Below are positions 1 to 64,000 of a stretch of DNA of 64,000 bases, one piece after another. Numbering within the stretch: position 1 is the first letter of the stretch; every line of letters begins with the position of its first letter. Under the pieces are notes generated by a model. That model ran no database searches. It was not told the origin of the DNA and saw only the letters and a list, made by a program, of their open reading frames with translations. The position numbers and the translations under genes were made by a program. This DNA comes from a plasmid. The stretch lies in assembly GCF_054482525.1 (NCBI RefSeq), contig NZ_JBTHVG010000003.1. One strand, given 5' to 3'.

Positions 1-10200: not shown

Positions 10201-10425
10201 CTGCGCCCGATCGTGATGACCTCCATCGCCTTTATCGCCGGGACCATTCCGCTGATCCTCGGCCACGGCGCGGGGGCGGAAGTCCGCGGCGTCACCGGGA
10301 TCACGGTGTTCTCCGGGATGCTGGGCGTGACGCTCTTCGGTCTGTTCCTGACGCCGGTGTTTTACGTGACGCTACGGAAACTGGTGACCCGCAGGAAGCC
10401 GGTCCAGGAGGATCTGCCCGCCTAG
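7273..10425 (+). CDS. oqxB: RND multidrug efflux transporter OqxB
   Basis: 1050 aa, 12-TM RND architecture; immediately downstream of oqxA; GC-rich. Confidence 0.95.
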   Translation: MDFSRFFIDRPIFAAVLSILIFITGLIAIPLLPVSEYPDVVPPSVQVRAEYPGANPKVIAETVATPLEEAINGVENMMYMKSVAGSDGVLVTTVTFRPGTDPDQAQVQVQNRVAQAEARLPEDVRRLGITTQKQSPTLTLVVHLFSPGGKYDSLYMRNYATLKVKDELARLPGVGQIQIFGSGEYAMRVWLDPNKVAARGLTASDVVTAMQEQNVQVSAGQLGAEPLPQESDFLISINAQGRLHTEEEFGNIILKTAQDGSLVRLRDVARIEMGSGSYALRSQLNNKDAVGIGIFQSPGANAIDLSNAVRAKMAELATRFPEDMQWAAPYDPTVFVRDSIRAVVQTLLEAVVLVVLVVILFLQTWRASIIPLIAVPVSVVGTFSILYLLGFSLNTLSLFGLVLAIGIVVDDAIVVVENVERNIEEGLAPLAAAYQAMREVSGPIIAIALVLCAVFVPMAFLSGVTGQFYKQFAVTIAISTVISAINSLTLSPALAALLLKPHGAKKDLPTRLIDRLFGWIFRPFNRFFLRSSNGYQGLVGKTLGRRGAVFAVYLLLLCAAGVMFKVVPGGFIPTQDKLYLIGGVKMPEGSSLARTDAVIRKMSEIGMNTEGVDYAVAFPGLNALQFTNTPNTGTIFFGLKPFDQRKHTAAEINAEINAKIAQIQQGFGFSILPPPILGLGQGSGYSLYIQDRGGLGYGALQSAVNAMSGAIMQTPGMHFPISTYQANVPQLDVQVDRDKAKAQGVSLTDLFGTLQTYLGSSYVNDFNQFGRTWRVMAQADGPYRESVEDIANLRTRNNQGEMVPIGSMVNISTTYGPDPVIRYNGYPAADLIGDADPRVLSSSQAMTHLEELSKQILPNGMNIEWTDLSFQQATQGNTALIVFPVAVLLAFLVLAALYESWTLPLAVILIVPMTMLSALFGVWLTGGDNNVFVQVGLVVLMGLACKNAILIVEFARELEIQGKGIMEAALEACRLRLRPIVMTSIAFIAGTIPLILGHGAGAEVRGVTGITVFSGMLGVTLFGLFLTPVFYVTLRKLVTRRKPVQEDLPA

Positions 10426-10494
10426 CCTGCAGCAGATAACAAAAAAACCGCCTTCACAATTTGAAGGCGGTTTTTTTTCGTCACCAGAAAATGA

Positions 10495-10974
10495 TTAATG
10501 CGCTTTTTTAAAGCGGGCGATCATTTCCGGCACCGGGTCGCAGCCGCTGGTATCGGCGTTTTTGACCGCCTCCAGCGCGCTGGCCACGGTATGGCGAGCG
10601 AGGACGTTTAACGAAGCCTGCTCTGCTTCATCGGCAACCGATTTGAAGTACCAGCAGGCGTTGGCGCTGACCACGCAGCGGGCCGGGACGTCAGGACGCG
10701 ACGCCCACAGTTTTTTATCTTCGATAACCGAAAGATAGATATCACGCAGGGTGATCTTGTCCGCCGGACGGCCAAGATGAATTGAGCCGTTGCGACCAAG
10801 CGTGGAGACGATAATGCCGTCACGAGTTAGCGGAACCATTAGTTTACGGATAAAGCTCGGGTTCGCTTCCAGGCCGTAGGCCAGAATCGCACTCGTCGAA
10901 CGTTCACCCATCTGCTCCGCCATTGCTACGCTGAGAACCATCTGCAAAGCTGTCGGGAAGCGGTAATCTAACAT
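10495..10974 (-). CDS. oqxR: Rrf2-family transcriptional repressor OqxR
   Basis: Convergent to oqxB; start reassigned to internal Met (MLDYRFPTALQ...) because the ORF-track N-terminus reads through the IS26 end. Confidence 0.8.
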   Translation of the reverse strand: MLDYRFPTALQMVLSVAMAEQMGERSTSAILAYGLEANPSFIRKLMVPLTRDGIIVSTLGRNGSIHLGRPADKITLRDIYLSVIEDKKLWASRPDVPARCVVSANACWYFKSVADEAEQASLNVLARHTVASALEAVKNADTSGCDPVPEMIARFKKAH

Positions 10975-11023
10975 GGCAGTGTCCTGGGTTGCGGTGAATC
11001 TTGTTCTTTTTAGCACCGCAGAG

Positions 11024-11843
11024 GGCACTGTTGCAAAGTTAGCGATGAGGCAGCCTTTTGTCTTATTCAAAGGCCTTACATTTCAAAAACTCTGCTTACC
11101 AGGCGCATTTCGCCCAGGGGATCACCATAATAAAATGCTGAGGCCTGGCCTTTGCGTAGTGCACGCATCACCTCAATACCTTTGATGGTGGCGTAAGCCG
11201 TCTTCATGGATTTAAATCCCAGCGTGGCGTTGATTATCCGTTTCAGTTTGCCATGATCGCATTCAATCACGTTGTTCCGGTACTTAATCTGTCGGTGTTC
11301 AACGTCAGACGGGCACCGGCCTTCGCGTTTGAGCAGAGCAAGCGCGCGACCATAGGCGGGCGCTTTATCCGTGTTGATGAATCGTGGGATCTGCCACTTC
11401 TTCACGTTGTTGAGGATTTTACCCAGAAACCGGTATGCAGCTTTGCTGTTACGACGGGAGGAGAGATAAAAATCGACAGTGCGGCCCCGGCTGTCGACGG
11501 CCCGGTACAGATACGCCCAGCGGCCATTGACCTTCACGTAGGTTTCATCCATGTGCCACGGGCAAAGATCGGAAGGGTTACGCCAGTACCAGCGCAGCCG
11601 TTTTTCCATTTCAGGCGCATAACGCTGAACCCAGCGGTAAATCGTGGAGTGATCGACATTCACTCCGCGTTCAGCCAGCATCTCCTGCAGCTCACGGTAA
11701 CTGATGCCGTATTTGCAGTACCAGCGTACGGCCCACAGAATGATGTCACGCTGAAAATGCCGGCCTTTGAATGGGTTCATGTGCAGCTCCATCAGCAAAA
11801 GGGGATGATAAGTTTATCACCACCGACTATTTGCAACAGTGCC
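11024..11843 (-). mobile_element. IS26 copy 3 (same orientation as copy 2; with copy 2 brackets oqxAB-oqxR as a Tn6010-like composite unit)
   Basis: IRs read directly; identical transposase. Confidence 0.95.
11076..11780 (-). CDS. tnpA: IS26 transposase
   Basis: Identical protein to copies 1 and 2. Confidence 0.95.
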   Translation of the reverse strand: MNPFKGRHFQRDIILWAVRWYCKYGISYRELQEMLAERGVNVDHSTIYRWVQRYAPEMEKRLRWYWRNPSDLCPWHMDETYVKVNGRWAYLYRAVDSRGRTVDFYLSSRRNSKAAYRFLGKILNNVKKWQIPRFINTDKAPAYGRALALLKREGRCPSDVEHRQIKYRNNVIECDHGKLKRIINATLGFKSMKTAYATIKGIEVMRALRKGQASAFYYGDPLGEMRLVSRVFEM

Positions 11844-11987
11844 ACGCAAAGACGTAATGAGCAGTGTATCCCCTGCCACAATACCCTCTTCAGGGATGCT
11901 GTCAGTGGACGTCCAGTACTGACCCGCCAGCAAAGAATGAAATCGCTCTAAACGGTCAATGCTATTTTTGCTGACCAGGTCACCCAT
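11844..11987 (-). pseudogene. 5' fragment (48 codons) of a backbone gene truncated by IS26
   Basis: ATG at 11985-11987 with strong upstream SD (GGAAGGA); frame MGDLVSKNSIDRLERFHSLLAGQYWTSTDS... runs without stop into the IS26 end. Confidence 0.4.
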
Positions 11988-12184
11988 ATACTTTTCCTTC
12001 CAGATTCGTGTGTTAGGTGAATCATACCAGATTGCCCTTGCCGTCTAATAACGCAGAAAACTGTGAATCCAAAATTCCTTAAATTCAAACCTGTCCAATA
12101 TAAAAGATGGCTCTTTTTCTTATCCAGTGTTAAGCGATAATGCTCAATTTTATTTCATTATTGTCAGAATCAAAATAATCTGAA

Positions 12185-12212
12185 AATAAAAAAGGCTTCA
12201 GAATTGAAGCCT
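12185..12212 (-). terminator. Rho-independent terminator for gene 12238..12594
   Basis: Hairpin aggcttca-gaat-tgaagcct with adjacent A-run (U-run on minus transcript). Confidence 0.55.
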
Positions 12213-12237
12213 CTATATTATACAACGTGAATGTATT

Positions 12238-12594
12238 TTATTTATCTTTCACCGGGTTCATTTCCCAGTATCTTTCACGTACGTTTTCTTGGCAATGGTC
12301 CGCTCGCTCCGGCGTGTCCCTTTTACGAGTAGCAAATGCTTCAATTACGGCATTCAAGTCTTTTTCTTTGATTTTAGATCCAACAGGCAAGTTTTCTTCA
12401 AACTCAGTCCTTACCAGTTCTTTCGTTTTTTTATAATCGGTTTCACTTTGGATTTCAGGTTTTAAACAAATATCGGCAACCATCACATCTGATTTGCCCG
12501 GGATCGGTTTTTTCCCGTTTTCAGATGCAAGGACCGCAGAGGAGGTAAAGGCGACAGACAGAGTTGCACATAACAGAAGGTATTTTAATTTCAT
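12238..12594 (-). CDS. Secreted small protein, hypothetical (N-terminal signal peptide)
   Basis: MKLKYLLLCATLSVAFTSSAVLA signal-like N-terminus; terminator downstream. Confidence 0.5.
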   Translation of the reverse strand: MKLKYLLLCATLSVAFTSSAVLASENGKKPIPGKSDVMVADICLKPEIQSETDYKKTKELVRTEFEENLPVGSKIKEKDLNAVIEAFATRKRDTPERADHCQENVRERYWEMNPVKDK

Positions 12595-12743
12595 GACTCA
12601 CTCCATGATTATCAATGATGGTTGCTCAGACACATCATTTATACCATGCCTGTCACCGAATACGAGATCCCCATATTTTGGCTTTAAATATTATCCAATA
12701 GGGTTTCATACACCTGGCTTCTGAAAGCAAGGTTCAAGGAGCT

Positions 12744-13361
12744 TCAGGGGGAAATCAGATTGTTGTCGACCCAGTACTTGTGCAAACCTACCACCCAATT
12801 CCTGGAAATGGACGAAAGTTCATGCGCCAGTTCACGACAGCATTCAGGCGTAAAAATACGTATGGGTCCTGAAGTACCGATATCAACAGACATGATAAAC
12901 TCCAGAATGTTGCCATGGCATAGGTTGTTTCTCAGCCTGACAATTTCTGCTTCAGGTGTTCTCCCGGCTGCTACCTTAACCAACATATCCTGCTCGGCTG
13001 GAAATGAAAGTAATTCTACCGGCACCCCTTCCTGCTTGGCCTTTCTCAGTAAGGCATTACTCATTACGGAGATACCCTCCAAGTCCACCAGCTCAGGAGC
13101 TGCATGCTGATCGTTAACTGTTGGTTTCAGCATCAGCGACTTCAACGTAACCATGAGTGATGTTTCAATCCCGTTCAGGAAGCTCGTACAGGCCGGTATC
13201 CATAGTTCGTGATGCAACGCCTCGGTTGCTTGTTTAAAGAACCAGTCAATCACGGGGACAGTGTGATAATCATAATAGTGATTTATCTCGCTGAATCTTG
13301 ACATATAAGCATCGTACTCAGCCTGGTCTTCAGGAGATAAAAAATTTGGTGGGAGGGGCAT
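12744..13361 (-). CDS. Hypothetical protein
   Basis: 205-aa ORF, no recognised motifs. Confidence 0.4.
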   Translation of the reverse strand: MPLPPNFLSPEDQAEYDAYMSRFSEINHYYDYHTVPVIDWFFKQATEALHHELWIPACTSFLNGIETSLMVTLKSLMLKPTVNDQHAAPELVDLEGISVMSNALLRKAKQEGVPVELLSFPAEQDMLVKVAAGRTPEAEIVRLRNNLCHGNILEFIMSVDIGTSGPIRIFTPECCRELAHELSSISRNWVVGLHKYWVDNNLISP

Positions 13362-13515
13362 CAGAATCCTTTCATCCTAGCTTGTATACCTTCTTCGTAG
13401 GCCAGCTCGCCATTATCGGTAAAAGATGGTTTTTGGTGTTTGTGACAAAGCTTAATTTTTCGTCAGGCTCGATAGCGTTACCGGAGAGATTTGATCTTTT
13501 CTCTGTAACTCGCAA

Positions 13516-13535
13516 TACTGTTTATACATACAGTA
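13516..13535 (+). promoter_or_regulatory. LexA (SOS) box TACTGTTTATACATACAGTA upstream of the umuD-like gene
   Basis: CTGT-N8-ACAG palindrome 20 bp upstream of the start at 13555. Confidence 0.7.
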
Positions 13536-13554
13536 TGAGAATTCGAGTGTAGCT

Positions 13555-13989
13555 ATGTCTGTTATCCTTGAGCACATTAGCAACAAGCCTTACGAAATGG
13601 CACCTTTTTTCAGTGATTTACTGAGCTGTGGAGTGATGAGTCCGTGCGCCGGGCATGAAGATAATGAATTAAATTTGCATGAATATGTAGTCCGTAACCG
13701 CCCCTCAACCTTCTTTGTCAGGGCGGCGGGCCTCAGTATGATCAATGCCGGTATCAATGATGGCGCTATTCTGGTTGTGGATCGGTCTTTAACGGCACGA
13801 CACGGCTCTATCGTCGTTGCGCTGGTGGATGGAGAGTTCACGGTAAAGATCTTACACACGTATCCTGAGCTGCTTTTGATGCCTTCTAATCCAGCCTATA
13901 AGCCGATACGTGTAAATCCCGAATCCCTTGAGATATGGGGCGTCGTCACCTTTGCACTGAATCAGTTTAGCCATGTACATGCACGTTGA
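13555..13989 (+). CDS. UmuD/MucA-like translesion synthesis accessory protein (LexA-like S24 peptidase)
   Basis: 144 aa; ...GLSMINAGINDGAILVVD... S24 core; overlaps the downstream polymerase gene. Confidence 0.75.
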   Translation: MSVILEHISNKPYEMAPFFSDLLSCGVMSPCAGHEDNELNLHEYVVRNRPSTFFVRAAGLSMINAGINDGAILVVDRSLTARHGSIVVALVDGEFTVKILHTYPELLLMPSNPAYKPIRVNPESLEIWGVVTFALNQFSHVHAR

Positions 13990-15232
13990 TATTAACGGGG
14001 CCTATGCGGCATTTGAGTGTGCGATGGATCCCAAGCTGGCAAAAAAGCCGCTCATCATAGCCAGCAATAACGATTCGTCCGTCATTGCAATGAATAAACT
14101 GGCTAAAAGCGTTGGTATTAAGCGTGGGACCCCAATTTTTAAGTGCAGGGATTTGATTCAGCAACACCAGATCGAAGTCCGGAGCTCTAACTTTACTTTG
14201 TATGAAGACTACTCAAATCGCTTCCATGAAACGCTGGAAAGCTTCGCGCCTCAATCGAGTCGATATAGCATAGATGAAAATTTCATGTTATTGAAAAACA
14301 TGAACAAGATAATAGATTATGAAGATTACGGCCGGTTGATCAGAAGTACACTTCTTCATAATCTGTCCCTTACCTGTGGTGTGGGGTGTTCAAGCACCAA
14401 AACCCTGGCTAAATTATGCACCTATGCGAGCAAACGATGGGCAGCTACAGGCGGGGTTGTAGTTTTGACTGATCAGGCCAGGATCAGGAAGCTCCTGGGC
14501 CTTATCAGTACCAGAGAAATATGGGGTATTGGTCAAAAGATCAGTGAACGCCTGTCGGCTTTCGGGATCATCACTGCCGGTGATTTTTATAATAGCGACG
14601 TTCGCTTTTTACGTAAAAGCTTTGGCGTTGAAATCGAGCGTACCTGGCGGGAACTGCATGGCGAACCATGTTTCCGGCTGCATGAATCCCCTCCTGTCCG
14701 GCAACAGATTATCGTTTCCAGAAGTTTTGGTCAGCGCCTTAATGAGATAGGCAAGCTACATGAGGCAGTTTCATTTTTTACCGCCCGGGCGGCAGAGCAG
14801 CTGCGCAAGGATGGCTCGTGGACCCGTCAAATCACAGTCTTCATTCAGAGCAGCAATTATGCGCAAGGTGAAAACCGCTACAGCAATTGTGGTATCGAGC
14901 CGCTTACCGCTACACAGGACACCCGCGATCTGGTTGATGCAGCCATGACCATCCTGAACCGCATTTACAAACCCGGGATAGCGTATGCGAAAGCTGGGGT
15001 AATGCTCTCCGCTATGACTGACGGCACAGAGCAACTCAGCCTGTTTGATGAGCGCCCGGCCAGGCCTGGCAGTCAGGCACTGATGAAAGTTATGGACCGG
15101 TTCAATAAAGAAAAGCGCGGAGCTCTGTTTTTGCTGGGGGAAGGCATTCAACAGGATTTTCGTATGAAACAGGCCATGCTATCACCGAGATATACGACCC
15201 GCTGGGATGAATTACTCGTTGTAAAAGCGTAG
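13973..15232 (+). CDS. UmuC/MucB-like Y-family DNA polymerase
   Basis: 419 aa; ...VGCSSTKTLAKL..., ...RELHGEPC..., C-terminal ...QAMLSPRYTTRWDELLVVKA as in UmuC. Confidence 0.85.
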   Translation: MYMHVDINGAYAAFECAMDPKLAKKPLIIASNNDSSVIAMNKLAKSVGIKRGTPIFKCRDLIQQHQIEVRSSNFTLYEDYSNRFHETLESFAPQSSRYSIDENFMLLKNMNKIIDYEDYGRLIRSTLLHNLSLTCGVGCSSTKTLAKLCTYASKRWAATGGVVVLTDQARIRKLLGLISTREIWGIGQKISERLSAFGIITAGDFYNSDVRFLRKSFGVEIERTWRELHGEPCFRLHESPPVRQQIIVSRSFGQRLNEIGKLHEAVSFFTARAAEQLRKDGSWTRQITVFIQSSNYAQGENRYSNCGIEPLTATQDTRDLVDAAMTILNRIYKPGIAYAKAGVMLSAMTDGTEQLSLFDERPARPGSQALMKVMDRFNKEKRGALFLLGEGIQQDFRMKQAMLSPRYTTRWDELLVVKA

Positions 15233-15277
15233 CGGCCATGACCGGCATGGCCGTACTCATCAAAAGTGAAAGTAACT

Positions 15278-16087
15278 TTAGGCCCCGCGAGCTTTTTCGA
15301 TTGCGCCCTGCAAAGTTGCTGCGTCCATAGCCCCGGGGATAAATGTGGTAGTCGCCGCATTCGGCTTTTTCATATTCATAATGATGAAGCCGGGTGTGCC
15401 GGTGATCCCAAGCGCTTCGCCCAGCTGCATGTTGCCGGAGATCACGTTTTCATATCGGTTTTTTTCCCTGTCAGAAAACGTGCTGTTAAACCCTGACTTA
15501 TCCACCACAGTATTAAAGTCGCTGAGTTCGAATTTGCGTTGAGAGGTCATGAAGGTATGAGCCACAGCCATCAGGTTGTTGTGGTATTTACGATAGGCTT
15601 CAGCACCGAAATTCTGATAGACGTGCAGACCCGTAGCGGCCCCCATGGCAGATACAGGTTTTGAACCGGCAAAAATCGGGAATTCTTTAAAGAAGAATTT
15701 TACATCTTTGCTCTGATTCATTACCGATTCAACAACAGGTGTAACCCGCATGCAGTAAATACACTGATAGTCGAAGAACTCGATTACCGCGACGTCGGCG
15801 TCATCCGGGCCGATGTTTGGCGTCTCCTTGGTATCCAGCAGAGCTGGCGCATATGGAATTATTCGTTCCACTGAGGCACTTACGTTCTGATTTTCCAGCG
15901 CCTTACCTGCTTCCACTAAATAATGGGGATTTTTTACCAGGTAAGTAGCGGCAATTTTGCCAATTTCTTCCTCACTGAGCACCTTCGGTTTAAAATAAGT
16001 TGCCGCGATTAACGCCGAGGCAGCGGTAGCAATTACCGCAGAAATTAAAATCGTGGCCATCGGTTTTAAATAAAATTCTTTAGACAT
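15278..16087 (-). CDS. Membrane-anchored thioredoxin-fold (DsbA-like) disulfide oxidoreductase
   Basis: N-terminal TM segment; CxxC motif (CIYC) in ...FFDYQCIYCMRV... Confidence 0.5.
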   Translation of the reverse strand: MSKEFYLKPMATILISAVIATAASALIAATYFKPKVLSEEEIGKIAATYLVKNPHYLVEAGKALENQNVSASVERIIPYAPALLDTKETPNIGPDDADVAVIEFFDYQCIYCMRVTPVVESVMNQSKDVKFFFKEFPIFAGSKPVSAMGAATGLHVYQNFGAEAYRKYHNNLMAVAHTFMTSQRKFELSDFNTVVDKSGFNSTFSDREKNRYENVISGNMQLGEALGITGTPGFIIMNMKKPNAATTTFIPGAMDAATLQGAIEKARGA

Positions 16088-16193
16088 AGCTACCTTTATG
16101 CTTTTCAGCCTGTTAGTTATTAACCTGCGATGGATTATACTGGCCCGGTAAATCGGAATTATTCGTGAAACAATGCTTTTTGGAGATTAAAGG

Positions 16194-16805
16194 ATGATTA
16201 GGCAGGGCTTTATACTCACAACCGCAATGCTTTTGAGTGGTTGTGGATATCATTTCGCAAACCAGGTAGATGCGTACGATCTAATGCCTCGTCCTGTTAC
16301 AAATAAAAGGTTTCAGATAGTCCCTCCGGACGAAAGTATTCAGTCCAGAATGTTTTCAGGCCGTTTTGCTGATGGATTAGCAAAAAAAGGAGTCATTATT
16401 TCCACTCACCAGCCAGATTATGTGCTCAGGTTCCGAATGAGCAGCTCACAGGAGAACATGCAGTATAGCGAGCAGCTTCTTACTGGGGTGACAGGCTACG
16501 TTGTAGATAAAAAGACAACGAGAACTGACAAGCATGGCGAATCGCATACTGACTATGACTACAGGCCGGTCGATGGGGTAATAGGCACTGAGACGATGTC
16601 GCAGATGCACTATATGCGACAGCTGGATGTCGAGGTATACCCGTCAGCGAAAGGAGCAAAGCAGGTTCTGAAAGTGAGTATGCAAAGCAATGCACCTGTG
16701 CCGTCAGACAGCATTGCTTATTCAGCAATGATCGACGCCTTTACTGATAAATTTGATGCGCCGCTGCGTTCCGGAAATTATGTTGCAGTGATCCCCTGGA
16801 ACTGA
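16194..16805 (+). CDS. Lipoprotein, hypothetical
   Basis: Lipobox LLSGC near N-terminus. Confidence 0.5.
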   Translation: MIRQGFILTTAMLLSGCGYHFANQVDAYDLMPRPVTNKRFQIVPPDESIQSRMFSGRFADGLAKKGVIISTHQPDYVLRFRMSSSQENMQYSEQLLTGVTGYVVDKKTTRTDKHGESHTDYDYRPVDGVIGTETMSQMHYMRQLDVEVYPSAKGAKQVLKVSMQSNAPVPSDSIAYSAMIDAFTDKFDAPLRSGNYVAVIPWN

Positions 16806-16864
16806 AAGCAGACGGCGGGAAGAGAATGTTCAAAAGTGACTTTTGGACACGCACATAAACGTGG

Positions 16865-17287
16865 CTATCGCCCTCCCCCATTAAAATCATAAAGTCGGTA
16901 AAGATCGCCCATCGTGATGGAATTGGGCTTATTAATGATTAGATACTGTAACTGTTCTTTATGTTGAGTACTGGCGGCTGCATTCATAAGCACTTCCAGG
17001 TAGAACTTGTAGCCTATGCTTCGCTCTGAATACATATACTGGAACTGCATCAGTAAAATGCCTGACATAACATACAACAGCAGCAGACTGAGTAACACAG
17101 TGCTATCAGGCTGTTCCAGTGCCATACTGACATACCCTGAACCCAGAATGCACAGAAGCCAACCCGTCATTAGAGCAGGCACCCTACGACTCAGACGTTC
17201 ATAACAACGTTTTATTACGGGATCCCGGAGATACTTTTTGTCAGGTATCCCCGTTGCCCTGATGACGAAGTTACTGAGTATCGACAT
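16865..17287 (-). CDS. Small membrane protein, hypothetical
   Basis: Hydrophobic segments; 140 aa. Confidence 0.4.
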   Translation of the reverse strand: MSILSNFVIRATGIPDKKYLRDPVIKRCYERLSRRVPALMTGWLLCILGSGYVSMALEQPDSTVLLSLLLLYVMSGILLMQFQYMYSERSIGYKFYLEVLMNAAASTQHKEQLQYLIINKPNSITMGDLYRLYDFNGGGR

Positions 17288-17320
17288 CTTTTTTCCTTCT
17301 GGACGCTCTCAGTCAATAAA

Positions 17321-17719
17321 TCAGGCCAGGCGCTCATTGAAAGCTACCACGAGCTGCGAATCGGGATTTTTTACCAGTTCGGGCCGGATAACTTTTAGTT
17401 GCCTCGTTGGGGCGAGCTCATCTGTAGGCCTGATGGTGGTATTACCCGGCCCCTTGCGGGTACTGTCGGTGTTTACCTTGAGCTTTTTATTTCCCAGGTA
17501 GCTTTCCATCTTTTTAGAGATGGTGTCACCTGTGGTCGCAACACCAGAGAGTTCCTTTAGTTGTTCACCTTGATCCATTTGTACCGATGACATCAGAAAT
17601 ACGATTCCTGGATCGTTTTCCGTTCCACAGGCTCCGTACTGACATTGTGCAGCGAAAACGGGCTGTACACCTACAGCAACCAGCATTAACGTACTCAGTA
17701 AAGTAGATTTCATACACAC
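17321..17719 (-). CDS. Secreted protein, hypothetical (signal peptide)
   Basis: MKSTLLSTLMLVAVGVQPVFA signal; probable true start at 17713. Confidence 0.45.
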   Translation of the reverse strand: MCMKSTLLSTLMLVAVGVQPVFAAQCQYGACGTENDPGIVFLMSSVQMDQGEQLKELSGVATTGDTISKKMESYLGNKKLKVNTDSTRKGPGNTTIRPTDELAPTRQLKVIRPELVKNPDSQLVVAFNERLA

Positions 17720-17733
17720 CTCTTACAGTCGGA

Positions 17734-17744
17734 AAAGTTACTTT
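17734..17744. promoter_or_regulatory. AAAGT(A/T)ACTTT palindrome copy
   Basis: ggAAAAGTTACTTTTGcg; between DsbC-like stop and next gene start. Confidence 0.5.
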
Positions 17745-18487
17745 TGCGCAGCGCCCATTTGGGTCACCAGGTTTTCCGGGCTCAGCCACCCCGTAAATAA
17801 CTGCGGTTTGCCGCTTAGTGTCACCATGGTAGGAGTACCTTGCAGCGGGATTGTTGAGGCCACCTGGAAATGCGATTTGATAATGTTTAAGCAAGCCTCA
17901 TCAGGACGTCCTTCCGGGATAGTTGAAACCGGATTCATCGCTGCATCCAGAGCTTCGTTTGGCTTTGCTGAACACCAGATTTTGGCCATGTTCCCGGCTA
18001 CTACCGAGTTCAGTCCTGCACGTGGGAATGCAAGAAACTTAATCGAAATACCGGCATCAAGATAAGACTTCAGATCATGATGCAGTTTTTGGCAGTATCC
18101 ACAGGTTATATCGGTAAAGATAGCAAGCCGGTATTTTTCGTTTGGTGATTTGTAGTCGATGGATTTTGTTTTGGATGCGAATTCCCGGACGCCCATTAAA
18201 ATGGCCTGCTCAGTGGTGTTTACCACATCTTTACCTTTCACGTGGAATAAGCTTCCGGTAAAAATGTAATCTCCGTCTTTGCTCACGTAACTTACCCCCT
18301 CCCTGGAAATCACCGTAAAAATATCTTTTACTGGCGAGGGTTCGACGTGCTCGATTGAAAGCCCAATGGCTTTGAGCTTATCCCGGGCTGCATCTGGCAG
18401 TACCATTGTATTAACCGGCTCGGCATTCATCGTGAAGGCGGTACTTAATGAAAGAAGTAATACCGATGCCTTAATAATTTTTTTCAT
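17738..18487 (-). CDS. DsbC-like periplasmic thiol:disulfide interchange protein
   Basis: Signal peptide plus CGYC active site in ...FTDITCGYCQKLH... Confidence 0.75.
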   Translation of the reverse strand: MKKIIKASVLLLSLSTAFTMNAEPVNTMVLPDAARDKLKAIGLSIEHVEPSPVKDIFTVISREGVSYVSKDGDYIFTGSLFHVKGKDVVNTTEQAILMGVREFASKTKSIDYKSPNEKYRLAIFTDITCGYCQKLHHDLKSYLDAGISIKFLAFPRAGLNSVVAGNMAKIWCSAKPNEALDAAMNPVSTIPEGRPDEACLNIIKSHFQVASTIPLQGTPTMVTLSGKPQLFTGWLSPENLVTQMGAAQK

Positions 18488-18634
18488 TTATGCTCCTTGA
18501 ATCGAGCACTAATATTATCACGCCCAAAAATTCCAGAATTTTGCTTAAACGCTTAAATCAACGGGTAAAGCCGAAAGAAAGTCGATAGATATATGGGAGA
18601 ATAGATAAAACGTAGATTCAGTGGAGAAATCGTT

Positions 18635-19174
18635 GTGTTTACACCACCAGCAGATGATGTGAAACCTATTCCCGTTCCTGATGAGATTTACACTCAGTGC
18701 ATTACGGATGCCGCCCGCTTCTTCGGAATTGATGCCGAACTGGTTTTTACGTTGTTTGACAATGAAGGCGGTAAGGTTGGTACTTTCAGCAGGAATACTA
18801 ACGGCACTTATGATATTGGCCCGATGCAGATCAACTCATCCAATCTGCCTGAAATAAAAAAGCATTTCCCGACTGTAACGTGGCGGGTTCTGGCTTACGA
18901 TGCTTGCGCTAGTTTCTGGGTTGGAACATGGTGGCTCTACAGAAAAATTGTTGATCGCAAGGGCAATGTGTTTGAAGGGATTGCAGATTACAACAGCAAA
19001 ACCCCAAAGGTACGTGCAAAGTACATATTTAACTTCATGGTAAAGTACAATCGCCGGATCCAGCAGCGTAACGGGATGGGTGAGCTTTATCAATGGACCC
19101 AACAACCTCCTCGATACAATGGCCATATAGCTAAAAATGTCCCGGAGCAAAACCCGACTCCTGTTGTTAAATAA
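18635..19174 (+). CDS. Lytic transglycosylase (SLT domain), conjugation-associated peptidoglycan hydrolase
   Basis: ...YDIGPMQINS... lytic transglycosylase signature. Confidence 0.7.
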   Translation: MFTPPADDVKPIPVPDEIYTQCITDAARFFGIDAELVFTLFDNEGGKVGTFSRNTNGTYDIGPMQINSSNLPEIKKHFPTVTWRVLAYDACASFWVGTWWLYRKIVDRKGNVFEGIADYNSKTPKVRAKYIFNFMVKYNRRIQQRNGMGELYQWTQQPPRYNGHIAKNVPEQNPTPVVK

Positions 19175-19256
19175 ATTCAACCTGATATTACAGAAGATCA
19201 TCGAGTAGCTTGGGTACCCCCCCGCAAAAAATTCGCATAGACTCAGGGGTAATAAA

Positions 19257-19823
19257 TTGTCTTTTTCTGCAAGAAATATATTTAAGATTCTCTCTTCTTT
19301 CTTGATGCAGAAAAGCCCTCTTCATGAAGAAGTATGTGTTCCTGAAGAAACAACAGCTGGTTTATGGGGCCCTCTCCCTGATTCGCATGTCGTGCTTTTC
19401 TTAGATTTCGATGGGGTTTGTCACAGGTGCAAAAATGAAACCTTTGAGCGAATGCCATTGGTGGAAAAATTACTGGATAAATGCCCTTCCATGGTGATTG
19501 TCATCTCCAGTTCGTGGCGTGAATGTGCCAGTATAACTTACCTGAAATCTCTTTTCCGGCTACCTTATAGAGACAAAGTCATAGGTGCTACCGATTCGGT
19601 ATATTTAAAACCTAATCAGTCAGGTGTGCGGGCTGCTGAGTGTGAGGACTTTGTATTTTCACATCGAGTTAAAGCATTTATCTGCCTTGATGACGACGAA
19701 TCATTATTCCCGGTCGGTTATCCACATTTGCAAAAAACCAATTATTACACCGGCCTCACCGAATCTGATCTTGCAGCTCTTAACACCAGGTATCATCTGC
19801 TTATGAAACGTTGGGCTTCCTGA
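19257..19823 (+). CDS. Hypothetical protein, possibly HAD-like hydrolase
   Basis: ...LFLDFDGV... DxDG-type motif only; weak. Confidence 0.35.
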   Translation: MSFSARNIFKILSSFLMQKSPLHEEVCVPEETTAGLWGPLPDSHVVLFLDFDGVCHRCKNETFERMPLVEKLLDKCPSMVIVISSSWRECASITYLKSLFRLPYRDKVIGATDSVYLKPNQSGVRAAECEDFVFSHRVKAFICLDDDESLFPVGYPHLQKTNYYTGLTESDLAALNTRYHLLMKRWAS

Positions 19824-19826
19824 ATT

Positions 19827-19837
19827 AAAGTAACTTT
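19827..19837. promoter_or_regulatory. AAAGT(A/T)ACTTT palindrome copy
   Basis: ttAAAGTAACTTTTACgg; convergent intergenic. Confidence 0.5.
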
Positions 19838-19930
19838 TACGGAGAGCATGCCCGCATTATCAGTTCTATGCTTCTCCATTTCTGCCCCGGGTCAAAGCAT
19901 TGCACAGTTGGAAGAAAACATGCCGGTCTC

Positions 19931-21220
19931 TTAAGCTTGCTGCTCAGTTTGGTTCCGGTGCTGAAAAACCTGCCAACGGTGCTTTAGGAATTCAGTATTG
20001 ATGGGTTTACGCAGCGGCTTAATAAACTCTCCTTGATATGCCGCTAAATCATGATCTACCGCCAAAGCTTCAGCGAGAATGTTAACCTCCAACGTCACCG
20101 GATGAATGGCAATCATGTTTGCGTCGAAAAGATCGTGTATATCATGGCGTAAGAGCAACCCATTTGTATAATGGTCTACTCCTCCGTTACGATGCTCCAT
20201 CAGATGAGCAGCCTCAGTGCGCTGGCGCAGTCTAGAGCCTGTAATCACACATTGGTCATAACAGTTGTTGCGGACGGCTTCTGCAAATGAGGCCTGATCT
20301 GGTCGTGTCTCGACAGTTGTCTTACTACCCTTACGCTTACCCGGTACAGTAGTTTCATCAGGAATATTCGGCTGAAGCTCCTTTTCTTCTATACCATCAG
20401 TCTTCATAGCGACCATAATCGCGGCCGGTGGAGATTTAGGCTGATCTTCCTGCGATCTTTCGCGGCCACCAACTGGATACCCTAGAAAACCCTCAATGAT
20501 CTCTAGTGGAGGTAATGTAGCGTTTGAACGTGCATAAATAGCGAACTCTGCGGCACGTCCGCCGGGAATATATCTACGTACCAGTATTGGAAGAGAGGCT
20601 TCTTCATCTGGTTCCTCTTTTTCCGACAGGATTATTCGTTCGGTGAGACGGGCTGAATTTTTTTTCATTTCACTCAACAGTCTATTGCGTTCTTTTACCT
20701 TTCGGTCATTATCCTCCAACATCTTACGATGACTAACCTTAGCCAGATGGTCTTCCAGTTCCTGTATATATTCGGGATCGATAGTGTCAATTAGACCGAA
20801 CGCCATCAACCGCTCCCCCCTTGTTTTACAAGATTCTAGCCGAACGCGAATGTACTCCTTACGCTTGGCCATCAAATGTTCTTTTTGTTTTTTTTCTCGA
20901 ATTACACGGAGCTGAGTATTGTAATTAGAATAAACGGTTTCGCTATTCTGCTCTGTCTCTAGAGCAAATTTTTGTAGGTGTTCACGTAGTTTTTTACGGG
21001 TATTTTTGGGGGCATGCATTACGGTACGCTCAATGTATGAGCCTGTGCAGCGTAAAGAAAGTACAGTTTCAGCATGGGAATAACCAGCATTGAGACGATA
21101 GCGGGCAATTTTAAGCAAATTATTAAAGTGTGCACCATTACATATACCTAGTTCTTCCAAGACACGACGTTCTCTATCATTAATAGATGGATGGTTAATA
21201 TCTTTTACTTTGTTTGCCAT
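19931..21220 (-). CDS. HNH endonuclease-domain protein with charged coiled-coil N-terminal region
   Basis: C-terminal ...EAAHLMEHRNGGVDHYTNGLLLRHDIHDLFD... HNH signature; own terminator upstream; monocistronic. Confidence 0.6.
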   Translation of the reverse strand: MANKVKDINHPSINDRERRVLEELGICNGAHFNNLLKIARYRLNAGYSHAETVLSLRCTGSYIERTVMHAPKNTRKKLREHLQKFALETEQNSETVYSNYNTQLRVIREKKQKEHLMAKRKEYIRVRLESCKTRGERLMAFGLIDTIDPEYIQELEDHLAKVSHRKMLEDNDRKVKERNRLLSEMKKNSARLTERIILSEKEEPDEEASLPILVRRYIPGGRAAEFAIYARSNATLPPLEIIEGFLGYPVGGRERSQEDQPKSPPAAIMVAMKTDGIEEKELQPNIPDETTVPGKRKGSKTTVETRPDQASFAEAVRNNCYDQCVITGSRLRQRTEAAHLMEHRNGGVDHYTNGLLLRHDIHDLFDANMIAIHPVTLEVNILAEALAVDHDLAAYQGEFIKPLRKPINTEFLKHRWQVFQHRNQTEQQA

Positions 21221-21302
21221 GTCCTGTGTCTCAGTGCCTATTCAGCCGGAACATCTACTACATAAAGAACGAGATTGTACAGAAATCAGCTAAGTTTATG
21301 AA

Positions 21303-21338
21303 TAAAAAAGGCCGCAAATTTATACTTTGCGGCCTTCA
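21303..21338 (-). terminator. Rho-independent terminator downstream of the TraG-like gene
   Basis: aaggccgcaaa...tttgcggcctt hairpin with adjacent A-run on plus strand. Confidence 0.6.
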
Positions 21339-21400
21339 CTGTTTAACACCATATTTTAGTAAATACGTTTAATTTTCATTAGGTTATATTTGAAACTCAC

Positions 21401-24400
21401 CTACCTTTTATTTTCATTAAGCCACTGATCCGCTTTATCGACACGTGACTGGTAAGGCTCATTTGTGTTGCTCAGCTCTGACTTCATGTACTGAATGAAT
21501 TCATCTGCTTTCTGAGGCCCAAAGCGTGGGTCATCCGTCAATTGCTGCCGGATAGCCCTTTCAGAGTTCTGCGCTGCATTCGCATAAGTCGAAACGCCGT
21601 CGCTGCTAATACTCTGATACCGGTCACTTACAGCTGCGACGCCATCAGACATCTGCATGTGATTAAGGACTTTACCCTGGAGAGAATCAGGCATATTTGC
21701 AGGGTTAGAGGCATCATTTGCTATCGATGTCTGGGTTTGAAGGATGCCCGCTCCCGTAAGCATCTCATTTACCGGTTTCGCCCCAACGCTGGTTAGCGTA
21801 TCCGAAACAAATTGCTGGCCCCCGAGTAGCGCACCAGAAATCGCGCCCCGCTCAGTGTTGGCCTCTATCTTTTCCCCAACCAAGCGATCTGTGACGGTCT
21901 GAGTGCGGTTACCAACGAGACCACCGCCCGACCCACCCTCTCCTAGGTTTGCCCGTACGACTGACTCAAGTGAACCATCAGCTCTGTTATGAGTGTTGAA
22001 ACTGCTATGGATGCTCTGAACGTCATTCATACTCCAGTTAACGTTATAGTTACCCAGTTCATTAAGGATCTTCTGGGTATCCGCTTTGAGCTGCTCTCTT
22101 TCGGCACCGGTAGCCATGGTGCTGGCACCATAGGTAAAGACAGCTTGCTGTGCCAATTCAGCTCGCTTATCGTCCCGGCTTAAGTTCGGGTTGTTGGCAA
22201 CACGACTAAAGTAGTTATCAGTGTTATTAGATAAGCCACGAACTTGACCGCTCTGATACATACTGTTCAAAGCAGTGGCTCGTTGATCCATTCCATCACC
22301 AACCACCCGACCTCCGGTAGCCTTTTCCAGATCGTTAAATGTGCCTTCTGCATTTCTGACATCCTGACCTGAATTGACGACTTTCTCTACACCCTGATTA
22401 TTCAGTACAGGGCCATTCGTTTTGAGAGAATTGAGCACATTCCTTTCTTCATCAGAATAAGTGCGGCCCACGTTGTTGTTATGTATTCCCTGAATATCGC
22501 CTTTGCCCGCGTTATCAAGGTTATACGGAGTAAAGCCAGCTTCACTTTTTCCAGGGACACGCTGAGTCGCGTCCTGAGCGTTGGAGGAAAGACCGAGTTT
22601 AGCCTGCGAATCAACACTTCCACCCAGTTCCCCTACGCGTGACGCACTCATCACGCCAGACGTATTTACGCTGTCAGGAGTTCTATCCTGTGCCTGAGTG
22701 ATAGTATTAATTCCTGACCCTTCGCCTGAAATTCTGTCGAGCTGATTGGTGATAGGTAGCAGCTGCTGTGCATTACCACCGAAGTCGGAAACCAGACTTT
22801 TAAGCAGGCTGGAGGTTTCACGGAGATCCTGTTTATTACTTTCGGCCGTCTCTCCCCGGGCGGTATCAATCGCAATTTTTTGCTCACTGAAATCTCGTGT
22901 TGCAGCCACAAGCGCGTCAGTACGTTGAAGCTGCGAACCAAGCTGATTACTGGCCTTGAAGGTATCGTTATAGGAGTTGAATTTCTCCATAAACGCATTC
23001 TCATCCAGCCCATTCTTACGAGCAAAATTCCTTACATCATCATCACTGAAGTTTTTGTTGCGAATAGAATCGGAGAACCTGTCCAGGTTAATGCTTTGTT
23101 TAGAATCAAGGCTCATTCCACTATTGGAGCTGGCGTTAGTCGATACCGATGTAGAAATGTTTTGCGCCATCGTCTGTGTCGCCTGGTTCATTTTCGACGA
23201 TGCTTCTTTAAACGCATTAGTATTGGATATCTGATCGCTGCTTACCTGAGACGCCGCTTTACTGAACTGGTCAGTCAAAGCAGAATCCTGGCTAAGCTGA
23301 TTCGTGATTGCTTTTGAAAGGTCATTTGAAAGCGAGTCACTGCCTGTATTGGTCTTAGATGCGCCGCTACTCAATTGCCCTGCTACAGCTGCTTTCAGCC
23401 CGGCTCCGTTGCCAGTTCCAGCACCTCCATTAAGCCCAGCGTTTAGAATAACATTTGAAGCAATGCTGGCCATCTGAGACGCACTCACCCCATGTTTCGT
23501 TGCAATACCTTCTGCTACAGAGGCACCAATCTTATCCGAGATCTGCTTCATTGTTTGCAGGTTGGTTGAGAACTGCTGGCTCGACTGTCCTGACCTTCCA
23601 ATTTCACTCATCTGACTGTAACCAGCCTGGAATGAATTACTTGCCGCACTCATAACTGATGAGGTTACAGCTGATCCTTGCCCCTGGCTGTTAGCGATAC
23701 TTGAACCAGCATTCCACATTCCAAGACGGAAATTACTTGAATCAACTGCGCCGCCATCGCTGTATCCCTGACCGGTACTGGTCAAGGCGGTTCGTGTCAC
23801 GTCACCAAATGAAGATTTACCGCTGTTAGGGCCATCCCATACTTTGGGCGTTACATGACCAGTATCCACCGGCGCATCGGGGGTCACTCCCTTAACCGCA
23901 TTCATCATCGGGTGAATCGACTGTGTCATCAGGAATAATGTGAGTACCGGAATCAGAGCATAAAGCGCGGAAGCAACAGACAGGTATGAACTGTATGTTT
24001 CCGCAAGCCCTGGGAGCCCCATCCACGTGACGGCATTATTCTGGCTGTTGAGGGTGCTCCAGGTATCCAGATCGGCCGTCGCGACTTTCTTCACATACGC
24101 GTTGACCATTACTGCCGTAAGCGGCCACATATTCACGAAGAGAATAAGTTGCAAATATTTCGCCGCAGCGGCAACACCATTACCACCTAACGCCAGCAGC
24201 ATAAGCAAAGCAAATGGAGCAACCATGTAAGCAAACATCTCAAGGAATGCGATTGCTGCTCCAGACAGTTGTAACCACAACTGGCCCTGTGAAGCCATTG
24301 TGTTGGTTCGCTTCAGAGAAGCCTCAAACAACTGCATATCGGAAGCCAGACTGAGTGGGGTCTTATATTTGCTTGCGCCATTTCTGAGCTCATTCATTAT

Positions 24401-25354
24401 GAACAGGTTCAGGGTGGCGTCATACGAACCAATAGCCTTACCGTACATACCATTTGCTGACGCCATAACATCAGTAAAACTTGCGCCGGTAGGTGCACCA
24501 TTTGCTTCGTCTGGAGTAAGGATGCCGTTTGTCTGTCCTATAAGGGAAATAGTCTGGCGAGCTTCAGCTGTACTGGTAACCTGTTTCACAGTTGACCAGA
24601 CCTCATCACACGTACCAGATTTTGAACCGTTAGCGCCAACAATACTGGCAGAGGCATTCTTCAGTGCGCCTTTCATCGCCTGATTAATCCGGTCCATGCT
24701 ATCTGCCAGATTAGCTGAGAAAATATCGTTAAAAATAGTTTCTTTACCGGCAATATTTGCGCTTGAGTTTTGGGTAGCCTTCAGGCAGTTGTATGCAAGA
24801 GACTGAACGGTAGCACATACGTTCATTGGCCCTAGCCCGCTGGCCGGTTCAGGAAATGCAGAACAGTAGCCCTGGCTATCGCCGCCCCATTGCAAAAACT
24901 TCACGAATCGGATCATCGGACCGAGGGTGATGTCATCGTCCAGAGTTGTTGCAGACAGGTCCACCGGAGAAAGCGGATCAAACGCAGTTTTATAATCCTT
25001 CAGCAAACCCTGGCTTAAGTTAGTGGTGACGGTGGCCATCGCAGCAATAAAAATTGGAATTCCGTCGACGTTTCTGACCTCTCCCGACTTTACAGATTCA
25101 ATAGTTACATCCACTCGAACCATTGCCATCATGAAAAGGATCAACCCCAAAAACCAGGAGAAAAACGGTAATTCATTTTTGGTCGGAGCCTGAAGCCATA
25201 GCCACGTTTTATAGAATAGGCTCACACCTGCTACAACGGCGGCCGTGGTCAGGAACTCTTTTACACCAGTATATTGAGAAAAGATTAGGGCAATACCGGT
25301 AAAAGCCGACCAGACAAAATCAATATCACCCAGGGTATATATGTTGTAATCCAT
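21401..25354 (-). CDS. F-type TraG-like mating-pair stabilisation / pilus assembly protein (large, multi-TM N-terminus)
   Basis: 1317 aa, N-terminal TM helices, Ser/Thr/Gln-rich C-terminal half; adjacent to TraH- and TraF-like genes. Confidence 0.6.
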   Translation of the reverse strand: MDYNIYTLGDIDFVWSAFTGIALIFSQYTGVKEFLTTAAVVAGVSLFYKTWLWLQAPTKNELPFFSWFLGLILFMMAMVRVDVTIESVKSGEVRNVDGIPIFIAAMATVTTNLSQGLLKDYKTAFDPLSPVDLSATTLDDDITLGPMIRFVKFLQWGGDSQGYCSAFPEPASGLGPMNVCATVQSLAYNCLKATQNSSANIAGKETIFNDIFSANLADSMDRINQAMKGALKNASASIVGANGSKSGTCDEVWSTVKQVTSTAEARQTISLIGQTNGILTPDEANGAPTGASFTDVMASANGMYGKAIGSYDATLNLFIMNELRNGASKYKTPLSLASDMQLFEASLKRTNTMASQGQLWLQLSGAAIAFLEMFAYMVAPFALLMLLALGGNGVAAAAKYLQLILFVNMWPLTAVMVNAYVKKVATADLDTWSTLNSQNNAVTWMGLPGLAETYSSYLSVASALYALIPVLTLFLMTQSIHPMMNAVKGVTPDAPVDTGHVTPKVWDGPNSGKSSFGDVTRTALTSTGQGYSDGGAVDSSNFRLGMWNAGSSIANSQGQGSAVTSSVMSAASNSFQAGYSQMSEIGRSGQSSQQFSTNLQTMKQISDKIGASVAEGIATKHGVSASQMASIASNVILNAGLNGGAGTGNGAGLKAAVAGQLSSGASKTNTGSDSLSNDLSKAITNQLSQDSALTDQFSKAASQVSSDQISNTNAFKEASSKMNQATQTMAQNISTSVSTNASSNSGMSLDSKQSINLDRFSDSIRNKNFSDDDVRNFARKNGLDENAFMEKFNSYNDTFKASNQLGSQLQRTDALVAATRDFSEQKIAIDTARGETAESNKQDLRETSSLLKSLVSDFGGNAQQLLPITNQLDRISGEGSGINTITQAQDRTPDSVNTSGVMSASRVGELGGSVDSQAKLGLSSNAQDATQRVPGKSEAGFTPYNLDNAGKGDIQGIHNNNVGRTYSDEERNVLNSLKTNGPVLNNQGVEKVVNSGQDVRNAEGTFNDLEKATGGRVVGDGMDQRATALNSMYQSGQVRGLSNNTDNYFSRVANNPNLSRDDKRAELAQQAVFTYGASTMATGAEREQLKADTQKILNELGNYNVNWSMNDVQSIHSSFNTHNRADGSLESVVRANLGEGGSGGGLVGNRTQTVTDRLVGEKIEANTERGAISGALLGGQQFVSDTLTSVGAKPVNEMLTGAGILQTQTSIANDASNPANMPDSLQGKVLNHMQMSDGVAAVSDRYQSISSDGVSTYANAAQNSERAIRQQLTDDPRFGPQKADEFIQYMKSELSNTNEPYQSRVDKADQWLNENKR

Positions 25355-25362
25355 GTCAGACC

Positions 25363-26778
25363 TCAGTTACGTGTGCCACGAATACTTTCAGTGAAAGCCT
25401 TCCGTTGCAGGCGACGGTTATCCCAGGTTGAAATGACGTCCGAGCTGGTACCGACCTGGCTGTGCGATAGCTCATAGGCGGCTTTAACCTGTTTTGAGAG
25501 ATTGTCTGTTAATCGGTTGAGATCATCCCTTTTACCCGACAGCGACTCACTCGGTATGCTCATGGTTGAAATTTTGGCCTCAACCTGGCGCAACATGTTG
25601 ATTACGAGGCTCGTCGCAGCAATAGTGCTTATGTCCTGAATGTATGCGTACCCTTCCGGTGCTTCGAATGTTTGCAAAGAGTCGATAATGGTCGGGATGC
25701 CGATATAGGAGATAATGCGTAATTCATCATCTGAAACACGAACGTCGTTGATGATTTTTTTCTGTACGTTTAAAAGAAGATCAGAAATGGTATCCTTCAA
25801 TCCCTTAAAACCACCGTCATTAACTTCTGACATGACAAGGCACTGAGCCTTTCGTGGGGATGATGGATCTGGTGCCGGAGAACACTTGAGCATTTTAATT
25901 GATCCGCCAGCTGGTGGCCCCATGATGTAATCCGTGACAGTCATGGTAGACGGGCGGACTTCCATTCCCGCTTTTTCGCCTTTGCTATCCCAGTTGATAA
26001 TGACAGTACCCACGAGAGACATAAGTTGTTCTGCCAATTTATAACCGGATAACTCCGTTACCCCTCCGATGTTCATTGTTCCCTTATCAATATCCATGAA
26101 CGACATATAGAAGAGGTTACCACTGAATTTTTCAGCGAACTCTTCGGGATCCTTTGCTTTAACCTGAGAAGTGACAGCTTCAGGTGACTTTGTCATCGAT
26201 GAGCCAAAATCAGGAATGAGACCATTAATCGATCCCAGAATTGAGGCTGGTCCAGAGCTAACTGAGTTAGCAAACTGGCTTGGCGTACCCACGTTTTCAG
26301 AAAGGAAAGAGTAAGTTGCATTGCATGAATCTTTCGCAAATTTATTTAGCGCTTGCAGTTTGTTTTGGATGTCATTAATCGTTGCAGCACAGTCAGCACA
26401 AATAGCTGAAACAGCAACGTTAAAAGCATAGATAGCCGCACCCTGGGCAATACCACGGGCCACCTGCACAAGCTGGTCCCCGTTGATCATGCTGAAGGAC
26501 CCAAGAAAAACGTCAATACCATTACAACCGACAGAAGCTTTTGGAAACGACATGGAAACAAGGTTGGTATTAACGTTTGTTGTTCGGTAAGACATTGACC
26601 CGCCAACTATGCCTGTACGGGTTGCTGTGGAAAAGGTGGCCGGGCTGGTAGACGTCATCATGCCATTGAAAATGTTACGCATTGCGTTGTCTGCATTTGC
26701 AGTCGGGGCTAAAATTGCAGCACAAACAGAAAGAGACAAAAGTAACTTTTTGAAGTTGAAAACGGCATTACTGCGCAT
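25363..26778 (-). CDS. F-type TraH-like pilus assembly protein
   Basis: Signal peptide (MRSNAVFNFKKLLLSLSVCAAILAPTANA); size and position match TraH; start reassigned from 26841. Confidence 0.6.
   Translation of the reverse strand: MRSNAVFNFKKLLLSLSVCAAILAPTANADNAMRNIFNGMMTSTSPATFSTATRTGIVGGSMSYRTTNVNTNLVSMSFPKASVGCNGIDVFLGSFSMINGDQLVQVARGIAQGAAIYAFNVAVSAICADCAATINDIQNKLQALNKFAKDSCNATYSFLSENVGTPSQFANSVSSGPASILGSINGLIPDFGSSMTKSPEAVTSQVKAKDPEEFAEKFSGNLFYMSFMDIDKGTMNIGGVTELSGYKLAEQLMSLVGTVIINWDSKGEKAGMEVRPSTMTVTDYIMGPPAGGSIKMLKCSPAPDPSSPRKAQCLVMSEVNDGGFKGLKDTISDLLLNVQKKIINDVRVSDDELRIISYIGIPTIIDSLQTFEAPEGYAYIQDISTIAATSLVINMLRQVEAKISTMSIPSESLSGKRDDLNRLTDNLSKQVKAAYELSHSQVGTSSDVISTWDNRRLQRKAFTESIRGTRN
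26739..26749. promoter_or_regulatory. AAAGT(A/T)ACTTT palindrome copy
   Basis: caAAAGTAACTTTTTGaa; at the TraH-like / TraF-like junction. Confidence 0.45.
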
Positions 26779-27814
26779 AAGTGCCTCCAAAACTGCCGCC
26801 AGCATTGAGATAATTGACCGGATCGGCCGTAGGCATGTCATAGCCTTCGAGTTTTTGGTCCATTATTTTTTGAAGTAAGAATGGGTCTGATTCCATTTCG
26901 GATTTATTAACGGTAATAACGCCATCATCACCGATGGTATATTGCCTTTTAATATCTAGAGTTGACTGAAACGAAGCGTCATCGATCAGATTCATGCCCT
27001 TCGCGGCAAGTATAATAGTGTTCTTTAATTCATCAGCGGAGATCATGCCTTCACTAATGCGCTGAGCTGATGTCCCATCCTTTGAAACCAGGAAAATTGT
27101 AGGTACCTCTCGAATTTTAAATTGATCAATAATTTGTGCATTGGGGATGTTAAAATCCTGAAAAAGGCCATTATGCAATGGCCTTCCATCCATACTGATT
27201 GGAAGAATATCTACCGAATAATAGTTCTGCATAAATTGAAGTATTTGGCTCTCTTCGTGGCAAAACTGGCAAGTACTCTGGAAAAAGAAAAATAAACCTG
27301 ACTTAGTAAAGATATCTTTCATTACCGTTTGCTGATTTTTTTCAACAACAGTGCGGTGAGCATCCAGTGCCACCTTTTCCACTGGTTGCCTGCGTTTTTC
27401 AGACATCATCGGGTTTTTAAGAAAATAATCTTTTGATTTGTCAGAAAAACGCGTACTGATATCCAGCATTAACCTTTGCGCCGTGTAATAACGTGATAGA
27501 TTTTCTGCGGTAGGGTTATCCATTGCCTGCGTTAACAGTCGAGGCATATTCTCTTTTAGCCATTTTGAATTTAAATCTACCTTTTCCTCTTTTGAAGGCG
27601 AGCTAGCAGCACCGGTTGGTGGCAAAACCTTTTCTTCTTCAGCTTCGCTTTTTTTAGCAGGATCGTCATACCAGAAGAAACCCTTCTTATAAGCCTGGCC
27701 TGATACAAAGGGCGTATCTTTTATTAGGGGTTGCTCAGGGCTGGCGTGGGCACCAGTAATTACCAAAGACATAAGCAAAACCATCTTTGAAGGCGCTAAT
27801 GCAATACGAGTCAT
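26768..27814 (-). CDS. TraF/TrbB-like thioredoxin-fold conjugal pilus assembly protein
   Basis: Signal peptide; CxxC motif (CQFC); overlaps TraH-like gene start. Confidence 0.55.
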   Translation of the reverse strand: MTRIALAPSKMVLLMSLVITGAHASPEQPLIKDTPFVSGQAYKKGFFWYDDPAKKSEAEEEKVLPPTGAASSPSKEEKVDLNSKWLKENMPRLLTQAMDNPTAENLSRYYTAQRLMLDISTRFSDKSKDYFLKNPMMSEKRRQPVEKVALDAHRTVVEKNQQTVMKDIFTKSGLFFFFQSTCQFCHEESQILQFMQNYYSVDILPISMDGRPLHNGLFQDFNIPNAQIIDQFKIREVPTIFLVSKDGTSAQRISEGMISADELKNTIILAAKGMNLIDDASFQSTLDIKRQYTIGDDGVITVNKSEMESDPFLLQKIMDQKLEGYDMPTADPVNYLNAGGSFGGTYAQ

Positions 27815-28407
27815 AGACCGTTCTCCTTTTCTGATGCGGTTATGATGGCATACAAAAAAAAGGTTAGAGCTCGTATAGCATGGTCGTTTTTATGTTGAAA
27901 AGGACGGAAAAGGAGTGCTGACTAAGAAGATAGTCTCGGTGATGGAAAGATCATCCATCTTGCACATTGTGAAAAATCCGGTGTAACAAAAACATGGTTT
28001 TATCGAATATCTAAAAGCAAATATTGCTTTGAAAACAGGTGTATTAAGAGCTGAAAAAAATCATCACCAGTAACGCTGTTTCTATATTTCAAAGAAGGAA
28101 TAGCTAAGGATCAAAGAAGCGAACTTAGGCAAGAATATAAAATATATTAATTGAAAGCGATTAAGAAGTCGTCATGCATAGAAGGTTTTAGAGAACCTAA
28201 GTAGTTTTACGTTTTCAACAGAAAAAAAGGTGAACATTTTTTGGAACGAAGAAAGACTGTATAAAGAAAAATCAAATTATATCTTTACTTGTCAAGAGTT
28301 AATATTTAAGTTGTAACTAATATTTGATTGTAAAGCAAACAACAGAATTTGACTTAAGTCAATATTTAGATTCAGACAAGGCAAGTTTCGCGATATCTTT
28401 TTTAAAT

Positions 28408-28920
28408 TTAATCTAATTCTTCTTGAGAATACCTCTCTATGGCTGAAGCAGTTGAAGATAATCTGCAACGTGGACAATAAGCATCATTTGTCACTGGCAC
28501 AATGTATGGGCGTTTACATTTTTCGCAGGCACCTAGTTCTTCAATTTCTTTCATAGAAGTAAGGATTTCTATTATTTTATTAACTTCCGGTGCGCATACA
28601 AAGTATCCCAGATTATGAAGGACACTCATTATTCGGTTGAAGTCAATTTGCCGAAAACTCGCTTCCGGATTTATTGGATCAAAACCAAAATAGTTAACTG
28701 CGACATCAATAACAGCAGAAAAAGCTCGGCGGTTATCTGTGCGTTTGCTCCAGCCCCGGATACCTTTTTTGAGTTTTGTTTTTGCACCAGGCTCAAAATC
28801 GATATTTTCAGCAACATGATTACCGTACAAAATTCGTATTGTATTTTTATTTGCCCCAAGCGACATAGTCCTTGCTGCTCGCAATAGAGCATTAGCTTTT
28901 GTTTGATCGACCTTTGCCAT
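28408..28920 (-). CDS. Zinc-ribbon protein, hypothetical (possible transfer regulator)
   Basis: C-terminal CEKC...CPRC; sits between the mating-pair operon and the candidate oriT. Confidence 0.45.
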   Translation of the reverse strand: MAKVDQTKANALLRAARTMSLGANKNTIRILYGNHVAENIDFEPGAKTKLKKGIRGWSKRTDNRRAFSAVIDVAVNYFGFDPINPEASFRQIDFNRIMSVLHNLGYFVCAPEVNKIIEILTSMKEIEELGACEKCKRPYIVPVTNDAYCPRCRLSSTASAIERYSQEELD

Positions 28921-28921
28921 A

Positions 28922-29722
28922 TTAATAATCCTTTAACATAACTTTATTTGTTAAAGTGTTGAACACATCCTGACGGTGACTGGTGAACATAGTGTCATAA
29001 CGTAATAGTTCCATCAAATCATCACTAACTTTTCCTAACCGGATGTCAGCAGACAATTCATAAGCCCAGGCAAAAACTTTCGTTTTAAGTGAAACACTCT
29101 CTTCAATATGCCCTTGTGAGAAAGCAATTGTACGTGGGAAAAGAACGACATCGTTAATTGTTTTTAACGATGAATAACCAATGTCTTTAATAGCATCAGC
29201 TGTAGTTGGTTTTAAACCAAAGAAAACACTTACAAACTCTGGTGCGAGCATTGAGATAAAGAACACCTGCATAAAGTAGTCATTCTGTATATCAACACAT
29301 TTAGAACGCAACTCATGAATCTTCTTGGGATTATAGATATCCACTGTACCATTCAGAAAAGTCACTTTTTCACCGGCATCGTAAATACCATAGTCAATAT
29401 CATTTGTATCATATTCACGAATTACATTGGAATCACCGTCCAAGACCGCAGAAAAAAACCTCTCCCATGTAATTTCCTTTCCGAGTGTACGCGGAACCAA
29501 AAAACTACCTGGACGTGTTTCCACTTCAAAAGCTAAATCAGCGGCTGTACTAAATCCTTTCCCAAATAGGCGACGCTGGAGAAGAGGAGTCCCAGTTTGA
29601 TATGCAGAAGATCCATGCACAGGCAATAACATTAAAAATGCACGGTAACTACGAATAAGCGAAATCTCAGTGCGGAAAAGTTTACCGAGTAAGCTACGAG
29701 TTAAATTATCAGATTCTGACAT
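28922..29722 (-). CDS. Hypothetical protein (possible transfer regulator), first gene of the minus-strand transfer operon
   Basis: 266-aa ORF; palindrome copy 76 bp upstream of its start. Confidence 0.45.
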   Translation of the reverse strand: MSESDNLTRSLLGKLFRTEISLIRSYRAFLMLLPVHGSSAYQTGTPLLQRRLFGKGFSTAADLAFEVETRPGSFLVPRTLGKEITWERFFSAVLDGDSNVIREYDTNDIDYGIYDAGEKVTFLNGTVDIYNPKKIHELRSKCVDIQNDYFMQVFFISMLAPEFVSVFFGLKPTTADAIKDIGYSSLKTINDVVLFPRTIAFSQGHIEESVSLKTKVFAWAYELSADIRLGKVSDDLMELLRYDTMFTSHRQDVFNTLTNKVMLKDY

Positions 29723-29798
29723 GTGCTGATTGTCCTTGCGCCATTACAATTGTTCAAATCTTCAACATGGATTTTTTGTTAGGTGTTCGGTAGGGTGA

Positions 29799-29809
29799 AA
29801 AGTAACTTT
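29799..29809. promoter_or_regulatory. AAAGT(A/T)ACTTT palindrome copy
   Basis: gAAAAGTAACTTTTAGta; 76 bp upstream of gene 28922..29722. Confidence 0.5.
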
Positions 29810-30049
29810 TAGTATTTTCTTAAGGCTTGAATAAGCCTTAAATCTATCCCTTCAACCACACCGCTTACTTGTAACACTTTTTAACCAAACTGACCAGAAT
29901 TTTATCAAAATTTCTTCGCATGCTAACGAAATGTGAAGCGATTAAAAAAAAACCTAAATCCAGCCCCTCCCAACGTTGGATTAGAATAACGACGTCTTTC
30001 ACTGACCGTCATAAACTGACATTTTTACTTTTCATCAACCTCATGCTTA

Positions 30050-30215
30050 CATAGGATCACTAAACAAAGAAAAGTGACCCTATGAATACCTCACATAGGG
30101 TCACTTATGTTTGAAAAGTGACCCTATGTAATGTCGTCATAGGGTCACTTTTTATAAAAGTGTCACTATGGACAAAGTTCCATAGGGTCATTTTTTTTGG
30201 AAAAGTGGCACTAGA
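30050..30215. repeat. Four tandem ~44-bp units each built on an inverted repeat (AAAGTGACCCTATG-N9-CATAGGGTCACTT); candidate oriT or iteron region
   Basis: Units at ~30071, 30115, 30158, 30201 read directly; divergent intergenic region between the mating-pair and relaxase operons. Confidence 0.55.
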
Positions 30216-30283
30216 TATATGTATAACTTTAATAGAGCAATGCACATTATCAAAAGCAATAATCCACAATGGTCATTCCCTCA

Positions 30284-30294
30284 AAAGTAACTTT
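30284..30294. promoter_or_regulatory. AAAGT(A/T)ACTTT palindrome copy
   Basis: cAAAAGTAACTTTAGAgg; upstream of the relaxase operon, next to the tandem repeats. Confidence 0.5.
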
Positions 30295-30426
30295 AGAGGG
30301 TAGCGATGGAAGTGAGGCTAAACTCGCTGTTACTGTTTCTGAAGGCCCCTCCCGAATGGGGGAAACAGCGAGTGCATTACATCTGTTCAATTCCCTCATC
30401 AAAGAGCATTCAAAAATCTTCTGTTC

Positions 30427-30966
30427 GTGAAAAAAAACGGAAATTTCCTCCGGTATAGTAATTTCACATCAGGAGGCGTCATGAGTAATTCGAATCTTAT
30501 AAGTTCTATAGAGCTAACACGTAAAAATTTACGTGCTCAGATTGAAGGTTTGCGTGTTGAGGCTGAAGATCTCATTACAAAATACTGGATCAAGTGGAAG
30601 GAACGAAACCACCAAGAGATTAACCTTACCCGACATAGCAAAGTTCCAAAGAGGGAGTATCTGGGTTCTTACGCACCAAAAGTTGAGCTAATTGGTAATG
30701 CCAGAAAAGTAACGATCACTTGGCATCAGTTCAGCCCTTATAAAACAAGAGCGCCTAGTCACATGTCAAAACGGGTGCAACCAATGAAAAGTGGAAAATA
30801 TTCTAAGAACTGTTTTGTAAACCATGCCAGCTGGGAATACGAAATGATTTCTGAAACGGAAGCATTGCTGGAGCCTTACAGAGAAATGCTTGAGCTCTAT
30901 CATTCAGCATATATCGAACTTGGACGAAAAATCCGTCAATACTCAAAAACTAAGGTGGCACAATGA
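30427..30966 (+). CDS. Hypothetical protein, first gene of the relaxase operon (possible relaxosome accessory)
   Basis: 179-aa ORF; probable true start at internal MSNSNL. Confidence 0.45.
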   Translation: MKKNGNFLRYSNFTSGGVMSNSNLISSIELTRKNLRAQIEGLRVEAEDLITKYWIKWKERNHQEINLTRHSKVPKREYLGSYAPKVELIGNARKVTITWHQFSPYKTRAPSHMSKRVQPMKSGKYSKNCFVNHASWEYEMISETEALLEPYREMLELYHSAYIELGRKIRQYSKTKVAQ

Positions 30967-31700
30967 CCGACGCAATTATCACGGACAATGAGCGTATTAA
31001 CATTGAACCAAAAGATGTAATGGTAAAAGGTTCAAATAAAAAGCAAGGCGTAAACGCTCAAACTTCTACTCAACGTAGACCAGAGCACCAGGGTATGGCC
31101 AAAGTTATTATTAACCCCGGCACCCCAGATTTTAACCGGTTTTTAACTGCCAGAAATGGAGCAGTCATCAGAGGTTTTGATGATGTGAGTATCGCTATTT
31201 CCTCTCTCTTTAAAACGGTTGATGCAGTTAAACATCCTGACCTTGTTCAGGCTATTCAGGATTGGTTCAACGAGCTGCATGAAGAAAACAATAAGATGAA
31301 AGAAAATCTTGTTGCTTATATTAAGTCAATTGAGTTCGACAAGAATGACTCATTCATGTCATCAACTCAGTTTGTACCTTTCAGTTTTGAACCAGTACAA
31401 CTCAACTTCAATAACCACAACACCATGAGGTTTTACAAGTACATCTTCGAGATGAACCAGCTCATGAACACAATGTATGAGTACAACTCATTGGGTTTAC
31501 TGGCTGTAAGCGACTATCCGGTTATGTCTCACAACATTATAAAGAGTATTAATTTATATGTTGAGAATGTGAAAAAGACTCTGAATGTTTCTCGCCGTAA
31601 GGATGGGCCATACAGTCCAGCAGAGTTCATCACCAAAGTAATGCAATATAAAAGTGTGCAGGCATACATTGCAGCCGAACTGTCAGGCAAACGTCGATAA
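30963..31700 (+). CDS. Hypothetical protein (possible relaxosome accessory)
   Basis: 245 aa; 4-bp overlap with upstream gene. Confidence 0.45.
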   Translation: MTDAIITDNERINIEPKDVMVKGSNKKQGVNAQTSTQRRPEHQGMAKVIINPGTPDFNRFLTARNGAVIRGFDDVSIAISSLFKTVDAVKHPDLVQAIQDWFNELHEENNKMKENLVAYIKSIEFDKNDSFMSSTQFVPFSFEPVQLNFNNHNTMRFYKYIFEMNQLMNTMYEYNSLGLLAVSDYPVMSHNIIKSINLYVENVKKTLNVSRRKDGPYSPAEFITKVMQYKSVQAYIAAELSGKRR

Positions 31701-31703
31701 GGT

Positions 31704-34700
31704 ATGATGATGAATTTCAGGGCGCTGTATTTATGTATTAAACGGATTTTGGGGATATTCTCATCTCAGGAGAATGATGCAACCTCTGTAATGATTGAGG
31801 ATATATCAAGCCTCTCTCCTTTTGCGCAGATTCTAGGAGATCAGAAGTACACTGTTCCTGATCATCCAAATCCAGAAGTCCTGAAATTCATCGAGTATCC
31901 AACTCGTCCGACGGGCATACAGACATTTAATGAACAGTCAATCCTGTCTCTGTATCGGGAAAAGCTGCACTCAATTTCAATGATGTTAGCTATCAGCGAT
32001 AGCGACATCAGGGACGATGCATATACATTTACTAATTTAGTATTAAAGCCCTTGGTTGAATATGTTCGCTGGATACATCTTTTGCCAGCTTCCGAAAATC
32101 ATCATCATAATGGTATTGGTGGGTTACTTTCTCACAGCCTGGAAGTGGCCATACTCTCTTTAAAAAATGCGCATCACTCAGAACTGAGACCAATCGGATA
32201 TCAAGATGAAGAAGTAGTCCGTAGAAAAGTATATCTCTATGCTGCGTTTATCTGTGGTTTAGTCCATGATGCCGGAAAGGTTTACGATCTCGATATTGTA
32301 AGCCTGAATTTAGCTAGTCCGATCATTTGGACGCCAAGCTCACAAAGTCTTCTTGACTGGGCACGTGAAAATGACGTGGTTGAATACGAAATCCACTGGC
32401 GAAAGCGTATTCATAATCAACATAATATCTGGTCCAGCGTTTTCCTTGAGCGAATCCTAAACCCGGTATGTCTTGCATTTTTGGATCGGGTAAATAAAGA
32501 ACGTGTTTATTCAAAAATGATCACCGCCCTAAACGTTTATACTGATGGGAATGACTTTTTGTCTAAATGCGTGAGGACCGCTGATTTCTATTCTACTGGT
32601 ACAGACCTTAATGTTTTACGTGACCCTATCATGGGTCTGCGTTCTAATGATGCAGCAGCAAGGGCCATTAGTACCATCAAGCACAACTTTACCAGTATCA
32701 ATATCAACAATTACAATGCTAAGCCTATGCACATCATTATCGTAAATGGTGAGGTATACCTTAACGAGAACGCATTCCTTGATTTTGTTCTCAATGATTT
32801 CGAATTACATAAATATAACTTCCCTCAGGGAGAGGCTGGTAAGACGGTATTGGTAGAATCCCTAGTTCAACGTGGTTACGTCGAGCCCTATGATGATGAG
32901 CGTGTCGTTCACTACTTCATTCCGGGTATCTATTCGGAAAACGAAATATCAAACATCTTTAGAAATGGGATAGGGAAACTAGAATTCTATAACCTTCTTA
33001 AGCTAAGGTGGATTGGTTTAATCTTTGATTCCTATAAAATCCCTGACTCAGTGCCGGGTCTTTTTAGCGTTAATGCCAATAAAGACTTTATTTACATTGA
33101 CGAGCAAAAAACAGTTACTGAATACAGAAGACCAGTGCCCGGTCGGGACGCTATAACTAAAATTACTGATACTGTTGAGACGGCTGTTCTTAAGGTTAAT
33201 GATTTAGGCCGCTCCACTGCCTCTATTGATGTTGATATACATTCTAAGAAAAATGAAGGCTCATCCGACGATTTTGAGAAGAAAGCCGAAAGTGATAATG
33301 AAATTGATAATGACACGCAGATAGTTAAATCTGAGGGTGAGGAAGCAGCTGATCCTGTCATTCCTGATATAGAAGAAAGTGAAGATGAATCGGCAAAGGA
33401 CACGGAATCCCATGTCCTGGTCAACCAACTTCATGAACTCCTTTTAAGCGCTCCACTTTCCAATGACTATATAGTGTGTGTAGATGCTGTCCCCTACCTC
33501 AACATAGATGCCACTATGGCATTGCTGCCGGGATTAGATGAAAAAGCATTTAGTGAAGAGCCCTATTTCCAACTGACATTCAGAGAAGGCTCTCTCGATG
33601 GAATGTGGATAGTAAGGGACATTGACGATCTGCGTTTAGTCCAGCTCGGCGATAACTGCGCCGGGTTCCAGCTCACCTATCATGAGCCAAGAAGGCCAAC
33701 AACTTTAAAGTCACTTTTCAATACTTCTATGTATCAGGCATTAGTGATTAATGATGAGTCTTCTGTTGAAAACTCTGCCCCACGTCCAAAGCAAACGCTT
33801 GAGCTGCCTCCCCCACGTGTAAATGCAGTCGAAGAACATTCTGGCGACGTGGAATATCATGGAACCGATAGTGCATCCGCGACTGGTCCGCTGAAAACTG
33901 AGGCTGTGGAATATGAACATTATCAACATCTTTTTGAGGAAGAAGATGAAGAGCATGAGATCATTGATTATACCGATTTCACACAGCTTAGTGTTTCTCG
34001 GCCAGAAGTCGGTAGTTGTGCAACAAGCTCTTCGGTCCATAATGAAAAGCTTCTCCCCGAGCCGTCAGAATTACCAGAACTTAACCGAGAACAGAACGCT
34101 GATCCCCAGGGTACGATTGAACGCTCTATGGATGTTTCTGTAGGACAAGAAAACTCAGAACCAGATACTGAGGGTAACTGCCCACCACCAGCTGAAGTTG
34201 TGTATTCCCAGACCGAAGCAGCCGCAACCAGTGTGATGGCAAGTGAAGAGCCCGCCTTACCTCCTGTACTTGAAGAATCAAATGGAGAGCATGCGCCCAC
34301 AGACGCTAAGGGGCATCATCTTTCGCCAGCACTGGCCAGACTGTTCGCCCCAACAGCACCGGTAGAAAAACAAAATCCCAAGCGCAACCGGAATAAATCA
34401 TCGGACAAAGCAGAAGTACAAAAACCAGCATCACCTGTTTCTGGTCACAATCTGAACAGTAAAGTCTTTGCAACTACTGAATCAGACCAAAATGGTGAAT
34501 TCTCGCTTATAAGCGAAGGTGACGTTACAGAGCTTGAATTTGTAGAAATTGCGTCAGTACTGCATCAAATTCTGTCCAAAATGGAGGTGGCGTTTAAAAG
34601 AAAGCGCAAAAACAGATTTATGGTAAGTACTCCTAATACTCTCTATCTGACCCAATCTTGCGTGGAAAAATTTGGGTCGCAGTTAGAGGCTCAAGATCTT

Positions 34701-34856
34701 TTCAATAAGCTTCCTCAGTACCTCGTTAATTCTGGTGCTGTGATCAATACAAAATGCCATGCATTTAACATGCCTACTTTGCTGGCCGCATCAGACCGGG
34801 CGAAAGTGGACATTGAACGAATTATCAATAACCTGAAAGAGGCTGGGAACCTATAA
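31704..34856 (+). CDS. Conjugative relaxase, MOB_H-like (HD-hydrolase-type motif)
   Basis: 1050 aa; ...LLSHSLEVAILSL... and ...LVHDAGKVYDL... His/Asp motifs; followed directly by the coupling protein gene. Confidence 0.6.
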   Translation: MMMNFRALYLCIKRILGIFSSQENDATSVMIEDISSLSPFAQILGDQKYTVPDHPNPEVLKFIEYPTRPTGIQTFNEQSILSLYREKLHSISMMLAISDSDIRDDAYTFTNLVLKPLVEYVRWIHLLPASENHHHNGIGGLLSHSLEVAILSLKNAHHSELRPIGYQDEEVVRRKVYLYAAFICGLVHDAGKVYDLDIVSLNLASPIIWTPSSQSLLDWARENDVVEYEIHWRKRIHNQHNIWSSVFLERILNPVCLAFLDRVNKERVYSKMITALNVYTDGNDFLSKCVRTADFYSTGTDLNVLRDPIMGLRSNDAAARAISTIKHNFTSININNYNAKPMHIIIVNGEVYLNENAFLDFVLNDFELHKYNFPQGEAGKTVLVESLVQRGYVEPYDDERVVHYFIPGIYSENEISNIFRNGIGKLEFYNLLKLRWIGLIFDSYKIPDSVPGLFSVNANKDFIYIDEQKTVTEYRRPVPGRDAITKITDTVETAVLKVNDLGRSTASIDVDIHSKKNEGSSDDFEKKAESDNEIDNDTQIVKSEGEEAADPVIPDIEESEDESAKDTESHVLVNQLHELLLSAPLSNDYIVCVDAVPYLNIDATMALLPGLDEKAFSEEPYFQLTFREGSLDGMWIVRDIDDLRLVQLGDNCAGFQLTYHEPRRPTTLKSLFNTSMYQALVINDESSVENSAPRPKQTLELPPPRVNAVEEHSGDVEYHGTDSASATGPLKTEAVEYEHYQHLFEEEDEEHEIIDYTDFTQLSVSRPEVGSCATSSSVHNEKLLPEPSELPELNREQNADPQGTIERSMDVSVGQENSEPDTEGNCPPPAEVVYSQTEAAATSVMASEEPALPPVLEESNGEHAPTDAKGHHLSPALARLFAPTAPVEKQNPKRNRNKSSDKAEVQKPASPVSGHNLNSKVFATTESDQNGEFSLISEGDVTELEFVEIASVLHQILSKMEVAFKRKRKNRFMVSTPNTLYLTQSCVEKFGSQLEAQDLFNKLPQYLVNSGAVINTKCHAFNMPTLLAASDRAKVDIERIINNLKEAGNL

Positions 34857-36940
34857 TGTCAGATTCGAAGAGGACTAACCTCCATGCACAAGAGAATTTT
34901 TATCGGCCTATTCTTGAGTATCGTAGTGCCTCAATACTTTTGATTTGTTCGGTTTCTATGCTTTATATGGGACTTTCTTCAGACGGACTGGACATCGCCC
35001 CAATAGTTCTGTTCACCTCAATATTGCTTTTTTTGCTGTGCCTTTATCGTTGCAAAACAGCAGCGCCATTCTTGATGGCTCATTGGCGTGTATTCAAGCG
35101 ACATTTCATGTTCGTTAGTCTTGATTCACTGCGTGTAATTAACAAAAGTAACTTTTTCTCCAATGAGCGAAAGTATCGTCAACTGGTTCAGGATTATCAA
35201 AATAAAAATAAGGATATACCCGAGCGAAAGTCCTATTTTTGTGATGGGTTTGAGTGGGGCCCGGAACATGCGGATCGGGCATATCAAATAGCTAACCTCT
35301 CCAGTGATAAACGTGAGATCGAGTTGCCATTCGTCTTCAACCCAATTAAGAGACATTTTGACGCAATGGCTCGTAAGATGGGCGGCAGCAATGCAATTTT
35401 TGCTGTGGAACGTAGGGAACCCATATTTGTAACTGAAGACAATTGGTTTGGTCATACTCTGATAACCGGAAACGTGGGTACCGGGAAAACGGTGCTACAG
35501 CGTTTACTAAGCATTAGCATGCTTCATCTTGGTCATGTTGTTGTTGTCATAGATCCAAAGAACGATGCAGAGTGGCGAGAATCTCTAATGGAAGAGGCTA
35601 AGACCCTCGGTCTTCCTTTCTATAAATTTCATCCTGGCCAGCCAGCATCTTCGGTCTGTATTGATGTCTGCAACACCTATACTAATGTTTCTGACCTAAC
35701 ATCTCGTCTTTTGAGCTTGGTGACAGTTCCCGGTGAGGTTAACCCATTCGTTCAGTATGCCAAGGCTCTCGTTTCCAATGTGATTTCCGGGCTTTCTTAC
35801 ATAGAGAAAAAGCCTTCTATTTATCTGATTCACAAGAACATGAAAAGCCACATGTCTATTGTGAATCTTACAGTCAAGGTAATGGAGTCATGTTACGCGA
35901 GATATTATGGTTACGATGTCTGGACCGAAAAAGTTAAGTACGTCGCTAACGAAACCTTGCCGGTACGTTTCAAGCGTCTCGCTGAATGGTTTACGGCTCA
36001 TTTCATGAATTACGAGGGGTCCGAACAAATAGACTGGTTAGATACTGTTTCCCAGCTTATTGATTACTCAATGTCCGACCCAGAGCATATGGCTAAAATG
36101 ACCGCAGGTATTATGCCTGTTTTCGATATGCTCATTGAAAAACCTTTAAATGAGCTTTTATCTCCTAACCCGAACTCAGTATCATCAAGAGAAATTGTAA
36201 CAAGCGAAGGGATGTTCAGCACTGGCGGGGTGCTATACATTTCGCTTGATGGCCTTTCAAACCCCGATACAGCAGCTGCTATTTCTCAATTAATAATGTC
36301 AGATCTGACCTCCTGTGCCGGTAGTCGCTACAACGCTCAGGATGGTGATATGTCAGCTAATTCCAGGATAAGTATTTTTGTTGATGAGGCACACTCAGCC
36401 ATTAACAACCCTATGATTAACCTTCTGGCGCAGGGTCGTGCAGCGAAAATTGCACTGTTTATTTGCACCCAAACCATCTCCGACTTTATTGCTGCGGCAA
36501 GTGTTGAAACTGCCAATCGAATTACGGGGCTCTGCAACAATTATATAAGCTTGCGAGTCAACGATACTCCTACTCAGACGCTTGTTGTAGAGAACTTTGG
36601 TAAGAGTGCGATAAGCACAAATATGGTCACTTATACGACCGGTTCAGAAACATCTTTGCCGCATAATAACTTCTCAGGTTCAATCTCAGAAAGAAAGCAG
36701 ACAACTTTAGAAGAGAGTATTCCAAAGGATCTCTTGGGTCAGGTCCCTATGTTTCACATAGTTGCCAGGCTTCAAGATGGCAGGAAGGTTGTAGGCCAAA
36801 TCCCTATTGCTGTTGCTGAGAAACAAATGAAGCCAAACACAACTCTGTCGGAAATGCTTTTCAAGAAGGCCGGAAAAGTTACTTTGCGTCAAAATCTCGA
36901 TATCAAAAATCTTAATAAATTTCTAAGGAAGTTTCATTGA
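34856..36940 (+). CDS. Type IV coupling protein (TraD/TraG/VirD4 family ATPase)
   Basis: N-terminal TM; Walker A GNVGTGKT; Walker B FVDEAH. Confidence 0.8.
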   Translation: MSDSKRTNLHAQENFYRPILEYRSASILLICSVSMLYMGLSSDGLDIAPIVLFTSILLFLLCLYRCKTAAPFLMAHWRVFKRHFMFVSLDSLRVINKSNFFSNERKYRQLVQDYQNKNKDIPERKSYFCDGFEWGPEHADRAYQIANLSSDKREIELPFVFNPIKRHFDAMARKMGGSNAIFAVERREPIFVTEDNWFGHTLITGNVGTGKTVLQRLLSISMLHLGHVVVVIDPKNDAEWRESLMEEAKTLGLPFYKFHPGQPASSVCIDVCNTYTNVSDLTSRLLSLVTVPGEVNPFVQYAKALVSNVISGLSYIEKKPSIYLIHKNMKSHMSIVNLTVKVMESCYARYYGYDVWTEKVKYVANETLPVRFKRLAEWFTAHFMNYEGSEQIDWLDTVSQLIDYSMSDPEHMAKMTAGIMPVFDMLIEKPLNELLSPNPNSVSSREIVTSEGMFSTGGVLYISLDGLSNPDTAAAISQLIMSDLTSCAGSRYNAQDGDMSANSRISIFVDEAHSAINNPMINLLAQGRAAKIALFICTQTISDFIAAASVETANRITGLCNNYISLRVNDTPTQTLVVENFGKSAISTNMVTYTTGSETSLPHNNFSGSISERKQTTLEESIPKDLLGQVPMFHIVARLQDGRKVVGQIPIAVAEKQMKPNTTLSEMLFKKAGKVTLRQNLDIKNLNKFLRKFH
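35145..35155. promoter_or_regulatory. AAAGT(A/T)ACTTT palindrome copy (intragenic)
   Basis: cAAAAGTAACTTTTTCtc; inside the coupling protein gene. Confidence 0.4.
36875..36885. promoter_or_regulatory. AAAGT(A/T)ACTTT palindrome copy (intragenic)
   Basis: gAAAAGTTACTTTGCGtc; 3' end of the coupling protein gene. Confidence 0.4.
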
Positions 36941-38049
36941 TGGATGAAAAAATTGTCCTGACGCGCCAGCAAATTTTAAGCTCTGCACTAAAAGTCAGCA
37001 AATGTCGCTCGCTCGTAAAAAGGCGCTTTCAGTCTTTGGGTTTAAAGTACGCAGATTCTCAGGAAGTTCGAGATCGGCTAACTAAGATAGAAAAAAACGC
37101 GTTTCATCATTTGGGAAAATTTTGTCAGAGCAACGATATCGATTCCCTATTCTCCATGGCAAATACCCTGTCTGAGCTTTTCCTTTTAAAGGGAGAGTTG
37201 ATCACGACTGATCCCTTTGGGGACCGTGAAACCAGCTACTGGTCGGTACCACAAGGTTCATGCCATGAATGGATTCAATCGCTGACCACCAGCGAAGGTC
37301 CTGAACGTAAATTCGTTAGTTTCCGTATTTCTTTCGATAACAATGACGAACGGTGTGATCTTGTAAAGAAGAATGCCCGTATGCTTGGTTGTTATCTTTT
37401 GCCTTATTTCGTCGATTTGACACGCACGGTGGGCGCATTCATTAATTTGCCAGGTAGTGTCTCTTTTAAACAAGTACAGCGCATCAAACCCCAGATTCAT
37501 CCAGAAACAACACATAGTCATATAGTTACTATTGAGGACTCTCCCTTTCTTTCTCGGTTAAAATTTAAAATCATTACTGCCATAGATCGGCTTCCTGACC
37601 CTAATGGCCTTTATACAAACACCTTTAACAGCATTATTGACCGTGCACTGCTGACTCATCTCAAAACCGAACAGGAAAAAATAGATAGTCCAAGAGTCTG
37701 CAAAAATGTGATTTCGGCTTTTGCCGACTCAACTCTTTCTCTGCCGGTGTTTAACATCGGCCTAAACGAGCAGTACAGATACTGGACGCCGTGGGGCATC
37801 AACTTTATAGAATTTTCCCGCCAGGCCGCAAAAGTAAGGACCGCTGTATTTGTTCCTGATGTGGGACAGATCGAGTGGAAAAGCGCAGAGCATAAAGAAC
37901 TGGCGGAGTTAAGCCTCATCGACCAAATCATACCTAAACAGTACCACTGGCTCCTGGGTATCCCGACGATGTGGCGTAACAACTATTGCAATCACGATCA
38001 GAGGCTAGCTCTTTTTCGTGAATGGAGGGAAAGCAATGGCTGCGGATAA
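36937..38049 (+). CDS. Hypothetical protein
   Basis: 370 aa; translationally coupled (ATGA overlap) to the coupling protein gene. Confidence 0.45.
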   Translation: MMDEKIVLTRQQILSSALKVSKCRSLVKRRFQSLGLKYADSQEVRDRLTKIEKNAFHHLGKFCQSNDIDSLFSMANTLSELFLLKGELITTDPFGDRETSYWSVPQGSCHEWIQSLTTSEGPERKFVSFRISFDNNDERCDLVKKNARMLGCYLLPYFVDLTRTVGAFINLPGSVSFKQVQRIKPQIHPETTHSHIVTIEDSPFLSRLKFKIITAIDRLPDPNGLYTNTFNSIIDRALLTHLKTEQEKIDSPRVCKNVISAFADSTLSLPVFNIGLNEQYRYWTPWGINFIEFSRQAAKVRTAVFVPDVGQIEWKSAEHKELAELSLIDQIIPKQYHWLLGIPTMWRNNYCNHDQRLALFREWRESNGCG

Positions 38050-38698
38050 TACAAGCAGAGCAGCAGTGCTCAGAACAATGCTTTTTTTTGGCATGGTCAT
38101 TTATTTTGGTTACAGCCTGGCTTTCCAGAATACTGAGGAGCTCAAATATCAGATTACTCAGGAGGTTAATGCAAGCCGGTCCATCATATCAAATGACCGT
38201 TGGAAGTCTGTTATTGCAAATAGTGAAGCGACTTTAAATTGGTTGGTACATGACTATAAGTTAATTGACTATCTGAATACTATTCTGATCCCTGACACCA
38301 AAAAACCAGCCAGAGGTATTAACATTGTTGCTGAAAAATTTACCTCTATTAATTACACTATGGCCAAAAACATACCCCTCTTACTTTATCAGTCCATTTT
38401 CCGGTGGAACTTAATCCTGGGGTGGCTAATCGTTTTTCTGCCCTATCTATTTGCCATGCTAGCAGATGGAATGTACCAGTGGAAATTGAAGAGGTACGTA
38501 TTTGGTAAGGTTACAGTTCAGTTTTATCGTATTTGGTTTCGAGCATTTTGGGTGATCAGTGCTTTAACGATGGTCTACCTGGTCATGCCGAATATGTCAC
38601 TATTTAACAATATCGCTCAACTTTTCCCACCAGTCGCTTTATTGATACTGGGAATTGCATTGAATCGCTTGTGGTCTAACTTTCAAAAACTCATGTAA
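38018..38698 (+). CDS. Multi-pass membrane protein, hypothetical
   Basis: 226 aa, several hydrophobic helices. Confidence 0.45.
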   Translation: MNGGKAMAADNTSRAAVLRTMLFFGMVIYFGYSLAFQNTEELKYQITQEVNASRSIISNDRWKSVIANSEATLNWLVHDYKLIDYLNTILIPDTKKPARGINIVAEKFTSINYTMAKNIPLLLYQSIFRWNLILGWLIVFLPYLFAMLADGMYQWKLKRYVFGKVTVQFYRIWFRAFWVISALTMVYLVMPNMSLFNNIAQLFPPVALLILGIALNRLWSNFQKLM

Positions 38699-38708
38699 AG
38701 GTGGTCAG

Positions 38709-39890
38709 ATGTTAAGCAGTAAAAAAAGGAAGTCCCCTACAAATATCAAAGAATCGCTCAATGATAACGCTGACCGTTTTTATAAGATGTTTCGCATTCA
38801 TACCACGGCAAAAGTTGCTATGTCGCTAATTGCCATGACCGCTGTAGGGTTTTCTTTCTACAATCTTTACGAACAATGGCAGGACGCTGAAGGGAAGAAA
38901 GACCATATAGCTGTAATACGGATTTCTGGCGAGATGGGTACCGGCTCGGAAACGGGCGATGGAACAGTGATCGCAACAGCTCTTGCCAAAGCTTACAATA
39001 ATCCCCATGCCAAAGCAGTTATTATCGAGGCAGAGTCAGGTGGTGGTGGTCCCTCTGACGCCATCATTATTTACCGCCAGATAAACGCGCTTAAAAACCA
39101 CCAGCCACAGATTGAACGCGTATCAGATGCCGGTTGCTCTCTTTCATCTGTAGCCGCTGACAAGAGTAACAAAACCGGGAGCACAGAACGTGGCGATGAA
39201 GCACGGTCGAAGCAAAACTCCCTCGAAGTACTCTCCAGCGGTACCGGTCGTTTTTTCTCTGATATCGCAGACTCATATAAACCAATCATCGTTAGTGTGA
39301 AAGGCATATGCGCATCCGCATGCTATTACGCGGTATCGCCCGCTGATGCAATTTATGCCGACAGTAATGCCCTGATCGGTTCTATCGGTGTGCGTATGGA
39401 CCACTGGAATCTGTCAGAGATCATGAGCACAGTAGGCGTCAAGAATGAGCCCCTTACGGCCGGTGAGTTCAAAGATGCTCTTGACCCCTTCCACCCATTG
39501 TCCGATTCAACGAGGGAGTTCATGCAGAAGGAGATCCTGAACACGATGCATGAAAAATTTATAACTGATGTTGAACTTGGACGGGGTAAAAAGCTTCTCT
39601 CGCGTCATGATGCCGATGCTGTTTCTCTCTATTCAGGCCGTGTATGGCCAACACCTCAGGCAGTTAAGTACGGCCTGGTGGATGGAGATCTTACGTCAGT
39701 AGAGATCCGTACACGTCTTTCAAAAATGTACTCCACTGACACGTTCAAAAACTACAATGAGCCTCATCGTAATCTCCGTTCTGCACTCGGCATGCTGATG
39801 AGCCTGTCTTCAAATATTGAGAGCCTTACCGGTACCACTACCCGCTTGGTAGAATCTGTTAATGCCACCAGCTACCCCTCTGTGAGGTAA
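38709..39890 (+). CDS. S49-family (SppA-like, ClpP/crotonase fold) peptidase with N-terminal membrane anchor
   Basis: ...AVIIEAESGGGGPSDA... and ...SACYYAVSPADAIYADSNALIGSIGV... resemble SppA. Confidence 0.6.
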   Translation: MLSSKKRKSPTNIKESLNDNADRFYKMFRIHTTAKVAMSLIAMTAVGFSFYNLYEQWQDAEGKKDHIAVIRISGEMGTGSETGDGTVIATALAKAYNNPHAKAVIIEAESGGGGPSDAIIIYRQINALKNHQPQIERVSDAGCSLSSVAADKSNKTGSTERGDEARSKQNSLEVLSSGTGRFFSDIADSYKPIIVSVKGICASACYYAVSPADAIYADSNALIGSIGVRMDHWNLSEIMSTVGVKNEPLTAGEFKDALDPFHPLSDSTREFMQKEILNTMHEKFITDVELGRGKKLLSRHDADAVSLYSGRVWPTPQAVKYGLVDGDLTSVEIRTRLSKMYSTDTFKNYNEPHRNLRSALGMLMSLSSNIESLTGTTTRLVESVNATSYPSVR

Positions 39891-39891
39891 C

Positions 39892-40623
39892 ATGGATGCT
39901 TTCAATCTGCTGTGGAGCATTACGGGGGTAGCTTTCATTATCCTTATTTTCGTCGTGTTGCTGTGTCTGTTGGGTTTTATGACCTCTGCCATAGCGGAAC
40001 GGCGGACTGCAAAGGCAATTGAATCTGGGCTTCCTGAAGAAGCTCAGGGGCTACTTAGTGATCTCACCTTTCAGTTGTCGGCTCATAGCACTACTCAGGT
40101 TGATCACATTCTCGTAGCCCCACATGGTATATACGTCATAGAGCAGAAAAACTACGTAGGCAAGCTCTACGGTACTCTGGAGGAAAGCCACTGGCGGAAA
40201 TGGACTCAGTCCCGAACCCTCAAGTTGCAGAACCCGTTTAAGCAAAACCAGGGGCACATCAGGGCTATTCAGTCTGCTCTTAAGGCTAGAGAACTGGAAT
40301 GTATCAATGTCGTCATCATAAACGGACGTTGTAAGTTTGATGGCATCAAGCCGGAATGGTTATGTATGGGGATGGACGATTTTATCCATAAAGTCAAACA
40401 ACGACGAGGGCTACGGTTGTTCACACCGGAGTCTGTTCAGCACATCTGTTCGGTGTTGAAGTCAACAAGGAAGTCGCCAGGGCTCTATACGGACCTTACT
40501 CATATTCACAACATAACGACAAAGTACAAAGCCCCGATGAAATTCGAGCAACGAGTAACATACATTCTGCTCAACTTTATCCATTATCTGTGGGCAAGTC
40601 TGTTCACTAAGCAGAAGCCTTAG
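39892..40623 (+). CDS. NERD (nuclease-related domain) protein with N-terminal TM helix
   Basis: ...VDHILVAPHGIYVIEQKNYVGKLYG... then ...QNPFKQNQGHIRAIQ...; 1-bp gap to the S49 gene. Confidence 0.6.
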   Translation: MDAFNLLWSITGVAFIILIFVVLLCLLGFMTSAIAERRTAKAIESGLPEEAQGLLSDLTFQLSAHSTTQVDHILVAPHGIYVIEQKNYVGKLYGTLEESHWRKWTQSRTLKLQNPFKQNQGHIRAIQSALKARELECINVVIINGRCKFDGIKPEWLCMGMDDFIHKVKQRRGLRLFTPESVQHICSVLKSTRKSPGLYTDLTHIHNITTKYKAPMKFEQRVTYILLNFIHYLWASLFTKQKP

Positions 40624-40657
40624 CGCTCTATCATTGGTAAGGCTGTAAAATGTCTGC

Positions 40658-40697
40658 AAAAGGCCCCATCGGTAAATTGTTGGGGCTTTTTCTTTGC
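40658..40697 (+). terminator. Rho-independent terminator ending the relaxase operon
   Basis: aaaaggcccca...tggggcttttt hairpin plus T-run. Confidence 0.6.
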
Positions 40698-40909
40698 GTA
40701 GTTCTGATACGGTTTATCCTGTGGAGCATTATGGCCACCAGCCAGCTGGTGACTGGCCAACGCTTTGTATGACGTAGCCTACTCAGGGCAGGCTATTTTA
40801 GAGGGACCGATTTTTATCCGGGCTAATTTAGAAAGAGATAATTTGAACTTAGGCGGGCTGACCACCAGCAGAGAGGTAAATCACTAGCCGGTGATATTGA
40901 CAGAAGTCG

Positions 40910-41272
40910 TCAGGGGTTTAACGCCGGAATATTTTGCCAGGCCTCCTGCAAGGTCTGCAAGACTTCTACAAGTGATAGTGACGGCCACAGGACTGTTTCC
41001 GTCATTATCACTCCAGGTGGCTCGCACTCTACTGGTACCAGAATTAAAACAACACGAGTTCCTTTTACCTGGTAGGCAAGGTTTACTGCCGGTTGGCGGT
41101 AGGAGGCCAGTACACCCTCACCATATTGAGCAGGGTTACTTGCCCAGTTCCGCACCATTGCATACACCTGAGGCATATACCGACTATCCAGATCCCCTTT
41201 GGGCCGTCTGAACGGCACGATTTCTTCTGAGCGGTAGGTGGTCGTTGTTGTATTGGTTGTCATCTTTGTCAC
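40910..41272 (-). CDS. Hypothetical protein
   Basis: 120-aa ORF in minus-strand array. Confidence 0.35.
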   Translation of the reverse strand: MTKMTTNTTTTTYRSEEIVPFRRPKGDLDSRYMPQVYAMVRNWASNPAQYGEGVLASYRQPAVNLAYQVKGTRVVLILVPVECEPPGVIMTETVLWPSLSLVEVLQTLQEAWQNIPALNP

Positions 41273-41328
41273 CTCCCCTGTTCGTCCATTTAGAGTTTTA
41301 AGCTGCTTTACACATCACACTCAACTGA

Positions 41329-41613
41329 TTATTTAAGCTGGTCATCGTCTCTGGCCAGCATAGCCCAACCATTCGACTGGTTTTCGCGGGAGTAAGGATT
41401 CATTTCAAAATAACTATCTACCGCGTCGCTGTCCGCAACAGAACTGTTGTTAGCTCTCTTTGAACCCTGAACCACTACAGCATCAACCTCTGCGGCTTTC
41501 CCGTTGCGCTGTACCAGGATTTTAACCGTCTTGGGCTTACGTCTTGCGAGCAGTTTGTTGGCGATAAAAAGCACAACAATCCAGGCCAAAAGCACGTATA
41601 AAAATTTATTCAT
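41329..41613 (-). CDS. Small membrane-anchored protein, hypothetical
   Basis: N-terminal TM; palindrome copy 164 bp upstream. Confidence 0.4.
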   Translation of the reverse strand: MNKFLYVLLAWIVVLFIANKLLARRKPKTVKILVQRNGKAAEVDAVVVQGSKRANNSSVADSDAVDSYFEMNPYSRENQSNGWAMLARDDDQLK

Positions 41614-41776
41614 AATGCCCTCCTTTGTATGTGATTATTATACCTGCTTCCATTGCAGGCCAAACAGGTTCGGTGTATGAAAAATAGACTTCTCTCCGGC
41701 GTATAGCAATCTACTTACTGATCTGTTTTCGTATCAAACTGTATGGCATAACCGAGGGGCGTACGTGGTGAGTCAG

Positions 41777-41787
41777 AAAGTTACTTT
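41777..41787. promoter_or_regulatory. AAAGT(A/T)ACTTT palindrome copy
   Basis: aGAAAGTTACTTTTCCgt; upstream of gene 41329..41613. Confidence 0.5.
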
Positions 41788-41969
41788 TCCGTAATAGTTA
41801 ATTTCAGATCCTTCTTCCAGTTACGCTTCAGTATAAAACCGATACCCTCTAATTCAGCATCCTTCACGTTTAATACGCTTCACTTTAAGGCAGGGCTTTT
41901 CGGTTGATATGAATTCTTTTTCCGGTTGCTGGACATGGGTTTCATCCTGATAGTTAAAATTGCAGGCTA

Positions 41970-42272
41970 TCAGTCACCACCACCACCTCCTCCTCCTCCT
42001 CCTCCACCGCCACCATCACAACCACCAGCTATGCTATTTTCACCATTACAATCACCTCCGAGGGGGTTCAAATGGCTGCTCCCCTGTAGATGGTGTCCTT
42101 GCCAGATCGAACCCGAACCAGCGCCTCCTGAGCGTCTTTGCTTGCCCTGAGGCAATTGTGCAGGCTCACCAGCACCGGCGGTCCCAAAAATGTCCCGGGC
42201 AATTTTATAAAGAAGGTAAAAAGGTACGCCCAGCATCATAAAAAAGATTCCTGAAAATATTACACGTTCCAT
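41970..42272 (-). CDS. Small membrane protein with C-terminal poly-glycine tract
   Basis: N-terminal TM then Gly-rich tail ending G13-D; tract encoded by the CCN repeat. Confidence 0.35.
   Translation of the reverse strand: MERVIFSGIFFMMLGVPFYLLYKIARDIFGTAGAGEPAQLPQGKQRRSGGAGSGSIWQGHHLQGSSHLNPLGGDCNGENSIAGGCDGGGGGGGGGGGGGD
41976..42030. repeat. Trinucleotide (CCN)n tract (~14 units; CCA/CCT/CCG)
   Basis: ccaccaccaccacctcctcctcctcctcctccaccgccacca read directly. Confidence 0.8.
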
Positions 42273-42704
42273 TGATGATCTCCTGTCTTGTGAGAGACCA
42301 GTTATATCAGGGTGATTCAGTATTTCCGTTTAGAAAAGAGTACTAATTTGGCCCTGTTCGATCTTAATTTGCCATCCGGGAAAAAGTCATAGGGATAGGC
42401 CTGCCAGAGTCAATAACTTCCAGTGATCTGGAGGAGACCCCGGCTCTCTGAGCCCTCATGGATGGTACGGCTTTACCCCCTGTAAACAGATTCACGTTCC
42501 GCAGGACAAACATCGACTACTGACGTCTCATATTTGCTGACGCTAATCCGACGTCTCATTGCCGTCTGCTTGTTTTCTTTAAAGGGTGTATTAGACGAAT
42601 ATCAAATCGGAATGGTAGGGGATGTGTGGGCACCATGCCCGGCCCTCTTTGAGCATCTGAGAGATTGGAGACCTAGCCGGGTAAGATAGCTACTTTCTTA
42701 CGGG

Positions 42705-43073
42705 TTACCCTTCAAATCCAAAGACGAAACGGACGCTGCCGTTCTCCACGTGGAGACGCTTTACTTCTTCGACAAATTCCTGGATCACCTCTCCGGCGTT
42801 ATCGGGTGGTATGGCTGACAAAATTTCTTCCGAAGTCAGCCATGAGTATGAATGTTCACCGAATAAATCATCATCTTCGGACGGTATATCATCAGGTAAT
42901 CCGCGTAATGCGTGGATAAAAACTGCTGATGTGCTCGCCCTTTCACGATCTACATCAAATCCGAGCCAGGCAAAGTGGAGATATGATCGGTCCCCTTTAT
43001 AATTGCTTGATAAATTAATCCATTTACCAGGCTTTTCTTCCCTTTGAAATCGCCAGCAGATATCAACGCCCAT
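42705..43073 (-). CDS. Hypothetical protein
   Basis: 122-aa ORF. Confidence 0.35.
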   Translation of the reverse strand: MGVDICWRFQREEKPGKWINLSSNYKGDRSYLHFAWLGFDVDRERASTSAVFIHALRGLPDDIPSEDDDLFGEHSYSWLTSEEILSAIPPDNAGEVIQEFVEEVKRLHVENGSVRFVFGFEG

Positions 43074-43237
43074 TAAGAAACTCCATTACTATCGTTCGTA
43101 TGAGATAACTATCATTTCAGAATACTATGACTTCTTCCCGTATAGAACTAATCGCTCACGCCAACTGGGCGAAGCCAACCGGTTCCGCCACTTCGCTCAT
43201 TGGTTTTTAGGCGTAAGCACTGAAGCCAGTCTCCATG

Positions 43238-43780
43238 CTAACTGGCGAGCCTGCGAAAGTCAGACTCGTTGTTATAAAGCGGCATATCGTAAGCGGTGTC
43301 TGAAATGAACATGCGGATCTGCTCAAGCGTCATGCCACAATGAAAACGGTTTACGCTCACATTGGCCCGGGGGAAGTCAGCACAAAACGCATTCAAAACA
43401 TTTTCATGGACAATGCCAATGTTGATCAACGCAGCTGGCCCGTTGTCACGGAAGGATACGACACGGAATCCCCCATACCAGCCTGAATGGGAGAAAAATG
43501 AAAATGCGCCGGATGCCAGACCATTAGACAGGTCATAGCGCAATTTCCCGCACAGAGACTGGCTGTCTTTGCTGTACACGCGATTAATGAAAATACCGGG
43601 ACCAACTTCTACCGGCTGCTTGTTGCTTGCTAAACACGGAAAGCCCACCAGCGAAACCTCCCTTTCTCCTGACCAGTTTACCTGATACCCGGCAGTGAGA
43701 AAGTCCGTCAGTTCTACGCCAGAAAGAGCATTAATGGCCGCGATATCGGTAGTCAAAATATTTACGTTTTTCATATTCAT
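43238..43780 (-). CDS. Hypothetical protein
   Basis: 180-aa ORF. Confidence 0.4.
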   Translation of the reverse strand: MNMKNVNILTTDIAAINALSGVELTDFLTAGYQVNWSGEREVSLVGFPCLASNKQPVEVGPGIFINRVYSKDSQSLCGKLRYDLSNGLASGAFSFFSHSGWYGGFRVVSFRDNGPAALINIGIVHENVLNAFCADFPRANVSVNRFHCGMTLEQIRMFISDTAYDMPLYNNESDFRRLAS

Positions 43781-43841
43781 CTCATCTTTATTCTAAAGTG
43801 CGTTTTTTGTCTATCAGCCCGAGGATTGAAAATTTGAATAT

Positions 43842-44279
43842 TTAATGTGACAGATAAATACCTGTCACTTTTTCAAAAACAGCCTGTAATTGAATATCGA
43901 GAGAGTTCATTTTAAAATCCACCAGCTCAGCTTTATTATCGCAAACCAAATAAAAATAGGAGTCAAATGCGTCTGTATCTTCATCTTTAAAAATACGGAA
44001 GGAATTAATTTTATCATGCCCTTCAAATTCGGCATGAATACCATAGCGAACCGAGCCGTCATCGAACTGAACAACCCGTCGTACAGAATTAATCCGGACG
44101 TACTGTTTTAAGGCCCTCGCGAAATCGGCATTTAACGCCAACGCTCGTAAGATTGAATCAGCGGTTTCATTCTGCTTTTTACGATCGTATTCAAATATCC
44201 CACAGCCGGTGTTACGAAAGACCGGCTGAAGAGCATTAACCAGGTTGAAGGAATCCACGTTTCTGTCGTTTCTGTACAT
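43842..44279 (-). CDS. Hypothetical protein
   Basis: 145-aa ORF. Confidence 0.4.
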   Translation of the reverse strand: MYRNDRNVDSFNLVNALQPVFRNTGCGIFEYDRKKQNETADSILRALALNADFARALKQYVRINSVRRVVQFDDGSVRYGIHAEFEGHDKINSFRIFKDEDTDAFDSYFYLVCDNKAELVDFKMNSLDIQLQAVFEKVTGIYLSH

Positions 44280-44323
44280 GAGATATCTCCTGCCCCTCCG
44301 CTATACGAAGGGGCTTGATAGGG

Positions 44324-44620
44324 TTACTGCCAGGCTGCGATCACTTCTTCGCACTGGAAATGAGATAAGCACTGCTGGAGTAGAAGAGCCAGCACCGCTG
44401 TGTTAGGGACGCGATTGTTACACCACGCGTTGAAAAGCAGCTGCCATGGACCGGCATAATACCCGGCCAGTTTCTTTTTTTGTTTAGCTGTACGGCAGCG
44501 GGAAATGGCCTGCTGATAAAGGCTTTCATTCTCATCACCAGCCCGTTTTTGCAGAGTGCGATAAATATACGAATAAAGACTGTCAGAACAGTTTGAAGCG
44601 TACGCCAGTTGTTTTTTCAT
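44324..44620 (-). CDS. Hypothetical protein
   Basis: 98-aa ORF. Confidence 0.3.
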   Translation of the reverse strand: MKKQLAYASNCSDSLYSYIYRTLQKRAGDENESLYQQAISRCRTAKQKKKLAGYYAGPWQLLFNAWCNNRVPNTAVLALLLQQCLSHFQCEEVIAAWQ

Positions 44621-44740
44621 AATACCTCCTGTTTAGAAGTATTATATGTAAACAGCCTCAGCGGCTAATAACCCGTAGCAATATAATTTGCATTTTTTCT
44701 ATTTCTGAAGACGCTTTTTAAATTAATATTTACTGAGTTA

Positions 44741-45019
44741 TCACAACTTATTATTCTTCCCGTCTGCTGTTTTATTAATCCCCCAGTTAGTAATCACGCC
44801 AAGTCGGCGCAATTTTTCACGTTGTTCATAAATAAAAAAATCGCCAAGGCAGTCTTTTAAAACTTCACTATCCTGATATTTTATTTTTTGAAGCATCCTC
44901 GCAACTATGGCGCGTTTCAGGAATATGGCTGCATCAGACTCAAGCATTTGTGAGGACTGTCTGACGGTCTCCTGCATGTCGACGATACTGCTGAGCTTTC
45001 GTCTGACCACGCTTAGCAT
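44741..45019 (-). CDS. Hypothetical protein
   Basis: 92-aa ORF. Confidence 0.3.
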   Translation of the reverse strand: MLSVVRRKLSSIVDMQETVRQSSQMLESDAAIFLKRAIVARMLQKIKYQDSEVLKDCLGDFFIYEQREKLRRLGVITNWGINKTADGKNNKL

Positions 45020-45203
45020 AGTGTCCGGGAACCGCTTAGCGGCTGAATGTAACCCGCAACAACGTTACGCATTGTTTTACTCACTGCAATTTTCCATTTA
45101 AGTCTGTTTGTTCCACCAGCTGCTAACATCAGCGTTATTCATCCTGAGGTTTCGCCCGCGATTGACAGATCAGAGGCAGCATGGATGAAATTGCCAGAGT
45201 AGA

Positions 45204-45485
45204 TCACTGCATACGCGAATAGTGGTTTGTATTCAGTTCTGCGTTTGCCTGCTTTTCCAGTGCTGTCATAACCCGGCGGAGCATCGCCAGAGCCTGAACA
45301 GGCGAGCTCCCAAACTGCACTTTCACTTCAGCCGTATCATGATCCTGAATCAGGTCGAGTATATTCACTTCGATCCCTGCCCCGTTTTCATCTTTTGCCG
45401 TGCACTGAATACTTACCCGGGTCACCGAATCCGTCAGGACTGGCAGTGGGTTAGTTTTGTCTACGTTGATAACAGCCTTCTTCAT
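45204..45485 (-). CDS. Hypothetical protein
   Basis: 93-aa ORF directly downstream of the ParB-like gene. Confidence 0.35.
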   Translation of the reverse strand: MKKAVINVDKTNPLPVLTDSVTRVSIQCTAKDENGAGIEVNILDLIQDHDTAEVKVQFGSSPVQALAMLRRVMTALEKQANAELNTNHYSRMQ

Positions 45486-45550
45486 TGCCCTGTTTCCCCT
45501 TGTCCTGAAAAAGTTACCGACCCGTCCGGATGGAGGGGTCGGTCAGAAAA

Positions 45551-46735
45551 TCATGACTGTCCCTTGTTCATCTTATCAGCATGCTTACGCAGGTACTCTT
45601 TCAGGTCAGCATGAGCGTTGATGATATCGTTCATTTCATCATTGGTCAGAACAAGCGTGTAAGTATCAGTACTGACAGATTCACCTTCTTTAAGCTTGGC
45701 TTCTTCAGCAATACGTTCAAAAATCGGGATCGCGGTGTCTGCAATGACGGTCACAGTCTTTTTGTTCAGAACGCTGGACATGGAAGGTGCTTTACCTGCC
45801 GGGTTCTGTTTAGGAGCGCTGTCCTTTGGAGCTGGAGCCGGTTCCTGTACCGGTGGCGTATCCAGCGTCTCCGTATTGCTTTCATCGTTCAGTTGATCCG
45901 GTACCGGGGTGTTATCGGTAGTATCATCTGCCGGTTGCTCAGCACCGATGTTTTCCGGAGTCTGCGGATCTGCCATGCGCTCTTCTACCTTGGCAGCTTT
46001 GACGAATTTCAGCGTGTTTTTCGTCGCCTTGCCATAGATGGAGATCGCTTTGTTGATGTTATCTACCGCATCCTCACCGCTGTACATATACTCGTCCAGT
46101 GCAACGTACATGCTCACCTGATCGCTCACAAGCATGGTCTGTAGTTCAGAAGGCAGGTCCAGTACGCGAACCATCTGGCGAAGATGCTGCTCTGATTTAC
46201 CACGTTTTTTTGCCAGTTCCGCAAAGGTCTTAGGCTCTTCTTTATCTTCAACCAGACGCTTAATTGAAAGCGCTTCAGCTACGACAGACAGCGCCAGGTT
46301 GGAGTTGCCGGTCAGGGTGAAGAGTTCTGCTTTTGAAGCGCTACCGCGAAACTCTTCGCAGCGAATACGAGTAATGCGTTCACGCCCTTCTGCTTCCAGC
46401 TGGCGGTTTGCAATAGCGATGGAACGGATACGGCAAGCCCCCTGACGCAGTACAGGTACGCCATTAACCATCTGAACAACGATAGGCGTCACGCTGAACG
46501 GGTCTTCCATGTAGGCATCGGCCAGGCTGTTCAGGTGTTCCACAACGTGAGGCATTGAATAGTAGAGCTCGCCCATACCGGCCGTGCGGGTGTTAAAGCC
46601 TTCCTGCTCTACAACAACCGAAGGGTCAATGATAAGGCCGTTGCCTTTACGGGCACCGTTACCAGTGCGTTCCAGGTAACCACGAAGGCTGATTTCGTTG
46701 CTGTTGTTTTTTACTTCAGTTTCGATTGCGGACAT
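45551..46735 (-). CDS. ParB/KorB-like protein (ParB N-terminal domain, putative HTH, acidic Pro-rich linker, C-terminal domain)
   Basis: N-terminal ...GNGLIIDPSVVVEQEGFNTRT...; ...HLRQMVRVLDLPSELQ... HTH-like; two palindrome copies upstream. Confidence 0.55.
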   Translation of the reverse strand: MSAIETEVKNNSNEISLRGYLERTGNGARKGNGLIIDPSVVVEQEGFNTRTAGMGELYYSMPHVVEHLNSLADAYMEDPFSVTPIVVQMVNGVPVLRQGACRIRSIAIANRQLEAEGRERITRIRCEEFRGSASKAELFTLTGNSNLALSVVAEALSIKRLVEDKEEPKTFAELAKKRGKSEQHLRQMVRVLDLPSELQTMLVSDQVSMYVALDEYMYSGEDAVDNINKAISIYGKATKNTLKFVKAAKVEERMADPQTPENIGAEQPADDTTDNTPVPDQLNDESNTETLDTPPVQEPAPAPKDSAPKQNPAGKAPSMSSVLNKKTVTVIADTAIPIFERIAEEAKLKEGESVSTDTYTLVLTNDEMNDIINAHADLKEYLRKHADKMNKGQS

Positions 46736-46825
46736 TTTTGTTCTCTTTTTTGGTTGGTTGTTTAACTGCGCTACAACACAACAATACCAGGTTCGACATT
46801 TTTCCTAATAGGTTGCGGAGAAGAA

Positions 46826-46836
46826 AAAGTAACTTT
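46826..46836. promoter_or_regulatory. AAAGT(A/T)ACTTT palindrome copy
   Basis: aAAAAGTAACTTTTTTta; 91 bp upstream of the ParB-like gene. Confidence 0.5.
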
Positions 46837-46951
46837 TTTTAAAAATTTTCCTGAGGCAATACTACTCGATCCGTCCGTTTTAAATCTTCACAACAGTGGG
46901 CCGTTTTTACGTTTAAGCAAAATAACTGGTTCAGAAGGTGACTCAGAGAGA

Positions 46952-46962
46952 AAAGTTACTTT
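46952..46962. promoter_or_regulatory. AAAGT(A/T)ACTTT palindrome copy
   Basis: gAAAAGTTACTTTTCCgg; second copy upstream of the ParB-like gene. Confidence 0.5.
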
Positions 46963-47150
46963 TCCGGTTGTCTGGGCCAGTGATGGGAGAGTGGCAGGAC
47001 AGGAATGGCTAAACCGGTGCGGGTCTCTTGTAAGTCGCAGGGGATTCAGGAGATATAGAGGTAAACTGGTACGTTCAGTTTTTGGATTGAGCCGGGCTTT
47101 TGGCCCGGGCTTAAGGAAGCAGAAATTTGAACGAACTGGCAGGTAATGCT

Positions 47151-47381
47151 TTATGCCGCCGACAGCTGGCCGTCAGTGCTTTGCTGTTCTGGTTTGACAG
47201 TTGGGGGATAACCGGCAGTTAGCCGCTGGCATTCCGCATCACAGAAAGCCCTGAGGTTGCTGAAGACGGACTCCATGAAATCAGCATGAGCATACGAGTC
47301 TACAGGACGTGTCTTGTTATCTTTCATCTTGTTCTCCTCAATCATTATTAAAACCAGCGGATTTAGTTTCTGGCGCTCCAT
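47151..47381 (-). CDS. Small hypothetical protein
   Basis: 76-aa ORF divergent from the plus-strand operon. Confidence 0.3.
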   Translation of the reverse strand: MERQKLNPLVLIMIEENKMKDNKTRPVDSYAHADFMESVFSNLRAFCDAECQRLTAGYPPTVKPEQQSTDGQLSAA

Positions 47382-47836
47382 CTGCTGACCGGCTTTCCCA
47401 GAGAGCAGCGATGTGTCGGGTTCTTTTTCTCATTTTATCGTTTTCATCGGGCCCATCCGGGCGTATAAGAGACCGATTTGGCATGTTTAGGAAACGTACT
47501 GGCGTAATTAAAAGCTGAGGTTGGATTTGGAATAAAAGGATGCTTTTCCCGTTTGTCGGGTCTTTCGCCACCGCTGCACGATGATTCTGTCAGGCATTCT
47601 GCGCCCTCCCAGGCTGCACATCTGGAAACAAGCGTTGGGATGTTCCCTTCCCCTGCTCACCGTAGAAAGATCGGCAAGTCCCGACGGTCGTTCCGTACGA
47701 GCCGGGTCCAAATAATGAATAAATAAAACGCCGCTTCAATTGTATTGACAATAGAAGTCAGGAGGATCATAGTGTCATTCATGGTGCGGCTTTCACACCA
47801 CCGCCCCGGCGGTACCGGGCAGAACTGGAGTACCTC

Positions 47837-48781
47837 ATGAAACTTTCCCGTCAGACGACTTCTGATACTTCTGTTGATGGCCGTTCACGCGCATATGCCT
47901 GGGGCCGTGTCCATTATTTCATTATCGAACATGCACCAATGGCTGAGCTGGTCGCTATTGACGAGCTGCTGGAAAAAGCTGGCTGGAGCAATGACGGCTG
48001 TCCGAACTATGAGAAAGATGACGAGTTTGGTAATGCTGGTTACAGCTGTGGTTACTGGATCGATATTGACAGCGTGGGAAGCTTCAAGGCTGACTACAAA
48101 CGTCTTAAGGGGGAGATTAGTGCGCATATCGCCTCAAAGGCGGCAGAGGTGGAGATCCGCGTACTGGACTCGATGTCCGACAAAGAATGTAAAGATGTTG
48201 CCTCGGTGGCATCTACTGTTCGCCGTGACTTACGTACGCAGTCCGAATCGCTTCATTCACTGCGTACAATCGTAACGGTTGATCATTACAATCCCTATGT
48301 GACCACCAGCCGCCCGCTGAGCATTTCCGCCTGGACACTTATCCACGACTGTCTGAAAACAGGCACCATCAATGACGTCTGTTCACGGTTGAGTTCATTA
48401 ATCCTGCACTCTGAAGCCGCGATTGCCCGTTGTAAGGGAAGCTCCGACTACTCTTCGGAACACGCTCAGCTATCGTTTTTTGCTGGTAACGACTATGTCA
48501 CCAGACGCACCCTTGTTGATGCAGCTCACGAAGAGGCTCTGCGAATGAACCGCCGCTTTGATGAACGCATTGCAATGAACGCGGATTCTGATGCCAGAAG
48601 GCTCCAGTGCGAATTCAACCTTAGCAACCATGTCGTACAGCGTAGGACCGTTGAATCTGCTCATATCCAGGCACTCAATGAAGACGTCACCCGTTCACAG
48701 GCGGAACCACGCTGCCCTGGAAAGCTTCTTCTGAATATGACCAGTCATGAGGAAGTGCGGGACTCACTGAGCGCCTGTTAG
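47837..48781 (+). CDS. Hypothetical protein
   Basis: 314-aa ORF, first gene of a 4-gene plus-strand operon. Confidence 0.45.
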   Translation: MKLSRQTTSDTSVDGRSRAYAWGRVHYFIIEHAPMAELVAIDELLEKAGWSNDGCPNYEKDDEFGNAGYSCGYWIDIDSVGSFKADYKRLKGEISAHIASKAAEVEIRVLDSMSDKECKDVASVASTVRRDLRTQSESLHSLRTIVTVDHYNPYVTTSRPLSISAWTLIHDCLKTGTINDVCSRLSSLILHSEAAIARCKGSSDYSSEHAQLSFFAGNDYVTRRTLVDAAHEEALRMNRRFDERIAMNADSDARRLQCEFNLSNHVVQRRTVESAHIQALNEDVTRSQAEPRCPGKLLLNMTSHEEVRDSLSAC

Positions 48782-48877
48782 TCCAGCGACACCCCCTGCG
48801 GCTCTACTACCGGGCCGCAGTCTGCTCCTGCCCAGATGGTGCCAGTGGTGTAATGAATTTGTTTAATAAGGCTAAGT

Positions 48878-49480
48878 ATGATGAATAAAGAACAACTAAT
48901 CGACAAACTGGAACGCGTGGTATGTGGTCAGTACTCCTACGAAATGCAGGAGCTTGCGTATTCGGCCCTCTGCTGCATTAAAGGCACCCCGGACGACTGC
49001 GCTAAGTTCCCTGTTACGCGTCCGCTGCCTGACACCTTAGTGGACGTATGGGACGAAATCGGGCAATACCTTGGCACAGGCAAAGCCATTGAAACTCGCA
49101 GTTGCGGCGTTTCGCTTCTGCTTCATGGACACTGCTACGATTCAAATCATGTGCTTTACTGGCGCAATGCTGGCGCACTTCCAGCAGCTTGCGATACGCC
49201 ACTGGCTGGTGGGTCTCGCAAACTGTTCACCTGCTCAGCCTGTGGAGTGGACGGTCTGGATGAACCACCTGAAACCAGTTGCCACTGCTGCACAGAGGGG
49301 GCCCACTGGGTTGAGAGCAGGCTCTTCACCTCCGGGCAGGCAGACCCTGAAGAATTTAGACCCGTGGCGGTCGTGAAAGAGTGTGCAGGCTCAACGCCGG
49401 ATGATCGGCTTATCTGGAGTGTGATTGAACAGCTCAACGGCGAACTGGCGGAAGGCGATAAACTATTTAAGCGACGCTGA
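48878..49480 (+). CDS. Cysteine-rich hypothetical protein
   Basis: 200 aa with many Cys in CxxC-like spacing (CGQ..., ALCC, CSAC, CHCC). Confidence 0.45.
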   Translation: MMNKEQLIDKLERVVCGQYSYEMQELAYSALCCIKGTPDDCAKFPVTRPLPDTLVDVWDEIGQYLGTGKAIETRSCGVSLLLHGHCYDSNHVLYWRNAGALPAACDTPLAGGSRKLFTCSACGVDGLDEPPETSCHCCTEGAHWVESRLFTSGQADPEEFRPVAVVKECAGSTPDDRLIWSVIEQLNGELAEGDKLFKRR

Positions 49481-49533
49481 CAGATCACGGCAGCATTTAT
49501 AACAGACGAACTCCAGAATAATTTAAAGCAACC

Positions 49534-49890
49534 ATGAACATGAAAAAGCCCAAAGCTGCATTACAGAATGCCATGAAAGAAGATGTGCCAGCTGTGACAC
49601 AGATTCAGATGCGATCTACGGTTTCCAGAAAGGTTCGCTATGTAAAACAGGCAAATCGAGAGGGTCTGAAATTATCTGAGTGGATGTCGCGGCATCTCGA
49701 CGCTGTCTGTGATACCGCAGATGAGATTCATAAAGGCAAACGCTCAACTCCGGTTGCGCCTGGGAAGATTCCCCCAGAGGTATACCAGGTGATATACGAT
49801 CAGTGCGGCGGGTTCGTGGAGTGTGATGCTAATGCCCAGGTTATCTGGGAAGCCTGCCGTAATGCCATTCTTAACGGAGACAAAGGGTAA
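49534..49890 (+). CDS. Hypothetical protein
   Basis: 118-aa ORF. Confidence 0.4.
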   Translation: MNMKKPKAALQNAMKEDVPAVTQIQMRSTVSRKVRYVKQANREGLKLSEWMSRHLDAVCDTADEIHKGKRSTPVAPGKIPPEVYQVIYDQCGGFVECDANAQVIWEACRNAILNGDKG

Positions 49891-49920
49891 ACGGCAGGTA
49901 TCGCCTGTCATTTTACCCTT

Positions 49921-50139
49921 GTGAGGACAATACTGATGAACCATGAGAGCCGAACTGTATACCTGAACACGGCCATTGAGGCCCTGCTGAAAGCTGAGGC
50001 GGCTCTGAACGATCTGGCATTAGCCTATGAGCTTAAACCTGATGAAAAGGCAAGCGCATGCCATCCCAGAACCGGCACACTTTCCACTGCGTCCCAGGTA
50101 AAAAAACTCCGCCGTGTCCTTGAGAAGCAGAAGGTATGA
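49921..50139 (+). CDS. Small hypothetical protein
   Basis: 72-aa ORF; terminator downstream. Confidence 0.35.
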   Translation: MRTILMNHESRTVYLNTAIEALLKAEAALNDLALAYELKPDEKASACHPRTGTLSTASQVKKLRRVLEKQKV

Positions 50140-50454
50140 AGGGCTGCATCAGCCAGGCCCGGATATAAATACATGCTCTGCCAGGTGAGTACCACTGCCC
50201 GGTAGCCGAATGATAAGTTTTGATTTCACGGTTGCAATTTCTCCCTCTGGCATCACTGCTCCACGATGCACCCCGATCAGCTTAGCGTCTGAAAATGAAG
50301 ATGCACCGGACCTGCATGAAGCGGAACGGTGCCCAGCTGAGTGTTTGTGGGCACAATGAACCGCAATTTCATGATGGGAATGAAAGATGGCTGGTGGCCC
50401 GCTGATATGAACGCTTACCCTGCATAACGTTACTAACCACAATCTTTTCACTAA

Positions 50455-50496
50455 AAGAAAAAAGGGTTCCTCCGCTTTAGAGGAACCCTTTCAAAA
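50455..50496. terminator. Rho-independent (bidirectional) terminator
   Basis: agggttcctc-cgctttag-aggaaccct hairpin flanked by A-run and T-run. Confidence 0.55.
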
Positions 50497-50545
50497 GGTG
50501 CCGATGGCATACTAATCCACACCCTGAAAAGAGGGGGGTTGCCCC

Positions 50546-51884
50546 CATAAGCGCTAACTTAAGGGTTGTGGTATTACGCCTGATATGATTTAACGTGCCG
50601 ATGAATTACTCTCACGATAACTGGTCAGCAATTCTGGCCCATATTGGTAAGCCCGAAGAACTGGATACTTCGGCACGTAATGCCGGGGCTCTAACCCGCC
50701 GCCGCGAAATTCGTGATGCTGCAACTCTGCTACGTCTGGGGCTGGCTTACGGCCCCGGGGGGATGTCATTACGTGAAGTCACTGCATGGGCTCAGCTCCA
50801 TGACGTTGCAACATTATCTGACGTGGCTCTCCTGAAGCGGCTGCGGAATGCCGCCGACTGGTTTGGCATACTTGCCGCACAAACACTTGCTGTACGCGCC
50901 GCAGTTACGGGTTGTACAAGCGGAAAGAGATTGCGTCTTGTCGATGGAACAGCAATCAGTGCGCCCGGGGGCGGCAGCGCTGAATGGCGACTACATATGG
51001 GATATGATCCTCATACCTGTCAGTTCACTGATTTTGAGCTAACCGACAGCAGAGACGCTGAACGGCTGGACCGATTTGCGCAAACGGCAGACGAGATACG
51101 CATTGCTGACCGGGGATTCGGTTCGCGTCCCGAATGTATCCGCTCACTTGCTTTTGGAGAAGCTGATTATATCGTCCGGGTTCACTGGCGAGGATTGCGC
51201 TGGTTAACTGCAGAAGGAATGCGCTTTGACATGATGGGTTTTCTGCGCGGGCTGGATTGCGGTAAGAACGGTGAAACCACTGTAATGATAGGCAATTCAG
51301 GTAATAAAAAAGCCGGAGCTCCCTTTCCGGCACGTCTCATTGCCGTATCACTTCCTCCCGAAAAAGCATTAATCAGTAAAACCCGACTGCTCAGCGAGAA
51401 TCGTCGAAAAGGACGAGTAGTTCAGGCGGAAACGCTGGAAGCAGCGGGCCATGTGCTATTGCTAACATCATTACCGGAAGATGAATATTCAGCAGAGCAA
51501 GTGGCTGATTGTTACCGTCTGCGATGGCAAATTGAACTGGCTTTTAAGCGGCTCAAAAGTTTGCTGCACCTGGATGCTTTGCGTGCAAAGGAACCTGAAC
51601 TCGCGAAAGCGTGGATATTTGCTAATCTACTCGCCGCATTTTTAATTGACGACATAATCCAGCCATCGCTGGATTTCCCCCCCAGAAGTGCCGGATCCGA
51701 AAAGAAGAACTAACTCGTTGTGGAGAATAACAAAAATGGTCATCTGGAGCTTACAGGTGGCCATTCGTGGGACAGTATCCCTGACAGCCTACAAAACGCA
51801 ATTGAAGAACGCGAGGCATCGTCTTAACGAGGCACCGAGGCGTCGCATTCTTCAGATGGTTCAACCCTTAAGTTAGCGCTTATG
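50546..51884 (+). mobile_element. IS186 (IS4 family) with perfect 23-bp terminal IRs and 11-bp target site duplication GGGGTTGCCCC
   Basis: IRs cataagcgctaacttaagggttg / caacccttaagttagcgcttatg; TSD at 50535-50545 and 51885-51895; boundaries +/-1 bp. Confidence 0.9.
50595..51713 (+). CDS. IS186 transposase (IS4 family DDE)
   Basis: ...MNYSHDNWSAILAHIGKPEELD... and ...DCYRLRWQIELAFKRLKS... signature. Confidence 0.9.
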   Translation: MPMNYSHDNWSAILAHIGKPEELDTSARNAGALTRRREIRDAATLLRLGLAYGPGGMSLREVTAWAQLHDVATLSDVALLKRLRNAADWFGILAAQTLAVRAAVTGCTSGKRLRLVDGTAISAPGGGSAEWRLHMGYDPHTCQFTDFELTDSRDAERLDRFAQTADEIRIADRGFGSRPECIRSLAFGEADYIVRVHWRGLRWLTAEGMRFDMMGFLRGLDCGKNGETTVMIGNSGNKKAGAPFPARLIAVSLPPEKALISKTRLLSENRRKGRVVQAETLEAAGHVLLLTSLPEDEYSAEQVADCYRLRWQIELAFKRLKSLLHLDALRAKEPELAKAWIFANLLAAFLIDDIIQPSLDFPPRSAGSEKKN

Positions 51885-51907
51885 GGGGTTGCCCCCCTCT
51901 TTGTCAG

Positions 51908-52066
51908 CTACTTACCGGATTCGTAGGCCAGGATAGCAAATACCTCCCTTGTTCCGTCTTTCATCCGCAACTCGCAAAGCGAGTTTCGTGTGAGCCAGGT
52001 GAATATCAACAGCGTTAAACAAACTATTAATATGCACAAAACAATGGGTTGGTTCGGCATTTTCAT
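51908..52066 (-). CDS. hok: Hok/Gef-family type I toxin (52 aa)
   Basis: [52 protein letters not shown] matches the Hok family; ORF-track N-terminal extension is a mok-like upstream frame. Confidence 0.8.
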
Positions 52067-52164
52067 GGCCTTCTTCTCCTTGCATTTAAGCAGGCAAGAG
52101 GCTACGCTGTGTGTGACTAGCATACAGGGGCCTCGGGTTGTACTGACCCCAGAAAGTTGGACAG

Positions 52165-53016
52165 TTAAACACGAGGCATATAGGTCTGATTCCGATATTC
52201 AATTGGAGTCAGACCTTTTAATTTCAGGCTAATTCTTCTGCTGTTGTAGTATTCAATATATTCCGTAACAGCATCCTTCAGCTCGCTTATATTACTGAAC
52301 TCATCAAGATAAAAACACTCCGACTTTAAGGTTCCAAAGAAACACTCCACCACAGCATTATCCAGACAATTGCCTTTTCTGGACATGCTTTGTTTAATAC
52401 CATGTTCTTTAAGGATATTTTGATATCTTCTCATACGATACTGCCATCCCTGGTCAGAGTGCAGAACAGGATGCTCGTGAGGATTAAGCTTTTTGAATGC
52501 CTGATCGAGCATATTCTCGACCATGTTCATCACTGGTCTTTCCGAAAGGCTGTAAGAAATAACTTCGTTGTTGAAGAGATCTATTACTGGAGACAAATAC
52601 AGCTTGCGCCCATTGACTGCAAATTCAGTAACATCGGTAACCCACTTCTCGTTTGGCCGCGTAGCCTTGAAATCTCTTTGGAGAACATTGGGGGCGGTTT
52701 GCCCTACCTCTCCTCTGTAAGAGCGGTATCGCTTGACCTTAATCGCTGCCTTCAGTGAGAGGATTCCCATCAGGCGCTGAACAGCTTTATGGTTAATCTG
52801 TTTCCCTTCTCGATGAAGAGACAGCGTTACCCTACGGTATCCGTATCGGCCTCTATTCTCATGATAAATCTCACCAATACGCTTTTTAACGTCCGCATAC
52901 TTGTCAGGCTTGCTGAGAGCCTTTAGATGGTAATAAAACGTACTGCGCGGTATCTCCGCAGCCCTGAGAAGCTCATCAAGAGGATAAAACTGCCTTAGCT
53001 CGTTGAGTACTTTCAC
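52165..53016 (-). CDS. IS150 transposase OrfB (DDE domain)
   Basis: 283 aa; IS3-family integrase core. Confidence 0.9.
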
Positions 53017-53534
53017 TTTTTCGTGGGATGAGCTAAGGCTTTCAGCTTTTTTAGATACACAAGCCGCGTTTCAAGAAATCGAACTTGCCTTTCAAGATCC
53101 TCAATGCGTCGGTCTTTTGACAGCTCCAATGCTGATGCCGCTTTTTCTGGATCAACTGATATTGCAATGTTTCTTTTGGTGCCAATCTTGAGCGCGCGTA
53201 AACCAGCTTCTCCGCGCTCTTCATAAACCTTCAGCCACCTGGCTACAGAACCACTACCAGCAAGCATAAAGTGAGCAGCAGCCTGATTAAGGGACATGTG
53301 CTGCTCGATCACCGCTTTCACGACCTTAATACGCAACTCAGGATCAGCACTAACACCTTTAGGTTTGGGAATTAAACCTTTTTCTCCATGTTTTTCATAG
53401 AGGGCAACCCATGTCCTGACCTGGGTTCGGGGGACACCAAAACGTGCCGAGATGATCCTGTAACCATCATCAGTAGTGAAGTAGTGATTCACGACTTCAA
53501 GGCGCTTTTCAAAAGGGTATTTTGGCTTTGACAT
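53013..53534 (-). CDS. IS150 transposase OrfA (HTH)
   Basis: 173 aa; overlaps orfB as expected for a frameshift-fusion arrangement. Confidence 0.9.
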   Translation of the reverse strand: MSKPKYPFEKRLEVVNHYFTTDDGYRIISARFGVPRTQVRTWVALYEKHGEKGLIPKPKGVSADPELRIKVVKAVIEQHMSLNQAAAHFMLAGSGSVARWLKVYEERGEAGLRALKIGTKRNIAISVDPEKAASALELSKDRRIEDLERQVRFLETRLVYLKKLKALAHPTKK

Positions 53535-53866
53535 ATCAGGGGCTATTCCATTTCATCGTCCAACAAAATGGGTGCAGTACAGGTTAATTGAAAAATTACT
53601 CGGGGCTTTCTGCTTTTACCACAGTCAAACAGTGTTACCGCTGGCTGGGGCAAAAGCCTCCAGCACCAGCGTCATTATATCACTCTGCCCTGATCAGCCA
53701 AACACCCTGCCTGCATAAATCATTGATTTATAATTTATTTGACATGAGTCACTTCCGGTTGTCGGAGACAGTCTTTTTACACTAAAGAAAAGGGTAACGG
53801 GCAGCTGCTTGGTCGGAACATACAGTGCAGTTCCTGCCCGTTTAATTTCCGGATGCAATGGTAGGA

Positions 53867-54472
53867 TCAGGAGGCACTGGTTCCGTTGATTAGGGAAAGC
53901 TTATGTGCCTGAATACGGCTGTATTCGAGATGGGATGGAATATTACAGATGCGCTCCAGTCGATCATGCAGCCTCGTGTAGGTCAGTCGATGAATACCGG
54001 ACATTTCATCAAGTAGCCAGCGCTTGATGTAAGGGTTACAGGAAAGCCGGGCAAGATCGTCGTCATCCACTTCGTCAAAGAACCAGTACTGCTCCATCGG
54101 GACTACCTGAAATATCCACGGCCGGGGATAGTCCCCTGTGACAACCAAAAACCATGCGAGAAAGCATAGACACAGCTCAACGATCATCAGCATCGAAAAT
54201 TGCGAATAACTTAGACCAGGCACATAGGGTGAACTATCCGCAACATACCCCCTGAACAATTCCGCCACAAGGTAGCCCAATAGCGACAAGGCCAGCATCA
54301 GGGTCAGGATTAATCCCCCATTAAACGCTACCGAAGCCTTTTGAACCCGATCAGGTGCTGTCCGGCTGCGATAGTTGGTCACTACTCTTTCTACAAGTGC
54401 CCTTATGGCAGCCTGTTCTTTACTGACATCAGCTCCGGAAAAACCGGACGGGCTTTTATTTAATTCAGTCAT
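53867..54472 (-). CDS. Membrane protein, hypothetical
   Basis: 201 aa with hydrophobic helices. Confidence 0.4.
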   Translation of the reverse strand: MTELNKSPSGFSGADVSKEQAAIRALVERVVTNYRSRTAPDRVQKASVAFNGGLILTLMLALSLLGYLVAELFRGYVADSSPYVPGLSYSQFSMLMIVELCLCFLAWFLVVTGDYPRPWIFQVVPMEQYWFFDEVDDDDLARLSCNPYIKRWLLDEMSGIHRLTYTRLHDRLERICNIPSHLEYSRIQAHKLSLINGTSAS

Positions 54473-54687
54473 ACCCCACTCCTGTTATGTGCTCTACTGA
54501 ACAAACACGTAGATCATACAGAGCTCACGGACGCACTCCTGCCAGATAAAGGAGGGAATTTGGCTGTAAGACGGTTAGCCAACAGTTCAGGTTATGCGTG
54601 GGATCCGGCCAGTCAGAAAGGATTCCGTTATTAACAGGCAAGGTTAAAGGCAGATGGACGTTGAAATTGTGGATGCTAAAAGGGGTA

Positions 54688-54969
54688 TTACTCTTTTTCC
54701 TGCATAGCGGCTTTTTCAGCCCGGGTGGCCAGGCGAGCATTTCCGAAAGGTTCACGGACAAGCAGGGGCTTCTCCTTCTTCCAGCCCCTGATAGCCGTTT
54801 CTCCAAAACGACGTGGTGCATTGCCGTTCCAGCGAGCAATCACATGATTATCATGAATTTCTATAATGACAACGGGGTGGACAATGACCGTTGTAATGGT
54901 GGTATTTCCCATTTTGGTACGGGTTACAGACCAAACCTGCATCCCGGATTCCAGCTGGCTGATTTTCAT
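54688..54969 (-). CDS. Hypothetical protein
   Basis: 93-aa ORF. Confidence 0.3.
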   Translation of the reverse strand: MKISQLESGMQVWSVTRTKMGNTTITTVIVHPVVIIEIHDNHVIARWNGNAPRRFGETAIRGWKKEKPLLVREPFGNARLATRAEKAAMQEKE

Positions 54970-55343
54970 ATTATATCCTTAAGCCAACACGAACTGCGCC
55001 ACAAAAATTAATGTGGCGCAATTTACCATAAACAATAAACATCAGATACCCGTGAAGAGATTTCCCTTTATTTTAAAATTCTTCTGGAGAAAAAATGATA
55101 TTTCCAGAAGAAGTCAGCGAAATTCAGAAACGGCCATCACAATGGTGCTGCGCTGACGCTGGCGTTCTGCCTTGCGCTGCCTGCGGCGATAGATCTATTT
55201 TGCGCTGACGTAAGGGCAGTCCTCACGGGTATACCAGCAGCAGCCGCAAGGTTCGGGCCGGGGTTTTCCGGCAAGTCCAAATGGTTTCATCAAGTCACCT
55301 TTTTAATATTTTTAATGGCAAGATACTTCCCTAACACATTGTT

Positions 55344-55655
55344 TTATCGCATATAACGCTGTTGCATAAACAGATACAGATAACCCTCAGGAGAAAACAT
55401 GCAAAGGTTATCAGTGATAACCGCATCCAGATACCGAGTGTCAGTCTGTAAACGTTTTATCACCAGAAAATGTGCTGCCGCAGCCTTAATGCCAGAACTA
55501 CCGTTTACAACATTATGTATACCCGCTTCGAATAACGAACGAGCATGAATTACCTTTTCCCGGGCCGCTTCGATCTCCGCATTAATAACGCATTGCCGCG
55601 CCTGGATGACTGCCTCTCCGGTTAAATCGCGGAAATTCATTAGAGATGTGATCAT
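55344..55655 (-). CDS. Hypothetical protein
   Basis: 103-aa ORF. Confidence 0.35.
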   Translation of the reverse strand: MITSLMNFRDLTGEAVIQARQCVINAEIEAAREKVIHARSLFEAGIHNVVNGSSGIKAAAAHFLVIKRLQTDTRYLDAVITDNLCMFSPEGYLYLFMQQRYMR

Positions 55656-55877
55656 GATTAACTCTCCAGATTATGTGGAATCATTATAACAACTGGCATC
55701 CCGCCACAAATAACCTGAGAAAAATTCTTTGAAATATTCCTATATATAAGGAATTACAGTCGGAAAAGAAACGATGAAATAGCGCCGACCGCTTAAAATC
55801 GATAAATTAAAATGGACGGCACTGGAATGAAAAACTGAAAGTAGTAAGACCGTAATTATCCTTCACGGATGTAAGCT

Positions 55878-56078
55878 TTATAAGAGGAGTACTGGCAAAG
55901 CTTTGCCAAGTACTTCGGCGGTTGTGTCTACGATTTTACGGATGTCATCGATCTGCGAAGGCTTATTCAACACCACCGTAAAAAGCTCTCCTTCGTTATC
56001 AGCCTGCTCGCAGTTTCCGTATCGGCTCCCGTCGTACAGCTGCACAATACGTGACATAGAAGACTTTGTTTGTTTCAT
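55878..56078 (-). CDS. Small hypothetical protein
   Basis: 66-aa ORF downstream of the 74-aa paralog gene. Confidence 0.3.
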   Translation of the reverse strand: MKQTKSSMSRIVQLYDGSRYGNCEQADNEGELFTVVLNKPSQIDDIRKIVDTTAEVLGKALPVLLL

Positions 56079-56117
56079 GGCTTTGCACCTGCTTTTAGGC
56101 AGTTTGGTTACTGGTTA

Positions 56118-56342
56118 TCAGAAGCTGGTTTCATGCGCTTCCGGCTGGGACACGAACTGGTATTTGACGCCGCCAGGCACACCTACTGCTTCGGCAATAG
56201 AGTCGCAAAGCCGCGATAAATCATTTAGTGTCATCGGATATTCAATATCTACAGAATATAAAGCACCTGCATTTTCAGCATCTTCGATGTTTTTATACTG
56301 GGCACTAAATATAGCAATGGTCTGAATTTCGTGGTTATGCAT
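56118..56342 (-). CDS. Small conserved protein, paralog A (shares motif with 61307..61546)
   Basis: ...DIEYPMTLNDLSRLCDSIAEAVGVPGGVKYQF... vs ...DIEHPMTLNDLSLLCESVADAVGAPGGIKYEI... Confidence 0.5.
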   Translation of the reverse strand: MHNHEIQTIAIFSAQYKNIEDAENAGALYSVDIEYPMTLNDLSRLCDSIAEAVGVPGGVKYQFVSQPEAHETSF

Positions 56343-56396
56343 GAACCGGTCCTTATTAAATTATAAAAGCCACCCGAGAGTGGCCTGAGTTGAAAC

Positions 56397-56600
56397 TTAA
56401 ATCTGTGAAGTATTTTTGAGAGATTTTTTGCGATCCAGATGCCGGGCAACAATGGTTCCGATAACAAGTAGCATGATGACCGCACTGAAGAAGGTGCTGT
56501 CAGGGACGCCCTGGAAAAAATCACTGAAACTGTAAACAATAAAAATCAATGCGCAAAAATAGAAAACGATACGAACATAAGGGGTAAAAAACATTTTCAT
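56397..56600 (-). CDS. Small membrane protein, hypothetical
   Basis: 67 aa, hydrophobic; palindrome copy 141 bp upstream. Confidence 0.35.
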   Translation of the reverse strand: MKMFFTPYVRIVFYFCALIFIVYSFSDFFQGVPDSTFFSAVIMLLVIGTIVARHLDRKKSLKNTSQI

Positions 56601-56740
56601 CGGTTGCCTTCCATTCAGGGAGAATTCTCAGTAATTACATCACACCTGAAGAGAAACTATTTTCGTATAAATGAGCATTTTCGACATATCAGAGGGGGGG
56701 TTTACTCATAAATGAGGTAGTAAGGGTCACACTTGAGGTG

Positions 56741-56751
56741 AAAGTTACTTT
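56741..56751. promoter_or_regulatory. AAAGT(A/T)ACTTT palindrome copy
   Basis: gtGAAAGTTACTTTCCtg; upstream of gene 56397..56600. Confidence 0.5.
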
Positions 56752-56779
56752 CCTGGCTGCGAACGAACTATCTCAAATG

Positions 56780-57073
56780 TTAGAGGTGTGCGTTCGCCTT
56801 GAGAGCCTCATGCCCTGAGGAGCTCAACTTGAGCCGATAGTATAAACCTGGCTCCAGATGGCTTGCTGGCTGGCATAACTCCACGAGGCCGAGCCGGAAC
56901 AGGACCGGAGAGCTCCTGCACGTCACATCATCAGGATTCCCCATAAACGTACGCCGTTCTCTGGCCCGTCTGAAATTGCCAGAGATATCATAGACCGTGC
57001 CGGATGCCATCCGTCGTAACACGTAAATCTGTGCCATTGTAAGCTTCTGGGCGGAACTGCTTAAACCTGACAT
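56780..57073 (-). CDS. Hypothetical protein
   Basis: 97-aa ORF. Confidence 0.3.
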   Translation of the reverse strand: MSGLSSSAQKLTMAQIYVLRRMASGTVYDISGNFRRARERRTFMGNPDDVTCRSSPVLFRLGLVELCQPASHLEPGLYYRLKLSSSGHEALKANAHL

Positions 57074-57152
57074 ACCTTCCCCTCCTTATATAAAACAATC
57101 CGCCAGCAGCTCGACTGGCGGACAATGTTTGACTGGCAACAGCAAGGACATA

Positions 57153-57644
57153 CTATTTAGTGACAAGTTTGATCTTGGTTTCACTCATTCGAAGTCGAAA
57201 CTCCTGAAAACCCTGCTCTACCGCTAACTCCAGCCACTCAACGGGAATGGTATAGCTACAATCAGACCCACCCAAAGCGGCATCACAAGCGTAATCCCAG
57301 TCCTCATCCAGTTTTGGATTCATCCCCTGGGCGTAAGCCACAGTATCGCGGGATGCGGGAGAGCCCTCAAGCTCAGCATTAGTGATCAGGTATACACCAT
57401 GACTGTGCGCGAGAAGCACTTTTGGCACCAGATGTGTGCTGGCAATTTTTGAGGATGAGGGAAAGAAAACCCTACCAGCTTTACGCGCCTCTTCTTCAGT
57501 CTGTCCCTCAGCGTTAAGGAGGGCTCCCCCCGGATAGCATGCCGGGTCATAGATCTGATCTGCGGTGACCGAAAACGTTTTTGCGGTGCGAATTTCTTCG
57601 ATCAGTTTATTAATATCCGCCATTTCAAATACGAGAGTGGTCAC
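57153..57644 (-). CDS. Hypothetical protein
   Basis: 163-aa ORF. Confidence 0.4.
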   Translation of the reverse strand: MTTLVFEMADINKLIEEIRTAKTFSVTADQIYDPACYPGGALLNAEGQTEEEARKAGRVFFPSSSKIASTHLVPKVLLAHSHGVYLITNAELEGSPASRDTVAYAQGMNPKLDEDWDYACDAALGGSDCSYTIPVEWLELAVEQGFQEFRLRMSETKIKLVTK

Positions 57645-57648
57645 AGGC

Positions 57649-57996
57649 TTACTCTCCCTCTTCAGTGGACAACATCAGATACTTTGTTGCCAGCAGAAGC
57701 TCTCCCACATCCTTGAGGGACAATTCAGCTTTGCCTTCTACGGCAAGCTGCAAGCGCTGTCGAATTGCATGAACAGAATCTGAAGATAAAGATGCCATTT
57801 TGCGCAAAACGGCATTAGCCTTTTCTACAGCAGGATACAGAATTTCTGAGTTGGTATTATCTTCGTCATTATCAAAGATAATTTCAGAATCCATATTGAT
57901 GTTATCTTCAAGCCAGCTTGAAAGCACTTCAAGTAATGACATCACCTTTTCAATTTGCATATCGCCTCCTCTGTTAATGTGAAACAAATATAACAA
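57649..57996 (-). CDS. Acidic hypothetical protein
   Basis: 115 aa, Asp/Glu-rich. Confidence 0.4.
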   Translation of the reverse strand: MLYLFHINRGGDMQIEKVMSLLEVLSSWLEDNINMDSEIIFDNDEDNTNSEILYPAVEKANAVLRKMASLSSDSVHAIRQRLQLAVEGKAELSLKDVGELLLATKYLMLSTEEGE

Positions 57997-58475
57997 AGTG
58001 GCTTACCCGGCTAATAACCTGAGCAGAAAGTTTTCGCACTTTGTTTGAAAACAACTTTTCTGCTCAGGTTAATGTTAAAGTCGCTGTGTAAAAGATAAAG
58101 GGCACTAAAGATGATTTAAGCATCAAACAGACTAAATCGGATTCCGTCTTTTATATCGCTTTTAAAATAGAATGAATGAAATATAAATTTAGCGTTTATG
58201 ATTGAACGCTGTAGAGGTTGATTTATCCAGTGATATTCAGTTTGGGGCCTTAAAAAGGTTTTATTTTGGATTCGAATTACAAAGGGAGCACCGACATTTT
58301 TCTGGGGGCTCCCGCAGAGAAAAAGCGGTGAGGCTATGAAGACGAAGAGGAGGTATTCGACGAAATACTGTATGGCCACAGGAGAGCTTCAGCACCCATA
58401 TCCTGCCGTCTCGCTCGCCTGTAATGATTTCAACATGTACAACGTCATACCACGTAGTTGTATTTCTCACTTTGT

Positions 58476-58796
58476 TTATGCTTCCTGACACCGTGTGAAC
58501 GCAATCTTCGTCTGGATGCGTTCATAGATGGAAAACTGCCTTTCAATGGAACCGGCATTAGACAGTAATTCATGAAGCTCAGCAGAGTCTGTATCGGGAA
58601 CGATAGCTACAGAAACTCCATATCTCCGTCCAATTTTGATTAGGTGCGCAAGCTGTTCTTTTTCGGATTCTGTGAGCATTGCCAGATCTCTTCCGGACAC
58701 CTGCTCTATAAACGAACCAAGGTTTTTGGGAAAAAAGGGTTCGGCATCAGAGTTATGTGCTGGGCGCGTCTGCGGCTTATCGAAGCTATTGGGCAT
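58476..58796 (-). CDS. Hypothetical protein
   Basis: 106-aa ORF. Confidence 0.35.
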   Translation of the reverse strand: MPNSFDKPQTRPAHNSDAEPFFPKNLGSFIEQVSGRDLAMLTESEKEQLAHLIKIGRRYGVSVAIVPDTDSAELHELLSNAGSIERQFSIYERIQTKIAFTRCQEA

Positions 58797-58947
58797 GAAT
58801 AGAACCTATACAGTTAGAGAACTGGAGAATGGATAAAGACTCTATGAAAATCAGTTGTGCTACACTCGAATGCTAATCAAGCTTTATGATGGCTTTAGTA
58901 GGGATGGCCGTCAACTTAAACCGATAAGAAGGGAGCCATTTATCGTT

Positions 58948-58958
58948 AAAGTAACTTT
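58948..58958. promoter_or_regulatory. AAAGT(A/T)ACTTT palindrome copy
   Basis: tTAAAGTAACTTTCCCgg; intergenic. Confidence 0.5.
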
Positions 58959-58975
58959 CCCGGATGATGCTCTTT

Positions 58976-59203
58976 TTACGAAATAAGTTTCTCACACTCC
59001 TGTATAAGAGTCGCCCTGGAACGAGATCGACTGGCTTTGCTTAATGAAGAGCGTAGTTGATGTTCATCAACCCCATCAGCGATAAACTGACCGATTTTTG
59101 TTTCAAGCCGCTGCATTGCCTCGTAAAGCTTGGCATCCGCATTATTTTTAAGAAACCTCAGTATATAATCAGCAATAATTTGGACGGGAGTGAACTTATA
59201 CAT
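58976..59203 (-). CDS. Small hypothetical protein
   Basis: 75-aa ORF. Confidence 0.3.
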   Translation of the reverse strand: MYKFTPVQIIADYILRFLKNNADAKLYEAMQRLETKIGQFIADGVDEHQLRSSLSKASRSRSRATLIQECEKLIS

Positions 59204-59430
59204 TATGTATCCTTAAGACGTTGTGTTAAATGATTCAAAAAAATTTATAACCAGACGTAAATTATTATACATAAGTAAGCACTTTAGCTAACAAGCTGGA
59301 GGAGTGAATTTCGGTTAGCAACTATATTTTAGAAGCTGATTGCTGAATAGACAAAGCCCGGCTTACCGGGCATTCATTTAATTAGATGCTAGAAATCTGA
59401 CCCGTCGTCTGACTTTTATTCCAGGCAGAG

Positions 59431-60042
59431 TTAGGAACTAATAATGATGGCCTGGTCAGTTTGAGGAAGCCGGTTTCCTCTGATAAATGCAGGGTGGTTT
59501 AAACGAGAAGAAGAAATGGTCATCGCCAGAAATGTCTCTTCACGCGAACGCAGAAATTCCCCCCATGAATAGGTTTCCCATACGTCGTGAGAAAGGTCGG
59601 ATTCCTTTATGTACCGGGATTGCATTGTTGGCTCAAAATCGACAGGGGCTAAACTGTCATAGGATGGATGAACACGGTACCCCAATCCCTCCTCCGTCTG
59701 ATGGTATGCATGTGCCAAAAGGACATCGTGGGAGACCAGGTCATAGTCGTTGTCCTGAACGAGCGTTTTTACGGTATGACTAATTTCCCCAAAGCCGTCT
59801 ATTTCCCAGAGCGTTATCATTGTGAACTCAGCTAAAGTTCGTGGGCTCTTTACCAGAAAGCCATTTAATGCTCGTCGCCCCTTCAGCATGCCAACGTGGT
59901 AGGTCTTGTTGGGATAGGGTTTCATTGCCACCAGCGAATCAGCTTTAAGCTCAAGTGACAATTCAGGGACAGACACGGACATGAGAGTACACTTGTTTTT
60001 CATATGGTGAAGAATACGTGGCACAAGATGCAGATACATCAT
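59431..60042 (-). CDS. Hypothetical protein
   Basis: 203-aa ORF; true start may be internal. Confidence 0.4.
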   Translation of the reverse strand: MMYLHLVPRILHHMKNKCTLMSVSVPELSLELKADSLVAMKPYPNKTYHVGMLKGRRALNGFLVKSPRTLAEFTMITLWEIDGFGEISHTVKTLVQDNDYDLVSHDVLLAHAYHQTEEGLGYRVHPSYDSLAPVDFEPTMQSRYIKESDLSHDVWETYSWGEFLRSREETFLAMTISSSRLNHPAFIRGNRLPQTDQAIIISS

Positions 60043-60153
60043 TTTCTCCTTTTATGGATATAACTGGCAGATCCTCAGCAGCATCAAAATAGTTAATAGA
60101 CTTTTTTAATTGGTTAACCACTGTTGATTGACTTGTTTTATGTCTCTGAGAAA

Positions 60154-60720
60154 TTATTCGTTTTGTTTCTGTTCGTTATACTGCTCAAACCAGAAGACGA
60201 CCGGTTTTACTACAATATGAAGCAAACCAAAACGTTCTGCGGTACGGAAATTCACGCTATATGCGCGAGCCCGTTCAACCTGTTTGGTAATTTCATTTCT
60301 CATTCCTTCAACACTAAAAGCTCCTTTAAAAAGGTTGCAGGGAGCGCATGATGGAAATAAGTTTTCTATTGCATGCAGTTCAGGGTGCATAACCTTACCC
60401 GTACTTCGGGCAACATGAGTTACGCCGCTGCCGACCGGGGCTCTCACCAGTTCAAAGTCGCGTCGAACAGGCTCAACATGATCGGCATGCCACCCTTTTT
60501 CAGGAAGCTTGCAACCACAATAGGCACAACGCCCCCCAAATTTCATTCGCAGCTCAGCTCGCTGTATTTTAGAGATCTTATTTTTAGGTTTTGAGAACCT
60601 ACCATCAGGTGATTCCGCTTTGGATAACTTTGCTGAGGGCTCAGGTAACTCAACTAAATTCCCGTTGATATTTATCACCTTGACCATATCATTTTCCGCC
60701 TTTACTAATCTCACGGGCAC
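60154..60720 (-). CDS. HNH endonuclease (zinc-finger-containing HNH motif)
   Basis: ...GGRCAYCGCKLPEKGWHADHVEPV...CAPCN... HNH core. Confidence 0.65.
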   Translation of the reverse strand: MPVRLVKAENDMVKVININGNLVELPEPSAKLSKAESPDGRFSKPKNKISKIQRAELRMKFGGRCAYCGCKLPEKGWHADHVEPVRRDFELVRAPVGSGVTHVARSTGKVMHPELHAIENLFPSCAPCNLFKGAFSVEGMRNEITKQVERARAYSVNFRTAERFGLLHIVVKPVVFWFEQYNEQKQNE

Positions 60721-60747
60721 AGGAGCTGGCTTAAGTAACCGCTGAAG

Positions 60748-60936
60748 TTAACAGCCACTGACTGCCTCTACCCAGACCTTCTGTTTATACTCAATAGGCC
60801 ACCCCTCTTTATCTGCCCGGATGACGCAATCATTTACCGTGGTGCGTGACCGGATACGAACATCAAGCGGAAGCGAATCGTTATCCACACGAGCCTGTGC
60901 CTCATTTAAAATGCGTAAAAACATCTCTTTGGTCAT
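60748..60936 (-). CDS. Small hypothetical protein
   Basis: 62-aa ORF. Confidence 0.3.
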   Translation of the reverse strand: MTKEMFLRILNEAQARVDNDSLPLDVRIRSRTTVNDCVIRADKEGWPIEYKQKVWVEAVSGC

Positions 60937-61244
60937 TCAGATACCCCCTCAACTTTGCGAATTTTGATCAGATGAGGGCGATTCAGTTTACAAAGTTGTT
61001 CTGTCGCTTCATCAATCGAATTGAACCGATGAGCCTCTTCGATATTTAAAGTCCAGTATTTCGCTTTCCCTTCTCCCAGATCGGACTCAAAATAATTTCG
61101 CTTTACATCCATTTTTTTAGGCCTGCCATTTATCTTGACGACATTATGTCTGTCATCAAAAAGAAATTCGTCCCCCTCAAAAGTGATTAATACAAATGGC
61201 CCCTCAGGCTTGGAAGTCCGGGGACTTCCCATTTTCAAAGTCAT
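60933..61244 (-). CDS. Hypothetical protein
   Basis: 103-aa ORF. Confidence 0.35.
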   Translation of the reverse strand: MTLKMGSPRTSKPEGPFVLITFEGDEFLFDDRHNVVKINGRPKKMDVKRNYFESDLGEGKAKYWTLNIEEAHRFNSIDEATEQLCKLNRPHLIKIRKVEGVSE

Positions 61245-61306
61245 ACTTCAGCCTCTCGATAGAACTCATGAAACCTCAAATTAAAATGGACTCACACCAC
61301 ACTGAT

Positions 61307-61546
61307 TCAGTATTCCTCCTGAACCCCATTAGGCTCTGTTGTGATTTCATATTTAATACCGCCAGGTGCTCCCACAGCGTCCGCGACCGACTCACACAGC
61401 AGCGAGAGATCGTTGAGGGTCATTGGGTGTTCAATGTCCAGCGTGAAGAGTTTCCCGGCTTGCTTGGCGGCTGTCTTGTCAGCATGTTCAGCATTAAAAA
61501 GGTATACGGTGTGTTTTTCCTGAGCGGGGGTATTTTGATTTTGCAT
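61307..61546 (-). CDS. Small conserved protein, paralog B (shares motif with 56118..56342)
   Basis: See paralog A; palindrome copy 133 bp upstream. Confidence 0.5.
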   Translation of the reverse strand: MQNQNTPAQEKHTVYLFNAEHADKTAAKQAGKLFTLDIEHPMTLNDLSLLCESVADAVGAPGGIKYEITTEPNGVQEEY

Positions 61547-61678
61547 TGATGATCCTTTTGTTTAGTTCCCCGATTCCGGGGGTGAGTGAATTAATTTAAA
61601 TTTATATTTGTCTGGTTTAATTAGAACGTTTCCAGGCTATGCGTAAACAGGTAATGCAAAGGCTGTATCAACAGGATT

Positions 61679-61689
61679 AAAGTTACTTT
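61679..61689. promoter_or_regulatory. AAAGT(A/T)ACTTT palindrome copy
   Basis: tTAAAGTTACTTTTCTgg; 133 bp upstream of paralog B, downstream of the PAPS-reductase-like gene. Confidence 0.5.
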
Positions 61690-61795
61690 TCTGGATGCAG
61701 CAACGCTTGGACATGATGTCCACATTACATCACGATCAAAGCTAAGTTTTTTTTGTATAACCCCTTCATTTTCGTGTGTTTCGCGTTTCAGACGC

Positions 61796-64000
61796 TTATA
61801 CGACCTGCCTGACCATCCTCATCAGAAGGCGGTTTAACAGTCCTTTCGCTGTCGGGCGATTGCTATCGACATAGTAAAAACCTGTTTTGGTCGTACCGTG
61901 AGCACTGCTCAGCACCCTCAGTTCCCAGATAACGTCACGGATAACGCCGCCATTTTCTGGCTTAAGGCATTCAGATAAATGGCGCATGAAACGAGCTCTT
62001 ACGGCACGGTAATAGCGGAACTCCTCTGGCTGGTTAGTATTTTCTTTCACCCGGAGTCGCTGGTTACACAGAGTTAGAACTGCATCCATCATTCCCGCCT
62101 TCAGCTTCGCCTGGATCGCACCTTGTTGCTGTTCCCTCTCACCTTCGAGTAACGTTAAGATTCTTTCTCCGAGTGCCGTCTTGTTGTGTACGTGCAACTG
62201 TACACAGGCAGCTACGCATGCCCAGAATCTGAACTTTTTTATCTGTCCACGCAATTTCCGGGCTACAACCTGACGGTATGCAGTATCGCTGAGTATTTTA
62301 AAACGCCGACTGGCAACCAGCTCTGGAAGCGACACTCTTTCGCCTATCCCCAGGCGGGAAAAGGTTTGTCCCCGTTGTGCGAGACGATGATAGACAGCGC
62401 CCTTCCCTTTTGAAATTCGGACCGCGCCATAACGAAGAAGATACTGAGCAGCAGTCGTTGGAGTAAACTCACCGTCAGCGATGCTCTGGCGTAACCCGTC
62501 GTATTCATGCCAGATAATCCAGGACGCCGTATCTTCTTCAACAGTCAGCTCATCCTCTTCCTCGAATGCCACGACGACAGAACTGCTCTCTCCGGTCTTT
62601 AGGCTACGTGAAGCCCTGGGGTCAGCCTGCCCGTCAAAATAGGTCATCAGCGGCAACGTATCAGTCAGTCCATCATAAGCTGTACCGAACCGGCCTCCGG
62701 GCAGTTTCATCCAGAGTGGAGCTGGCATTGGTGTACGGGCCACAGGCAGCATGTCAGGCTCATCCTCAAGAAGGTCCAGATCGGCCTCTTCCCAGACTCT
62801 GCGATAGATCTCAATTGCCCGAAACGGGCGAGGGTTGAAACAGTGCAACGACCAGAGGAAATCAACGTGGATCACGTTTGCTTCATGTACAAGCCGAAAT
62901 TGTGGCTCAGCCATACGACGGTTATAAGCCGTATCGTCCACCTCGCCGGAAAGTAGCTTTCTGCGATGCTTTGCCGCACGTCTGGCTTCAACATAATCAA
63001 GGCTGCAACAGACATGAAAAAGACGTTCAGTCAGGGACGAAGAAAAGATATTGGGTTGAAGACGCACATACCCGCCTTCGAACACTTTACGACCGATATA
63101 ATCCCGCAGGCTCCAGTCGTACTGGATCTTAGAAAGAAATCGCTGAAGACGACTTAGGCCTGCCTGATAACCATATTTCTCAGGGTCAGTGCGAAGGAGC
63201 GTTTCCATTGAATGGTCAACCCCTACGGCTGTGCAAAGCGAGCACCCATATCTAGCCCCACAAGCTGAGGTTCGCGTGGGTTTCTCCGGCGACCAGATAC
63301 ACTCTCCGGTGGCGTCTTTATAAAGCGTTGCCAGGCTGAAGTTATCCGGCATAAAGCTTGGTAAAGGGAAGCGGGATTCGGAACCACAGGCCATTAGAAA
63401 AGACCAGATGTCCTGAGTGCGCCACTCCTTTACTGGATAGAGTTCACCACCGTGCTCAGTCAGGGTTACTTTCCTCGCCTGCCCTCCCATTTTGAGGATA
63501 TTTCCGGCCCTTCGGGCACTTTCATCATCCCTGGAGCCCAGCATCAGGCATACCCTGCTTCGTACGGATGCCGGGGCGTTTTTTAGATAACGAGCTTTGG
63601 CCTTGCGCAGGGGGGCGATTTTGTAGTCGGTTGAGCACTGACGGGTTGAAGAATTAGTCCAGGTCGGAAGTCCACGTCCAGTCAGAATGCGGCCTACCCA
63701 GCTCTGCGTAAGAGACGGTTGGGCGACAAGGACTGTGACCGGTAGCTGGTGTTCAGCAATGAACATTCTAAGCTGGTTGAGAACCTGTGAAGCCTGATAG
63801 TGCATCTCAGGGTTTTCGATCAGCGTATCGGACATCTGAATGAAATGATGTTCGCTGATATTTGTGCCGTTACGTACTGCCCTGATCAATGCCATCAGAA
63901 ATAGGTGAAGAAGAGAATGGGAGTCTTTACCGCCACTGTATCCCACGCACATCGTCCATCCGTCCGTAATAGCCTGATAAATAGCAGATGTGGCTGACGT
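61796..64000 (-). CDS. PAPS-reductase-like (PP-loop ATP pyrophosphatase, DndC-like) large protein; 5' end beyond the window
   Basis: ...VGYSGGKDSHSLLHLF... PP-loop SGGKDS motif; reading frame stays open upstream of the listed Met to position 64000. Confidence 0.6.
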   Translation of the reverse strand, partial: TSATSAIYQAITDGWTMCVGYSGGKDSHSLLHLFLMALIRAVRNGTNISEHHFIQMSDTLIENPEMHYQASQVLNQLRMFIAEHQLPVTVLVAQPSLTQSWVGRILTGRGLPTWTNSSTRQCSTDYKIAPLRKAKARYLKNAPASVRSRVCLMLGSRDDESARRAGNILKMGGQARKVTLTEHGGELYPVKEWRTQDIWSFLMACGSESRFPLPSFMPDNFSLATLYKDATGECIWSPEKPTRTSACGARYGCSLCTAVGVDHSMETLLRTDPEKYGYQAGLSRLQRFLSKIQYDWSLRDYIGRKVFEGGYVRLQPNIFSSSLTERLFHVCCSLDYVEARRAAKHRRKLLSGEVDDTAYNRRMAEPQFRLVHEANVIHVDFLWSLHCFNPRPFRAIEIYRRVWEEADLDLLEDEPDMLPVARTPMPAPLWMKLPGGRFGTAYDGLTDTLPLMTYFDGQADPRASRSLKTGESSSVVVAFEEEDELTVEEDTASWIIWHEYDGLRQSIADGEFTPTTAAQYLLRYGAVRISKGKGAVYHRLAQRGQTFSRLGIGERVSLPELVASRRFKILSDTAYRQVVARKLRGQIKKFRFWACVAACVQLHVHNKTALGERILTLLEGEREQQQGAIQAKLKAGMMDAVLTLCNQRLRVKENTNQPEEFRYYRAVRARFMRHLSECLKPENGGVIRDVIWELRVLSSAHGTTKTGFYYVDSNRPTAKGLLNRLLMRMVRQVV

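Follow-up and report, generated by a model that had tools for sequence, protein, structure and literature searches.

The region is very probably a piece of conserved IncHI2 backbone made of two functionally independent modules, a LexA-repressible Pol V operon and a group of periplasmic proteins linked to conjugation. The window, i.e., the whole 64-kb stretch of DNA analysed, was typed as IncHI2A, MOBH and MPF_F, and 6.3 kb of it are 100% identical to pSTM6-275 and to many other plasmid records, which confirms that the genes are plasmid-borne, as a preceding sequence-only reading had claimed. Over 900 records span 80% or more of the 6.3-kb query, and hundreds carry the block without any difference. 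The gene order is syntenic with IncHI1 plasmid R27, with 45-90% identity of each gene to its R27 ortholog; in R27 nomenclature, umuDC corresponds to mucAB, the DsbA-family gene to dsbA (R0135), and the DsbC-like gene to dsbC (R0131). Both modules are already annotated and already known, and they are ordinary apart from the operator, at which a widespread group II intron lands in related plasmids. The features are listed in Table 1.

Table 1. Features of the umuDC operon and the adjoining periplasmic cluster, with positions in the window
Feature	Position	Strand	Basis or remark
Putative -35, TTGATC	13491..13496	+	Conservation and spacing; inferred; contains a GATC Dam site
Putative -10, AATACT	13514..13519	+	Sequence and alignment; inferred; 17-nt spacer from the -35
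SOS box, putative LexA operator, TACTGTTTATACATACAGTA	13516..13535	.	Arms kept in four lineages
umuD (R27 mucA ortholog), 144 aa	13555..13989	+	Pfam Peptidase_S24, E=2e-24
umuC (R27 mucB ortholog), 419 aa, Y-family polymerase	13973..15232	+	IMS, IMS_C, DUF4113
GC-rich hairpin, GGCCATG-ACCGG-CATGGCC	15234..15252	.	Between convergent umuC and dsbA-like gene; read from sequence
DsbA-family BcfH/ScsC-like thiol oxidoreductase (R27 R0135 dsbA), 269 aa	15278..16087	-	Pfam DSBA 72 bits, Thioredoxin_4
Outer-membrane-type lipoprotein (R27 R0134), 203 aa	16194..16805	+	Lipobox, LLSG before the Cys
Predicted two-TM inner-membrane protein (R27 R0133), 140 aa	16865..17287	-	ORF
Secreted protein (R27 R0132), ~130 aa	17321..17713	-	Signal peptide, alignment
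Plasmid DsbC paralog (R27 R0131 dsbC), 249 aa	17738..18487	-	Pfam DsbC_N 51.6 bits, Thioredoxin_2 59.8 bits
SLT-domain lytic transglycosylase (R27 R0130 bfpH, trbN-like)	18635..19174	+	Pfam SLT; divergent from DsbC-like gene

Domain searches agree with the earlier descriptions of UmuD-like, UmuC-like, CxxC thioredoxin-fold, lipoprotein, secreted and DsbC-like proteins. The inventory was correct for these but overlooked the 140-aa two-TM protein, and the extent given to the cluster stopped just short of the SLT gene, which belongs to the same module. The first oxidoreductase had been called DsbA-like; its DSBA family, CxxC motif and N-terminal hydrophobic segment bear this out, although its nearest relative is BcfH and not classical DsbA. 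It has an N-terminal hydrophobic anchor or signal, a long helical linker, a CIYC motif and a TGTP loop, is 75% identical to R0135, and its closest solved relative is Salmonella BcfH (7JVE, E=1.5e-35, residues 37-268, 32% identity), a protein that trimerises via its N-terminal helix (PMC11653150). The protein thus resembles the trimeric BcfH/ScsC oxidase/isomerase class rather than classical DsbA. The DsbC-like protein carries a signal peptide, a DsbC_N dimerisation domain, CGYC, a GTP loop and a second Cys pair; it is 84% identical to R27 DsbC, scores 178 bits in the NCBIfam DsbC model, under the 215-bit equivalog cut-off, and finds DsbC relatives in the PDB at E=1e-43 to 1e-37.

Among the remaining products of the cluster, the lipoprotein has a PelC/TraT/LptE/DUF4136-like fold with a long beta-hairpin, and the two-TM protein, 45% identical to its R27 counterpart, keeps its position in all relatives. 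The secreted protein shows an invariant C-x4-C at the mature N-terminus and a conserved C-terminal ELAPxRQLKxIRPELV, with no confident fold in its AF2 model (mean pLDDT 52). Neither of the latter two matched a family in Pfam, NCBIfam, PADLOC or PHROGs. The SLT protein is 90% identical to R27 and TrbN/IagB-like in NCBIfam, below the cut-offs. No function has been reported for R0135 and R0132-R0134.

The idea that the Dsb proteins are helpers of the type IV secretion system is supported by genetics, expression and gene context. In the account of Elton 2005 given in PMC10838148, deletion of R27 dsbC lowered transfer about 10^4-fold in dsbC-null hosts, so the transfer assay of dsb deletions in dsb-deficient hosts that had been proposed was done earlier for the R27 DsbC ortholog; as far as that account goes, dsbC is the only module gene with a reported phenotype, and solely in such hosts. 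In a derepressed R27 htdA mutant at 25 °C, R0129-R0135 were upregulated 6-20.6-fold together with the tra genes (R0130 20.6-fold, R0133 10-fold, R0132 8-fold, R0135 6-fold). R0135 was induced 3.4-fold at 25 °C, and dsbA and bfpH were induced in all conditions promoting conjugation (PMC7366339). The six-gene cluster abuts TraG_N-TraH-TraF in every relative examined; the neighbouring TrhH contains seven Cys and TrhF its own CQFC motif. We infer, from 75-90% orthology, that the R27 results hold for the IncHI2 plasmid, and we also infer which clients the oxidoreductases serve and what the three unnamed proteins do.

The cluster could instead serve the host envelope in general, in copper or oxidative stress or in the folding of resistance proteins or adhesins. 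The structural neighbourhood of the DsbA-like protein, which includes the ScsC copper-stress proteins and fimbrial BcfH, and the many metal-resistance genes on IncHI2 plasmids (PMC4855149) are in line with such a role, and the confinement of the dsbC phenotype to dsbC-null hosts, as the account cited above presents it, indicates redundancy with general host functions. We nevertheless consider it improbable, since the linkage to TraG_N/TraH/TraF is strict even in relatives with different cargo, loss of htdA and low temperature induce the cluster along with the tra genes, a TrbN/VirB1-type SLT is embedded in it, and F TrbB, SXT s054 and Rts1 Orf206 offer precedents.

The umuDC genes form a Pol V-type translesion polymerase operon, whose polymerase activity we infer from sequence. 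UmuD (129.8 bits against the NCBIfam cut-off of 110 for the Pol V autoproteolytic subunit; 81% identical to R27) keeps the Cys25-Gly26 cleavage site, Ser61 and Lys98, its SCG, GLSM and FTVK lying opposite QCG, GDSM and FTVK in the E. coli UmuD structures 8gmt/1umu. The start of umuC overlaps umuD by 17 nt. UmuC passes the NCBIfam cut-off of 431 with 464.7 bits and shares 84% identity with its R27 counterpart, 48% with E. coli UmuC and 46% with MucB; its D6 and D101-E102 (SIDE) align with the catalytic residues of Pol IV, and a clamp-binding-type motif, QLSLF, can be read in its sequence. The hairpin behind umuC, present at the same site in R27, lacks a T-tract and was passed over by a terminator scan; tentatively, it could be a bidirectional terminator.

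The box upstream of umuD comes close to the LexA operator consensus and overlaps the -10 hexamer; LexA is predicted to bind it, which would make the operon inducible. The sequence-only reading had described a perfect box about 20 bp upstream of umuD, which is accurate: the umuD ATG lies 21 nt past ACAG and 19 nt past the end of the 20-mer. The 16-mer CTGTTTATACATACAG (13518-13533) is the core of the 20-mer TACTGTTTATACATACAGTA, which has two mismatches to the E. coli consensus TACTG(TA)5CAGTA and is the sole match at up to three mismatches in 64 kb, with no match in 100 shuffles. The bare pattern CTGT-N8-ACAG, with three matches in the window against 0.76 expected, is weaker evidence than the 20-mer, and the two further matches at 16696 and 34341 look like chance because their interiors are GC-rich. 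The putative promoter was not called by a generic sigma-70 scan because its score of 8/12 falls under the threshold of 9/12.

Conservation and architecture also support the SOS control that had been proposed for umuDC. TTGATCT is unchanged in the alignment of all five plasmid sequences and E. coli K-12 umuDC, and the likeness between IncHI1 and IncHI2 upstream of umuD starts just ahead of the -35. IncHI2, IncHI1/R27, a Buttiauxella plasmid and a metagenomic relative all share the -35, the 19-nt spacing and the TACTG/CAGT arms without change, while their spacers, box interiors and upstream flanks have diverged. The -10, which shares 4 nt with the box, reads GATACT in the other lineages. In IncHI1 both half-sites are altered symmetrically (CTGG...CCAG), which preserves the dyad. 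E. coli K-12 umuDC has the same architecture and the same -35 hexamer, and its own box, TACTGTATATAAAAACAGTA, also deviates from the 20-nt consensus at two positions.

A group II intron family inserts specifically at T^ACTGT-N8-ACAG operators, the umuDC box among them, and its sites are almost only LexA-type operators upstream of SOS genes. The box in the window is an empty homing site, between 13516 and 13517. About 30 IncHI2 plasmids (~3%) carry the intron exactly there, in antisense orientation, where it parts umuDC from the -35 and most of the -10. The existence of these carriers implies that expression from the umuDC promoter is dispensable for plasmid persistence.

The split promoters, the two relatives without umuDC (L010, L011) and the truncated umuC fragments in some records (H70, H120) would fit an operon that is a non-functional or dispensable passenger of IncHI plasmids, its conserved box being a relic. 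We find this quite improbable, given that both ORFs are intact with every catalytic and processing residue kept and that over 900 sequenced IncHI2 plasmids carry the operon. Moreover, the 81-84% identity between IncHI1 and IncHI2, together with promoter elements that are better conserved than the surrounding intergenic DNA, indicates purifying selection on umuDC.

There is very little likelihood that the palindrome arose by chance or serves some other regulator encoded on the plasmid, with umuDC independent of SOS. For IncHI umuDC operons, the literature searched yielded no test of LexA binding, of induction by SOS or of mutagenesis, and mucAB read counts were moderate in RNA-seq of R27 cultures without DNA-damaging treatment, so repression of R27 mucAB may be leaky or the reads may derive from elsewhere. 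Against such a reading stand the match to the consensus, as close as that of the E. coli umuDC box and absent from the shuffles, the retention of the arms, and of the place they occupy with respect to the -35, in four lineages whose flanks have diverged, the dyad-preserving change of IncHI1 included, and the use of the same site by an intron family so closely tied to SOS operators.

Overall, umuDC (13491-15232) and the Dsb cluster are unrelated, independent modules. That the whole stretch is one unit, with the Dsb and lipoprotein genes under SOS control or umuDC in the transfer regulon, is extremely improbable and largely refuted: the adjacency is common to IncHI1 and IncHI2, and E. coli K-12 has a convergent dsbB behind umuDC across the same 45-bp gap, by coincidence in our view, but the gap of K-12 and that of IncHI have no sequence in common, the DsbA-family protein is no homolog of DsbB, umuC and the dsbA-like gene converge, no second SOS box was seen in the cluster in a scan of the window at up to three mismatches, loss of htdA raised the cluster 6-20-fold against ~1.3-1.5-fold for mucAB (mucB 1.47-fold, mucA 1.27-fold, at 25 °C), and, among more distant relatives, L010 and L011 lack umuDC and L008 and L012 have two to three unrelated genes between it and the cluster, which remains attached to Tra1.

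In the two-module arrangement, host LexA would keep umuDC off, as the overlap of the operator with the -10 hexamer and the region where transcription starts suggests, and release it once RecA is activated by DNA damage or by single-stranded DNA entering the cell. Induced UmuD would then cleave itself at Cys25-Gly26 via Ser61 and Lys98, allowing a UmuD'2C complex to bypass lesions in an error-prone manner. The second module (15278-19174, probably plus a HAD gene to 19823) would be a periplasmic accessory set of the Tra1 region, which belongs to the H-type, F-like T4SS; two divergent promoters in intergenic DNA would drive it, controlled by the HtdA/TrhRY conjugation circuit and not by LexA. Its SLT protein would open peptidoglycan for the transfer apparatus, and the most likely task of its two thiol oxidoreductases is to make and rearrange disulfide bonds in periplasmic Tra proteins rich in cysteine. 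Plasmid-encoded disulfide enzymes would thus lessen the dependence of transfer on the Dsb system of the host.

The sequence-only reading of this IncHI2 plasmid had described a LexA-boxed umuDC-like operon next to a DsbA-like/DsbC-like periplasmic cluster. This block is already known and annotated in IncHI plasmids, and finding it again adds little, as mucAB/umuDC, dsbA and dsbC have been annotated since the sequencing of R27 and R478. What our analysis contributes is a putative promoter/operator footprint, the division of the block into two modules, a probable BcfH-like assignment for one of the thiol proteins, a predicted fold for the lipoprotein and corrected RefSeq gene starts. The 6.3 kb around the SOS box are 100% identical to many large conjugative plasmids from E. 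coli, Salmonella, Enterobacter and Klebsiella, and more than 900 records span at least 80% of this query. The annotated order in the representative identical record pSTM6-275, typed as IncHI2A/MOBH/MPF_F, is a hypothetical 205-aa protein (-), umuD and umuC (+), a DsbA family protein (-), a hypothetical protein (+), two hypothetical proteins (-), a thioredoxin-fold protein (-), a lytic transglycosylase (+) and a HAD-domain protein (+), then an HNH protein, trhG (TraG_N), trhH and a TraF-like thioredoxin protein. This order assigns the SOS box, umuDC and the Dsb genes to the plasmid backbone beside the transfer region Tra1, with an IS26/integron resistance region immediately upstream.

Features of the umuDC and Dsb modules and their surroundings in the window
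Feature	Position (nt)	Strand	Remark
IS26 transposase ORF	11076-11798		Border of multiresistance region
118-aa protein gene	12238-12594	-	IncHI backbone
205-aa protein gene	12744-13361	-	IncHI backbone
TTGATC hexamer	13491-13496		Putative -35 of umuDC
TTGATCT heptamer	13491-13497		Holds a GATC Dam site
AATACT	13514-13519		Inferred -10 of umuDC
Group II intron site	between 13516 and 13517		Empty in the window
SOS box	13516-13535		TACTGTTTATACATACAGTA; candidate LexA operator
CTGT-N8-ACAG dyad	13518-13533		Within the SOS box
umuD start codon (ATG)	13555		UmuD, 144 aa
UmuC residues 9-11	13973-14010		Gly9-Ala10-Tyr11
Gap between umuC and dsbA-like gene	15233-15277		45 bp
Dsb/lipoprotein/SLT cluster	15278-19174		Six genes
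DsbA-like gene	15278-16087		CIYC
Divergent intergenic region	16088-16193		Conserved blocks
Lipoprotein gene, full ORF	16194-16805		203 aa
Membrane protein gene, full ORF	16865-17287		140 aa
DsbC-like gene	17738-18487		CGYC
Divergent intergenic region	18488-18634		Conserved blocks
HNH protein gene	19931-21220	-	429 aa

The multiresistance region, which in an identical record contains a class 1 integron with dfrA12-aadA2 and tet(A), meets the backbone about 0.4 kb from the gene for the 118-aa protein and 1.7 kb upstream of the SOS box. This secreted-looking protein and the 205-aa protein, both encoded divergently from umuD, are 33% and 53% identical to their R27 counterparts and had no match in Pfam, NCBIfam, PADLOC or PHROGs; the promoter region of the 205-aa gene differs between IncHI1 and IncHI2. 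At the other end, the 429-aa protein with a C-terminal HNH motif is encoded between the HAD gene and trhG and is extra in this IncHI2 lineage compared with R27. The interval holds a different HNH gene and a YrhA-family gene in another IncHI2 lineage (L003) and is empty in IncHI1; it is a variable slot within an otherwise fixed backbone. The PADLOC and PHROGs scans returned an HNH match for the 429-aa protein and a phrog of unknown function for the HAD protein.

In the IncHI1 reference plasmid R27, the genes R0129-R0137 follow the same order and orientation, i.e., HAD, bfpH/trbN-like (R0130), dsbC (R0131), three ORFs, dsbA (R0135), mucB (R0136) and mucA (R0137), and all their products are orthologous to those of the window (45-90% identity), at a DNA identity of about 75%. 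The umuDC operon and the six-gene Dsb cluster are two modules, not one. The umuC gene and the next gene are convergent and separated by a 45-bp gap with a GC-rich hairpin; a terminator scan called none between umuC and the dsbA-like gene. In the distant relatives found via the lipoprotein, the genes for the DsbA-like protein, lipoprotein, 140-aa protein, 130-aa protein, DsbC-like protein and SLT always adjoin TraG_N-TraH-TraF. In two of these, a Buttiauxella plasmid contig (L008) and a metagenomic relative (L012), umuDC is set apart from the cluster by two or three unrelated genes, and it is absent from two more (L010 and L011). Experimental knowledge on the block comes from R27 and comprises a transfer phenotype of dsbC and expression that depends on HtdA and on temperature. 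Published RNA-seq of the derepressed htdA mutant at 25 °C reports R0129-R0135 upregulated 19.5-, 20.6-, 13.0-, 8.1-, 10.3-, 6.0- and 6.0-fold, against 1.47-fold for mucB and 1.27-fold for mucA; dsbA and bfpH were induced under all conjugation-promoting conditions and mucAB was placed in the HtdA-independent set (PMC7366339).

In E. coli K-12 (L006, 1230300-1232700), umuDC is followed by a convergent dsbB across a 45-bp gap, identical in length to that in the window. An ancestral umuDC-dsb adjacency was rejected, as the K-12 and plasmid gaps share no sequence similarity and the proteins are not homologous; judging from these sequences, the shared length is most likely a coincidence. In L008 (3472-4140) and L012 (3146-3817), a gene for an SOS-response-associated peptidase (SRAP, PF02586) lies directly upstream of umuDC and is co-oriented with it, in the position held in IncHI1 and IncHI2 by the divergent 205-aa protein.

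An SOS box ahead of a Pol V operon is a textbook arrangement, and the CTGT-N8-ACAG box expected ahead of umuD is indeed present. With its flanks, it differs at 2 of 20 positions from the E. coli consensus TACTG(TA)5CAGTA and is the sole site in the window at up to three mismatches, none being found in 100 shuffles. Two other CTGT-N8-ACAG matches, at 16696 within the lipoprotein ORF and at 34341, were dismissed as chance occurrences, as they have GC-rich interiors, lack TA flanks and do not fall within three mismatches of the 20-mer. The operator/promoter layout matches that of K-12 umuDC, where TTGATC is followed after 17 nt by the SOS box TACTGTATATAAAAACAGTA; the IncHI2 operon has the same hexamer at 19 nt, and the box would lie over the -10 in both. 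The inferred IncHI2 -10 is located 17 nt from TTGATC and is overlapped by the SOS box. A generic promoter scan left the umuDC promoter uncalled (8/12 matches), therefore its assignment rests on conservation. Four diverged plasmid lineages with the operon, i.e., IncHI2, IncHI1/R27, L008 and L012, all have the heptamer TTGATCT, the 19-nt distance and the arms TACTG...CAGT without change and differ in the spacer, in the interior of the box and in the whole of the upstream sequence; between IncHI1 and IncHI2, DNA similarity upstream of umuD is detectable from just before the -35. The IncHI1 box, TACTGGTTAAATATCCAGTA, differs from that of IncHI2 in its interior and at positions 6 and 15, both half-sites being altered symmetrically to CTGG...CCAG, as would suit recognition by a dimer. 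The same half-sites are present in the E. coli ruvAB operator. The case for this candidate LexA operator is as strong as sequence evidence gets; a published test of LexA binding or induction for IncHI plasmids was not found in the searchable literature. The Dam site within the heptamer is kept in all the plasmid lineages and in K-12 umuDC, and umuDC promoter activity could depend on Dam methylation state, e.g., just after replication or transfer.

By sequence, both proteins of the operon belong to the Pol V family. UmuD matches the Pfam S24 peptidase family (E=2e-24) and scores 129.8 bits against a cut-off of 110 in the NCBIfam model of the Pol V autoproteolytic subunit, and the 419-aa UmuC reaches 464.7 bits in the NCBIfam UmuC model (cut-off 431). 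The two proteins show the hallmarks of their families, which are the S24 fold, Ser-Lys dyad and Cys/Ala-Gly site for UmuD, and the catalytic core, little finger and DUF4113 for UmuC. In UmuD, the cleavage site C25-G26 (SC25-G26) is in register with QC24-G25 of E. coli, the nucleophile in GLS61M aligns with GDS60M, and the general base in FTVK98 aligns with K97 of the solved E. coli UmuD. UmuC consists of IMS and IMS_C domains and a DUF4113 tail, its D6 and D101-E102 are conserved and align with the catalytic residues of Pol IV, Tyr11 is present, and a QLSLF clamp-type motif was found. UmuD was also considered as a UmuDAb-like repressor, which was rejected on its normal UmuD length and the lack of a DNA-binding N-domain.

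The IncHI UmuD and UmuC share 81% and 84% identity with their R27 counterparts and only 43-49% and 46-48% with E. coli UmuDC or IncN MucAB. As E. coli UmuC and MucB have more in common with one another (57%) than with the IncHI protein, the IncHI genes are a Pol V branch of their own, for which 'mucAB' is only a label. The gene order umuD-umuC, the Cys-Gly site, the Ser/Lys dyad, the D and DE residues, DUF4113 and a QLxLF motif are shared with E. coli umuDC, which differs in being chromosomal rather than plasmid-borne, in sequence (43% identity for UmuD and 48% for UmuC) and in a umuD/umuC overlap of 1 nt instead of 17 nt. The mucAB genes of the IncN plasmids pKM101/R46 are likewise a plasmid-borne Pol V ortholog behind an SOS box (TACTGTATAAATAAACAGTG in an IncN plasmid), but with identities of 49% for MucA and 46% for MucB and with an Ala-Gly site in MucA where IncHI has Cys-Gly. 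UmuC position 10, beside the Tyr11 steric gate, is Ala in IncHI and Phe in E. coli, the surrounding residues being Ala9-Phe10-Tyr11 in E. coli and Gly9-Met10-Tyr11 in MucB. Such an unusually small residue beside the steric-gate tyrosine might affect the sugar or base selectivity of IncHI UmuC. The R27 annotation of these genes is 'UV protection', and no functional study of mutagenesis or lesion bypass by an IncHI Pol V was found in the searchable literature.

The SOS box is also the site of a mobile element in related plasmids. IncHI2 records that match the region in two pieces carry a 1909-nt group II intron at the site that is empty in the window, e.g., at 718-2626 of L014 (the loci examined for the intron family also include L016, L018, L019 and L020-L111); about 30 plasmids share this junction, which is about 3% of IncHI2 plasmids. 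The element was identified by Rfam RF02005 (185 bits, minus strand) and an ORF with an RT domain only; the Rfam scan of the window itself from 12 to 20 kb at E<=1 gave no match. The insertion point lies inside the putative -10 (AAT|ACT), at the left edge of the SOS box (T^ACTGT-N8-ACAG), in antisense orientation to umuDC and with no target duplication, and the intron splits umuDC from its putative -35 and most of its predicted -10. The same intron is present in more than 4000 plasmids, and copies elsewhere occupy the identical SOS-box position ahead of a different Klebsiella umuD, where the distance to the ATG is 38 nt as it is here, ahead of an E. coli IncF umuD and at a colicin/microcin-type locus. 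A census of its 5'-terminal 21-mer in genome and metagenome collections yielded 94 copies with 76 distinct flanks, 52 of which are strict ACTGT-N8-ACAG; CTG-N10-CAG was found in 63/76 (83%), and 32 different box sequences were represented. The other flanks are for the most part boxes that have degenerated or been truncated, and two of the few unrelated ones occur in an alphaproteobacterial MAG. Where the downstream gene could be identified, it encodes UmuD (three families), Pol IV, ImuA or the antitoxin ParD, always antisense to the intron. On balance, we lean towards viewing the SOS box here as more than a repressor site, namely as the natural target, empty in this plasmid, of a widespread family of group II introns that home specifically to T^ACTGT-N8-ACAG and always insert antisense to the SOS gene.

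The sole EBS1 candidate of the intron, ACUGU at nt 187, is 5 nt long and complementary to the proximal arm. Because both arms are conserved and this candidate is so short, the palindrome may be read as a hairpin or in some other way. Class C group II introns recognise hairpins at terminators. The recognition of both arms suggests that the palindrome is read as a hairpin in a IIC-like manner, or that there is some interplay with bound LexA. A description of SOS-box homing by a group II intron was not found in the searchable literature, and as this literature is incomplete, we present the homing as a lead and make no claim of priority.

As for the Dsb module, the four proteins named by the sequence-only reading are all there and as described, but the cluster extends over two genes that it missed, those for the 140-aa membrane protein and the SLT. 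The DsbC-like protein has a signal peptide, a DsbC_N domain (51.6 bits against a cut-off of 25), a thioredoxin domain (Thioredoxin_2, 59.8 bits), an FTDITCGYC motif whose context is identical to that of solved DsbC proteins, a QGTPT loop, and a second, structural Cys pair in Cys172 and Cys199. It is 84% identical to R27 DsbC and scores 178.3 bits against the cut-off of 215 of the chromosomal-DsbC equivalog model (NCBIfam NF008129), thus it belongs to the DsbC family as a plasmid paralog and not as the chromosomal ortholog. The transfer assay of dsb deletions in dsb-deficient hosts that had been proposed is already published for R27 dsbC, whose deletion, according to the account of Elton 2005 given in PMC10838148, reduced transfer about 10^4-fold in dsbC-null hosts only. 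Periplasmic CxxC proteins with a thioredoxin fold are also encoded with the MPF_F transfer genes of other elements (F TrbB, SXT s054 and Rts1 Orf206), where they contribute to conjugation and are often redundant with host DsbC. The IncHI protein is a candidate for a full DsbC-type dimer with DsbC_N, whereas TrbB has a disordered N-terminus and no dimerisation domain, and IncHI encodes at least three further CxxC proteins, the BcfH-like protein, TrhF (CQFC) and HtdT.

The DsbA-like protein scores 72.2 bits in Pfam DSBA (cut-off 25.6); its CxxC motif is CIYC (residues 109-112) and its loop TGTPGF. Among solved structures, it is best related to Salmonella BcfH (7JVE; E=1.5e-35, 32% identity over residues 37-268, 229 aligned), followed by ScsC proteins, Wolbachia alpha-DsbA2 and a '27-kDa OMP'. 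BcfH, the product of a fimbrial-operon gene, reportedly acts both as an oxidase and as an isomerase. From residue 37 onwards, the phmmer alignment with 7JVE takes in the N-terminal helical segment (EEIGKIAATYLVKNPHYLVEAGKAL versus DKVGEVVATYLAEHPEFLVAASETL), and BcfH, a trimeric DsbA-like protein, trimerises by its N-terminal helix (PMC11653150). The helical segment, the FFDYQCxxC context and the GTP loop are shared with the BcfH/ScsC/alpha-DsbA2/Com1-like group, which points to a BcfH-like protein. As with the plasmid gene beside the transfer apparatus, bcfH belongs to a surface-organelle operon, but one for chaperone-usher fimbriae rather than a T4SS. The N-terminus of the plasmid protein has a 21-residue hydrophobic stretch, which could stay on as an anchor or be cleaved off as a signal. 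The CxxC dipeptides of the two thiol proteins, CIYC and CGYC in IncHI2, are CHFC and CGFC in R27 (comparison with the IncHI1 sequence L004). These residues tune the redox potential of Dsb proteins. Both divergent intergenic regions of the cluster contain blocks conserved in five lineages, ACCTT, TTAG and GATTATACTG upstream of the lipoprotein gene and TTATCAYGC, GCTTAA and ATGGGAGAAT beyond the DsbC-like gene, which are candidate promoters or sites for the HtdA/TrhRY regulators.

Most likely, the Dsb cluster would be an accessory set dedicated to the H-type T4SS, for oxidative folding and for opening the cell wall, and probably in part redundant with the host Dsb proteins. The adjacent TrhH has seven cysteines and TrhF its own CQFC motif, and in R478 the isomerase HtdT is encoded in Tra2. 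We infer the clients of the cluster, as well as the roles of its three unnamed proteins. A second, weaker reading is that these three belong to the H-type T4SS as structural or exclusion components that have so far escaped recognition. Their families are confined to IncHI-like elements, and the unnamed cluster proteins gave no match in PADLOC or PHROGs. The lipoprotein has a lipobox and, by prediction, the characteristic alpha/beta fold of the PelC/LptE/TraT/DUF4136 class, at only 8-13% sequence identity to its members; Pfam DUF4136 did not match the window protein and matched 8 of 14 homologs weakly (best E 3.7e-05). It was also considered as the outer-membrane exclusion factor EexB of R27, which together with EexA makes up the IncHI1 exclusion factors known from the literature, and this was rejected because the R27 eexA and eexB genes reportedly lie in the Tra2 Z operon. 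In the 130-aa secreted protein, the mature N-terminus bears an invariant C-x4-C and a segment at the C-terminus is conserved; AF2 gave no confident fold for this protein (pLDDT 52). For the 140-aa protein, two TM helices are predicted, and neither Pfam nor NCBIfam assigned it to a family.

The RefSeq/PGAP annotation of IncHI2 plasmids gives the lipoprotein as the C-terminal 115 aa (L001, 12459-12806), which lack both the lipobox and the signal peptide, and shortens the membrane protein to 86 aa (L001, 12866-13126). The full ORFs of both are intact and align end-to-end with the R27/IncHI1 proteins, which are annotated at full length.

The accessory unit delimited here, six genes linked to Tra1 and regulated by HtdA, together with its putative BcfH-like protein and its lipoprotein of predicted PelC/TraT fold, offers handles on the H-type transfer system. 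Resistance genes such as mcr, blaNDM and oqxAB have a major vehicle in IncHI2 plasmids. With a mutator polymerase that is plasmid-borne and SOS-inducible, the mutation supply could rise under treatment with quinolones or other DNA-damaging agents, an effect for which there is apparently no published test in the IncHI2 family. The proposed homing of a group II intron family to LexA operators, which would uncouple SOS genes from their promoters, could be of interest to both the retroelement and the SOS fields.

Follow-up and report, generated by a model that had tools for sequence, protein, structure and literature searches.

Which protein, if any, reads a short palindrome that recurs along the backbone of a plasmid, and what follows when it is read? 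The question is raised by a window of 64,000 nucleotides, which is Tra1 and the adjacent region of an IncHI2 plasmid. A sequence-only reading had counted 13 perfect copies of the palindrome AAAGTWACTTT between 17.7 and 61.7 kb, and had taken them for the operators of a plasmid-wide regulon, similar to those of KorB, or for a recurrent structured promoter element. The motif was not found in the literature searched, nor was a description of such a regulatory layer for the IncHI family.

Copies of the palindrome in the window

An exact scan of the window recovers AAAGTWACTTT at the same 13 positions within 17734-61689 and at a fourteenth, 15269, which was absent from the earlier list. In dinucleotide shuffles the mean number of copies is 0.06 and the maximum 1, and the palindrome is thus far above chance, as had been claimed. 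When any central base is allowed (AAAGTNACTTT), the number of copies is 17 (Table 1), of which 14 have A or T in the centre, one has G (16833) and two have C (29358 and 33707). Each of the 17 AAGT.ACTT occurrences in the window is part of a full 11-mer, and there is only one variant with an arm mismatch (62950), compared with about 1.5 expected one-mismatch sites. The full motif, aAAAGTnACTTTt, has one further base on each side of the 11-mer, and is a palindrome of 11-13 bp with A or T in 66% of cases at the outer position. Among 92 sites pooled from five lineages, 10 of 10 arm positions are invariant and 85 sites have an A/T centre.

The resistance island had been described as free of copies, and the scan finds no copy in positions 1-15268, where the first 12 kb correspond to the sul1/ble/IS26-oqxAB-IS26 block carried by p14EC029b, a complete IncHI2 plasmid. 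Two other parts of the earlier description are not borne out. A shared (T)CCNGG flank belongs to a minority of copies, since strict CCNGG within 3 bp occurs at just 7 of the 92 sites pooled from the five lineages, and a structured promoter element is unsupported, because the copies have unrelated flanking sequences and no hairpin can form from a stem of 5 bp and a loop of 1 nt.

Table 1. Positions of the palindrome copies and of the PBL1 gene in the window; L007 numbers give the IncHI1 counterparts.
Feature	Position	Strand	Context
AAAGTAACTTT copy	15269..15279		between umuC stop and 3' end of DsbA-family gene
AAAGTGACTTT copy, G centre	16833..16843		between convergent hypothetical genes
AAAGTTACTTT copy	17734..17744		overlaps thioredoxin-fold gene stop; 26 bp upstream of start 17713(-)
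AAAGTAACTTT copy	19827..19837		between convergent HAD-domain and HNH genes
AAAGTAACTTT copy	26739..26749		trhH 5' end, trhF/trhH junction; position kept in IncHI1 (L007 6113)
AAAGTCACTTT copy, C centre	29358..29368		within trhR candidate; kept in IncHI1 (L007 8751)
AAAGTAACTTT copy	29799..29809		~80 bp upstream of trhR candidate start (29722, -), at edge of trhR/mobI divergent (oriT) region; kept in IncHI1 (L007 9191)
AAAGTAACTTT copy	30284..30294		~190 bp upstream of mobI/traH (H operon); kept in IncHI1 (L007 9676); two copies at equivalent place in IncHI1B
AAAGTCACTTT copy, C centre	33707..33717		within mobH relaxase gene
AAAGTAACTTT copy	35145..35155		within coupling-protein gene traD; kept in IncHI1 (L007 14412), synonymous positions frozen
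AAAGTTACTTT copy	36875..36885		traD 3' end, 60 bp upstream of next start; kept in IncHI1 (L007 16142)
AAAGTTACTTT copy	41777..41787		169 bp upstream of start 41613(-); IncHI1 counterpart (L007 20831) at equal start distance, flanks just 28% identical
PBL1, orphan ParB/KorB-fold protein, 394 aa, best candidate binder	45551..46735	-	Pfam HTH_ParB match; AF2 model
AAAGTAACTTT copy	46826..46836		96 bp upstream of PBL1 (ParB-like); kept in IncHI1 (L007 25247)
AAAGTTACTTT copy	46952..46962		222 bp upstream of PBL1; kept in IncHI1 (L007 25365)
AAAGTTACTTT copy	56741..56751		146 bp upstream of small gene start 56600(-)
AAAGTAACTTT copy	58948..58958		157 bp upstream of start 58796(-); ~39 bp upstream of predicted -35 hexamer
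AAAGTTACTTT copy	61679..61689		138 bp upstream of start 61546(-); copy in equivalent IncHI1 intergenic gap (L007 38235)

The centres of 11 of the 17 sites are intergenic, when 18% would be expected in the window (p=3e-5). Ten sites precede a start codon by 26-222 bp, two of them within the 3' end of the preceding gene, and to this extent the copies are promoter-proximal, as first described. The description fails for the other seven, of which three are in convergent-gene gaps or at 3' ends (15269, 16833, 19827) and four are well within genes (trhH 5' end, trhR, mobH, traD).

Spread and conservation among IncHI plasmids

When the scan is extended to related plasmids, the motif recurs at 50-80 copies per IncHI backbone. 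There are 50 copies on p14EC029b, where 0.45 are expected, with none in its resistance region at 113-171 kb, and pIncHIB, an IncHI1B plasmid, has 79, all of them outside its three accessory blocks. IncHI1 has 13 copies in 45 kb, a Yersinia contig 7 in 21 kb and a Leclercia-type contig 5 in 21 kb, while the 40 kb of an IncC plasmid that were scanned have 0. A palindrome search of the IncHI2 plasmid returns this motif as the sole dispersed palindrome, and degenerate motif-like units are interleaved with the RepHI1A iterons. Pairs of the motif are present in many unrelated genomes, but in numbers close to chance for 298 Gb, or as tandem arrays of those genomes. Sites outside ATG-initiated ORFs of at least 100 aa make up 23 of 47 on IncHI2 (p=3e-5) and 48 of 79 on IncHI1B (p=9e-14), compared with 22% expected in both cases, an enrichment of about 3-fold.

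Positions are conserved as well: ten IncHI2 sites have IncHI1 counterparts at homologous positions, with invariant arms in flanks that are only 17-78% identical. In the four pairs that are intragenic, where the encoded amino acid agrees, 13 of 16 motif codons are identical, compared with 53 of 134 flank codons (Fisher p=0.0016), and the changes in the three differing motif codons fall at the free centre or outside the motif. The palindrome is, in other words, a real, backbone-restricted cis element whose DNA sequence is itself under strong purifying selection.

An orphan ParB-like protein as candidate binder

With moderate confidence, we propose that an orphan ParB/KorB-fold protein of the IncHI plasmids, most likely PBL1, uses aAAAGTnACTTTt as its operator or loading site. 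The gene of PBL1 had already been named as the first candidate, and this choice gains weight from the copies in its promoter and from the model of its product. The N-terminal domain is a diverged ParB-type domain with FNTR, RQGxCRxR and GN motifs, and is followed by a ParB HTH (149-209) and, beyond a disordered linker, by a helical domain at the C-terminus. The AF2 model has a pLDDT of 83 overall and above 95 over residues 20-250, and its best PDB folds are KorB of RK2 (8qa9), ParB with CTP (7bnr, 6t1f) and Noc (7ol9), each with probability 1.0, so that a KorB/ParB/Noc fold is predicted with confidence. Upstream of the PBL1 start there are two copies in each of IncHI2, IncHI1 and Yersinia, one on the Leclercia-type contig, and six within 900 bp in IncHI1B. 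Over these lineages the protein identity falls from 65% to 35%, and the recognition helix S-x-x-H-[LIV]-R-[QK] is kept in all of them, whereas that of the paralogue PBL2 differs between IncHI2 and IncHI1B. Against PBL1 as binder counts that two residues of its helix differ in IncHI1B (SVTH vs SEQH), while the motif is unchanged. IncHI2 has three paralogous orphan ParB-like genes (PBL1, PBL2, PBL3), among which PBL1 is only the most likely binder, and PBL2 may be a binder or co-binder, since two exact copies lie upstream of it in IncHI1B-type plasmids. A KorB-like CTP clamp is not assured for PBL1, since Pfam finds no ParB_N match in it and the GERRxRA and ENLQR boxes are kept only in part (GxCR, GN..L).

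We infer that PBL1, and not its paralogues or another protein, binds the palindrome, and that this binding regulates transcription. A PBL1 dimer would then read the two arms of 5-6 bp via its ParB-type helix-turn-helix, and the 50-80 backbone copies would form a single plasmid-wide regulon. Its copies precede the pilin/AC operon, the ParB-like genes and, downstream of Tra1, many small genes; they flank oriT on both sides (trhR and mobI/traH), and some lie within genes or behind them. Transfer and maintenance genes, PBL1 itself included by autoregulation, would in this way be expressed according to the PBL1 level, by a mode of action like those of KorB-OB on IncP plasmids and ParB-parS on IncC plasmids. 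A backbone-wide co-regulated set does exist: of the 181 R27 genes that are expressed, an htdA mutation derepresses 139, and those it spares belong mainly to transposons, tet, cit, parAB and mucAB, while the set has been given no DNA motif so far (PMC7366339). That the effect is repression is a guess from KorB and from the two-site promoter of PBL1 itself. The alternative is anti-silencing or activation, and anti-silencing is a plausible direction given the strong H-NS/Hha silencing and the thermoregulation of IncHI plasmids (PMC7366339). Three observations in the window count against the operator reading: only about one third of the larger intergenic gaps hold a copy, the distance from copies to predicted promoters is not uniform, and a promoter role is not obvious for the three copies between convergent genes.

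By analogy, the copies are best read as a KorB-OB-like or IncC-parS-like operator set. The KorB operators OB of RK2 (IncP-1), TTTAGCSGCTAAA, number 12 (PMC11790492). The proposed likeness to this set holds in that both motifs are odd-length 6-1-6 palindromes with a degenerate centre, present in many perfect, backbone-only copies at promoters, ~100-200 bp off, far from any or within genes, with a copy in the regulator's own promoter, and in that KorB (8qa9) is the best structural match of PBL1; a global role in transfer and maintenance is plausible by analogy. The IncHI set differs in its 50-79 copies, in the lack of an adjacent ParA (IncC) or KorA-like partner, in the three paralogues, in an N-terminal domain too diverged for Pfam ParB_N with altered GERRxRA and ENLQR, and in a sequence identity of ~18% between KorB and PBL1.

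ParB of IncA/IncC plasmids has 12-14 scattered 14-bp palindromic parS sites with core TTTCACATGTGAAA, mostly intergenic (PMC10954446), of which we re-found 7 copies in 40 kb. Both plasmids belong to the super-family of MOBH/MPF-F plasmids, and in both a fully conserved palindromic core is spread over the conserved backbone, for the most part between genes, with a few copies in ORFs. Some parS copies lie directly upstream of AcaCD master-activator boxes in tra promoters (PMC10954446), and one adjoins the gene of a 'parB-like regulator', a PBL1 homologue with 32% identity. The IncC sites act, however, as centromeres for a KorB-domain protein that binds them, the partition ParB encoded in the parAB-053 operon, whereas the type Ia ParAB operon of IncHI has no copy nearby and a repeat array of its own; the IncHI motif also has another sequence, is shorter and outnumbers the IncC sites 4-6 times. 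Two ParB-like CTP clamps, VirB with its virS site on the Shigella virulence plasmid and BisD on ICEclc, activate transcription or relieve its silencing (PMC10770331; PMC12409273). Compared with PBL1 by shared fold alone, they are likewise orphan ParB-fold proteins of mobile elements that act at a distance from an inverted repeat upstream of promoters, but at few sites. Noc-NBS, MatP-matS and SlmA-SBS also have tens of short palindromes over a replicon or macrodomain and one dimeric reader, and Noc, a ParB paralogue, is among the fold matches. These systems serve to organise DNA or to place it with respect to cell division, and have no promoter bias, while the IncHI copies are enriched outside genes and clustered at tra and regulator promoters.

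Other readings of the palindrome

The palindrome could instead be the box of the TrhR/TrhY master activator pair, counteracted by HtdA (whose model looks chaperone-like and not like that of a DNA-binding protein), with the 50-80 copies as the cis side of this circuit. Most backbone genes fall in the htdA regulon (PMC7366339), and three of the four TrhR/TrhY-dependent operons have upstream copies: AC (p14EC029b 1804; IncHI1B-type plasmids have a cluster of 4-5 copies upstream of trhA), H (window 30284) and Z (p14EC029b 20657). trhR itself has its conserved upstream copy, and the C-terminal CEKC-x16-CPRC of TrhY may be a zinc ribbon. The fourth, the F operon, is induced by TrhR/TrhY overexpression (PMC7366339), yet upstream of trhF there is no copy even at 2 mismatches in IncHI2 or IncHI1B, and a single 2-mismatch match in IncHI1. 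No copy lies upstream of htdA, and the R operon has one but is reported to be HtdA-independent (PMC7366339). Neither a DNA-binding domain nor a solved relative was detected for TrhR or TrhY, a homodimeric HTH is a better match than a hetero-oligomer for a dyad that is short, perfect and free at its centre, and many copies lie within genes or at their 3' ends. We therefore regard a TrhR/TrhY box as unlikely.

The copies inside and between convergent genes, and the degenerate units among the RepHI1A iterons, would fit dispersed centromere-like (parS) or DNA-organising sites, whose ParB-like protein acts mainly in segregation, condensation or positioning. Transcription effects would then be a by-product, with ParB-parS on IncC and chromosomal Noc-NBS and MatP-matS as models. 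The ParB fold of PBL1 agrees with this, as does the binding of the scattered IncC sites by a partition ParB (PMC10954446). The PBL1 peptide S16-L17-R18...E22 is nearly invariant, and we take it to resemble the ParA-stimulating LG(R/K)GL peptides of ParB. None of the three PBL genes adjoins a ParA, however, and the IncHI2 plasmid already has ParM and a type Ia ParAB whose 249-bp x 10.5 repeat array lacks the motif. The enrichment outside ORFs and the clustering at trhA, oriT and PBL promoters point to transcription, and a primarily segregational role is improbable, although compatible with the operator proposal because KorB and IncC ParB do both. Several orphan methyltransferases on the plasmid (Dam-family, cytosine, 'site-specific'), and the motif pairs in unrelated genomes, could suggest that the motif is recognised by a host factor or by a methyltransferase or restriction-type enzyme of the plasmid, or that it is left over from a small repeated mobile element. 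But the matches elsewhere are at chance level or in arrays, neither the co-resident resistance regions nor the scanned 40 kb of an IncC plasmid of the same hosts carry the motif, and 100-fold over-representation, intergenic bias and positional conservation are not expected of modification or restriction sites. The arms, invariant at every position, are to our knowledge stricter than those of known enterobacterial global regulators, and a mobile origin is disfavoured because the flanks share no homology. There is very little to commend any of these origins.

If the palindrome is indeed the operator of an orphan ParB-like protein, one ParB/KorB-like protein would coordinate the transfer and maintenance genes of IncHI multidrug-resistance plasmids.

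The repeat unit and its abundance on IncHI backbones

When the window is scanned exactly for AAAGTWACTTT, 14 copies are found, against a mean of 0.06 in dinucleotide shuffles. All 13 copies listed by the sequence-only reading are among them, and one more lies at position 15269. Copies with a G or a C in the centre add the sites at 16833, 29358 and 33707, and the unit is therefore AAAGT-N-ACTTT, with 17 occurrences in the window. Wherever AAGT.ACTT occurs in the window, it is part of the full 11-mer. No copy is present from position 1 to 15268, in agreement with the earlier statement that the resistance island is free of the palindrome. A logo of 92 sites, pooled over five lineages (IncHI2, IncHI1, IncHI1B, Yersinia and Leclercia-type), gives the consensus aAAAGTnACTTTt. 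The centre is A or T at 85 of the 92 sites and the outer base is A or T in 66% of them, while positions beyond are uninformative. The flank CCNGG, which had been noted as an extension of the motif, must be abandoned, since its strict form occurs at 7 of the 92 sites only and the adjacent base alone is informative.

Between 26 and 46 kb the window is 100% identical to hundreds of IncHI2 plasmids, and the complete plasmid p14EC029b (NZ_CP024143.1; IncHI2A, MOBH, MPF-F) was used as annotation reference. Its matching genes are umuDC, the DsbA-/thioredoxin-type genes, trhG/trhH/trhF and two hypothetical genes at the place of trhR/trhY; it continues with mobI, the MobH relaxase, the TraD coupling protein and then many small hypothetical genes on the minus strand. 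Its sul1/ble/IS26-oqxAB-IS26 block is the counterpart of the first 12 kb of the window.

In the sequence of p14EC029b, joined from six pieces, there are 50 exact copies where block shuffles give 0.45, which is an excess of about 110-fold, and 30 one-mismatch copies where the same shuffles give 10.9. No exact copy lies in the resistance region of this plasmid (113-171 kb). The IncHI1B plasmid pIncHIB (NZ_CP036336.1), with a ParB-like protein only 35% identical to the one in the window, has 79 copies, none of them in its three accessory blocks. In the other lineages, 13 copies are found over a 45-kb stretch of IncHI1, 7 in 21 kb of a Yersinia intermedia contig and 5 in 21 kb of a Leclercia-type contig, and 40 kb of an IncC plasmid contain none. 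From these counts and controls follows that the palindrome is far above background on the whole replicon and that it is not equally frequent elsewhere, two of the points on which the sequence-only reading had made itself depend. It is a short and perfect palindrome, present in many copies (50 in IncHI2, 79 in IncHI1B) and confined to the backbone. On the IncHI2 plasmid no second dispersed palindrome was found that could be a site for PBL2 and PBL3, the paralogues described below; counts of about 11 for other palindromes stem from IS copies.

When 100,044 species genomes were scanned for pairs of copies 90-120 bp apart, the pattern proved too unspecific: the matches listed are mostly unrelated genomes, with pairs at chance level and tandem arrays of other organisms, and among the matches listed only L033 and L139 are IncHI1B-type plasmids. 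Tandem arrays with a 21-bp period and AAAGTNACTTT in every unit (L050 590-758, L129 254-464, L131 2329-2518) belong to unrelated bacteria, e.g., an Acidobacteria MAG (L050), and in one Bacillota MAG a pair of copies spaced by exactly 118 bp recurs at many loci. These arrays and pairs have no tie to IncHI.

Placement of the copies and constraint on the DNA

The centres of 11 of the 17 sites in the window are intergenic where 18% would be expected (p = 3e-5). An annotation-free test, in which genes are replaced by ATG-ORFs of at least 100 aa, places 23 of 47 copies outside ORFs in IncHI2 (p = 3e-5) and 48 of 79 in IncHI1B (p = 9e-14), with 22% expected. The layout had been described as mostly promoter-proximal, and this applies to 10 of the 17 sites, which precede a start codon by 26-222 bp, but not to the rest, of which three are at 3' ends or between convergent genes. 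The spacing of the copies to predicted sigma-70 promoters is non-uniform, and two sites precede predicted -35 boxes by about 40 bp, with promoter-like matches not above those in shuffles.

In IncHI1B the pilin gene trhA is preceded by four copies packed into 330 bp (pIncHIB 77421-77752), and a related lineage (L139 2915-3385) has five at this place. A cluster of two precedes mobI, and the divergent trhR/mobI region has copies on either side in all lineages. By position alone, with copies upstream of trhA, trhR, mobI/traH, parM/Z and the ParB-like genes PBL1 and PBL2, the set resembles that of a KorB-type regulator. At the 5' end of traH/trhH in pIncHIB, two copies are 17 bp apart from start to start (214141 and 214158; AAAGTAACTTTttcatgAAAGTTACTTT).

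Positional conservation in homologous plasmids, by which the sequence-only reading proposed that its motif be judged, is found for ten IncHI2 sites, each of which is paired with an IncHI1 site at the homologous position; the arms do not vary, while identity over the 60-bp flanks is 17-78%. Four of the pairs are intragenic (trhH 5' end, trhR and two in traD), and in these, where both members of the pair encode the same amino acid, the codon is unchanged at 13 of 16 positions within the motif versus 53 of 134 in the flanks (p = 0.0016). In the three motif codons that are not identical, the changes affect the free centre or lie beyond the 11-mer. Judged from these alignments, the constraint is on the DNA sequence itself, and the palindrome is very probably a protein-binding site under selection.

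Candidate readers of the palindrome

PBL1, an orphan ParB/KorB-fold protein of 394 aa encoded at 45551..46735 on the minus strand, contains an N-terminal ParB/sulfiredoxin-like domain followed by a ParB-type HTH. Pfam HTH_ParB covers residues 149-209 (E = 1.5e-5) and is recognised in 52 of the 71 family members, PHROG 1033 ('ParB-like partition protein') spans residues 24-255, and phmmer matches the sequence to the HTH of Caulobacter ParB (6s6h, 6t1f); Pfam ParB_N was not detected. An AF2 model from the 71-sequence alignment has pLDDT above 95 over residues 20-250, and Foldseek aligns it with probability 1.0 over 216-234 columns to KorB (8qa9), ParB (7bnr, 6t1f, 1vz0) and Noc (7ol9), the best PDB matches being KorB of RK2, CTP-bound ParB and Noc. 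Invariant residues are N48-x-R50 (FNTR), G99 and R102 (RQGxCRxR) and N144 (GN..L), while the Glu and the first Arg of box II (GERRxRA) and, in box III (ENLQR), both Glu and Arg are replaced, in what we take, by eye and against the ParB motifs, to be the nucleotide-binding boxes. Its gene has small genes with no family match as neighbours, and not a ParA/KorA operon as for KorB, and no ParA adjoins PBL1, PBL2 or PBL3.

Copies of the palindrome precede PBL1 in all five lineages, i.e., two in IncHI2, two in IncHI1, six in IncHI1B (within 900 bp), two in Yersinia and one in the Leclercia-type, with the promoters being predicted ones, and the recognition helix keeps S-x-x-H-[LIV]-R-[QK] across lineages. 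PBL1 is therefore ranked first, ahead of its paralogues. Among distant homologues, a locus with 36% identity (L141) has 3 copies in 21 kb and none at its own promoter, and a locus with 40% identity over part of the protein (L142) has neither a copy nor another palindrome, so that co-variation of motif and protein is not demonstrable for these two.

There are three orphan ParB-like paralogues in IncHI2 and IncHI1, with about 26-32% mutual identity, and two in IncHI1B. In IncHI2, PBL2 and PBL3 are near the Dam methylase and RepHI1A genes (see table), and PBL3 is the divergent neighbour of the latter. Upstream of PBL2 in IncHI2 and IncHI1 only a conserved one-mismatch variant, AAAAGTACCTTTT, occurs, 80-95 bp from the gene, perhaps as a weaker operator or as the target of another paralogue; in IncHI1B-type plasmids PBL2 is preceded by two exact copies. 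The recognition helices of the IncHI2 and IncHI1B versions of PBL2 differ. In R27 the 'partition protein' genes R0042 and R0153 are reported to be induced under all conjugation-promoting conditions (PMC7366339), and R0042 may be one of the PBL paralogues, given its place near repHIA. The RepHI1A iteron array is built of 43-44-bp units, in which the iteron CATTCATGCAAATGCTTTT alternates with a degenerate copy of the palindrome, e.g., CAAAAGGCACTTTTC, which occurs three times, with one exact copy, AAAGTCACTTT. This suggests that the reader of the palindrome is linked to replication control. Taken as a prediction, the reader is probably a PBL protein and possibly PBL1 itself; PBL2 or PBL3 may take its place.

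Features on IncHI plasmids and in the window that bear on the candidate readers and on the reference comparison
Feature	Location	Strand	Remark
PBL2	p14EC029b 248553-249713 = L006 28626-29789	-	ParB-like paralogue
PBL3	p14EC029b 252924-253979 = L006 33000-34055	-	ParB-like paralogue
Variant AAAAGTACCTTTT	L006 ~29865-29880 (IncHI2); L140 6906 (IncHI1)		same place in PBL2 promoter
RepHI1A iteron array	L140 125-820 (IncHI1, NC_016825.1); p14EC029b 900-2060		in L140 beside RepB-family/RepHI1A gene
trhY candidate	window 28408-28920	-	C-terminus CEKC-x16-CPRC, possible zinc ribbon
htdA of IncHI2	L002 22956-23408		transfer repressor without recognised domain
249-bp tandem repeat	L002 12547-15125 (p14EC029b)		10.5 units, 71% matches; upstream of parA
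IS4-family insertion	window 50.2-51.9 kb (50200-51900)		1.35 kb; absent from p14EC029b
IS4-family transposase ORF	window 50595..51713	+	adjoins hok-type toxin and IS150

The palindrome could instead be a box for the activators TrhR and TrhY, which jointly switch on the F, H, AC and Z operons and are opposed by HtdA; in an htdA mutant 139 of 181 expressed R27 genes are derepressed, and no DNA motif is given (PMC7366339). Such a box is expected at all four dependent promoters. For each of the operons H, AC and Z a copy is present at a distance of no more than about 260 bp, but the region upstream of the F operon has none at two or fewer mismatches in IncHI2 or IncHI1B, and for this reason the distribution of copies argues against a TrhR/TrhY box. 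Searches of NCBIfam, Pfam, PHROGs and PDB sequences gave no informative domain for TrhR or TrhY; the trhY candidate matches neither FlhC nor any other Pfam family, so that any likeness to FlhC/AcaC-type activators is putative. HtdA itself has no family match. Its AF2 model is confident (pLDDT 85), and the nearest folds, with weak E-values of 2e-3 and above, are the class I chaperones of type III secretion SycE, CesT and SicP, and YbjN. The model fits an anti-activator acting on the TrhR/TrhY proteins and not on DNA, as in the reported protein-level antagonism, and HtdA is therefore disfavoured as a direct DNA reader.

If the copies were parS sites of the Par1 partition system, they should lie at or next to parAB and be bound by its ParB. 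This ParB is of type Ia with a repeat array of its own, and it was set aside with no copy nearby: between positions 7166 and 18583 of p14EC029b there is no copy at one or fewer mismatches, and upstream of parA there is one two-mismatch match only. The 249-bp array sits in an unannotated 3.8 kb between trhC and parA, lacks the palindrome, and presumably serves the type Ia system as centromere or incompatibility region. A structure in RNA, such as a terminator, was dismissed without folding, as a 5-bp stem with a 1-nt loop is unable to form.

Known operator sets and the meaning for IncHI plasmids

On RK2 the KorB operator OB, a 6-1-6 palindrome of 13 bp, occurs 12 times, with some copies at or near promoters and others far away from them. 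The IncHI palindrome is laid out in a similar way, and the early comparison with KorB operators was apt: it is a multi-copy palindrome of the backbone only, with copies at the predicted promoter of the presumed regulator. The ParB-parS set of IncA/IncC plasmids, described in 2024, has such a layout too: TTTCACATGTGAAA occurs there in 12-14 scattered copies, mostly intergenic, several of them at a distance of 10-25 bp from AcaCD boxes in tra promoters and one adjoining the gene of a 'parB-like regulator' (PMC10954446). This regulator is a homologue of PBL1. As a positive control for our enumeration of palindromes, the same parS core was recovered blind in the IncC plasmid pNDM10505 (L009, 6469-47044), as the sole enriched palindrome with 7 copies in 40 kb. 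The principle of a ParB-fold protein with dispersed palindromes is, hence, already known from IncP and IncC. The IncHI set differs from both precedents in its motif, in its 50-79 copies, in having no ParA linkage and in that the ParB-like genes are duplicated and diverged. In the searchable literature, which does not extend to subscription-only papers, the palindrome (with explicit or IUPAC centre) appears in no relevant paper, and neither a role for PBL proteins nor ParB/KorB-type regulation of IncHI is described; EMSA, ChIP or reporter results for a ParB-like protein at the palindrome were likewise not found there.

The palindrome is a real and strongly selected cis element throughout the IncHI family, and its copies are most likely operators of an orphan ParB/KorB-fold protein. 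A much wider scheme, which we regard as improbable, is a plasmid-scale network of ParB clamps, where two or three orphan PBL paralogues load at 50-80 palindromes and govern the whole backbone. Their sliding or spreading would then set the tra operons, oriT, the leading-region genes and replication, the last through the degenerate copies interleaved with the RepHI1A iterons. The PBL proteins would supply, at the level of DNA, the partner that the HtdA-TrhR/TrhY circuit and H-NS/Hha thermosilencing have lacked, e.g., with a VirB-like anti-silencer making conjugation temperature-dependent. The ParB-like proteins VirB and BisD are able to activate or anti-silence, and since H-NS/Hha thermosilencing dominates the IncHI family, this precedent is relevant.

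Plasmids of the types IncHI1, IncHI2 and IncHI1B, whose transfer is temperature-dependent, are carriers of typhoid multidrug resistance and of mcr-1, NDM and ESBL genes. To our knowledge, TrhR, TrhY, HtdA and H-NS/Hha have no defined DNA targets, and with the palindromes the IncHI regulatory circuit gains its first mapped ones. With 50-80 mapped positions of a perfectly conserved putative operator and few candidate binders, IncHI regulation becomes directly approachable. SGI1 disturbs IncC plasmids via mimic parS sites, and extra palindromes in trans could likewise be a family-wide handle, titrating the protein and disturbing transfer or stability. If the prediction is true, the KorB/IncC-ParB principle would reach a third major plasmid family, in a denser form and with orphan, duplicated ParB-like genes.

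Follow-up and report, generated by a model that had tools for sequence, protein, structure and literature searches.

The Tra1 region of an IncHI2 plasmid, which makes up the 64,000-nucleotide stretch analyzed here (the window), carries a gene for an HNH protein among its conjugation genes, and the question that this locus raises is what such a nuclease does there. A sequence-only reading of the window suggested that the gene could encode a single-gene defence nuclease, a colicin-like DNase, or a transfer-associated nuclease. The first is the best-supported option: the protein features a nuclease domain of the TagI/VcaM4I type, the gene has no adjacent methyltransferase or immunity gene, and full-length homologues are located in defence islands. 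We give about an even chance to the reading that the gene is an autonomous IncHI2 cargo and its product a defence nuclease of the solitary, restriction-type (type IV-like) kind.

Gene Organization and Distribution

The open reading frame encodes exactly 429 amino acids at the position first assigned to it (Table 1). The identical DNA in plasmid pSTM6-275 carries no annotation beyond 'HNH endonuclease signature motif containing protein' (WP_001284752.1). The gene lies, as originally described, between the Tra1 accessory genes for a lytic transglycosylase, a DsbC-like protein, and a HAD protein on one side and the mating-pair genes trhF-trhH-trhG on the other. Its 5' neighbour on the same strand is trhG (21401..25354), which encodes the 1,317-residue TraG_N protein TrhG, and its 3' neighbour is the HAD-domain gene (19257..19823, plus strand), which is convergent with the HNH gene. 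The spacers are 180 bp on the trhG side and 107 bp on the other side. trhG is followed by an intrinsic terminator that belongs to the conserved backbone, as homology with the other IncHI2 lineage continues through the terminator to position 21304, and that is predicted to insulate the HNH gene from the trhF-trhH-trhG operon. A promoter-like site directly follows the terminator and forms the first bases of the variable cassette described below. A search for a canonical terminator 3' of the HNH gene found none. The terminator, the promoter-like site, and the convergent HAD gene make it well supported by sequence that the gene is monocistronic, in agreement with the initial reading.

The gene matches 521 plasmids in PLSDB, with at least 99% identity in 518 of them. 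Nearly all of these plasmids are conjugative, 200–330 kb in size, and from Escherichia, Salmonella, and Klebsiella. The IncHI2 lineage that carries the gene is a vehicle of multidrug resistance among E. coli, Salmonella, and Klebsiella. Complete E. coli genomes carry the gene in 222 of 5,426 cases (4%), at 222 plasmid places and 4 chromosomal places. A tblastn search found no paralogue of the protein within the window. The IncHI backbone encodes a 285-residue paralogue near the plasmid hns gene that shares only the HNH_2 domain, with 44% identity over 131 residues, and tblastn gives two places for the nuclease domain in most IncHI2 plasmids of the window's lineage. C-terminal matches like the hns-proximal paralogue are also found in other large conjugative plasmids, apparently including those of the IncHI1 type.

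Table 1. Coordinates of the HNH gene, its encoded domains, its cassette, and related loci. Positions refer to the window unless a comparison locus (L) is named.
Feature	Position	Strand	Basis
CDS, 429-aa HNH_2 protein (1,290 bp; ATG at 21220, stop included at 19931)	19931..21220	-	ORF, plasmid match, Pfam
Basic four-helix N-terminal domain, aa 15-69, pI 9.2	21014..21178	-	AlphaFold pLDDT >90, alignment
Two long charged helices (72-130, 149-193), predicted hairpin, aa 72-193	20642..21007	-	charge composition, AlphaFold
Apex motif R-x-x-R-[LY]-x-A-[WF]-G-x-I, aa 134-144, predicted hairpin tip	20789..20821	-	alignments
Conserved three-helix domain (I218, F226, F245), aa 206-250 (helices 210-246)	20471..20605	-	alignments, AlphaFold
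Disordered Pro/Glu-rich linker, aa 251-302 (disordered 256-302)	20315..20470	-	AlphaFold, allele comparison
HNH_2 nuclease domain, TagI/VcaM4I kind, aa 303-429	19934..20314	-	Pfam, 52-sequence alignment, AlphaFold model, structure match
HNH residues H339; N353; H362	20204..20206; 20162..20164; 20135..20137	-	
Intrinsic terminator of trhG (12-bp G+C-rich stem, 7-nt loop, U-run)	21307..21337	-	deltaG -19.2 kcal/mol, z -5.9 vs shuffles
Promoter-like site TTCATA-17-TACAAT	21274..21302	-	consensus match only, 9/12
Variable cargo cassette (promoter-like site, HNH gene, 3' spacer)	19814..21303	.	slot comparison among IncHI plasmids
trhG-HAD slot	window 19814-21303; L009 2794-4521; L010 3281-3526; L011 3281-3651		
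~90-aa ORF upstream of some relatives	L012 7716-7991; L003 9725-9997; L024 7723-7998		
285-aa hns-proximal HNH_2 paralogue	L007 8548-9405 (pC45_001)		

The C-Terminal Nuclease Domain

The C-terminal HNH motif reported in the sequence-only reading is confirmed by Pfam, which finds a single domain in the 429-residue protein, HNH_2 (PF13391), at residues 324–373 with an E value of 3.6e-10 over the full model (1–66). The same domain is matched in all 52 aligned relatives. The residues R306, Q309, F312, C324, H339, N353, G354, H362, and D366 are invariant in 52 of 52 sequences, and because the active-site residues H339, N353, and H362 are among them, the active site is taken to be intact. The AlphaFold (AF2) model of the HNH core consists of strands 335–339 and 354–358 and helix 359–366 with a pLDDT above 94, and it features the catalytic His, the structural Asn, and the metal-ligand His of a beta-beta-alpha-metal core. 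Both the sequence and the predicted fold of the domain match the nuclease domains of TagI and VcaM4I (PDB 6ghs and 6yex). The alignment and the model indicate that the C-terminal ~130 residues are an HNH_2 domain with an intact predicted active site. A sequence search of the PDB with a 10-sequence profile gave no match. PADLOC-DB v2 returned no named defence system, only the generic 'HNH' models PDLC04132 (1.7e-5) and PDLC03546 (0.029), which both match the C-terminus, and PHROGs returned only families of unknown function, all of which match the C-terminal domain.

The N-Terminal Region

The N-terminal region was studied with alignments of ten full-length homologues at first and of 52 relatives afterwards, and the AlphaFold model was built on the 52-sequence alignment (mean pLDDT 84.8). 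The sequence-only reading had described the N-terminal two-thirds of the protein as a charged coiled coil and had put forward structure prediction as a check. The model does feature two long helices, and residues 71–205 consist of 42% Lys, Arg, Asp, and Glu; however, this charged stretch makes up only about one-third of the protein and has folded domains on either side. The putative coiled coil would be a helical hairpin within the monomer, as predicted by the model. The folded domain that precedes it is a basic four-helix module, which is present in two copies in some relatives and might bind DNA in a HTH-like manner. The apex motif at the predicted tip of the hairpin is the best-conserved N-terminal feature across the family. 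The three-helix domain that follows the hairpin is also found in short relatives of ~260 residues, and it is connected to the nuclease domain by the disordered linker.

Pfam has no family for N-terminal residues 1–300 of the query or of any of the 52 relatives, a fold search gave no match for the N-terminus above the helical-bundle background, and PHROG and PADLOC searches gave no match outside of the HNH domain. A profile of residues 1–250 retrieved only 25 clusters from 1.84 billion representative proteins. All 22 of the inspected clusters have an HNH_2-type C-terminus, of two subtypes, and the other three are fragments of 70–126 residues. The N-terminal family appears from these searches to be small and closed, with one effector type and no known reader domain.

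The region has been exchanged between alleles. Plasmid L016 carries an allele that is 57% identical to that of the window (P0003) in the same slot between trhG and the HAD gene, which allows the two to be compared against a common backbone. The trhG genes of the two plasmids differ with a pS of 0.274 and a pN of 0.018. The HNH domain (residues 291–429) has a pS of 0.254, which equals that of the backbone, a pN of 0.10, and 79% amino acid identity, whereas the DNA for residues 1–290 and the promoter region is essentially unalignable, with a pS of 0.74 and 45% amino acid identity. The recombination breakpoint is located in the linker at ~nt 20348. The backbone-like pS in the HNH domain and the saturated pS upstream therefore point to replacement of the N-terminal region by recombination as a module, and such an exchange would be as expected for specificity determinants in conflict systems.

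The trhG-HAD Junction

A comparison with a 4-kb query around the HNH gene revealed three states of the junction between trhG and the HAD gene. The other large IncHI2 lineage, which has plasmids in Enterobacter, Citrobacter, and Klebsiella (e.g., pGENC423), has flanks that are 96–98% identical to those of the window as far as positions 21304 and 19813, and its slot encodes, on the opposite strand, a 353-residue protein and a downstream YrhA-family protein (125 bits vs. a cut-off of 55). The 353-residue protein features a C-terminal PF01844 HNH motif, 'WQVHHKIPL...DNL', and by its sequence the pair looks like a toxin/immunity arrangement. The two cassettes occupy the same slot with the same boundaries and both encode an HNH nuclease, but the pGENC423-type cassette differs in its orientation, in its immunity-like YrhA-family partner, and in its HNH family, PF01844, which is unrelated to HNH_2. 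When plasmids of that lineage were searched by tblastn with the 429-residue protein at an E limit of 1e-5, the hns-proximal paralogue was the sole match, and no similarity to the 353-residue protein was detected. The junction is empty in the IncHI1 plasmid pHCM1 and in one IncHI1B plasmid, which have spacers of 246 and 372 bp, and both plasmids are typed conjugative.

Since the flanks are shared and the content differs, the backbone supplies the trhG terminator and the cassette of the window brings its own promoter-like site. A core transfer function is excluded because the gene is missing from IncHI1 and is replaced in the sister IncHI2 lineage. The trhG-HAD junction of IncHI plasmids appears to be a cargo hotspot with sharp boundaries, which for plasmid biology would be a slot that exchanges alternative nuclease cassettes.

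Relatives and Their Genomic Neighbourhoods

All of the relatives that were examined are on mobile elements, including conjugative plasmids, phage-plasmids, and islands. P0007 and P0008 are divergent and adjoin type I R-M operons in Salmonella islands, where P0007 also has a Mokosh MkoC-like protein and another HNH_2 protein as neighbours and P0008 has a NERD helicase. A type I R-M system beside a solitary HNH restriction-type gene recalls the immigration control region of E. coli K-12. P0004, from an Enterobacter plasmid, adjoins PifA, Septu PtuA/PtuB, and CcdAB, and P0049 is located beside type I-F cas genes on an integrase-bearing element. P0009 and P0012 share one slot, and P0026 occupies another, of contigs that are SSU5/pHCM2-type phage-plasmid-like by gene content. 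P0027 adjoins plasmid replication genes, P0005 is found in a small Pectobacterium island, and P0057 is in tandem with a second family member. Recognized defence neighbourhoods account for ~4 of 9 distinct contexts, which is suggestive of a defence role but not decisive. The remaining contexts (the phage-plasmid slots, the replication region, and the Pectobacterium island) are neutral, which limits the support that the neighbourhoods give to the defence reading.

An ORF of ~90 residues is located 3–10 bp upstream of P0004, P0005, and P0049, with 39% identity between the first two and no match in PADLOC, and it may encode a regulator or partner in this subclade. It was considered as a partner gene of the HNH protein and rejected; the window has no such ORF, and the one that precedes P0009 at the corresponding position shows 15% identity and is not clearly related. 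On a metagenomic contig that is rich in small ORFs (L025, 420-3788), family members of 490 and 441 residues are in tandem with a 189-residue ORF between them.

Proposed Function and Alternative Roles

The nuclease domain of TagI and VcaM4I dimerizes and cuts both DNA strands. By itself it is non-specific and toxic when expressed, and the remainder of the VcaM4I or TagI protein restrains and directs it (PMC7897488). The HNH domains of the 429-residue protein would, by analogy with VcaM4I and TagI, dimerize and cut without sequence specificity, and the N-terminal ~300 residues would stand in for the usual SRA or EVE reader. The N-terminus, with its basic domain and helices, would bind a feature of foreign DNA that is missing from Dam+/Dcm+ enterobacterial hosts, or would sense a protein of an invader. 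Stable carriage of the gene in E. coli rules out Dam and Dcm methylation as the mark. With its flexible tether of ~50 residues, the HNH dimer would reach and cut nearby DNA that belongs to an incoming phage or to a rival plasmid. The N-terminal front end, which is swapped as a unit by recombination, would be the specificity module.

There are several findings that speak against a defence nuclease. The protein has no recognized modification-reader domain, no N-terminal Pfam family, and no significant fold match, and PADLOC has no specific model for it beyond the generic HNH match. The auto-inhibitory inter-domain helix in the linker of VcaM4I has no evident counterpart; the linker of the 429-residue protein is disordered. 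A search of the literature found no study of this protein and no experiment on any family member.

The nuclease could also serve in offence or in competition between elements. It would then be expressed when the plasmid enters a recipient or while it resides there, and would attack rival plasmids or prophages that are already present rather than incoming phage. This role, which we consider unlikely, would suit a family that is found only on mobile elements, a gene that is ~9–10 kb from the mobI/relaxase region, the expected location of oriT, and an alternative cassette in the same slot that looks toxin/immunity-like. However, it overlaps mechanistically with the defence reading and so gains no independent support, and the two cannot be separated with the present data.

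It is quite unlikely that the cassette is a selfish, homing-like unit with a free-standing nuclease that cuts cassette-free sites and spreads by repair without benefit to the plasmid. The intergenic slot, the sharp boundaries, and the promoter-like site of its own are consistent with homing, as are the intergenic positions of relatives in several unrelated mobile elements and the layout of putative HTH-like DNA-binding modules, flexible linker, and nuclease, which resembles I-TevI and I-HmuI. However, the protein has a nuclease domain of the dimeric restriction type and not the HNH or HNH_3 with NUMOD of phage homing enzymes; Pfam gives no HNH, HNH_3, or NUMOD match in the 429-residue protein, and the sequence-only reading was correct in setting its architecture apart from small homing-type HNH proteins. 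The two alleles of the slot have also swapped the presumed recognition region, which misfits homing to one site, and the other IncHI2 lineage has an unrelated cassette between exactly the same boundaries, which points to a general cargo hotspot. A scan of IMG/VR gave only a single related locus.

A toxin is improbable, whether it would act as a bacteriocin like the colicins, as a DNase of the polymorphic-toxin kind, or as the toxic component of an addiction module. In the related VcaM4I, the HNH domain on its own has a non-specific toxic effect (PMC7897488), and the sister IncHI2 lineage has the HNH and YrhA-family pair in the same slot; however, the cassette features no immunity, antitoxin, or lysis ORF, and hundreds of plasmids stably maintain an intact copy of the gene with no partner beside it. 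The suggestion of a colicin-like DNase is not supported, as HNH_2 is the sole Pfam match of the protein, which matches neither the colicin-DNase nor the Tox-HNH families and has no match to secretion-associated, receptor-binding, or translocation domains, and the 107-bp and 180-bp flanks contain no ORF. The proposed transfer-associated nuclease, which would act in DNA processing, multimer resolution, or exclusion for conjugation or maintenance, would fit the place of the gene in Tra1, immediately 3' of trhG and in the same orientation, but it is the least probable role given the strong terminator between the two genes, the conjugative IncHI1 and IncHI1B plasmids with an empty slot, the different cassette of the sister lineage, the homologues in phage-plasmids and islands that have no transfer genes, and the MobH relaxase, coupling protein, and Mpf genes that are each present separately on the plasmid.

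Relationship to Known Systems

The defence nuclease proposed here can be compared with three groups of restriction enzymes. The type IV enzymes TagI (SRA-HNH) and VcaM4I (EVE-HNH) have a homologous nuclease domain. They utilize a reader of the PUA superfamily, whereas the 429-residue protein features an all-helical region of ~300 residues that has no known relatives, and Pfam and fold searches recognized none of the type IV reader domains SRA, EVE/PUA, SBD, NEco, and winged helix in it. The protein would work like a TagI/VcaM4I-type enzyme but cannot be filed as one, since the searches did not find the reader domain that defines the group. EcoKMcrA and ScoMcrA/SprMcrA, which are type IV enzymes for 5mC/5hmC or phosphorothioate DNA, are likewise solitary HNH restriction enzymes and have weak structural and HMM similarity to the 429-residue protein in the HNH core. 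EcoKMcrA is carried on a mobile element of enterobacteria. The type IIS HNH_2 enzymes AlwI, BbrI, and HphI belong to group 6 of the His-Me finger classification (PMC5714182). Their nuclease domains are of the same Pfam family as that of the 429-residue protein, and their recognition is located outside of the HNH domain. Type II enzymes are, in general, paired with a cognate methyltransferase, whereas no such partner is found in or beside the cassette, which contains only the HNH gene and has trhG and the HAD gene as neighbours.

Judged by its sequence, the 429-residue protein is best called a known restriction nuclease domain joined to an undescribed helical candidate sensor, in a small family that is restricted to mobile elements. 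The nuclease type is familiar, whereas the N-terminal architecture is new and the gene is prevalent on clinically important plasmids. A tentative extension is that the HTH-like modules, the apex hairpin, and the three-helix domain form a new kind of sensor that steers a restriction-type HNH dimer, and that the trhG-HAD junction serves IncHI plasmids as a dedicated hotspot for conflict genes, much like the hotspots for defence genes in SXT-type ICEs. The N-terminus would then read a DNA feature that is outside of the range of known readers, or an invader protein would trigger it in the style of abortive infection. If this is true, the most widespread IncHI2 resistance plasmids would shape which phages and plasmids their hosts accept, and for enzymology the protein would represent a new non-PUA sensor architecture among the modification-dependent HNH restriction enzymes. 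If the nuclease is active in defence or in competition, it would affect the phage susceptibility of carriers, which matters for phage therapy, and their uptake of other plasmids.

Other Features of the Window

The window encodes a 718-residue protein (61796-63952, minus strand) with an N-terminal DndC-like PAPS-reductase domain (TIGR03183, 115 bits vs. a cut-off of 290 bits), which could be a candidate DNA-modification enzyme on the same plasmid. A small HNH-motif protein of 188 residues (60154-60720, minus strand) has a weak match to a retron-associated HNH family (E 2e-4, below the cut-off). A NERD ('nuclease-related domain') protein of 243 residues (39892-40623, plus strand) is encoded directly after a S49 peptidase gene, as annotated in pSTM6-275, at the end of the relaxase/coupling-protein operon. 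At 5050-11798, ORFs of 391 and 1,050 residues (6074..10425, ~60% G+C) are located between two flanking ORFs of 240 residues, and from ORF sizes and composition only, this region looks like an oqxAB-like RND efflux pair in an IS26-type composite transposon.

What the first reader, a model, noticed from the sequence alone, without database searches (positions are those of the whole stretch)
38709..40697. S49 peptidase + NERD nuclease-domain pair fused to the end of the relaxase operon
Two membrane-anchored proteins, an SppA-like S49 peptidase and a NERD-domain protein, are separated by 1 bp and close the relaxase/coupling-protein operon just before its terminator. Neither activity is part of canonical relaxosome or T4SS machinery as I know it. 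A protease-nuclease membrane pair is the kind of architecture seen in abortive-infection, entry-exclusion or defence modules; pairing and operon position suggest a function coupled to conjugative DNA processing. Whether it is conserved in related plasmids is unknown to me.
Basis: partly seen in the sequence, partly recalled or inferred. Interest (0 to 1): 0.6.

Follow-up and report, generated by a model that had tools for sequence, protein, structure and literature searches.

The report
Known IncHI operon-end peptidase and nuclease genes
The two genes are real and intact, but they are the already catalogued, function-unknown last genes of the IncHI plasmid relaxase operon (R0116 and R0115 in plasmid R27), and the evidence argues against a coupled protease-nuclease defence module.

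Summary
Window 38709-39890 encodes an S49 (SppA-type) peptidase with an intact Ser203/Lys255 dyad. Window 39892-40623, 1 bp later, encodes a membrane-anchored NERD protein with an intact D71/E84/K86 nuclease motif. A terminator-like hairpin follows at 40656-40697.

The window is an IncHI2 plasmid, and about 960 database plasmids match at 99% or more. The same order (mobI, x, relaxase, coupling protein, x, TraJ/DtrJ, S49, NERD) occurs in R27 and other IncHI1 plasmids, in IncHI1B Klebsiella plasmids, and in two metagenomic lineages.

In R27 the pair is R0116 ("peptidase") and R0115. Both are listed in the H operon and are derepressed together with traI, traG and traJ.

The "coupled pair" reading is weak:
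- S49 follows DtrJ without any NERD gene in more distant MOBH operons.
- In IncC plasmids S49 sits with DsbA under the conjugation activator AcaCD.
- Anchored NERD proteins occur alone in chromosomes.
- The two catalytic domains are predicted to lie on opposite sides of the membrane.
- No defence-system model matches.

Most likely S49 is a periplasmic housekeeping protease for the transfer apparatus. NERD is probably a lineage-specific membrane-tethered DNase acting at the transfer gate. Function is untested here. Interest is modest.

The parts
30481..30966 (+). mobI (traH of R27, R0122), first gene of the operon, next to oriT
   Evidence: RefSeq annotation of the identical plasmid sequence; ORF.
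30963..31700 (+). 245-aa hypothetical protein (R0121 homologue)
   Evidence: It is 68% identical to the IncHI1 homologue.
31710..34856 (+). MOBH relaxase (mobH; traI of R27, R0120)
34856..36940 (+). type IV coupling protein (annotated traD; traG of R27, R0119)
36940..38049 (+). 369-aa hypothetical protein (R0118 homologue); no family match
38036..38698 (+). TraJ (DUF4400 / Pfam DtrJ-like PF14348), a polytopic inner-membrane protein
   Evidence: Annotation; hydrophobic segments. TraJ is equated with DUF4400 and is essential in Rts1.
38709..39890 (+). S49 (SppA-type) serine peptidase, R0116 homologue. Probable N-in anchor at residues 34-54, catalytic Ser203 and Lys255, poorly conserved insert at residues ~128-188
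   Evidence: Pfam. NCBIfam SppA_dom, below its cut-off. Alignment to SppA structures. Invariant residues in 22 sequences. AlphaFold model plus Foldseek to B. subtilis SppA, TM 0.84-0.86.
39892..40623 (+). membrane-anchored NERD protein, R0115 homologue. TM helix at residues 12-30 (N-out), cytoplasmic PD-(D/E)xK core with D71, E84 and K86, hydrophobic C-terminal helix 218-239
40656..40697 (+). terminator-like hairpin plus U-tract that closes the operon
   Evidence: Sequence. Fold -20.9 kcal/mol, z -2.8. Missed by the simple scan.

Best explanation
These are the last two genes of the IncHI 'H operon' (mobI, x, relaxase, coupling protein, x, TraJ, S49, NERD). I read them as two accessory proteins that are made together but act on opposite faces of the inner membrane.

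Shown:
- Both are intact genes under purifying selection.
- Both are co-transcribed and co-derepressed with the DNA-transfer genes in R27.
- S49 keeps the SppA Ser/Lys dyad and the SppA fold.
- NERD keeps the D...ExK motif and a restriction-endonuclease fold.

Inferred for S49: it is anchored N-in with its protease domain in the periplasm, as in Bacillus subtilis SppA. It is an old companion of TraJ/DtrJ in one branch of MOBH transfer operons. It most likely clears signal or leader peptides, or misassembled exported Tra proteins and pilin, when the transfer apparatus is switched on. In other MOBH elements the gene slot after DtrJ holds DsbA/DsbC-type folding factors, and in IncC plasmids S49 is co-transcribed with DsbA under the conjugation activator. 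Like those factors, S49 is probably backed up by host enzymes (SppA, SohB), so it would be dispensable in standard matings.

Inferred for NERD: it is anchored N-out with the nuclease domain held against the cytoplasmic face. It was added to the operon only in the IncHI-like clade. It most likely cuts DNA at the membrane beside the coupling protein and TraJ. Whether it trims failed transfer intermediates or attacks incoming DNA is open.

I do not think the protease activates the nuclease.
For: Genes and domains.

Catalytic residues:
- S49 Ser203 aligns to S147 (B. subtilis) and S409 (E. coli). Lys255 aligns to K199 and K209.
- S203, K255, G112 and G113 are invariant in 22 homologues down to 29% identity.
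- NERD D71, E84 and K86 are invariant in 22 homologues.

Topology: S49 has a net +5 charge before the hydrophobic segment. NERD has ERRTAK after its TM helix. The S. aureus TM-NERD protein SmdA is predicted to have the same N-out topology.

Operon and co-regulation in R27.

Synteny:
- DtrJ-S49-NERD in IncHI1, IncHI2, IncHI1B and two further lineages.
- DtrJ-S49 without NERD in three more distant MOBH elements.
- DtrJ followed by DsbA in a Pseudomonas MOBH element; traJ followed within two genes by dsbC in Rts1.
- IncC vcrx015 (S49) and vcrx016 (DsbA) lie downstream of an AcaCD-dependent start site. Expression goes 0 to 270 and 0 to 1262 when AcaCD is supplied.

Precedent for host redundancy: plasmid thioredoxin-fold proteins of F and R27 matter only in dsbC-null hosts.

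Constraint: S49 is as conserved as the relaxase, and NERD is the least conserved gene of the operon. Natural IS insertions truncate NERD in plasmids still typed as conjugative.
Against: - There are no functional data for either protein.
- The claim that R0115 and R0116 mutants of R27 still transfer rests on my memory of the Lawley 2002 abstract (9 of 14 Tra1 ORFs essential) plus counting ORFs. The paper could not be read here.
- The S49 anchor is only marginally hydrophobic in the IncHI clade, and topology is predicted, not measured.
- The strict DtrJ-S49 adjacency could mean a specific substrate rather than general housekeeping.
- The 1-bp gap or 4-bp overlap between S49 and NERD is kept in five lineages. 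That is what one expects for proteins made in fixed ratio, so a physical complex is not excluded.
- In wild-type R27, R0115-R0118 are not thermoregulated while R0121 and R0122 are, so part of their expression may be independent of the transfer promoter.
Confidence: 0.45

Rival explanations
1. The pair is a two-component defence, abortive-infection or DNA-level exclusion module. The nuclease destroys incoming phage or plasmid DNA at the membrane, and the protease senses or regulates.
For: - NERD domains form the N-termini of defence proteins PglW (BREX), MAD6 and MkoA.
- The NERD model resembles defence effector nucleases such as Can2, Card1, NucC and Shedu SduA.
- The pair sits on a mobile element, and the tight S49-NERD coupling is conserved in five lineages.
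Against: - No PADLOC system or full-length model matches. The hits cover only about 80-140 residues of proteins 1400-1600 residues long.
- S49 occurs without NERD in distant MOBH operons and with DsbA in IncC.
- Related anchored NERD proteins are solitary chromosomal genes among housekeeping genes.
- The pair is expressed with the transfer genes.
- R27 already has a dedicated exclusion gene elsewhere: eexB is listed in the Z operon. That EexA/EexB account for exclusion is from my own knowledge.
- The catalytic domains are predicted on opposite sides of the membrane.
Confidence: 0.15
2. S49 is a dedicated maturation protease for one transfer protein, for example the H-pilin precursor, TraJ or the coupling protein. 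NERD is an unrelated passenger.
For: - S49 sits directly after DtrJ in at least eight MOBH lineages, and in two of them directly before the pilin/traL-E-K-B genes.
- The catalytic dyad is invariant.
- Transfer systems are known to use dedicated peptidases: the TraF-like and LepB-like enzymes of Rts1.
Against: - R27 Tra1 mutagenesis reportedly found only traH, traI, traG and traJ essential on this side of oriT (memory of the abstract; not verifiable here).
- SXT and Rts1 have traI-traD-traJ without an adjacent S49. IncC plasmids keep S49 in a different operon.
- The closest structure is a general signal-peptide peptidase.
Confidence: 0.15
3. NERD is a non-catalytic membrane scaffold or DNA tether, as proposed for S. 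aureus SmdA, rather than a nuclease.
For: SmdA is a TM-anchored NERD protein with a cell-division role and no shown nuclease activity. According to that paper, NERD biochemistry had never been tested.
Against: SmdA lacks several of the most conserved NERD residues. The IncHI protein keeps T67, D71, E84, K86, Q118 and H122, all invariant across the family, and models with a canonical nuclease core.
Confidence: 0.08

Closest known systems
R27 (IncHI1) loci R0116 'peptidase' and R0115, last genes of the H operon
   Same: Orthologues: 73% and 63% protein identity, measured against the IncHI1 plasmid pEQ1. R27 itself has the identical gene order. They are listed as H-operon genes and derepressed with traI, traG and traJ. 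They are used as IncHI core loci.
   Different: Only sequence divergence. Synonymous sites are saturated. No function is assigned in either plasmid.
Bacillus subtilis signal peptide peptidase SppA (PDB 3RST, 4KWB)
   Same: Single-domain S49 protease with an N-terminal anchor and a Ser/Lys dyad. Foldseek E about 1e-17, TM-score 0.84-0.86 relative to the target.
   Different: About 21% identity. The window protein scores below the NCBIfam SppA cut-offs (121 bits against 155). It is plasmid-borne in a DNA-transfer operon. It has a disordered, clade-specific insert of 55-75 residues and a C-terminal extension of about 50 residues.
IncC/IncA plasmid S49 peptidase (vcrx015 of pVCR94), co-transcribed with DsbA (vcrx016)
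   Same: An S49 peptidase on a MOBH/MPF_F conjugative plasmid with the same invariant residues. It lies in an operon driven by the conjugation master activator AcaCD.
   Different: 26-29% identity. It is not next to traJ and is followed by DsbA rather than NERD. Its induction was not flagged as significant in that data set.
Widespread solitary N-terminally anchored NERD proteins (200-260 aa), and S. aureus SmdA
   Same: Same architecture (TM helix then NERD core) and the same invariant residues. 945 cluster representatives match at E < 1e-10. SmdA has the same predicted topology.
   Different: The solitary genes lie in unrelated chromosomal contexts without S49. Some end in a topoisomerase-type zinc ribbon, whereas the IncHI clade ends in a hydrophobic helix. 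SmdA lacks key NERD residues and acts in cell division.
NERD modules of defence proteins PglW (BREX), MAD6 and MkoA (Mokosh)
   Same: Domain-level similarity of the NERD core.
   Different: Those are proteins of 600-1600 residues carrying kinase or helicase domains within multi-gene systems. None of the partner genes or domains is present here.

Membership tests
Peptidase family S49 (SppA/SohB type) | Profile match to the S49 domain | tested here: met
   PF01343 E 5.8e-28. TIGR00706 SppA_dom E 4.3e-35 but 121 bits, below the 155-bit equivalog cut-off. So it is an S49 family member, not an SppA equivalog.
Peptidase family S49 (SppA/SohB type) | Ser nucleophile and Lys general base | tested here: met
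   Ser203 and Lys255 align to S147/K199 of B. subtilis SppA and to S409/K209 of E. coli SppA. Both are invariant in 22 homologues.
Peptidase family S49 (SppA/SohB type) | SppA (ClpP/crotonase-like) fold | tested here: met
   AlphaFold core pLDDT 80-95. Best PDB matches are 4KWB and 3RST, then E. coli SppA, then ClpP.
Peptidase family S49 (SppA/SohB type) | N-terminal membrane anchor with the protease domain outside the cytoplasm | tested here: inconclusive
   Net +5 charge before the segment, then a hydrophobic stretch at 34-54 with hydropathy of only 1.4-1.6. Distant homologues score 2.0-2.4 at the same position. No experimental topology.
Peptidase family S49 (SppA/SohB type) | Signal-peptide or membrane-proximal peptide cleavage activity | not testable with these tools
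   Needs biochemistry.
NERD / PD-(D/E)xK nuclease superfamily | Profile match to NERD | tested here: met
   PF08378 E 1.9e-21, model positions 3-109 of 111.
NERD / PD-(D/E)xK nuclease superfamily | Acidic and lysine catalytic motif D...(D/E)xK | tested here: met
   D71, E84 and K86 are present and invariant in 22 family members.
NERD / PD-(D/E)xK nuclease superfamily | Restriction-endonuclease-like fold | tested here: met
NERD / PD-(D/E)xK nuclease superfamily | Nuclease activity | not testable with these tools
   NERD biochemistry is essentially untested in the literature found.
Catalogued anti-phage defence system (PADLOC) | Full-length match of the proteins to system components, with the partner genes nearby | tested here: not met
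   S49, orf370 and DtrJ: no hits. NERD: only partial hits to the N-terminal NERD part of PglW (E 1.9e-6) and MkoA (E 1.5e-5). No BREX or Mokosh genes are among the neighbours.
IncHI H operon (MOBH DNA-transfer operon) | Same strand, overlapping or very short gaps from mobI onward, one terminator at the end | tested here: met
IncHI H operon (MOBH DNA-transfer operon) | Co-regulation with the transfer genes | tested here: met
   Published R27 arrays, derepressed versus wild type at 25 C: R0115 5.6-fold, R0116 4.7-fold, traJ 7.3-fold, R0118 8.6-fold, traG 9.2-fold, traI 11-fold. R0114 was not induced. This is evidence from the IncHI1 orthologues, not from this plasmid.
IncHI H operon (MOBH DNA-transfer operon) | Required for transfer | not tested
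   Lawley et al. 2002 is not held. From memory of its abstract, 9 of 14 Tra1 ORFs are essential. Tra1 is R0115-R0128, which is 14 ORFs. The named essential genes do not include R0115 or R0116.
Obligate S49-NERD two-gene module | The two genes co-occur wherever either is found | tested here: not met
   S49 without NERD: L011, L013/L014, L017, IncC and Vibrio plasmids. NERD without S49: L008, L009, L104-L106.

The most novel reading that the evidence does not exclude
S49 and NERD form a trans-membrane sensor-effector pair specific to the IncHI clade. The periplasmic protease would respond to events at the mating junction or pilus (for example attack by a pilus-specific phage, or a failed mating). 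It would control the membrane-tethered nuclease, for instance by clipping its short periplasmic N-terminus or anchor. The result would be DNA-level exclusion or abortive defence wired into the conjugation operon. The conserved translational coupling in five lineages does not exclude this.
Probability: 0.08. Interest if true: 0.7.

Novelty: already known. Interest (0 to 1): 0.28.

Why it matters
IncHI plasmids carry mcr-1, NDM and typhoid multidrug-resistance genes, so any backbone gene that modulates their transfer has practical interest.

This analysis adds a clearer picture of the anatomy. The S49 peptidase is an ancient companion of TraJ/DtrJ in one branch of MOBH transfer operons. It occupies the same slot that DsbA/DsbC-type envelope factors occupy in other MOBH elements. 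The NERD nuclease is a later addition specific to the IncHI-like clade.

It also gives a concrete reason why earlier knockouts may have shown nothing, namely host SppA/SohB redundancy, and a simple experiment to test that.

It does not reveal a new kind of system. The genes, their domains and their operon membership are already in databases and papers.

Tried and rejected
1. Species-representative genome scan with the S49 alignment. 77 of the 80 best loci were chromosomal SppA-type genes with no MOBH neighbour. It yielded only one extra DtrJ-S49 example (L017).

2. A parallel in IncC plasmids.
- The 173-aa TM protein four genes upstream of the IncC S49 has a D...DxK motif, and its homologues carry PF12705 PDDEXK_1.
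- However, it shows no BLASTP or Pfam similarity to NERD. hhalign aligns only the motif, at 0.3% probability.
- In pVCR94 it (vcrx011) lies upstream of the AcaCD-dependent start site and is essentially unexpressed.
- I rejected it as evidence for a conserved nuclease-plus-S49 partnership.

3. The key R27 mutagenesis papers (PMC134963, PMC145343) are not held. Searches for S49/NERD/conjugative, IncHI/signal peptide peptidase, and R0115/R0116 found nothing directly relevant.

4. dN/dS could not be computed because dS is saturated between IncHI1 and IncHI2. I used protein identity relative to the other operon genes instead.

5. PDB sequence search for NERD found nothing. Fold search was needed.

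6. PHROGs links S49 to phage head-maturation proteases, which belong to the same S49 family. I rejected a phage origin because of the membrane anchor, the plasmid operon context, and SppA being the best structural match.

7. A 509-aa DtrJ-S49 fusion (P0174) and a chimeric S49-tail/NERD protein (P0009) each rest on a handful of member sequences (1 and 6) seen on a single contig. I treated them as probable frameshifts, not as fusion evidence for a functional link.
Full report
**What is in the window**

ORFs 38709-39890 (393 aa) and 39892-40623 (243 aa) lie on the + strand, 1 bp apart, each with a plausible ribosome-binding site. They follow, without real gaps:
- mobI (30481-30966)
- a 245-aa ORF
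- the MOBH relaxase (31710-34856)
- the coupling protein (34856-36940)
- a 369-aa ORF
- the DUF4400/DtrJ-like protein TraJ (38036-38698)

. After the NERD stop codon comes AAAAGGCCCCA...TGGGGCTTTT followed by TCTTTG at 40656-40697. It folds at -20.9 kcal/mol, z = -2.8. The simple terminator scan did not list it. The next genes are on the opposite strand.

**Where the window comes from**

The 4.4-kb stretch matches 980 PLSDB plasmids, 978 of them at 99% or more. These are about 250 kb, IncHI2, MOBH and MPF_F, from Escherichia, Salmonella, Enterobacter and Klebsiella. RefSeq already names the two products 'S49 family peptidase' and 'nuclease-related domain-containing protein'.

**The S49 protein**

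- Pfam PF01343 matches at E 5.8e-28.
- NCBIfam SppA models match, but below their equivalog cut-offs.
- Ser203 (CASAC) and Lys255 (GEFKD) align to the catalytic pairs of solved SppA structures: S147/K199 in B. subtilis (K199 is alanine in the crystallised mutant) and S409/K209 in E. coli.
- In a 22-sequence alignment reaching 29% identity, S203, K255 and the G112-G113 pair are invariant.
- The AlphaFold model has a confident core. Its best PDB matches are B. subtilis SppA (TM-score 0.84-0.86 relative to the target), then E. coli SppA, then ClpP.
- The N-terminus carries a net +5 charge before a hydrophobic stretch at residues 34-54. That stretch is only marginally hydrophobic in the IncHI clade but clearly so in distant homologues. 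I infer an N-in anchor and a periplasmic protease domain, as in B. subtilis SppA.
- The IncHI clade has a poorly conserved insert of 55-75 residues (query ~128-188), partly disordered in the model.

**The NERD protein**

- Pfam PF08378 matches at E 1.9e-21.
- Residues 12-30 form a strongly hydrophobic helix followed by ERRTAK. This points to an N-out anchor with the domain in the cytoplasm, the same topology predicted for the S. aureus TM-NERD protein SmdA.
- A full-database HMMER search gave 945 cluster representatives at E < 1e-10. Many are 200-260-aa proteins aligned over residues ~10-212.
- Across 22 of them, T67, D71, I83, E84, K86, G90, W101, P115, Q118 and H122 are invariant.
- The protein therefore looks catalytically competent. 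NERD biochemistry itself is essentially unstudied.

**Conservation and what is already known**

The gene order mobI, x, mobH, traD, x, DUF4400, S49, NERD is found in:
- IncHI1 plasmid pEQ1 and R27 itself
- IncHI1B/FIB Klebsiella plasmids (S49 49%, NERD 32-35%)
- two further lineages known only from metagenomes (L007, L010)

The S49-NERD junction is 1 bp, 1 bp, 2 bp, 10 bp, or a 4-bp overlap. In PLSDB both genes show the same 268 records in the 60-80% identity band and about 960 at 99% or more.

Against IncHI1, synonymous sites are saturated while S49 keeps 73% identity and NERD 63%. That brackets the relaxase (68%) and the two hypothetical ORFs (66-68%).

In R27 the genes are R0116 ('peptidase') and R0115. 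A transcriptome paper lists both in the H operon. In the htdA-derepressed plasmid at 25 C they rise 4.7-fold and 5.6-fold, alongside traJ (7.3), R0118 (8.6), traG (9.2) and traI (11), while R0114 does not. A comparative-genomics preprint uses the R0115, R0116 and R0118 homologues as Tra1 core loci of all IncHI plasmids.

From memory of the Lawley 2002 abstract, 9 of the 14 Tra1 ORFs are essential. Tra1 is R0115-R0128, and the essential genes on this side of oriT are traH, traI, traG and traJ. R0115 and R0116 are therefore probably dispensable. I could not read that paper.

Natural IS insertions truncate NERD in a few IncHI2 plasmids that are still typed as conjugative.

**Is it a coupled pair?**

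The wider synteny says no.

S49 homologues at 30-39% identity sit directly after DtrJ in MobI-x-TraI_2-T4CP-x-DtrJ operons with no NERD gene:
- Motilimonas eburnea
- a metagenomic element, where a 113-aa ORF and then traL-E-K-B follow
- Vibrio hepatarius, where a pilin-like gene and traL-E-K-B follow

.

In IncC plasmids and a Vibrio IncA/C-like plasmid, S49 is followed by DsbA. In pVCR94 these are vcrx015 and vcrx016, downstream of an AcaCD box and start site. Expression goes from 0 to 270 and from 0 to 1262 when AcaCD is supplied, although the vcrx015 change was not flagged as significant.

In a Pseudomonas MOBH element DtrJ is followed by DsbA. In Rts1, dsbC lies two ORFs after traJ.

Conversely, anchored NERD proteins at about 30% identity are solitary genes in unrelated chromosomal settings.

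PADLOC has no model for either protein beyond partial NERD-domain hits to PglW and MkoA. The two catalytic domains are predicted on opposite sides of the membrane.

**Most likely mechanism**

S49 is best read as a periplasm-facing envelope housekeeping protease recruited long ago to the DNA-transfer operon. It is analogous in position and regulation to the plasmid DsbA/DsbC factors. Those factors are known to matter only when the host enzyme is missing. By analogy, host SppA and SohB could mask an S49 phenotype.

NERD is a later, IncHI-clade addition. It is a nuclease tethered to the cytoplasmic face of the membrane and made in step with S49, TraJ and the coupling protein. I favour action on DNA at the transfer gate, but its substrate and purpose are inferred, not shown.

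The conserved translational coupling leaves room for a physical S49-NERD complex. I give the sensor-effector reading about 8%.

**Verdict**

The feature is a known, annotated, conserved but functionally uncharacterised part of the IncHI backbone, made of members of known protein families. Interest is modest. The useful outputs are the evolutionary anatomy (S49 is old, NERD is an add-on) and a specific redundancy hypothesis to test.

Noticed in passing
L005 5110-5631 (IncC pM214_AC2); L004 6296-6817; L095 3924-4472; L097 9001-9477: MOBH plasmids of the IncA/C type carry a small N-terminally hydrophobic protein with a D...DxK motif four genes upstream of S49-DsbA. Its homologues hit Pfam PDDEXK_1. 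A relative lies 2.5 kb upstream of TraI_2-T4CP-x-DtrJ-DsbA in a Pseudomonas element. In pVCR94 (vcrx011) it is upstream of the AcaCD start site and essentially unexpressed.
   Followed up: partly
window 41975-42027, inside the 100-aa ORF 41970-42272 on the - strand: A trinucleotide repeat (CAC, 17.7 copies, 84% matches) encodes a run of about 13 glycines at the C-terminus of an annotated hypothetical protein (WP_071447784.1). It could be prone to slippage.
   Followed up: no
L099 4199-6615; L101 3493-5049; L100 1637-3637: Some natural IncHI2 plasmids carry IS insertions here. ISEc23 sits in the last codons of NERD, ISApl1 truncates NERD at about residue 166 (pSCE516-1), and ISVsa5 splits traJ (p418-mcr).
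   Followed up: partly
R27 loci R0115-R0122 (L102 3140-13150): In published wild-type R27 arrays, R0121 and R0122 are 8-12-fold higher at 25 C than at 37 C. R0115-R0120 change less than 1.6-fold, and R0115-R0118 have higher basal signal than traI and traG. This suggests an internal promoter or differential mRNA stability within the H operon.
   Followed up: no
window 38709-39890, protein residues ~128-188: The IncHI-clade S49 peptidases have a variable, low-complexity insert of 55-75 residues. Residues 132-155 have pLDDT below 50. The insert is absent from the distant MOBH and IncC S49 proteins and from SppA.
   Followed up: partly
window 40910-44279, - strand: A convergent block of small hypothetical genes follows the operon. 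In related plasmids it continues to a Hok-type toxin gene. The block is conserved in IncHI1, IncHI2 and L010.
   Followed up: no
window 6001-10000: GC content rises to about 0.60, against 0.36-0.47 for the transfer-region backbone. This is probably acquired cargo DNA.
   Followed up: no
L104 4462-6633, L105, L106: One solitary anchored NERD gene sits divergently next to a Band_7 (SPFH) gene plus a 158-aa ORF, and beside an Endonuclease_NS gene. The arrangement is repeated in three metagenomic contigs.
   Followed up: no

Follow-up and report, generated by a model that had tools for sequence, protein, structure and literature searches.

The stretch of plasmid DNA analysed here, referred to as the window (64,000 nt), belongs to the backbone of an IncHI2 plasmid. 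Its Tra1 genes are ordered mobI-mobH(relaxase)-traD-hyp-DUF4400-S49 peptidase-NERD and are followed by a long minus-strand run of small hypothetical genes. Within this run and just past the Tra1 relaxase/coupling operon lies a 100-codon open reading frame (ORF; 41970-42272, minus strand) whose 3' end carries a glycine-coding triplet tract. A 1.1-kb segment centred on this region shows 100% identity to many conjugative plasmids of 210-290 kb from E. coli and Salmonella that are typed as IncHI2A/MOBH/MPF_F, and about 98% identity to a second group of plasmids found mostly in Enterobacter.

The ORF is framed by unusually long intergenic regions, 432 bp on its upstream side (42273-42704) and 356 bp on its downstream side (41614-41969), with about 9-11% variable columns and thus as conserved as the ORF itself. 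The predicted folding of these two large regions was no better than that of shuffled sequences (z = -0.9 and -0.7) and therefore gave no support for a single-stranded DNA promoter or a structured RNA. No significant Rfam family and no consensus promoter or terminator was found in them. A permissive Rfam scan of 38-50 kb returned Mu-gpT-DE at 42270-42312 (minus strand), over the 5' untranslated region and the start codon, but at 24.4 bits for a gathering score of 49 (E = 0.05), and the hit was attributed to chance. In the same way, the upstream duplication of GAGACGTC is within chance expectation with its two copies, and only short, chance-like pairs of direct or inverted repeats were detected in the 40.6-47.5 kb interval. 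The upstream intergenic region also contains a 49-aa ORF (42364-42513) whose start codon is lost in relatives. The next downstream gene (94 aa; 41329-41613, minus strand) is of similar build, its hydrophobic N-terminal helix being accompanied by a basic patch (RRKPK) and a polar tail, and the gene at 40910-41272 (minus strand) begins with a short ACC repeat (MTKMTTNTTTTT).

Direct reading of the window establishes that the CCN/GGN tract is real and that it extends without interruption over 39 bp, i.e. 13 units (41976-42014). On the minus strand, the sequence ...GCT GGT GGT TGT GAT leads into 13 consecutive Gly codons composed of GGT GGC GGT (42006-42014), (GGA)6 (41988-42005) and (GGT)4 (41976-41987). 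They are followed by the terminal Asp codon GAC (41973-41975), which encodes the last residue in every orthologue group, and by TGA. The (GGA)6 block is the unstable core of the tract, its copy number ranging from 2 to 8 in other plasmids. In the plus-strand register the 13 CCN units occupy 41977-42015, and a period-3 array was reported by TRF at 41975-42027. An earlier sequence-only reading had described a (CCN)14 repeat of 42 bp and a protein ending in Gly13; the repeat and the Gly13 run are indeed present, but a fourteenth unit is reached only by counting the terminal GAC, and an Asp comes after the run so that the listed protein ends in ...AGGCDG13D. The window contains a single 13-unit CCN pattern, whereas 100 dinucleotide-preserving shuffles of its sequence gave no such pattern, nor even one of 6 units. 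The 13 GGN codons, with (GGA)6 and (GGT)4 among them, are thus an uninterrupted short-unit tandem repeat beyond chance.

The product of the minus-strand ORF reads MERVIFSGIFF...AGGCDGGGGGGGGGGGGGD up to the stop codon and is annotated by PGAP in IncHI2 records, for instance in p14EC029b, as the hypothetical protein WP_071447784.1. A Shine-Dalgarno motif, AGGAG (42280-42284, minus strand), is placed 7 nt upstream of the ATG (42270-42272) and is invariant in all five IncHI2-type sequences aligned. Further upstream, TGATATAAC (42301-42309, minus strand), also invariant in the IncHI2-type alignment, resembles an extended -10 element and may serve as a promoter; the scan that called no consensus promoter or terminator for the ORF also demands a -35 element and so misses it. 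Codons 4-22 (42207-42263, minus strand) encode a hydrophobic, putatively transmembrane segment with a mean Kyte-Doolittle hydropathy of 2.0, and AlphaFold2 run without an alignment predicted one helix over residues 2-32 (pLDDT about 90) and disorder for the remainder (below 55). The gene product would therefore be a bitopic inner-membrane protein of about 100 aa, in which a basic juxtamembrane stretch links an N-terminal transmembrane helix to a disordered tail of about 70 residues rich in Gly, Ser, His, Asp and Cys. Neither Lys nor Arg occurs beyond Arg47, so that trypsin would release the tail as one 53-residue peptide, to which shotgun proteomics is ill suited. By the positive-inside rule, the basic residues that follow the helix suggest an N-out/C-in topology with a cytoplasmic tail. 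They are strongest in the relatives from IncHI1-type plasmids described below (net charge +2 to +5), whereas in the IncHI2 protein they (KIAR...KQRR) lie farther from the helix.

Orthologous positions in IncHI1-type plasmids were informative. The flanking 122-aa and 94-aa genes have 45-60% relatives there, and an ORF of matching architecture was found in that syntenic slot in four IncHI1-type lineages. The shared slot lies upstream of a 94/104-aa gene, a 117/119-aa gene, NERD, the S49 peptidase and DUF4400/DtrJ. In all cases the encoded protein has a hydrophobic N-terminal helix and continues through a basic patch into a low-complexity tail, whose end reads ...C(D)GGGG...D directly before the stop codon. 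These IncHI1-type ORFs of 77-95 aa, whose tail ends in GDAGGGCGGGGD, are missing from the gene tables consulted (L020:2432-2686, L021:2432-2686, L019:2913-3188, L022:2413-2688, L023:3480-3764 and L024:3480-3767). The IncHI1 protein (84 aa) reads MTHRSFVMLLNIALILYVAVCLYLCLRNKKALYRFQGGGRQ...GGDSGDAGGGCGGGGD, and that of p8025/pPSP-75c (91 aa) ends in SGGDGGCGGGGDAGGGCGGGGD; in the p8025 gene table, an overlapping out-of-frame 50-aa ORF stands in its place. A profile search retrieved further lineages that had been called by other gene finders, all ending in GDAGGG(G)CGGGGD. These calls start at an internal Met; four lineages were examined, and in IncHI1 (L020) and L024 this Met has an AGGAG of its own.

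The IncHI2 and IncHI1-type proteins are only 28-29% identical in a MAFFT alignment, and the IncHI2 protein, used as a single query, retrieved nothing but IncHI2 versions, so their presumed homology rests on synteny, architecture and the tail motif. When the four IncHI1-type lineages are compared, all differences in the last 12 codons are wobble changes, apart from one additional GGT (Gly) codon, and similarity collapses directly past the stop codon. Between two of these lineages, the indels within the ORF are of 6, 12 and 3 nt, as opposed to 1-2 nt in the flanks. Nevertheless, overall identity in such a pair is 76% for the ORF versus 77-80% for the flanks, and the mismatches by codon position (12/29/19) do not follow a coding-like pattern. 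Taken together, the Cys, the Gly run and the terminal Asp are the conserved C-terminal signature of this predicted family, the IncHI1-type end being GDAGGGCGGGGD and the R478-type IncHI2 end AGGCDG6DG5D. That such a Gly/Cys/Asp tail is common to IncHI2 proteins and to IncHI1-type ORFs missing from the gene tables consulted is a new observation.

The tract can also be read on the other strand, where an ORF with a TTG start (41926-42150, plus strand) encodes a run of 13 Pro; a second antisense ORF is His/Leu-rich. Expression of this poly-Pro protein, which the sequence-only reading had offered as an alternative, is compatible with the IncHI2 data taken by themselves, as both the minus-strand and the poly-Pro ORF stay open across all the IncHI2-type sequences compared, at low divergence. 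Outside the repeat, 12 of the 22 variable columns among five IncHI2-type sequences (at most about 10% divergent) fall at codon position 3, but the two frames have their wobble positions in common, so that this bias fits the poly-Pro frame equally well and cannot separate the two. Nor is the ORF better conserved than its surroundings in this set (8.6% variable columns versus 9.3-10.9% in the flanking intergenic regions). The poly-Pro ORF, however, has no Shine-Dalgarno motif in front of its TTG and is not annotated. Moreover, the antisense ORF of IncHI1 has different ends, and the orthologous p8025-type locus is not open in this frame and contains no poly-Pro ORF of at least 30 aa. Thirteen consecutive Pro residues would, in addition, strongly stall ribosomes. 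An expressed plus-strand gene is consequently considered very improbable. Synteny with the IncHI1-type plasmids is the decisive evidence for the predicted minus-strand coding. It is joined by the strong Shine-Dalgarno motif, the predicted N-terminal helix and the PGAP annotation, and the earlier suggestion of a small membrane protein with a Gly run, encoded on the minus strand, is thereby upheld. It is concluded that the minus-strand gene, as predicted from sequence, is real and that it is a member of an IncHI-restricted family of small proteins in which a transmembrane helix and a basic patch precede a low-complexity tail with Cys, a Gly run and Asp at its end.

Database searches connected this family to no described one. 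A Pfam search with the ORF gave nothing better than E = 0.17, and NCBIfam, PHROG, PADLOC and Pfam searches with the ORF and four neighbours returned no useful match; a Hok/Gef or other named small-toxin family was accordingly disfavoured. Sequence and profile searches of the PDB matched only the Gly linkers of engineered proteins. An exhaustive phmmer search of 1.84 billion representatives and a word-indexed homologue search both returned only IncHI2 versions, many of them frameshifted or truncated. No earlier description was found in the literature on IncHI2 glycine repeats or on polyglycine small membrane proteins. The composition of the tail (...GGCGGGG...) recalls the Gly/Cys-rich cores of TOMM-type peptides, and the ORF could in principle encode a RiPP precursor resembling that of microcin B17, with a Gly-run/Gly-Cys core that is modified and exported. 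This resemblance is limited to composition, and such a precursor is extremely improbable: no relative was found in Pfam, NCBIfam or the PDB, the annotated neighbours (small hypothetical genes, NERD and the S49 peptidase) include no cyclodehydratase- or dehydrogenase-like genes, and the N-terminus is predicted by AlphaFold2 to be a transmembrane helix and not a leader peptide.

The length of the tract differs between plasmids. Allele-specific BLAST searches were run against the 72,556 plasmids of PLSDB, of which 976 records hold the locus. Sequences retrieved for the individual alleles follow the formula GGT GGC GGT (GGA)n (GGT)4 GAC, with n = 6 in the window, 5 in pXH990_1, 4 in proteins ending in G11D (listed in 474 blocks of the index), 3 in those ending in G10D and 2 in those ending in G9D. 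An allele with n = 8 and a 1-nt loss, frameshifted by +5 nt, was present in pSCE516-1 and is possibly a sequencing error. Rarer forms are (GGT)3 GAC, giving G3D, and GGT (GGA)5 (GGT)5. Some apparent alleles, such as those with single odd residues in the run or the +1- and +5-nt versions, may likewise be sequencing errors. The 1.5-kb flanks of the n = 2-6 alleles differ by 0-1 SNPs besides a private change of the window to Gly at codon 7, so that copy number is polymorphic in whole units among otherwise identical sequences and the tract mutates much faster than by point substitution. Codon 7, at 42250, is GGA (Gly7) in the window and GTA (Val7) in most plasmids, the version of the window being found in about 80 of 975 records. 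The sequence-only reading had anticipated that such a repeat could change in length without frameshift by slipped-strand mispairing and had proposed a comparison across isolates; the (GGA)2-6 and (GGA)8 alleles bear out the variation, slippage itself being the presumed mechanism, and the length proved variable where invariance would have spoken against it.

The window tract was matched at 99% or more in 471 of these 976 records, all of them complete plasmids. A second version of the tract, interrupted by a GAC codon as in R478, was found in 425, all at 99% identity or more, and other versions in about 80. The interrupted tract contains GGA GGA GGT GAC GGA (G6-D-G5/6-D) and belongs to the older lineages, namely the R478 type, a Lelliottia plasmid and two divergent metagenomic contigs. 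Its length was 117 nt in all the matches listed, R478 included, without any length variant. By contrast, about 80 of the 551 plasmids with a pure tract (about 15%) deviate from the modal length, 85% sharing one allele. The interruption therefore goes together with stability. It would seem that the IncHI2 lineage of E. coli and Salmonella lost the interrupting GGT-GAC codons, which left a pure (GGA)n run, and that this run grows and shrinks in whole triplets, replication slippage being the most plausible mechanism. The frame would be kept throughout, and most of the proteins would end in G9 to G13, with shorter or longer runs being rare. Such behaviour is the classic one of a microsatellite born by loss of an interruption, with slippage as the likely mechanism. 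The allelic series and the contrast between interrupted and pure tracts are new.

The gene is often disrupted. An ISVsa5 (IS10-like)/Tn10-type insertion follows codon 49 in p7926H (L005:4001-5463; about 42126 in the window), and the resulting truncated 64-aa product (P0013) is encoded on 460 contigs. As the gene is cut in a common and successful sublineage, it is dispensable for plasmid persistence. In one other plasmid (GCA_041227385.1; L011:1-600), the end of an IS66-family element lies 42 nt before the ATG (about 42284-42314 in the window); this insertion removed the conserved upstream region and left the Shine-Dalgarno motif and the ORF in place.

These data bear on whether tract length is itself under selection. 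In an adaptive rheostat or contingency locus, length variation would tune the activity of the protein, for instance during host switching or conjugation. Several observations would suit such a role, namely the near-continuous series from G9 to G13, plus G3, on identical backgrounds, the wide distribution of the G11 allele, and the finding that no part of the IncHI1-type proteins is more conserved than the tail, whose length could therefore matter. On the other hand, a single modal allele dominates (471 of about 551 pure-tract plasmids), and the R478-type lineage with its 425 plasmids as well as the IncHI1-type lineages keep a fixed tract, interrupted or short, which implies that variability is not a conserved property. 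The gene also tolerates transposon disruption, and triplet units cannot switch it ON and OFF. A phase-variable contingency gene was disfavoured for the latter reason, the unit being of 3 nt and all common alleles in frame, and a selected rheostat is regarded as quite unlikely. Most likely, changes in tract length are nearly neutral and are tolerated, and they do not act as a programmed switch. The reading preferred here, and held to be probable, is that a real but dispensable minus-strand gene of the IncHI2 backbone carries at its 3' end a coding trinucleotide microsatellite whose changes in length are tolerated. In other words, it would be an ordinary coding microsatellite, a known kind of feature, in a dispensable IncHI-restricted small protein.

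Short-read assemblies also break systematically at the tract. In all, more than 650 public contigs encode 'partial' proteins of 86-94 aa that end at or in the Gly run, with 205, 136, 127, 84, 38, 38 and 23 contigs for the individual versions. Four independent contigs (L029-L032) stop at the identical base, ...GGTGGCGGTGGAGGAGGAGG, after (GGA)3GG (about 41995-42014 in the window). Length heterogeneity in cultures, of which these breaks are the only hint, and sequencing failure in G-rich DNA are both candidate causes. Two assemblies gave chimeric 'partial' proteins (P0040/P0043; L025:1760-1853; window 41092-41180), in which the tract is joined in inverted orientation to about position 41092 of the window via an imperfect microhomology of about 14 nt (TGGCGGT.GGAGG) at a contig end. 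These were set aside as being most likely an artefact of assembly or library.

The DNA that encodes the tail has a further property. The Chi octamer GCTGGTGG (42022-42029, minus strand) encodes Ala82-Gly83-Gly84 (GCT GGT GG) just before the Cys and is kept in all five orthologue lineages. It is not isolated, as the window contains 20 Chi sites for 1.7 expected and a maximum of 5 in 100 shuffles. Chi is the sole octamer among the 15 most frequent that is not AT-rich, and no GC skew that would explain the excess was found. Eleven consecutive sites are co-oriented, all on the minus strand (34185, 37286, 39098, 39865, 40735, 40862, 42022, 43645, 43919, 45113 and 48303), five of them lying antisense in the plus-strand tra genes, three in intergenic regions and three in the minus-strand small genes. 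It is the sole such cluster in about 198 kb of a reference plasmid, where one 10-kb bin holds 9 of 38 sites and the other bins 0-3. In syntenic IncHI1-type loci (L019, L020 and L022), 6-7 kb contain seven Chi sites of common orientation. Given the polarity with which Chi is recognised, the cluster would act on RecBCD coming from the mobI/relaxase side; oriT is presumed to lie upstream of mobI, as in related MOBH elements. No description of a Chi cluster on IncHI plasmids was found in the literature searched, and the embedding of the tail in it is new.

This raises the question of whether the DNA rather than the protein is conserved, i.e. whether the locus is a G-rich, Chi-containing element belonging to a dense group of co-oriented sites beside Tra1 that modulates RecBCD. 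The ORF would then be there by accident, and the Gly run would be a side effect of Chi-like GGTGG sequence. The persistence of the octamer, as codons for A-G-G, in five diverged lineages agrees with this possibility, and so do the excess of Chi in the window, the common orientation of 11 consecutive sites whatever the gene strand or coding status, and the lack of a second such cluster in about 198 kb of the plasmid. It would likewise account for an ORF that is no more conserved than its flanks and is often disrupted. Nevertheless, a Chi site covers 8 nt and explains neither the Cys-Gly-Asp motif nor the ORF. Conservation of the tail ends exactly at the stop codon, the differences in the last 12 codons are synonymous or of whole codons, and the indels of the ORF are all multiples of 3 while those of the flanks are not. 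Furthermore, the transmembrane helix, the basic patch and the tail have been kept despite about 28% identity, and a Shine-Dalgarno motif is present in both IncHI2 and IncHI1. A purely DNA-level element is thus judged unlikely, and the coding microsatellite in a small membrane protein gene stays the preferred reading; constraints from the protein and from Chi may coexist on the tail. A bolder scheme, put forward as a long shot, would combine the two. The Cys-(Gly)n-Asp end might be the working end of an unrecognised IncHI-wide small membrane protein, and its DNA might at the same time belong to a conserved, co-oriented array of Chi sites next to oriT/Tra1, by which a plasmid end exposed to RecBCD is shielded or recombined. 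Length changes in epidemic IncHI2 plasmids of E. coli and Salmonella might then tune a function in transfer or establishment.

IncHI2 plasmids are major carriers of mcr-1, mcr-9 and ESBL genes. In this context, the tract is a fast-evolving marker able to split otherwise identical backbones, and the recurrent contig breaks at it affect plasmid reconstruction and gene calling. The comparison also reveals a family of small proteins, united by a conserved Cys-Gly-Asp tail and overlooked by standard annotation in IncHI1-type plasmids, and it offers a clear case from nature in which an interruption stabilises a bacterial microsatellite. Since the gene is dispensable, the value of these observations is mainly descriptive and they will hardly surprise a specialist. 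The Chi cluster beside Tra1 is a more intriguing lead than the Gly tail.

Among known systems, a close parallel is offered by coding trinucleotide microsatellites that are stabilised by interruptions, such as CAG and CGG repeats with CAT and AGG interruptions, and by bacterial simple-sequence repeats. As in these, the pure triplet block of IncHI2 varies in whole units on identical DNA and the interrupted version is length-stable; the IncHI2 tract is, however, very short (2-8 units), it resides on a bacterial conjugative plasmid and its variation is modest. Phase-variable contingency loci, for example those of surface genes in Neisseria and Haemophilus, rely on homopolymer or tetranucleotide repeats. 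They share with the present tract a simple-sequence repeat that lies in a gene and mutates faster than by point substitution, but with the IncHI2 unit of 3 the frame is preserved, there is no ON/OFF state and non-triplet variants, such as that of pSCE516-1, are rare.

Some likeness can also be drawn to Hok/Gef type I toxins, which are small proteins with an N-terminal transmembrane helix, encoded on large plasmids among small genes and between conserved non-coding flanks. The IncHI2 protein differs from them in being about twice as long and in having a 70-residue disordered Gly-rich tail, and neither an antisense RNA nor a fold-back structure was detected. McbA, the precursor of microcin B17, contains a long Gly run and Gly-Cys motifs, both of which recall the IncHI2 tail; the two proteins have no detectable sequence relation, though, and the IncHI2 gene has no mcbBCD-like neighbours and encodes a transmembrane N-terminus in place of a leader peptide. 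As regards the Chi sites, a preprint notes in general terms that some conjugative plasmids are dense in Chi (10.1101/2021.07.08.451572). Phage P1 and these plasmids resemble the IncHI backbone in that Chi is far above the expectation from composition and non-random in placement and orientation (10.1101/2021.07.08.451572). What sets the IncHI sites apart is that they form a local, co-oriented cluster beside Tra1 and the relaxase gene, tied to the Gly tail by one octamer.
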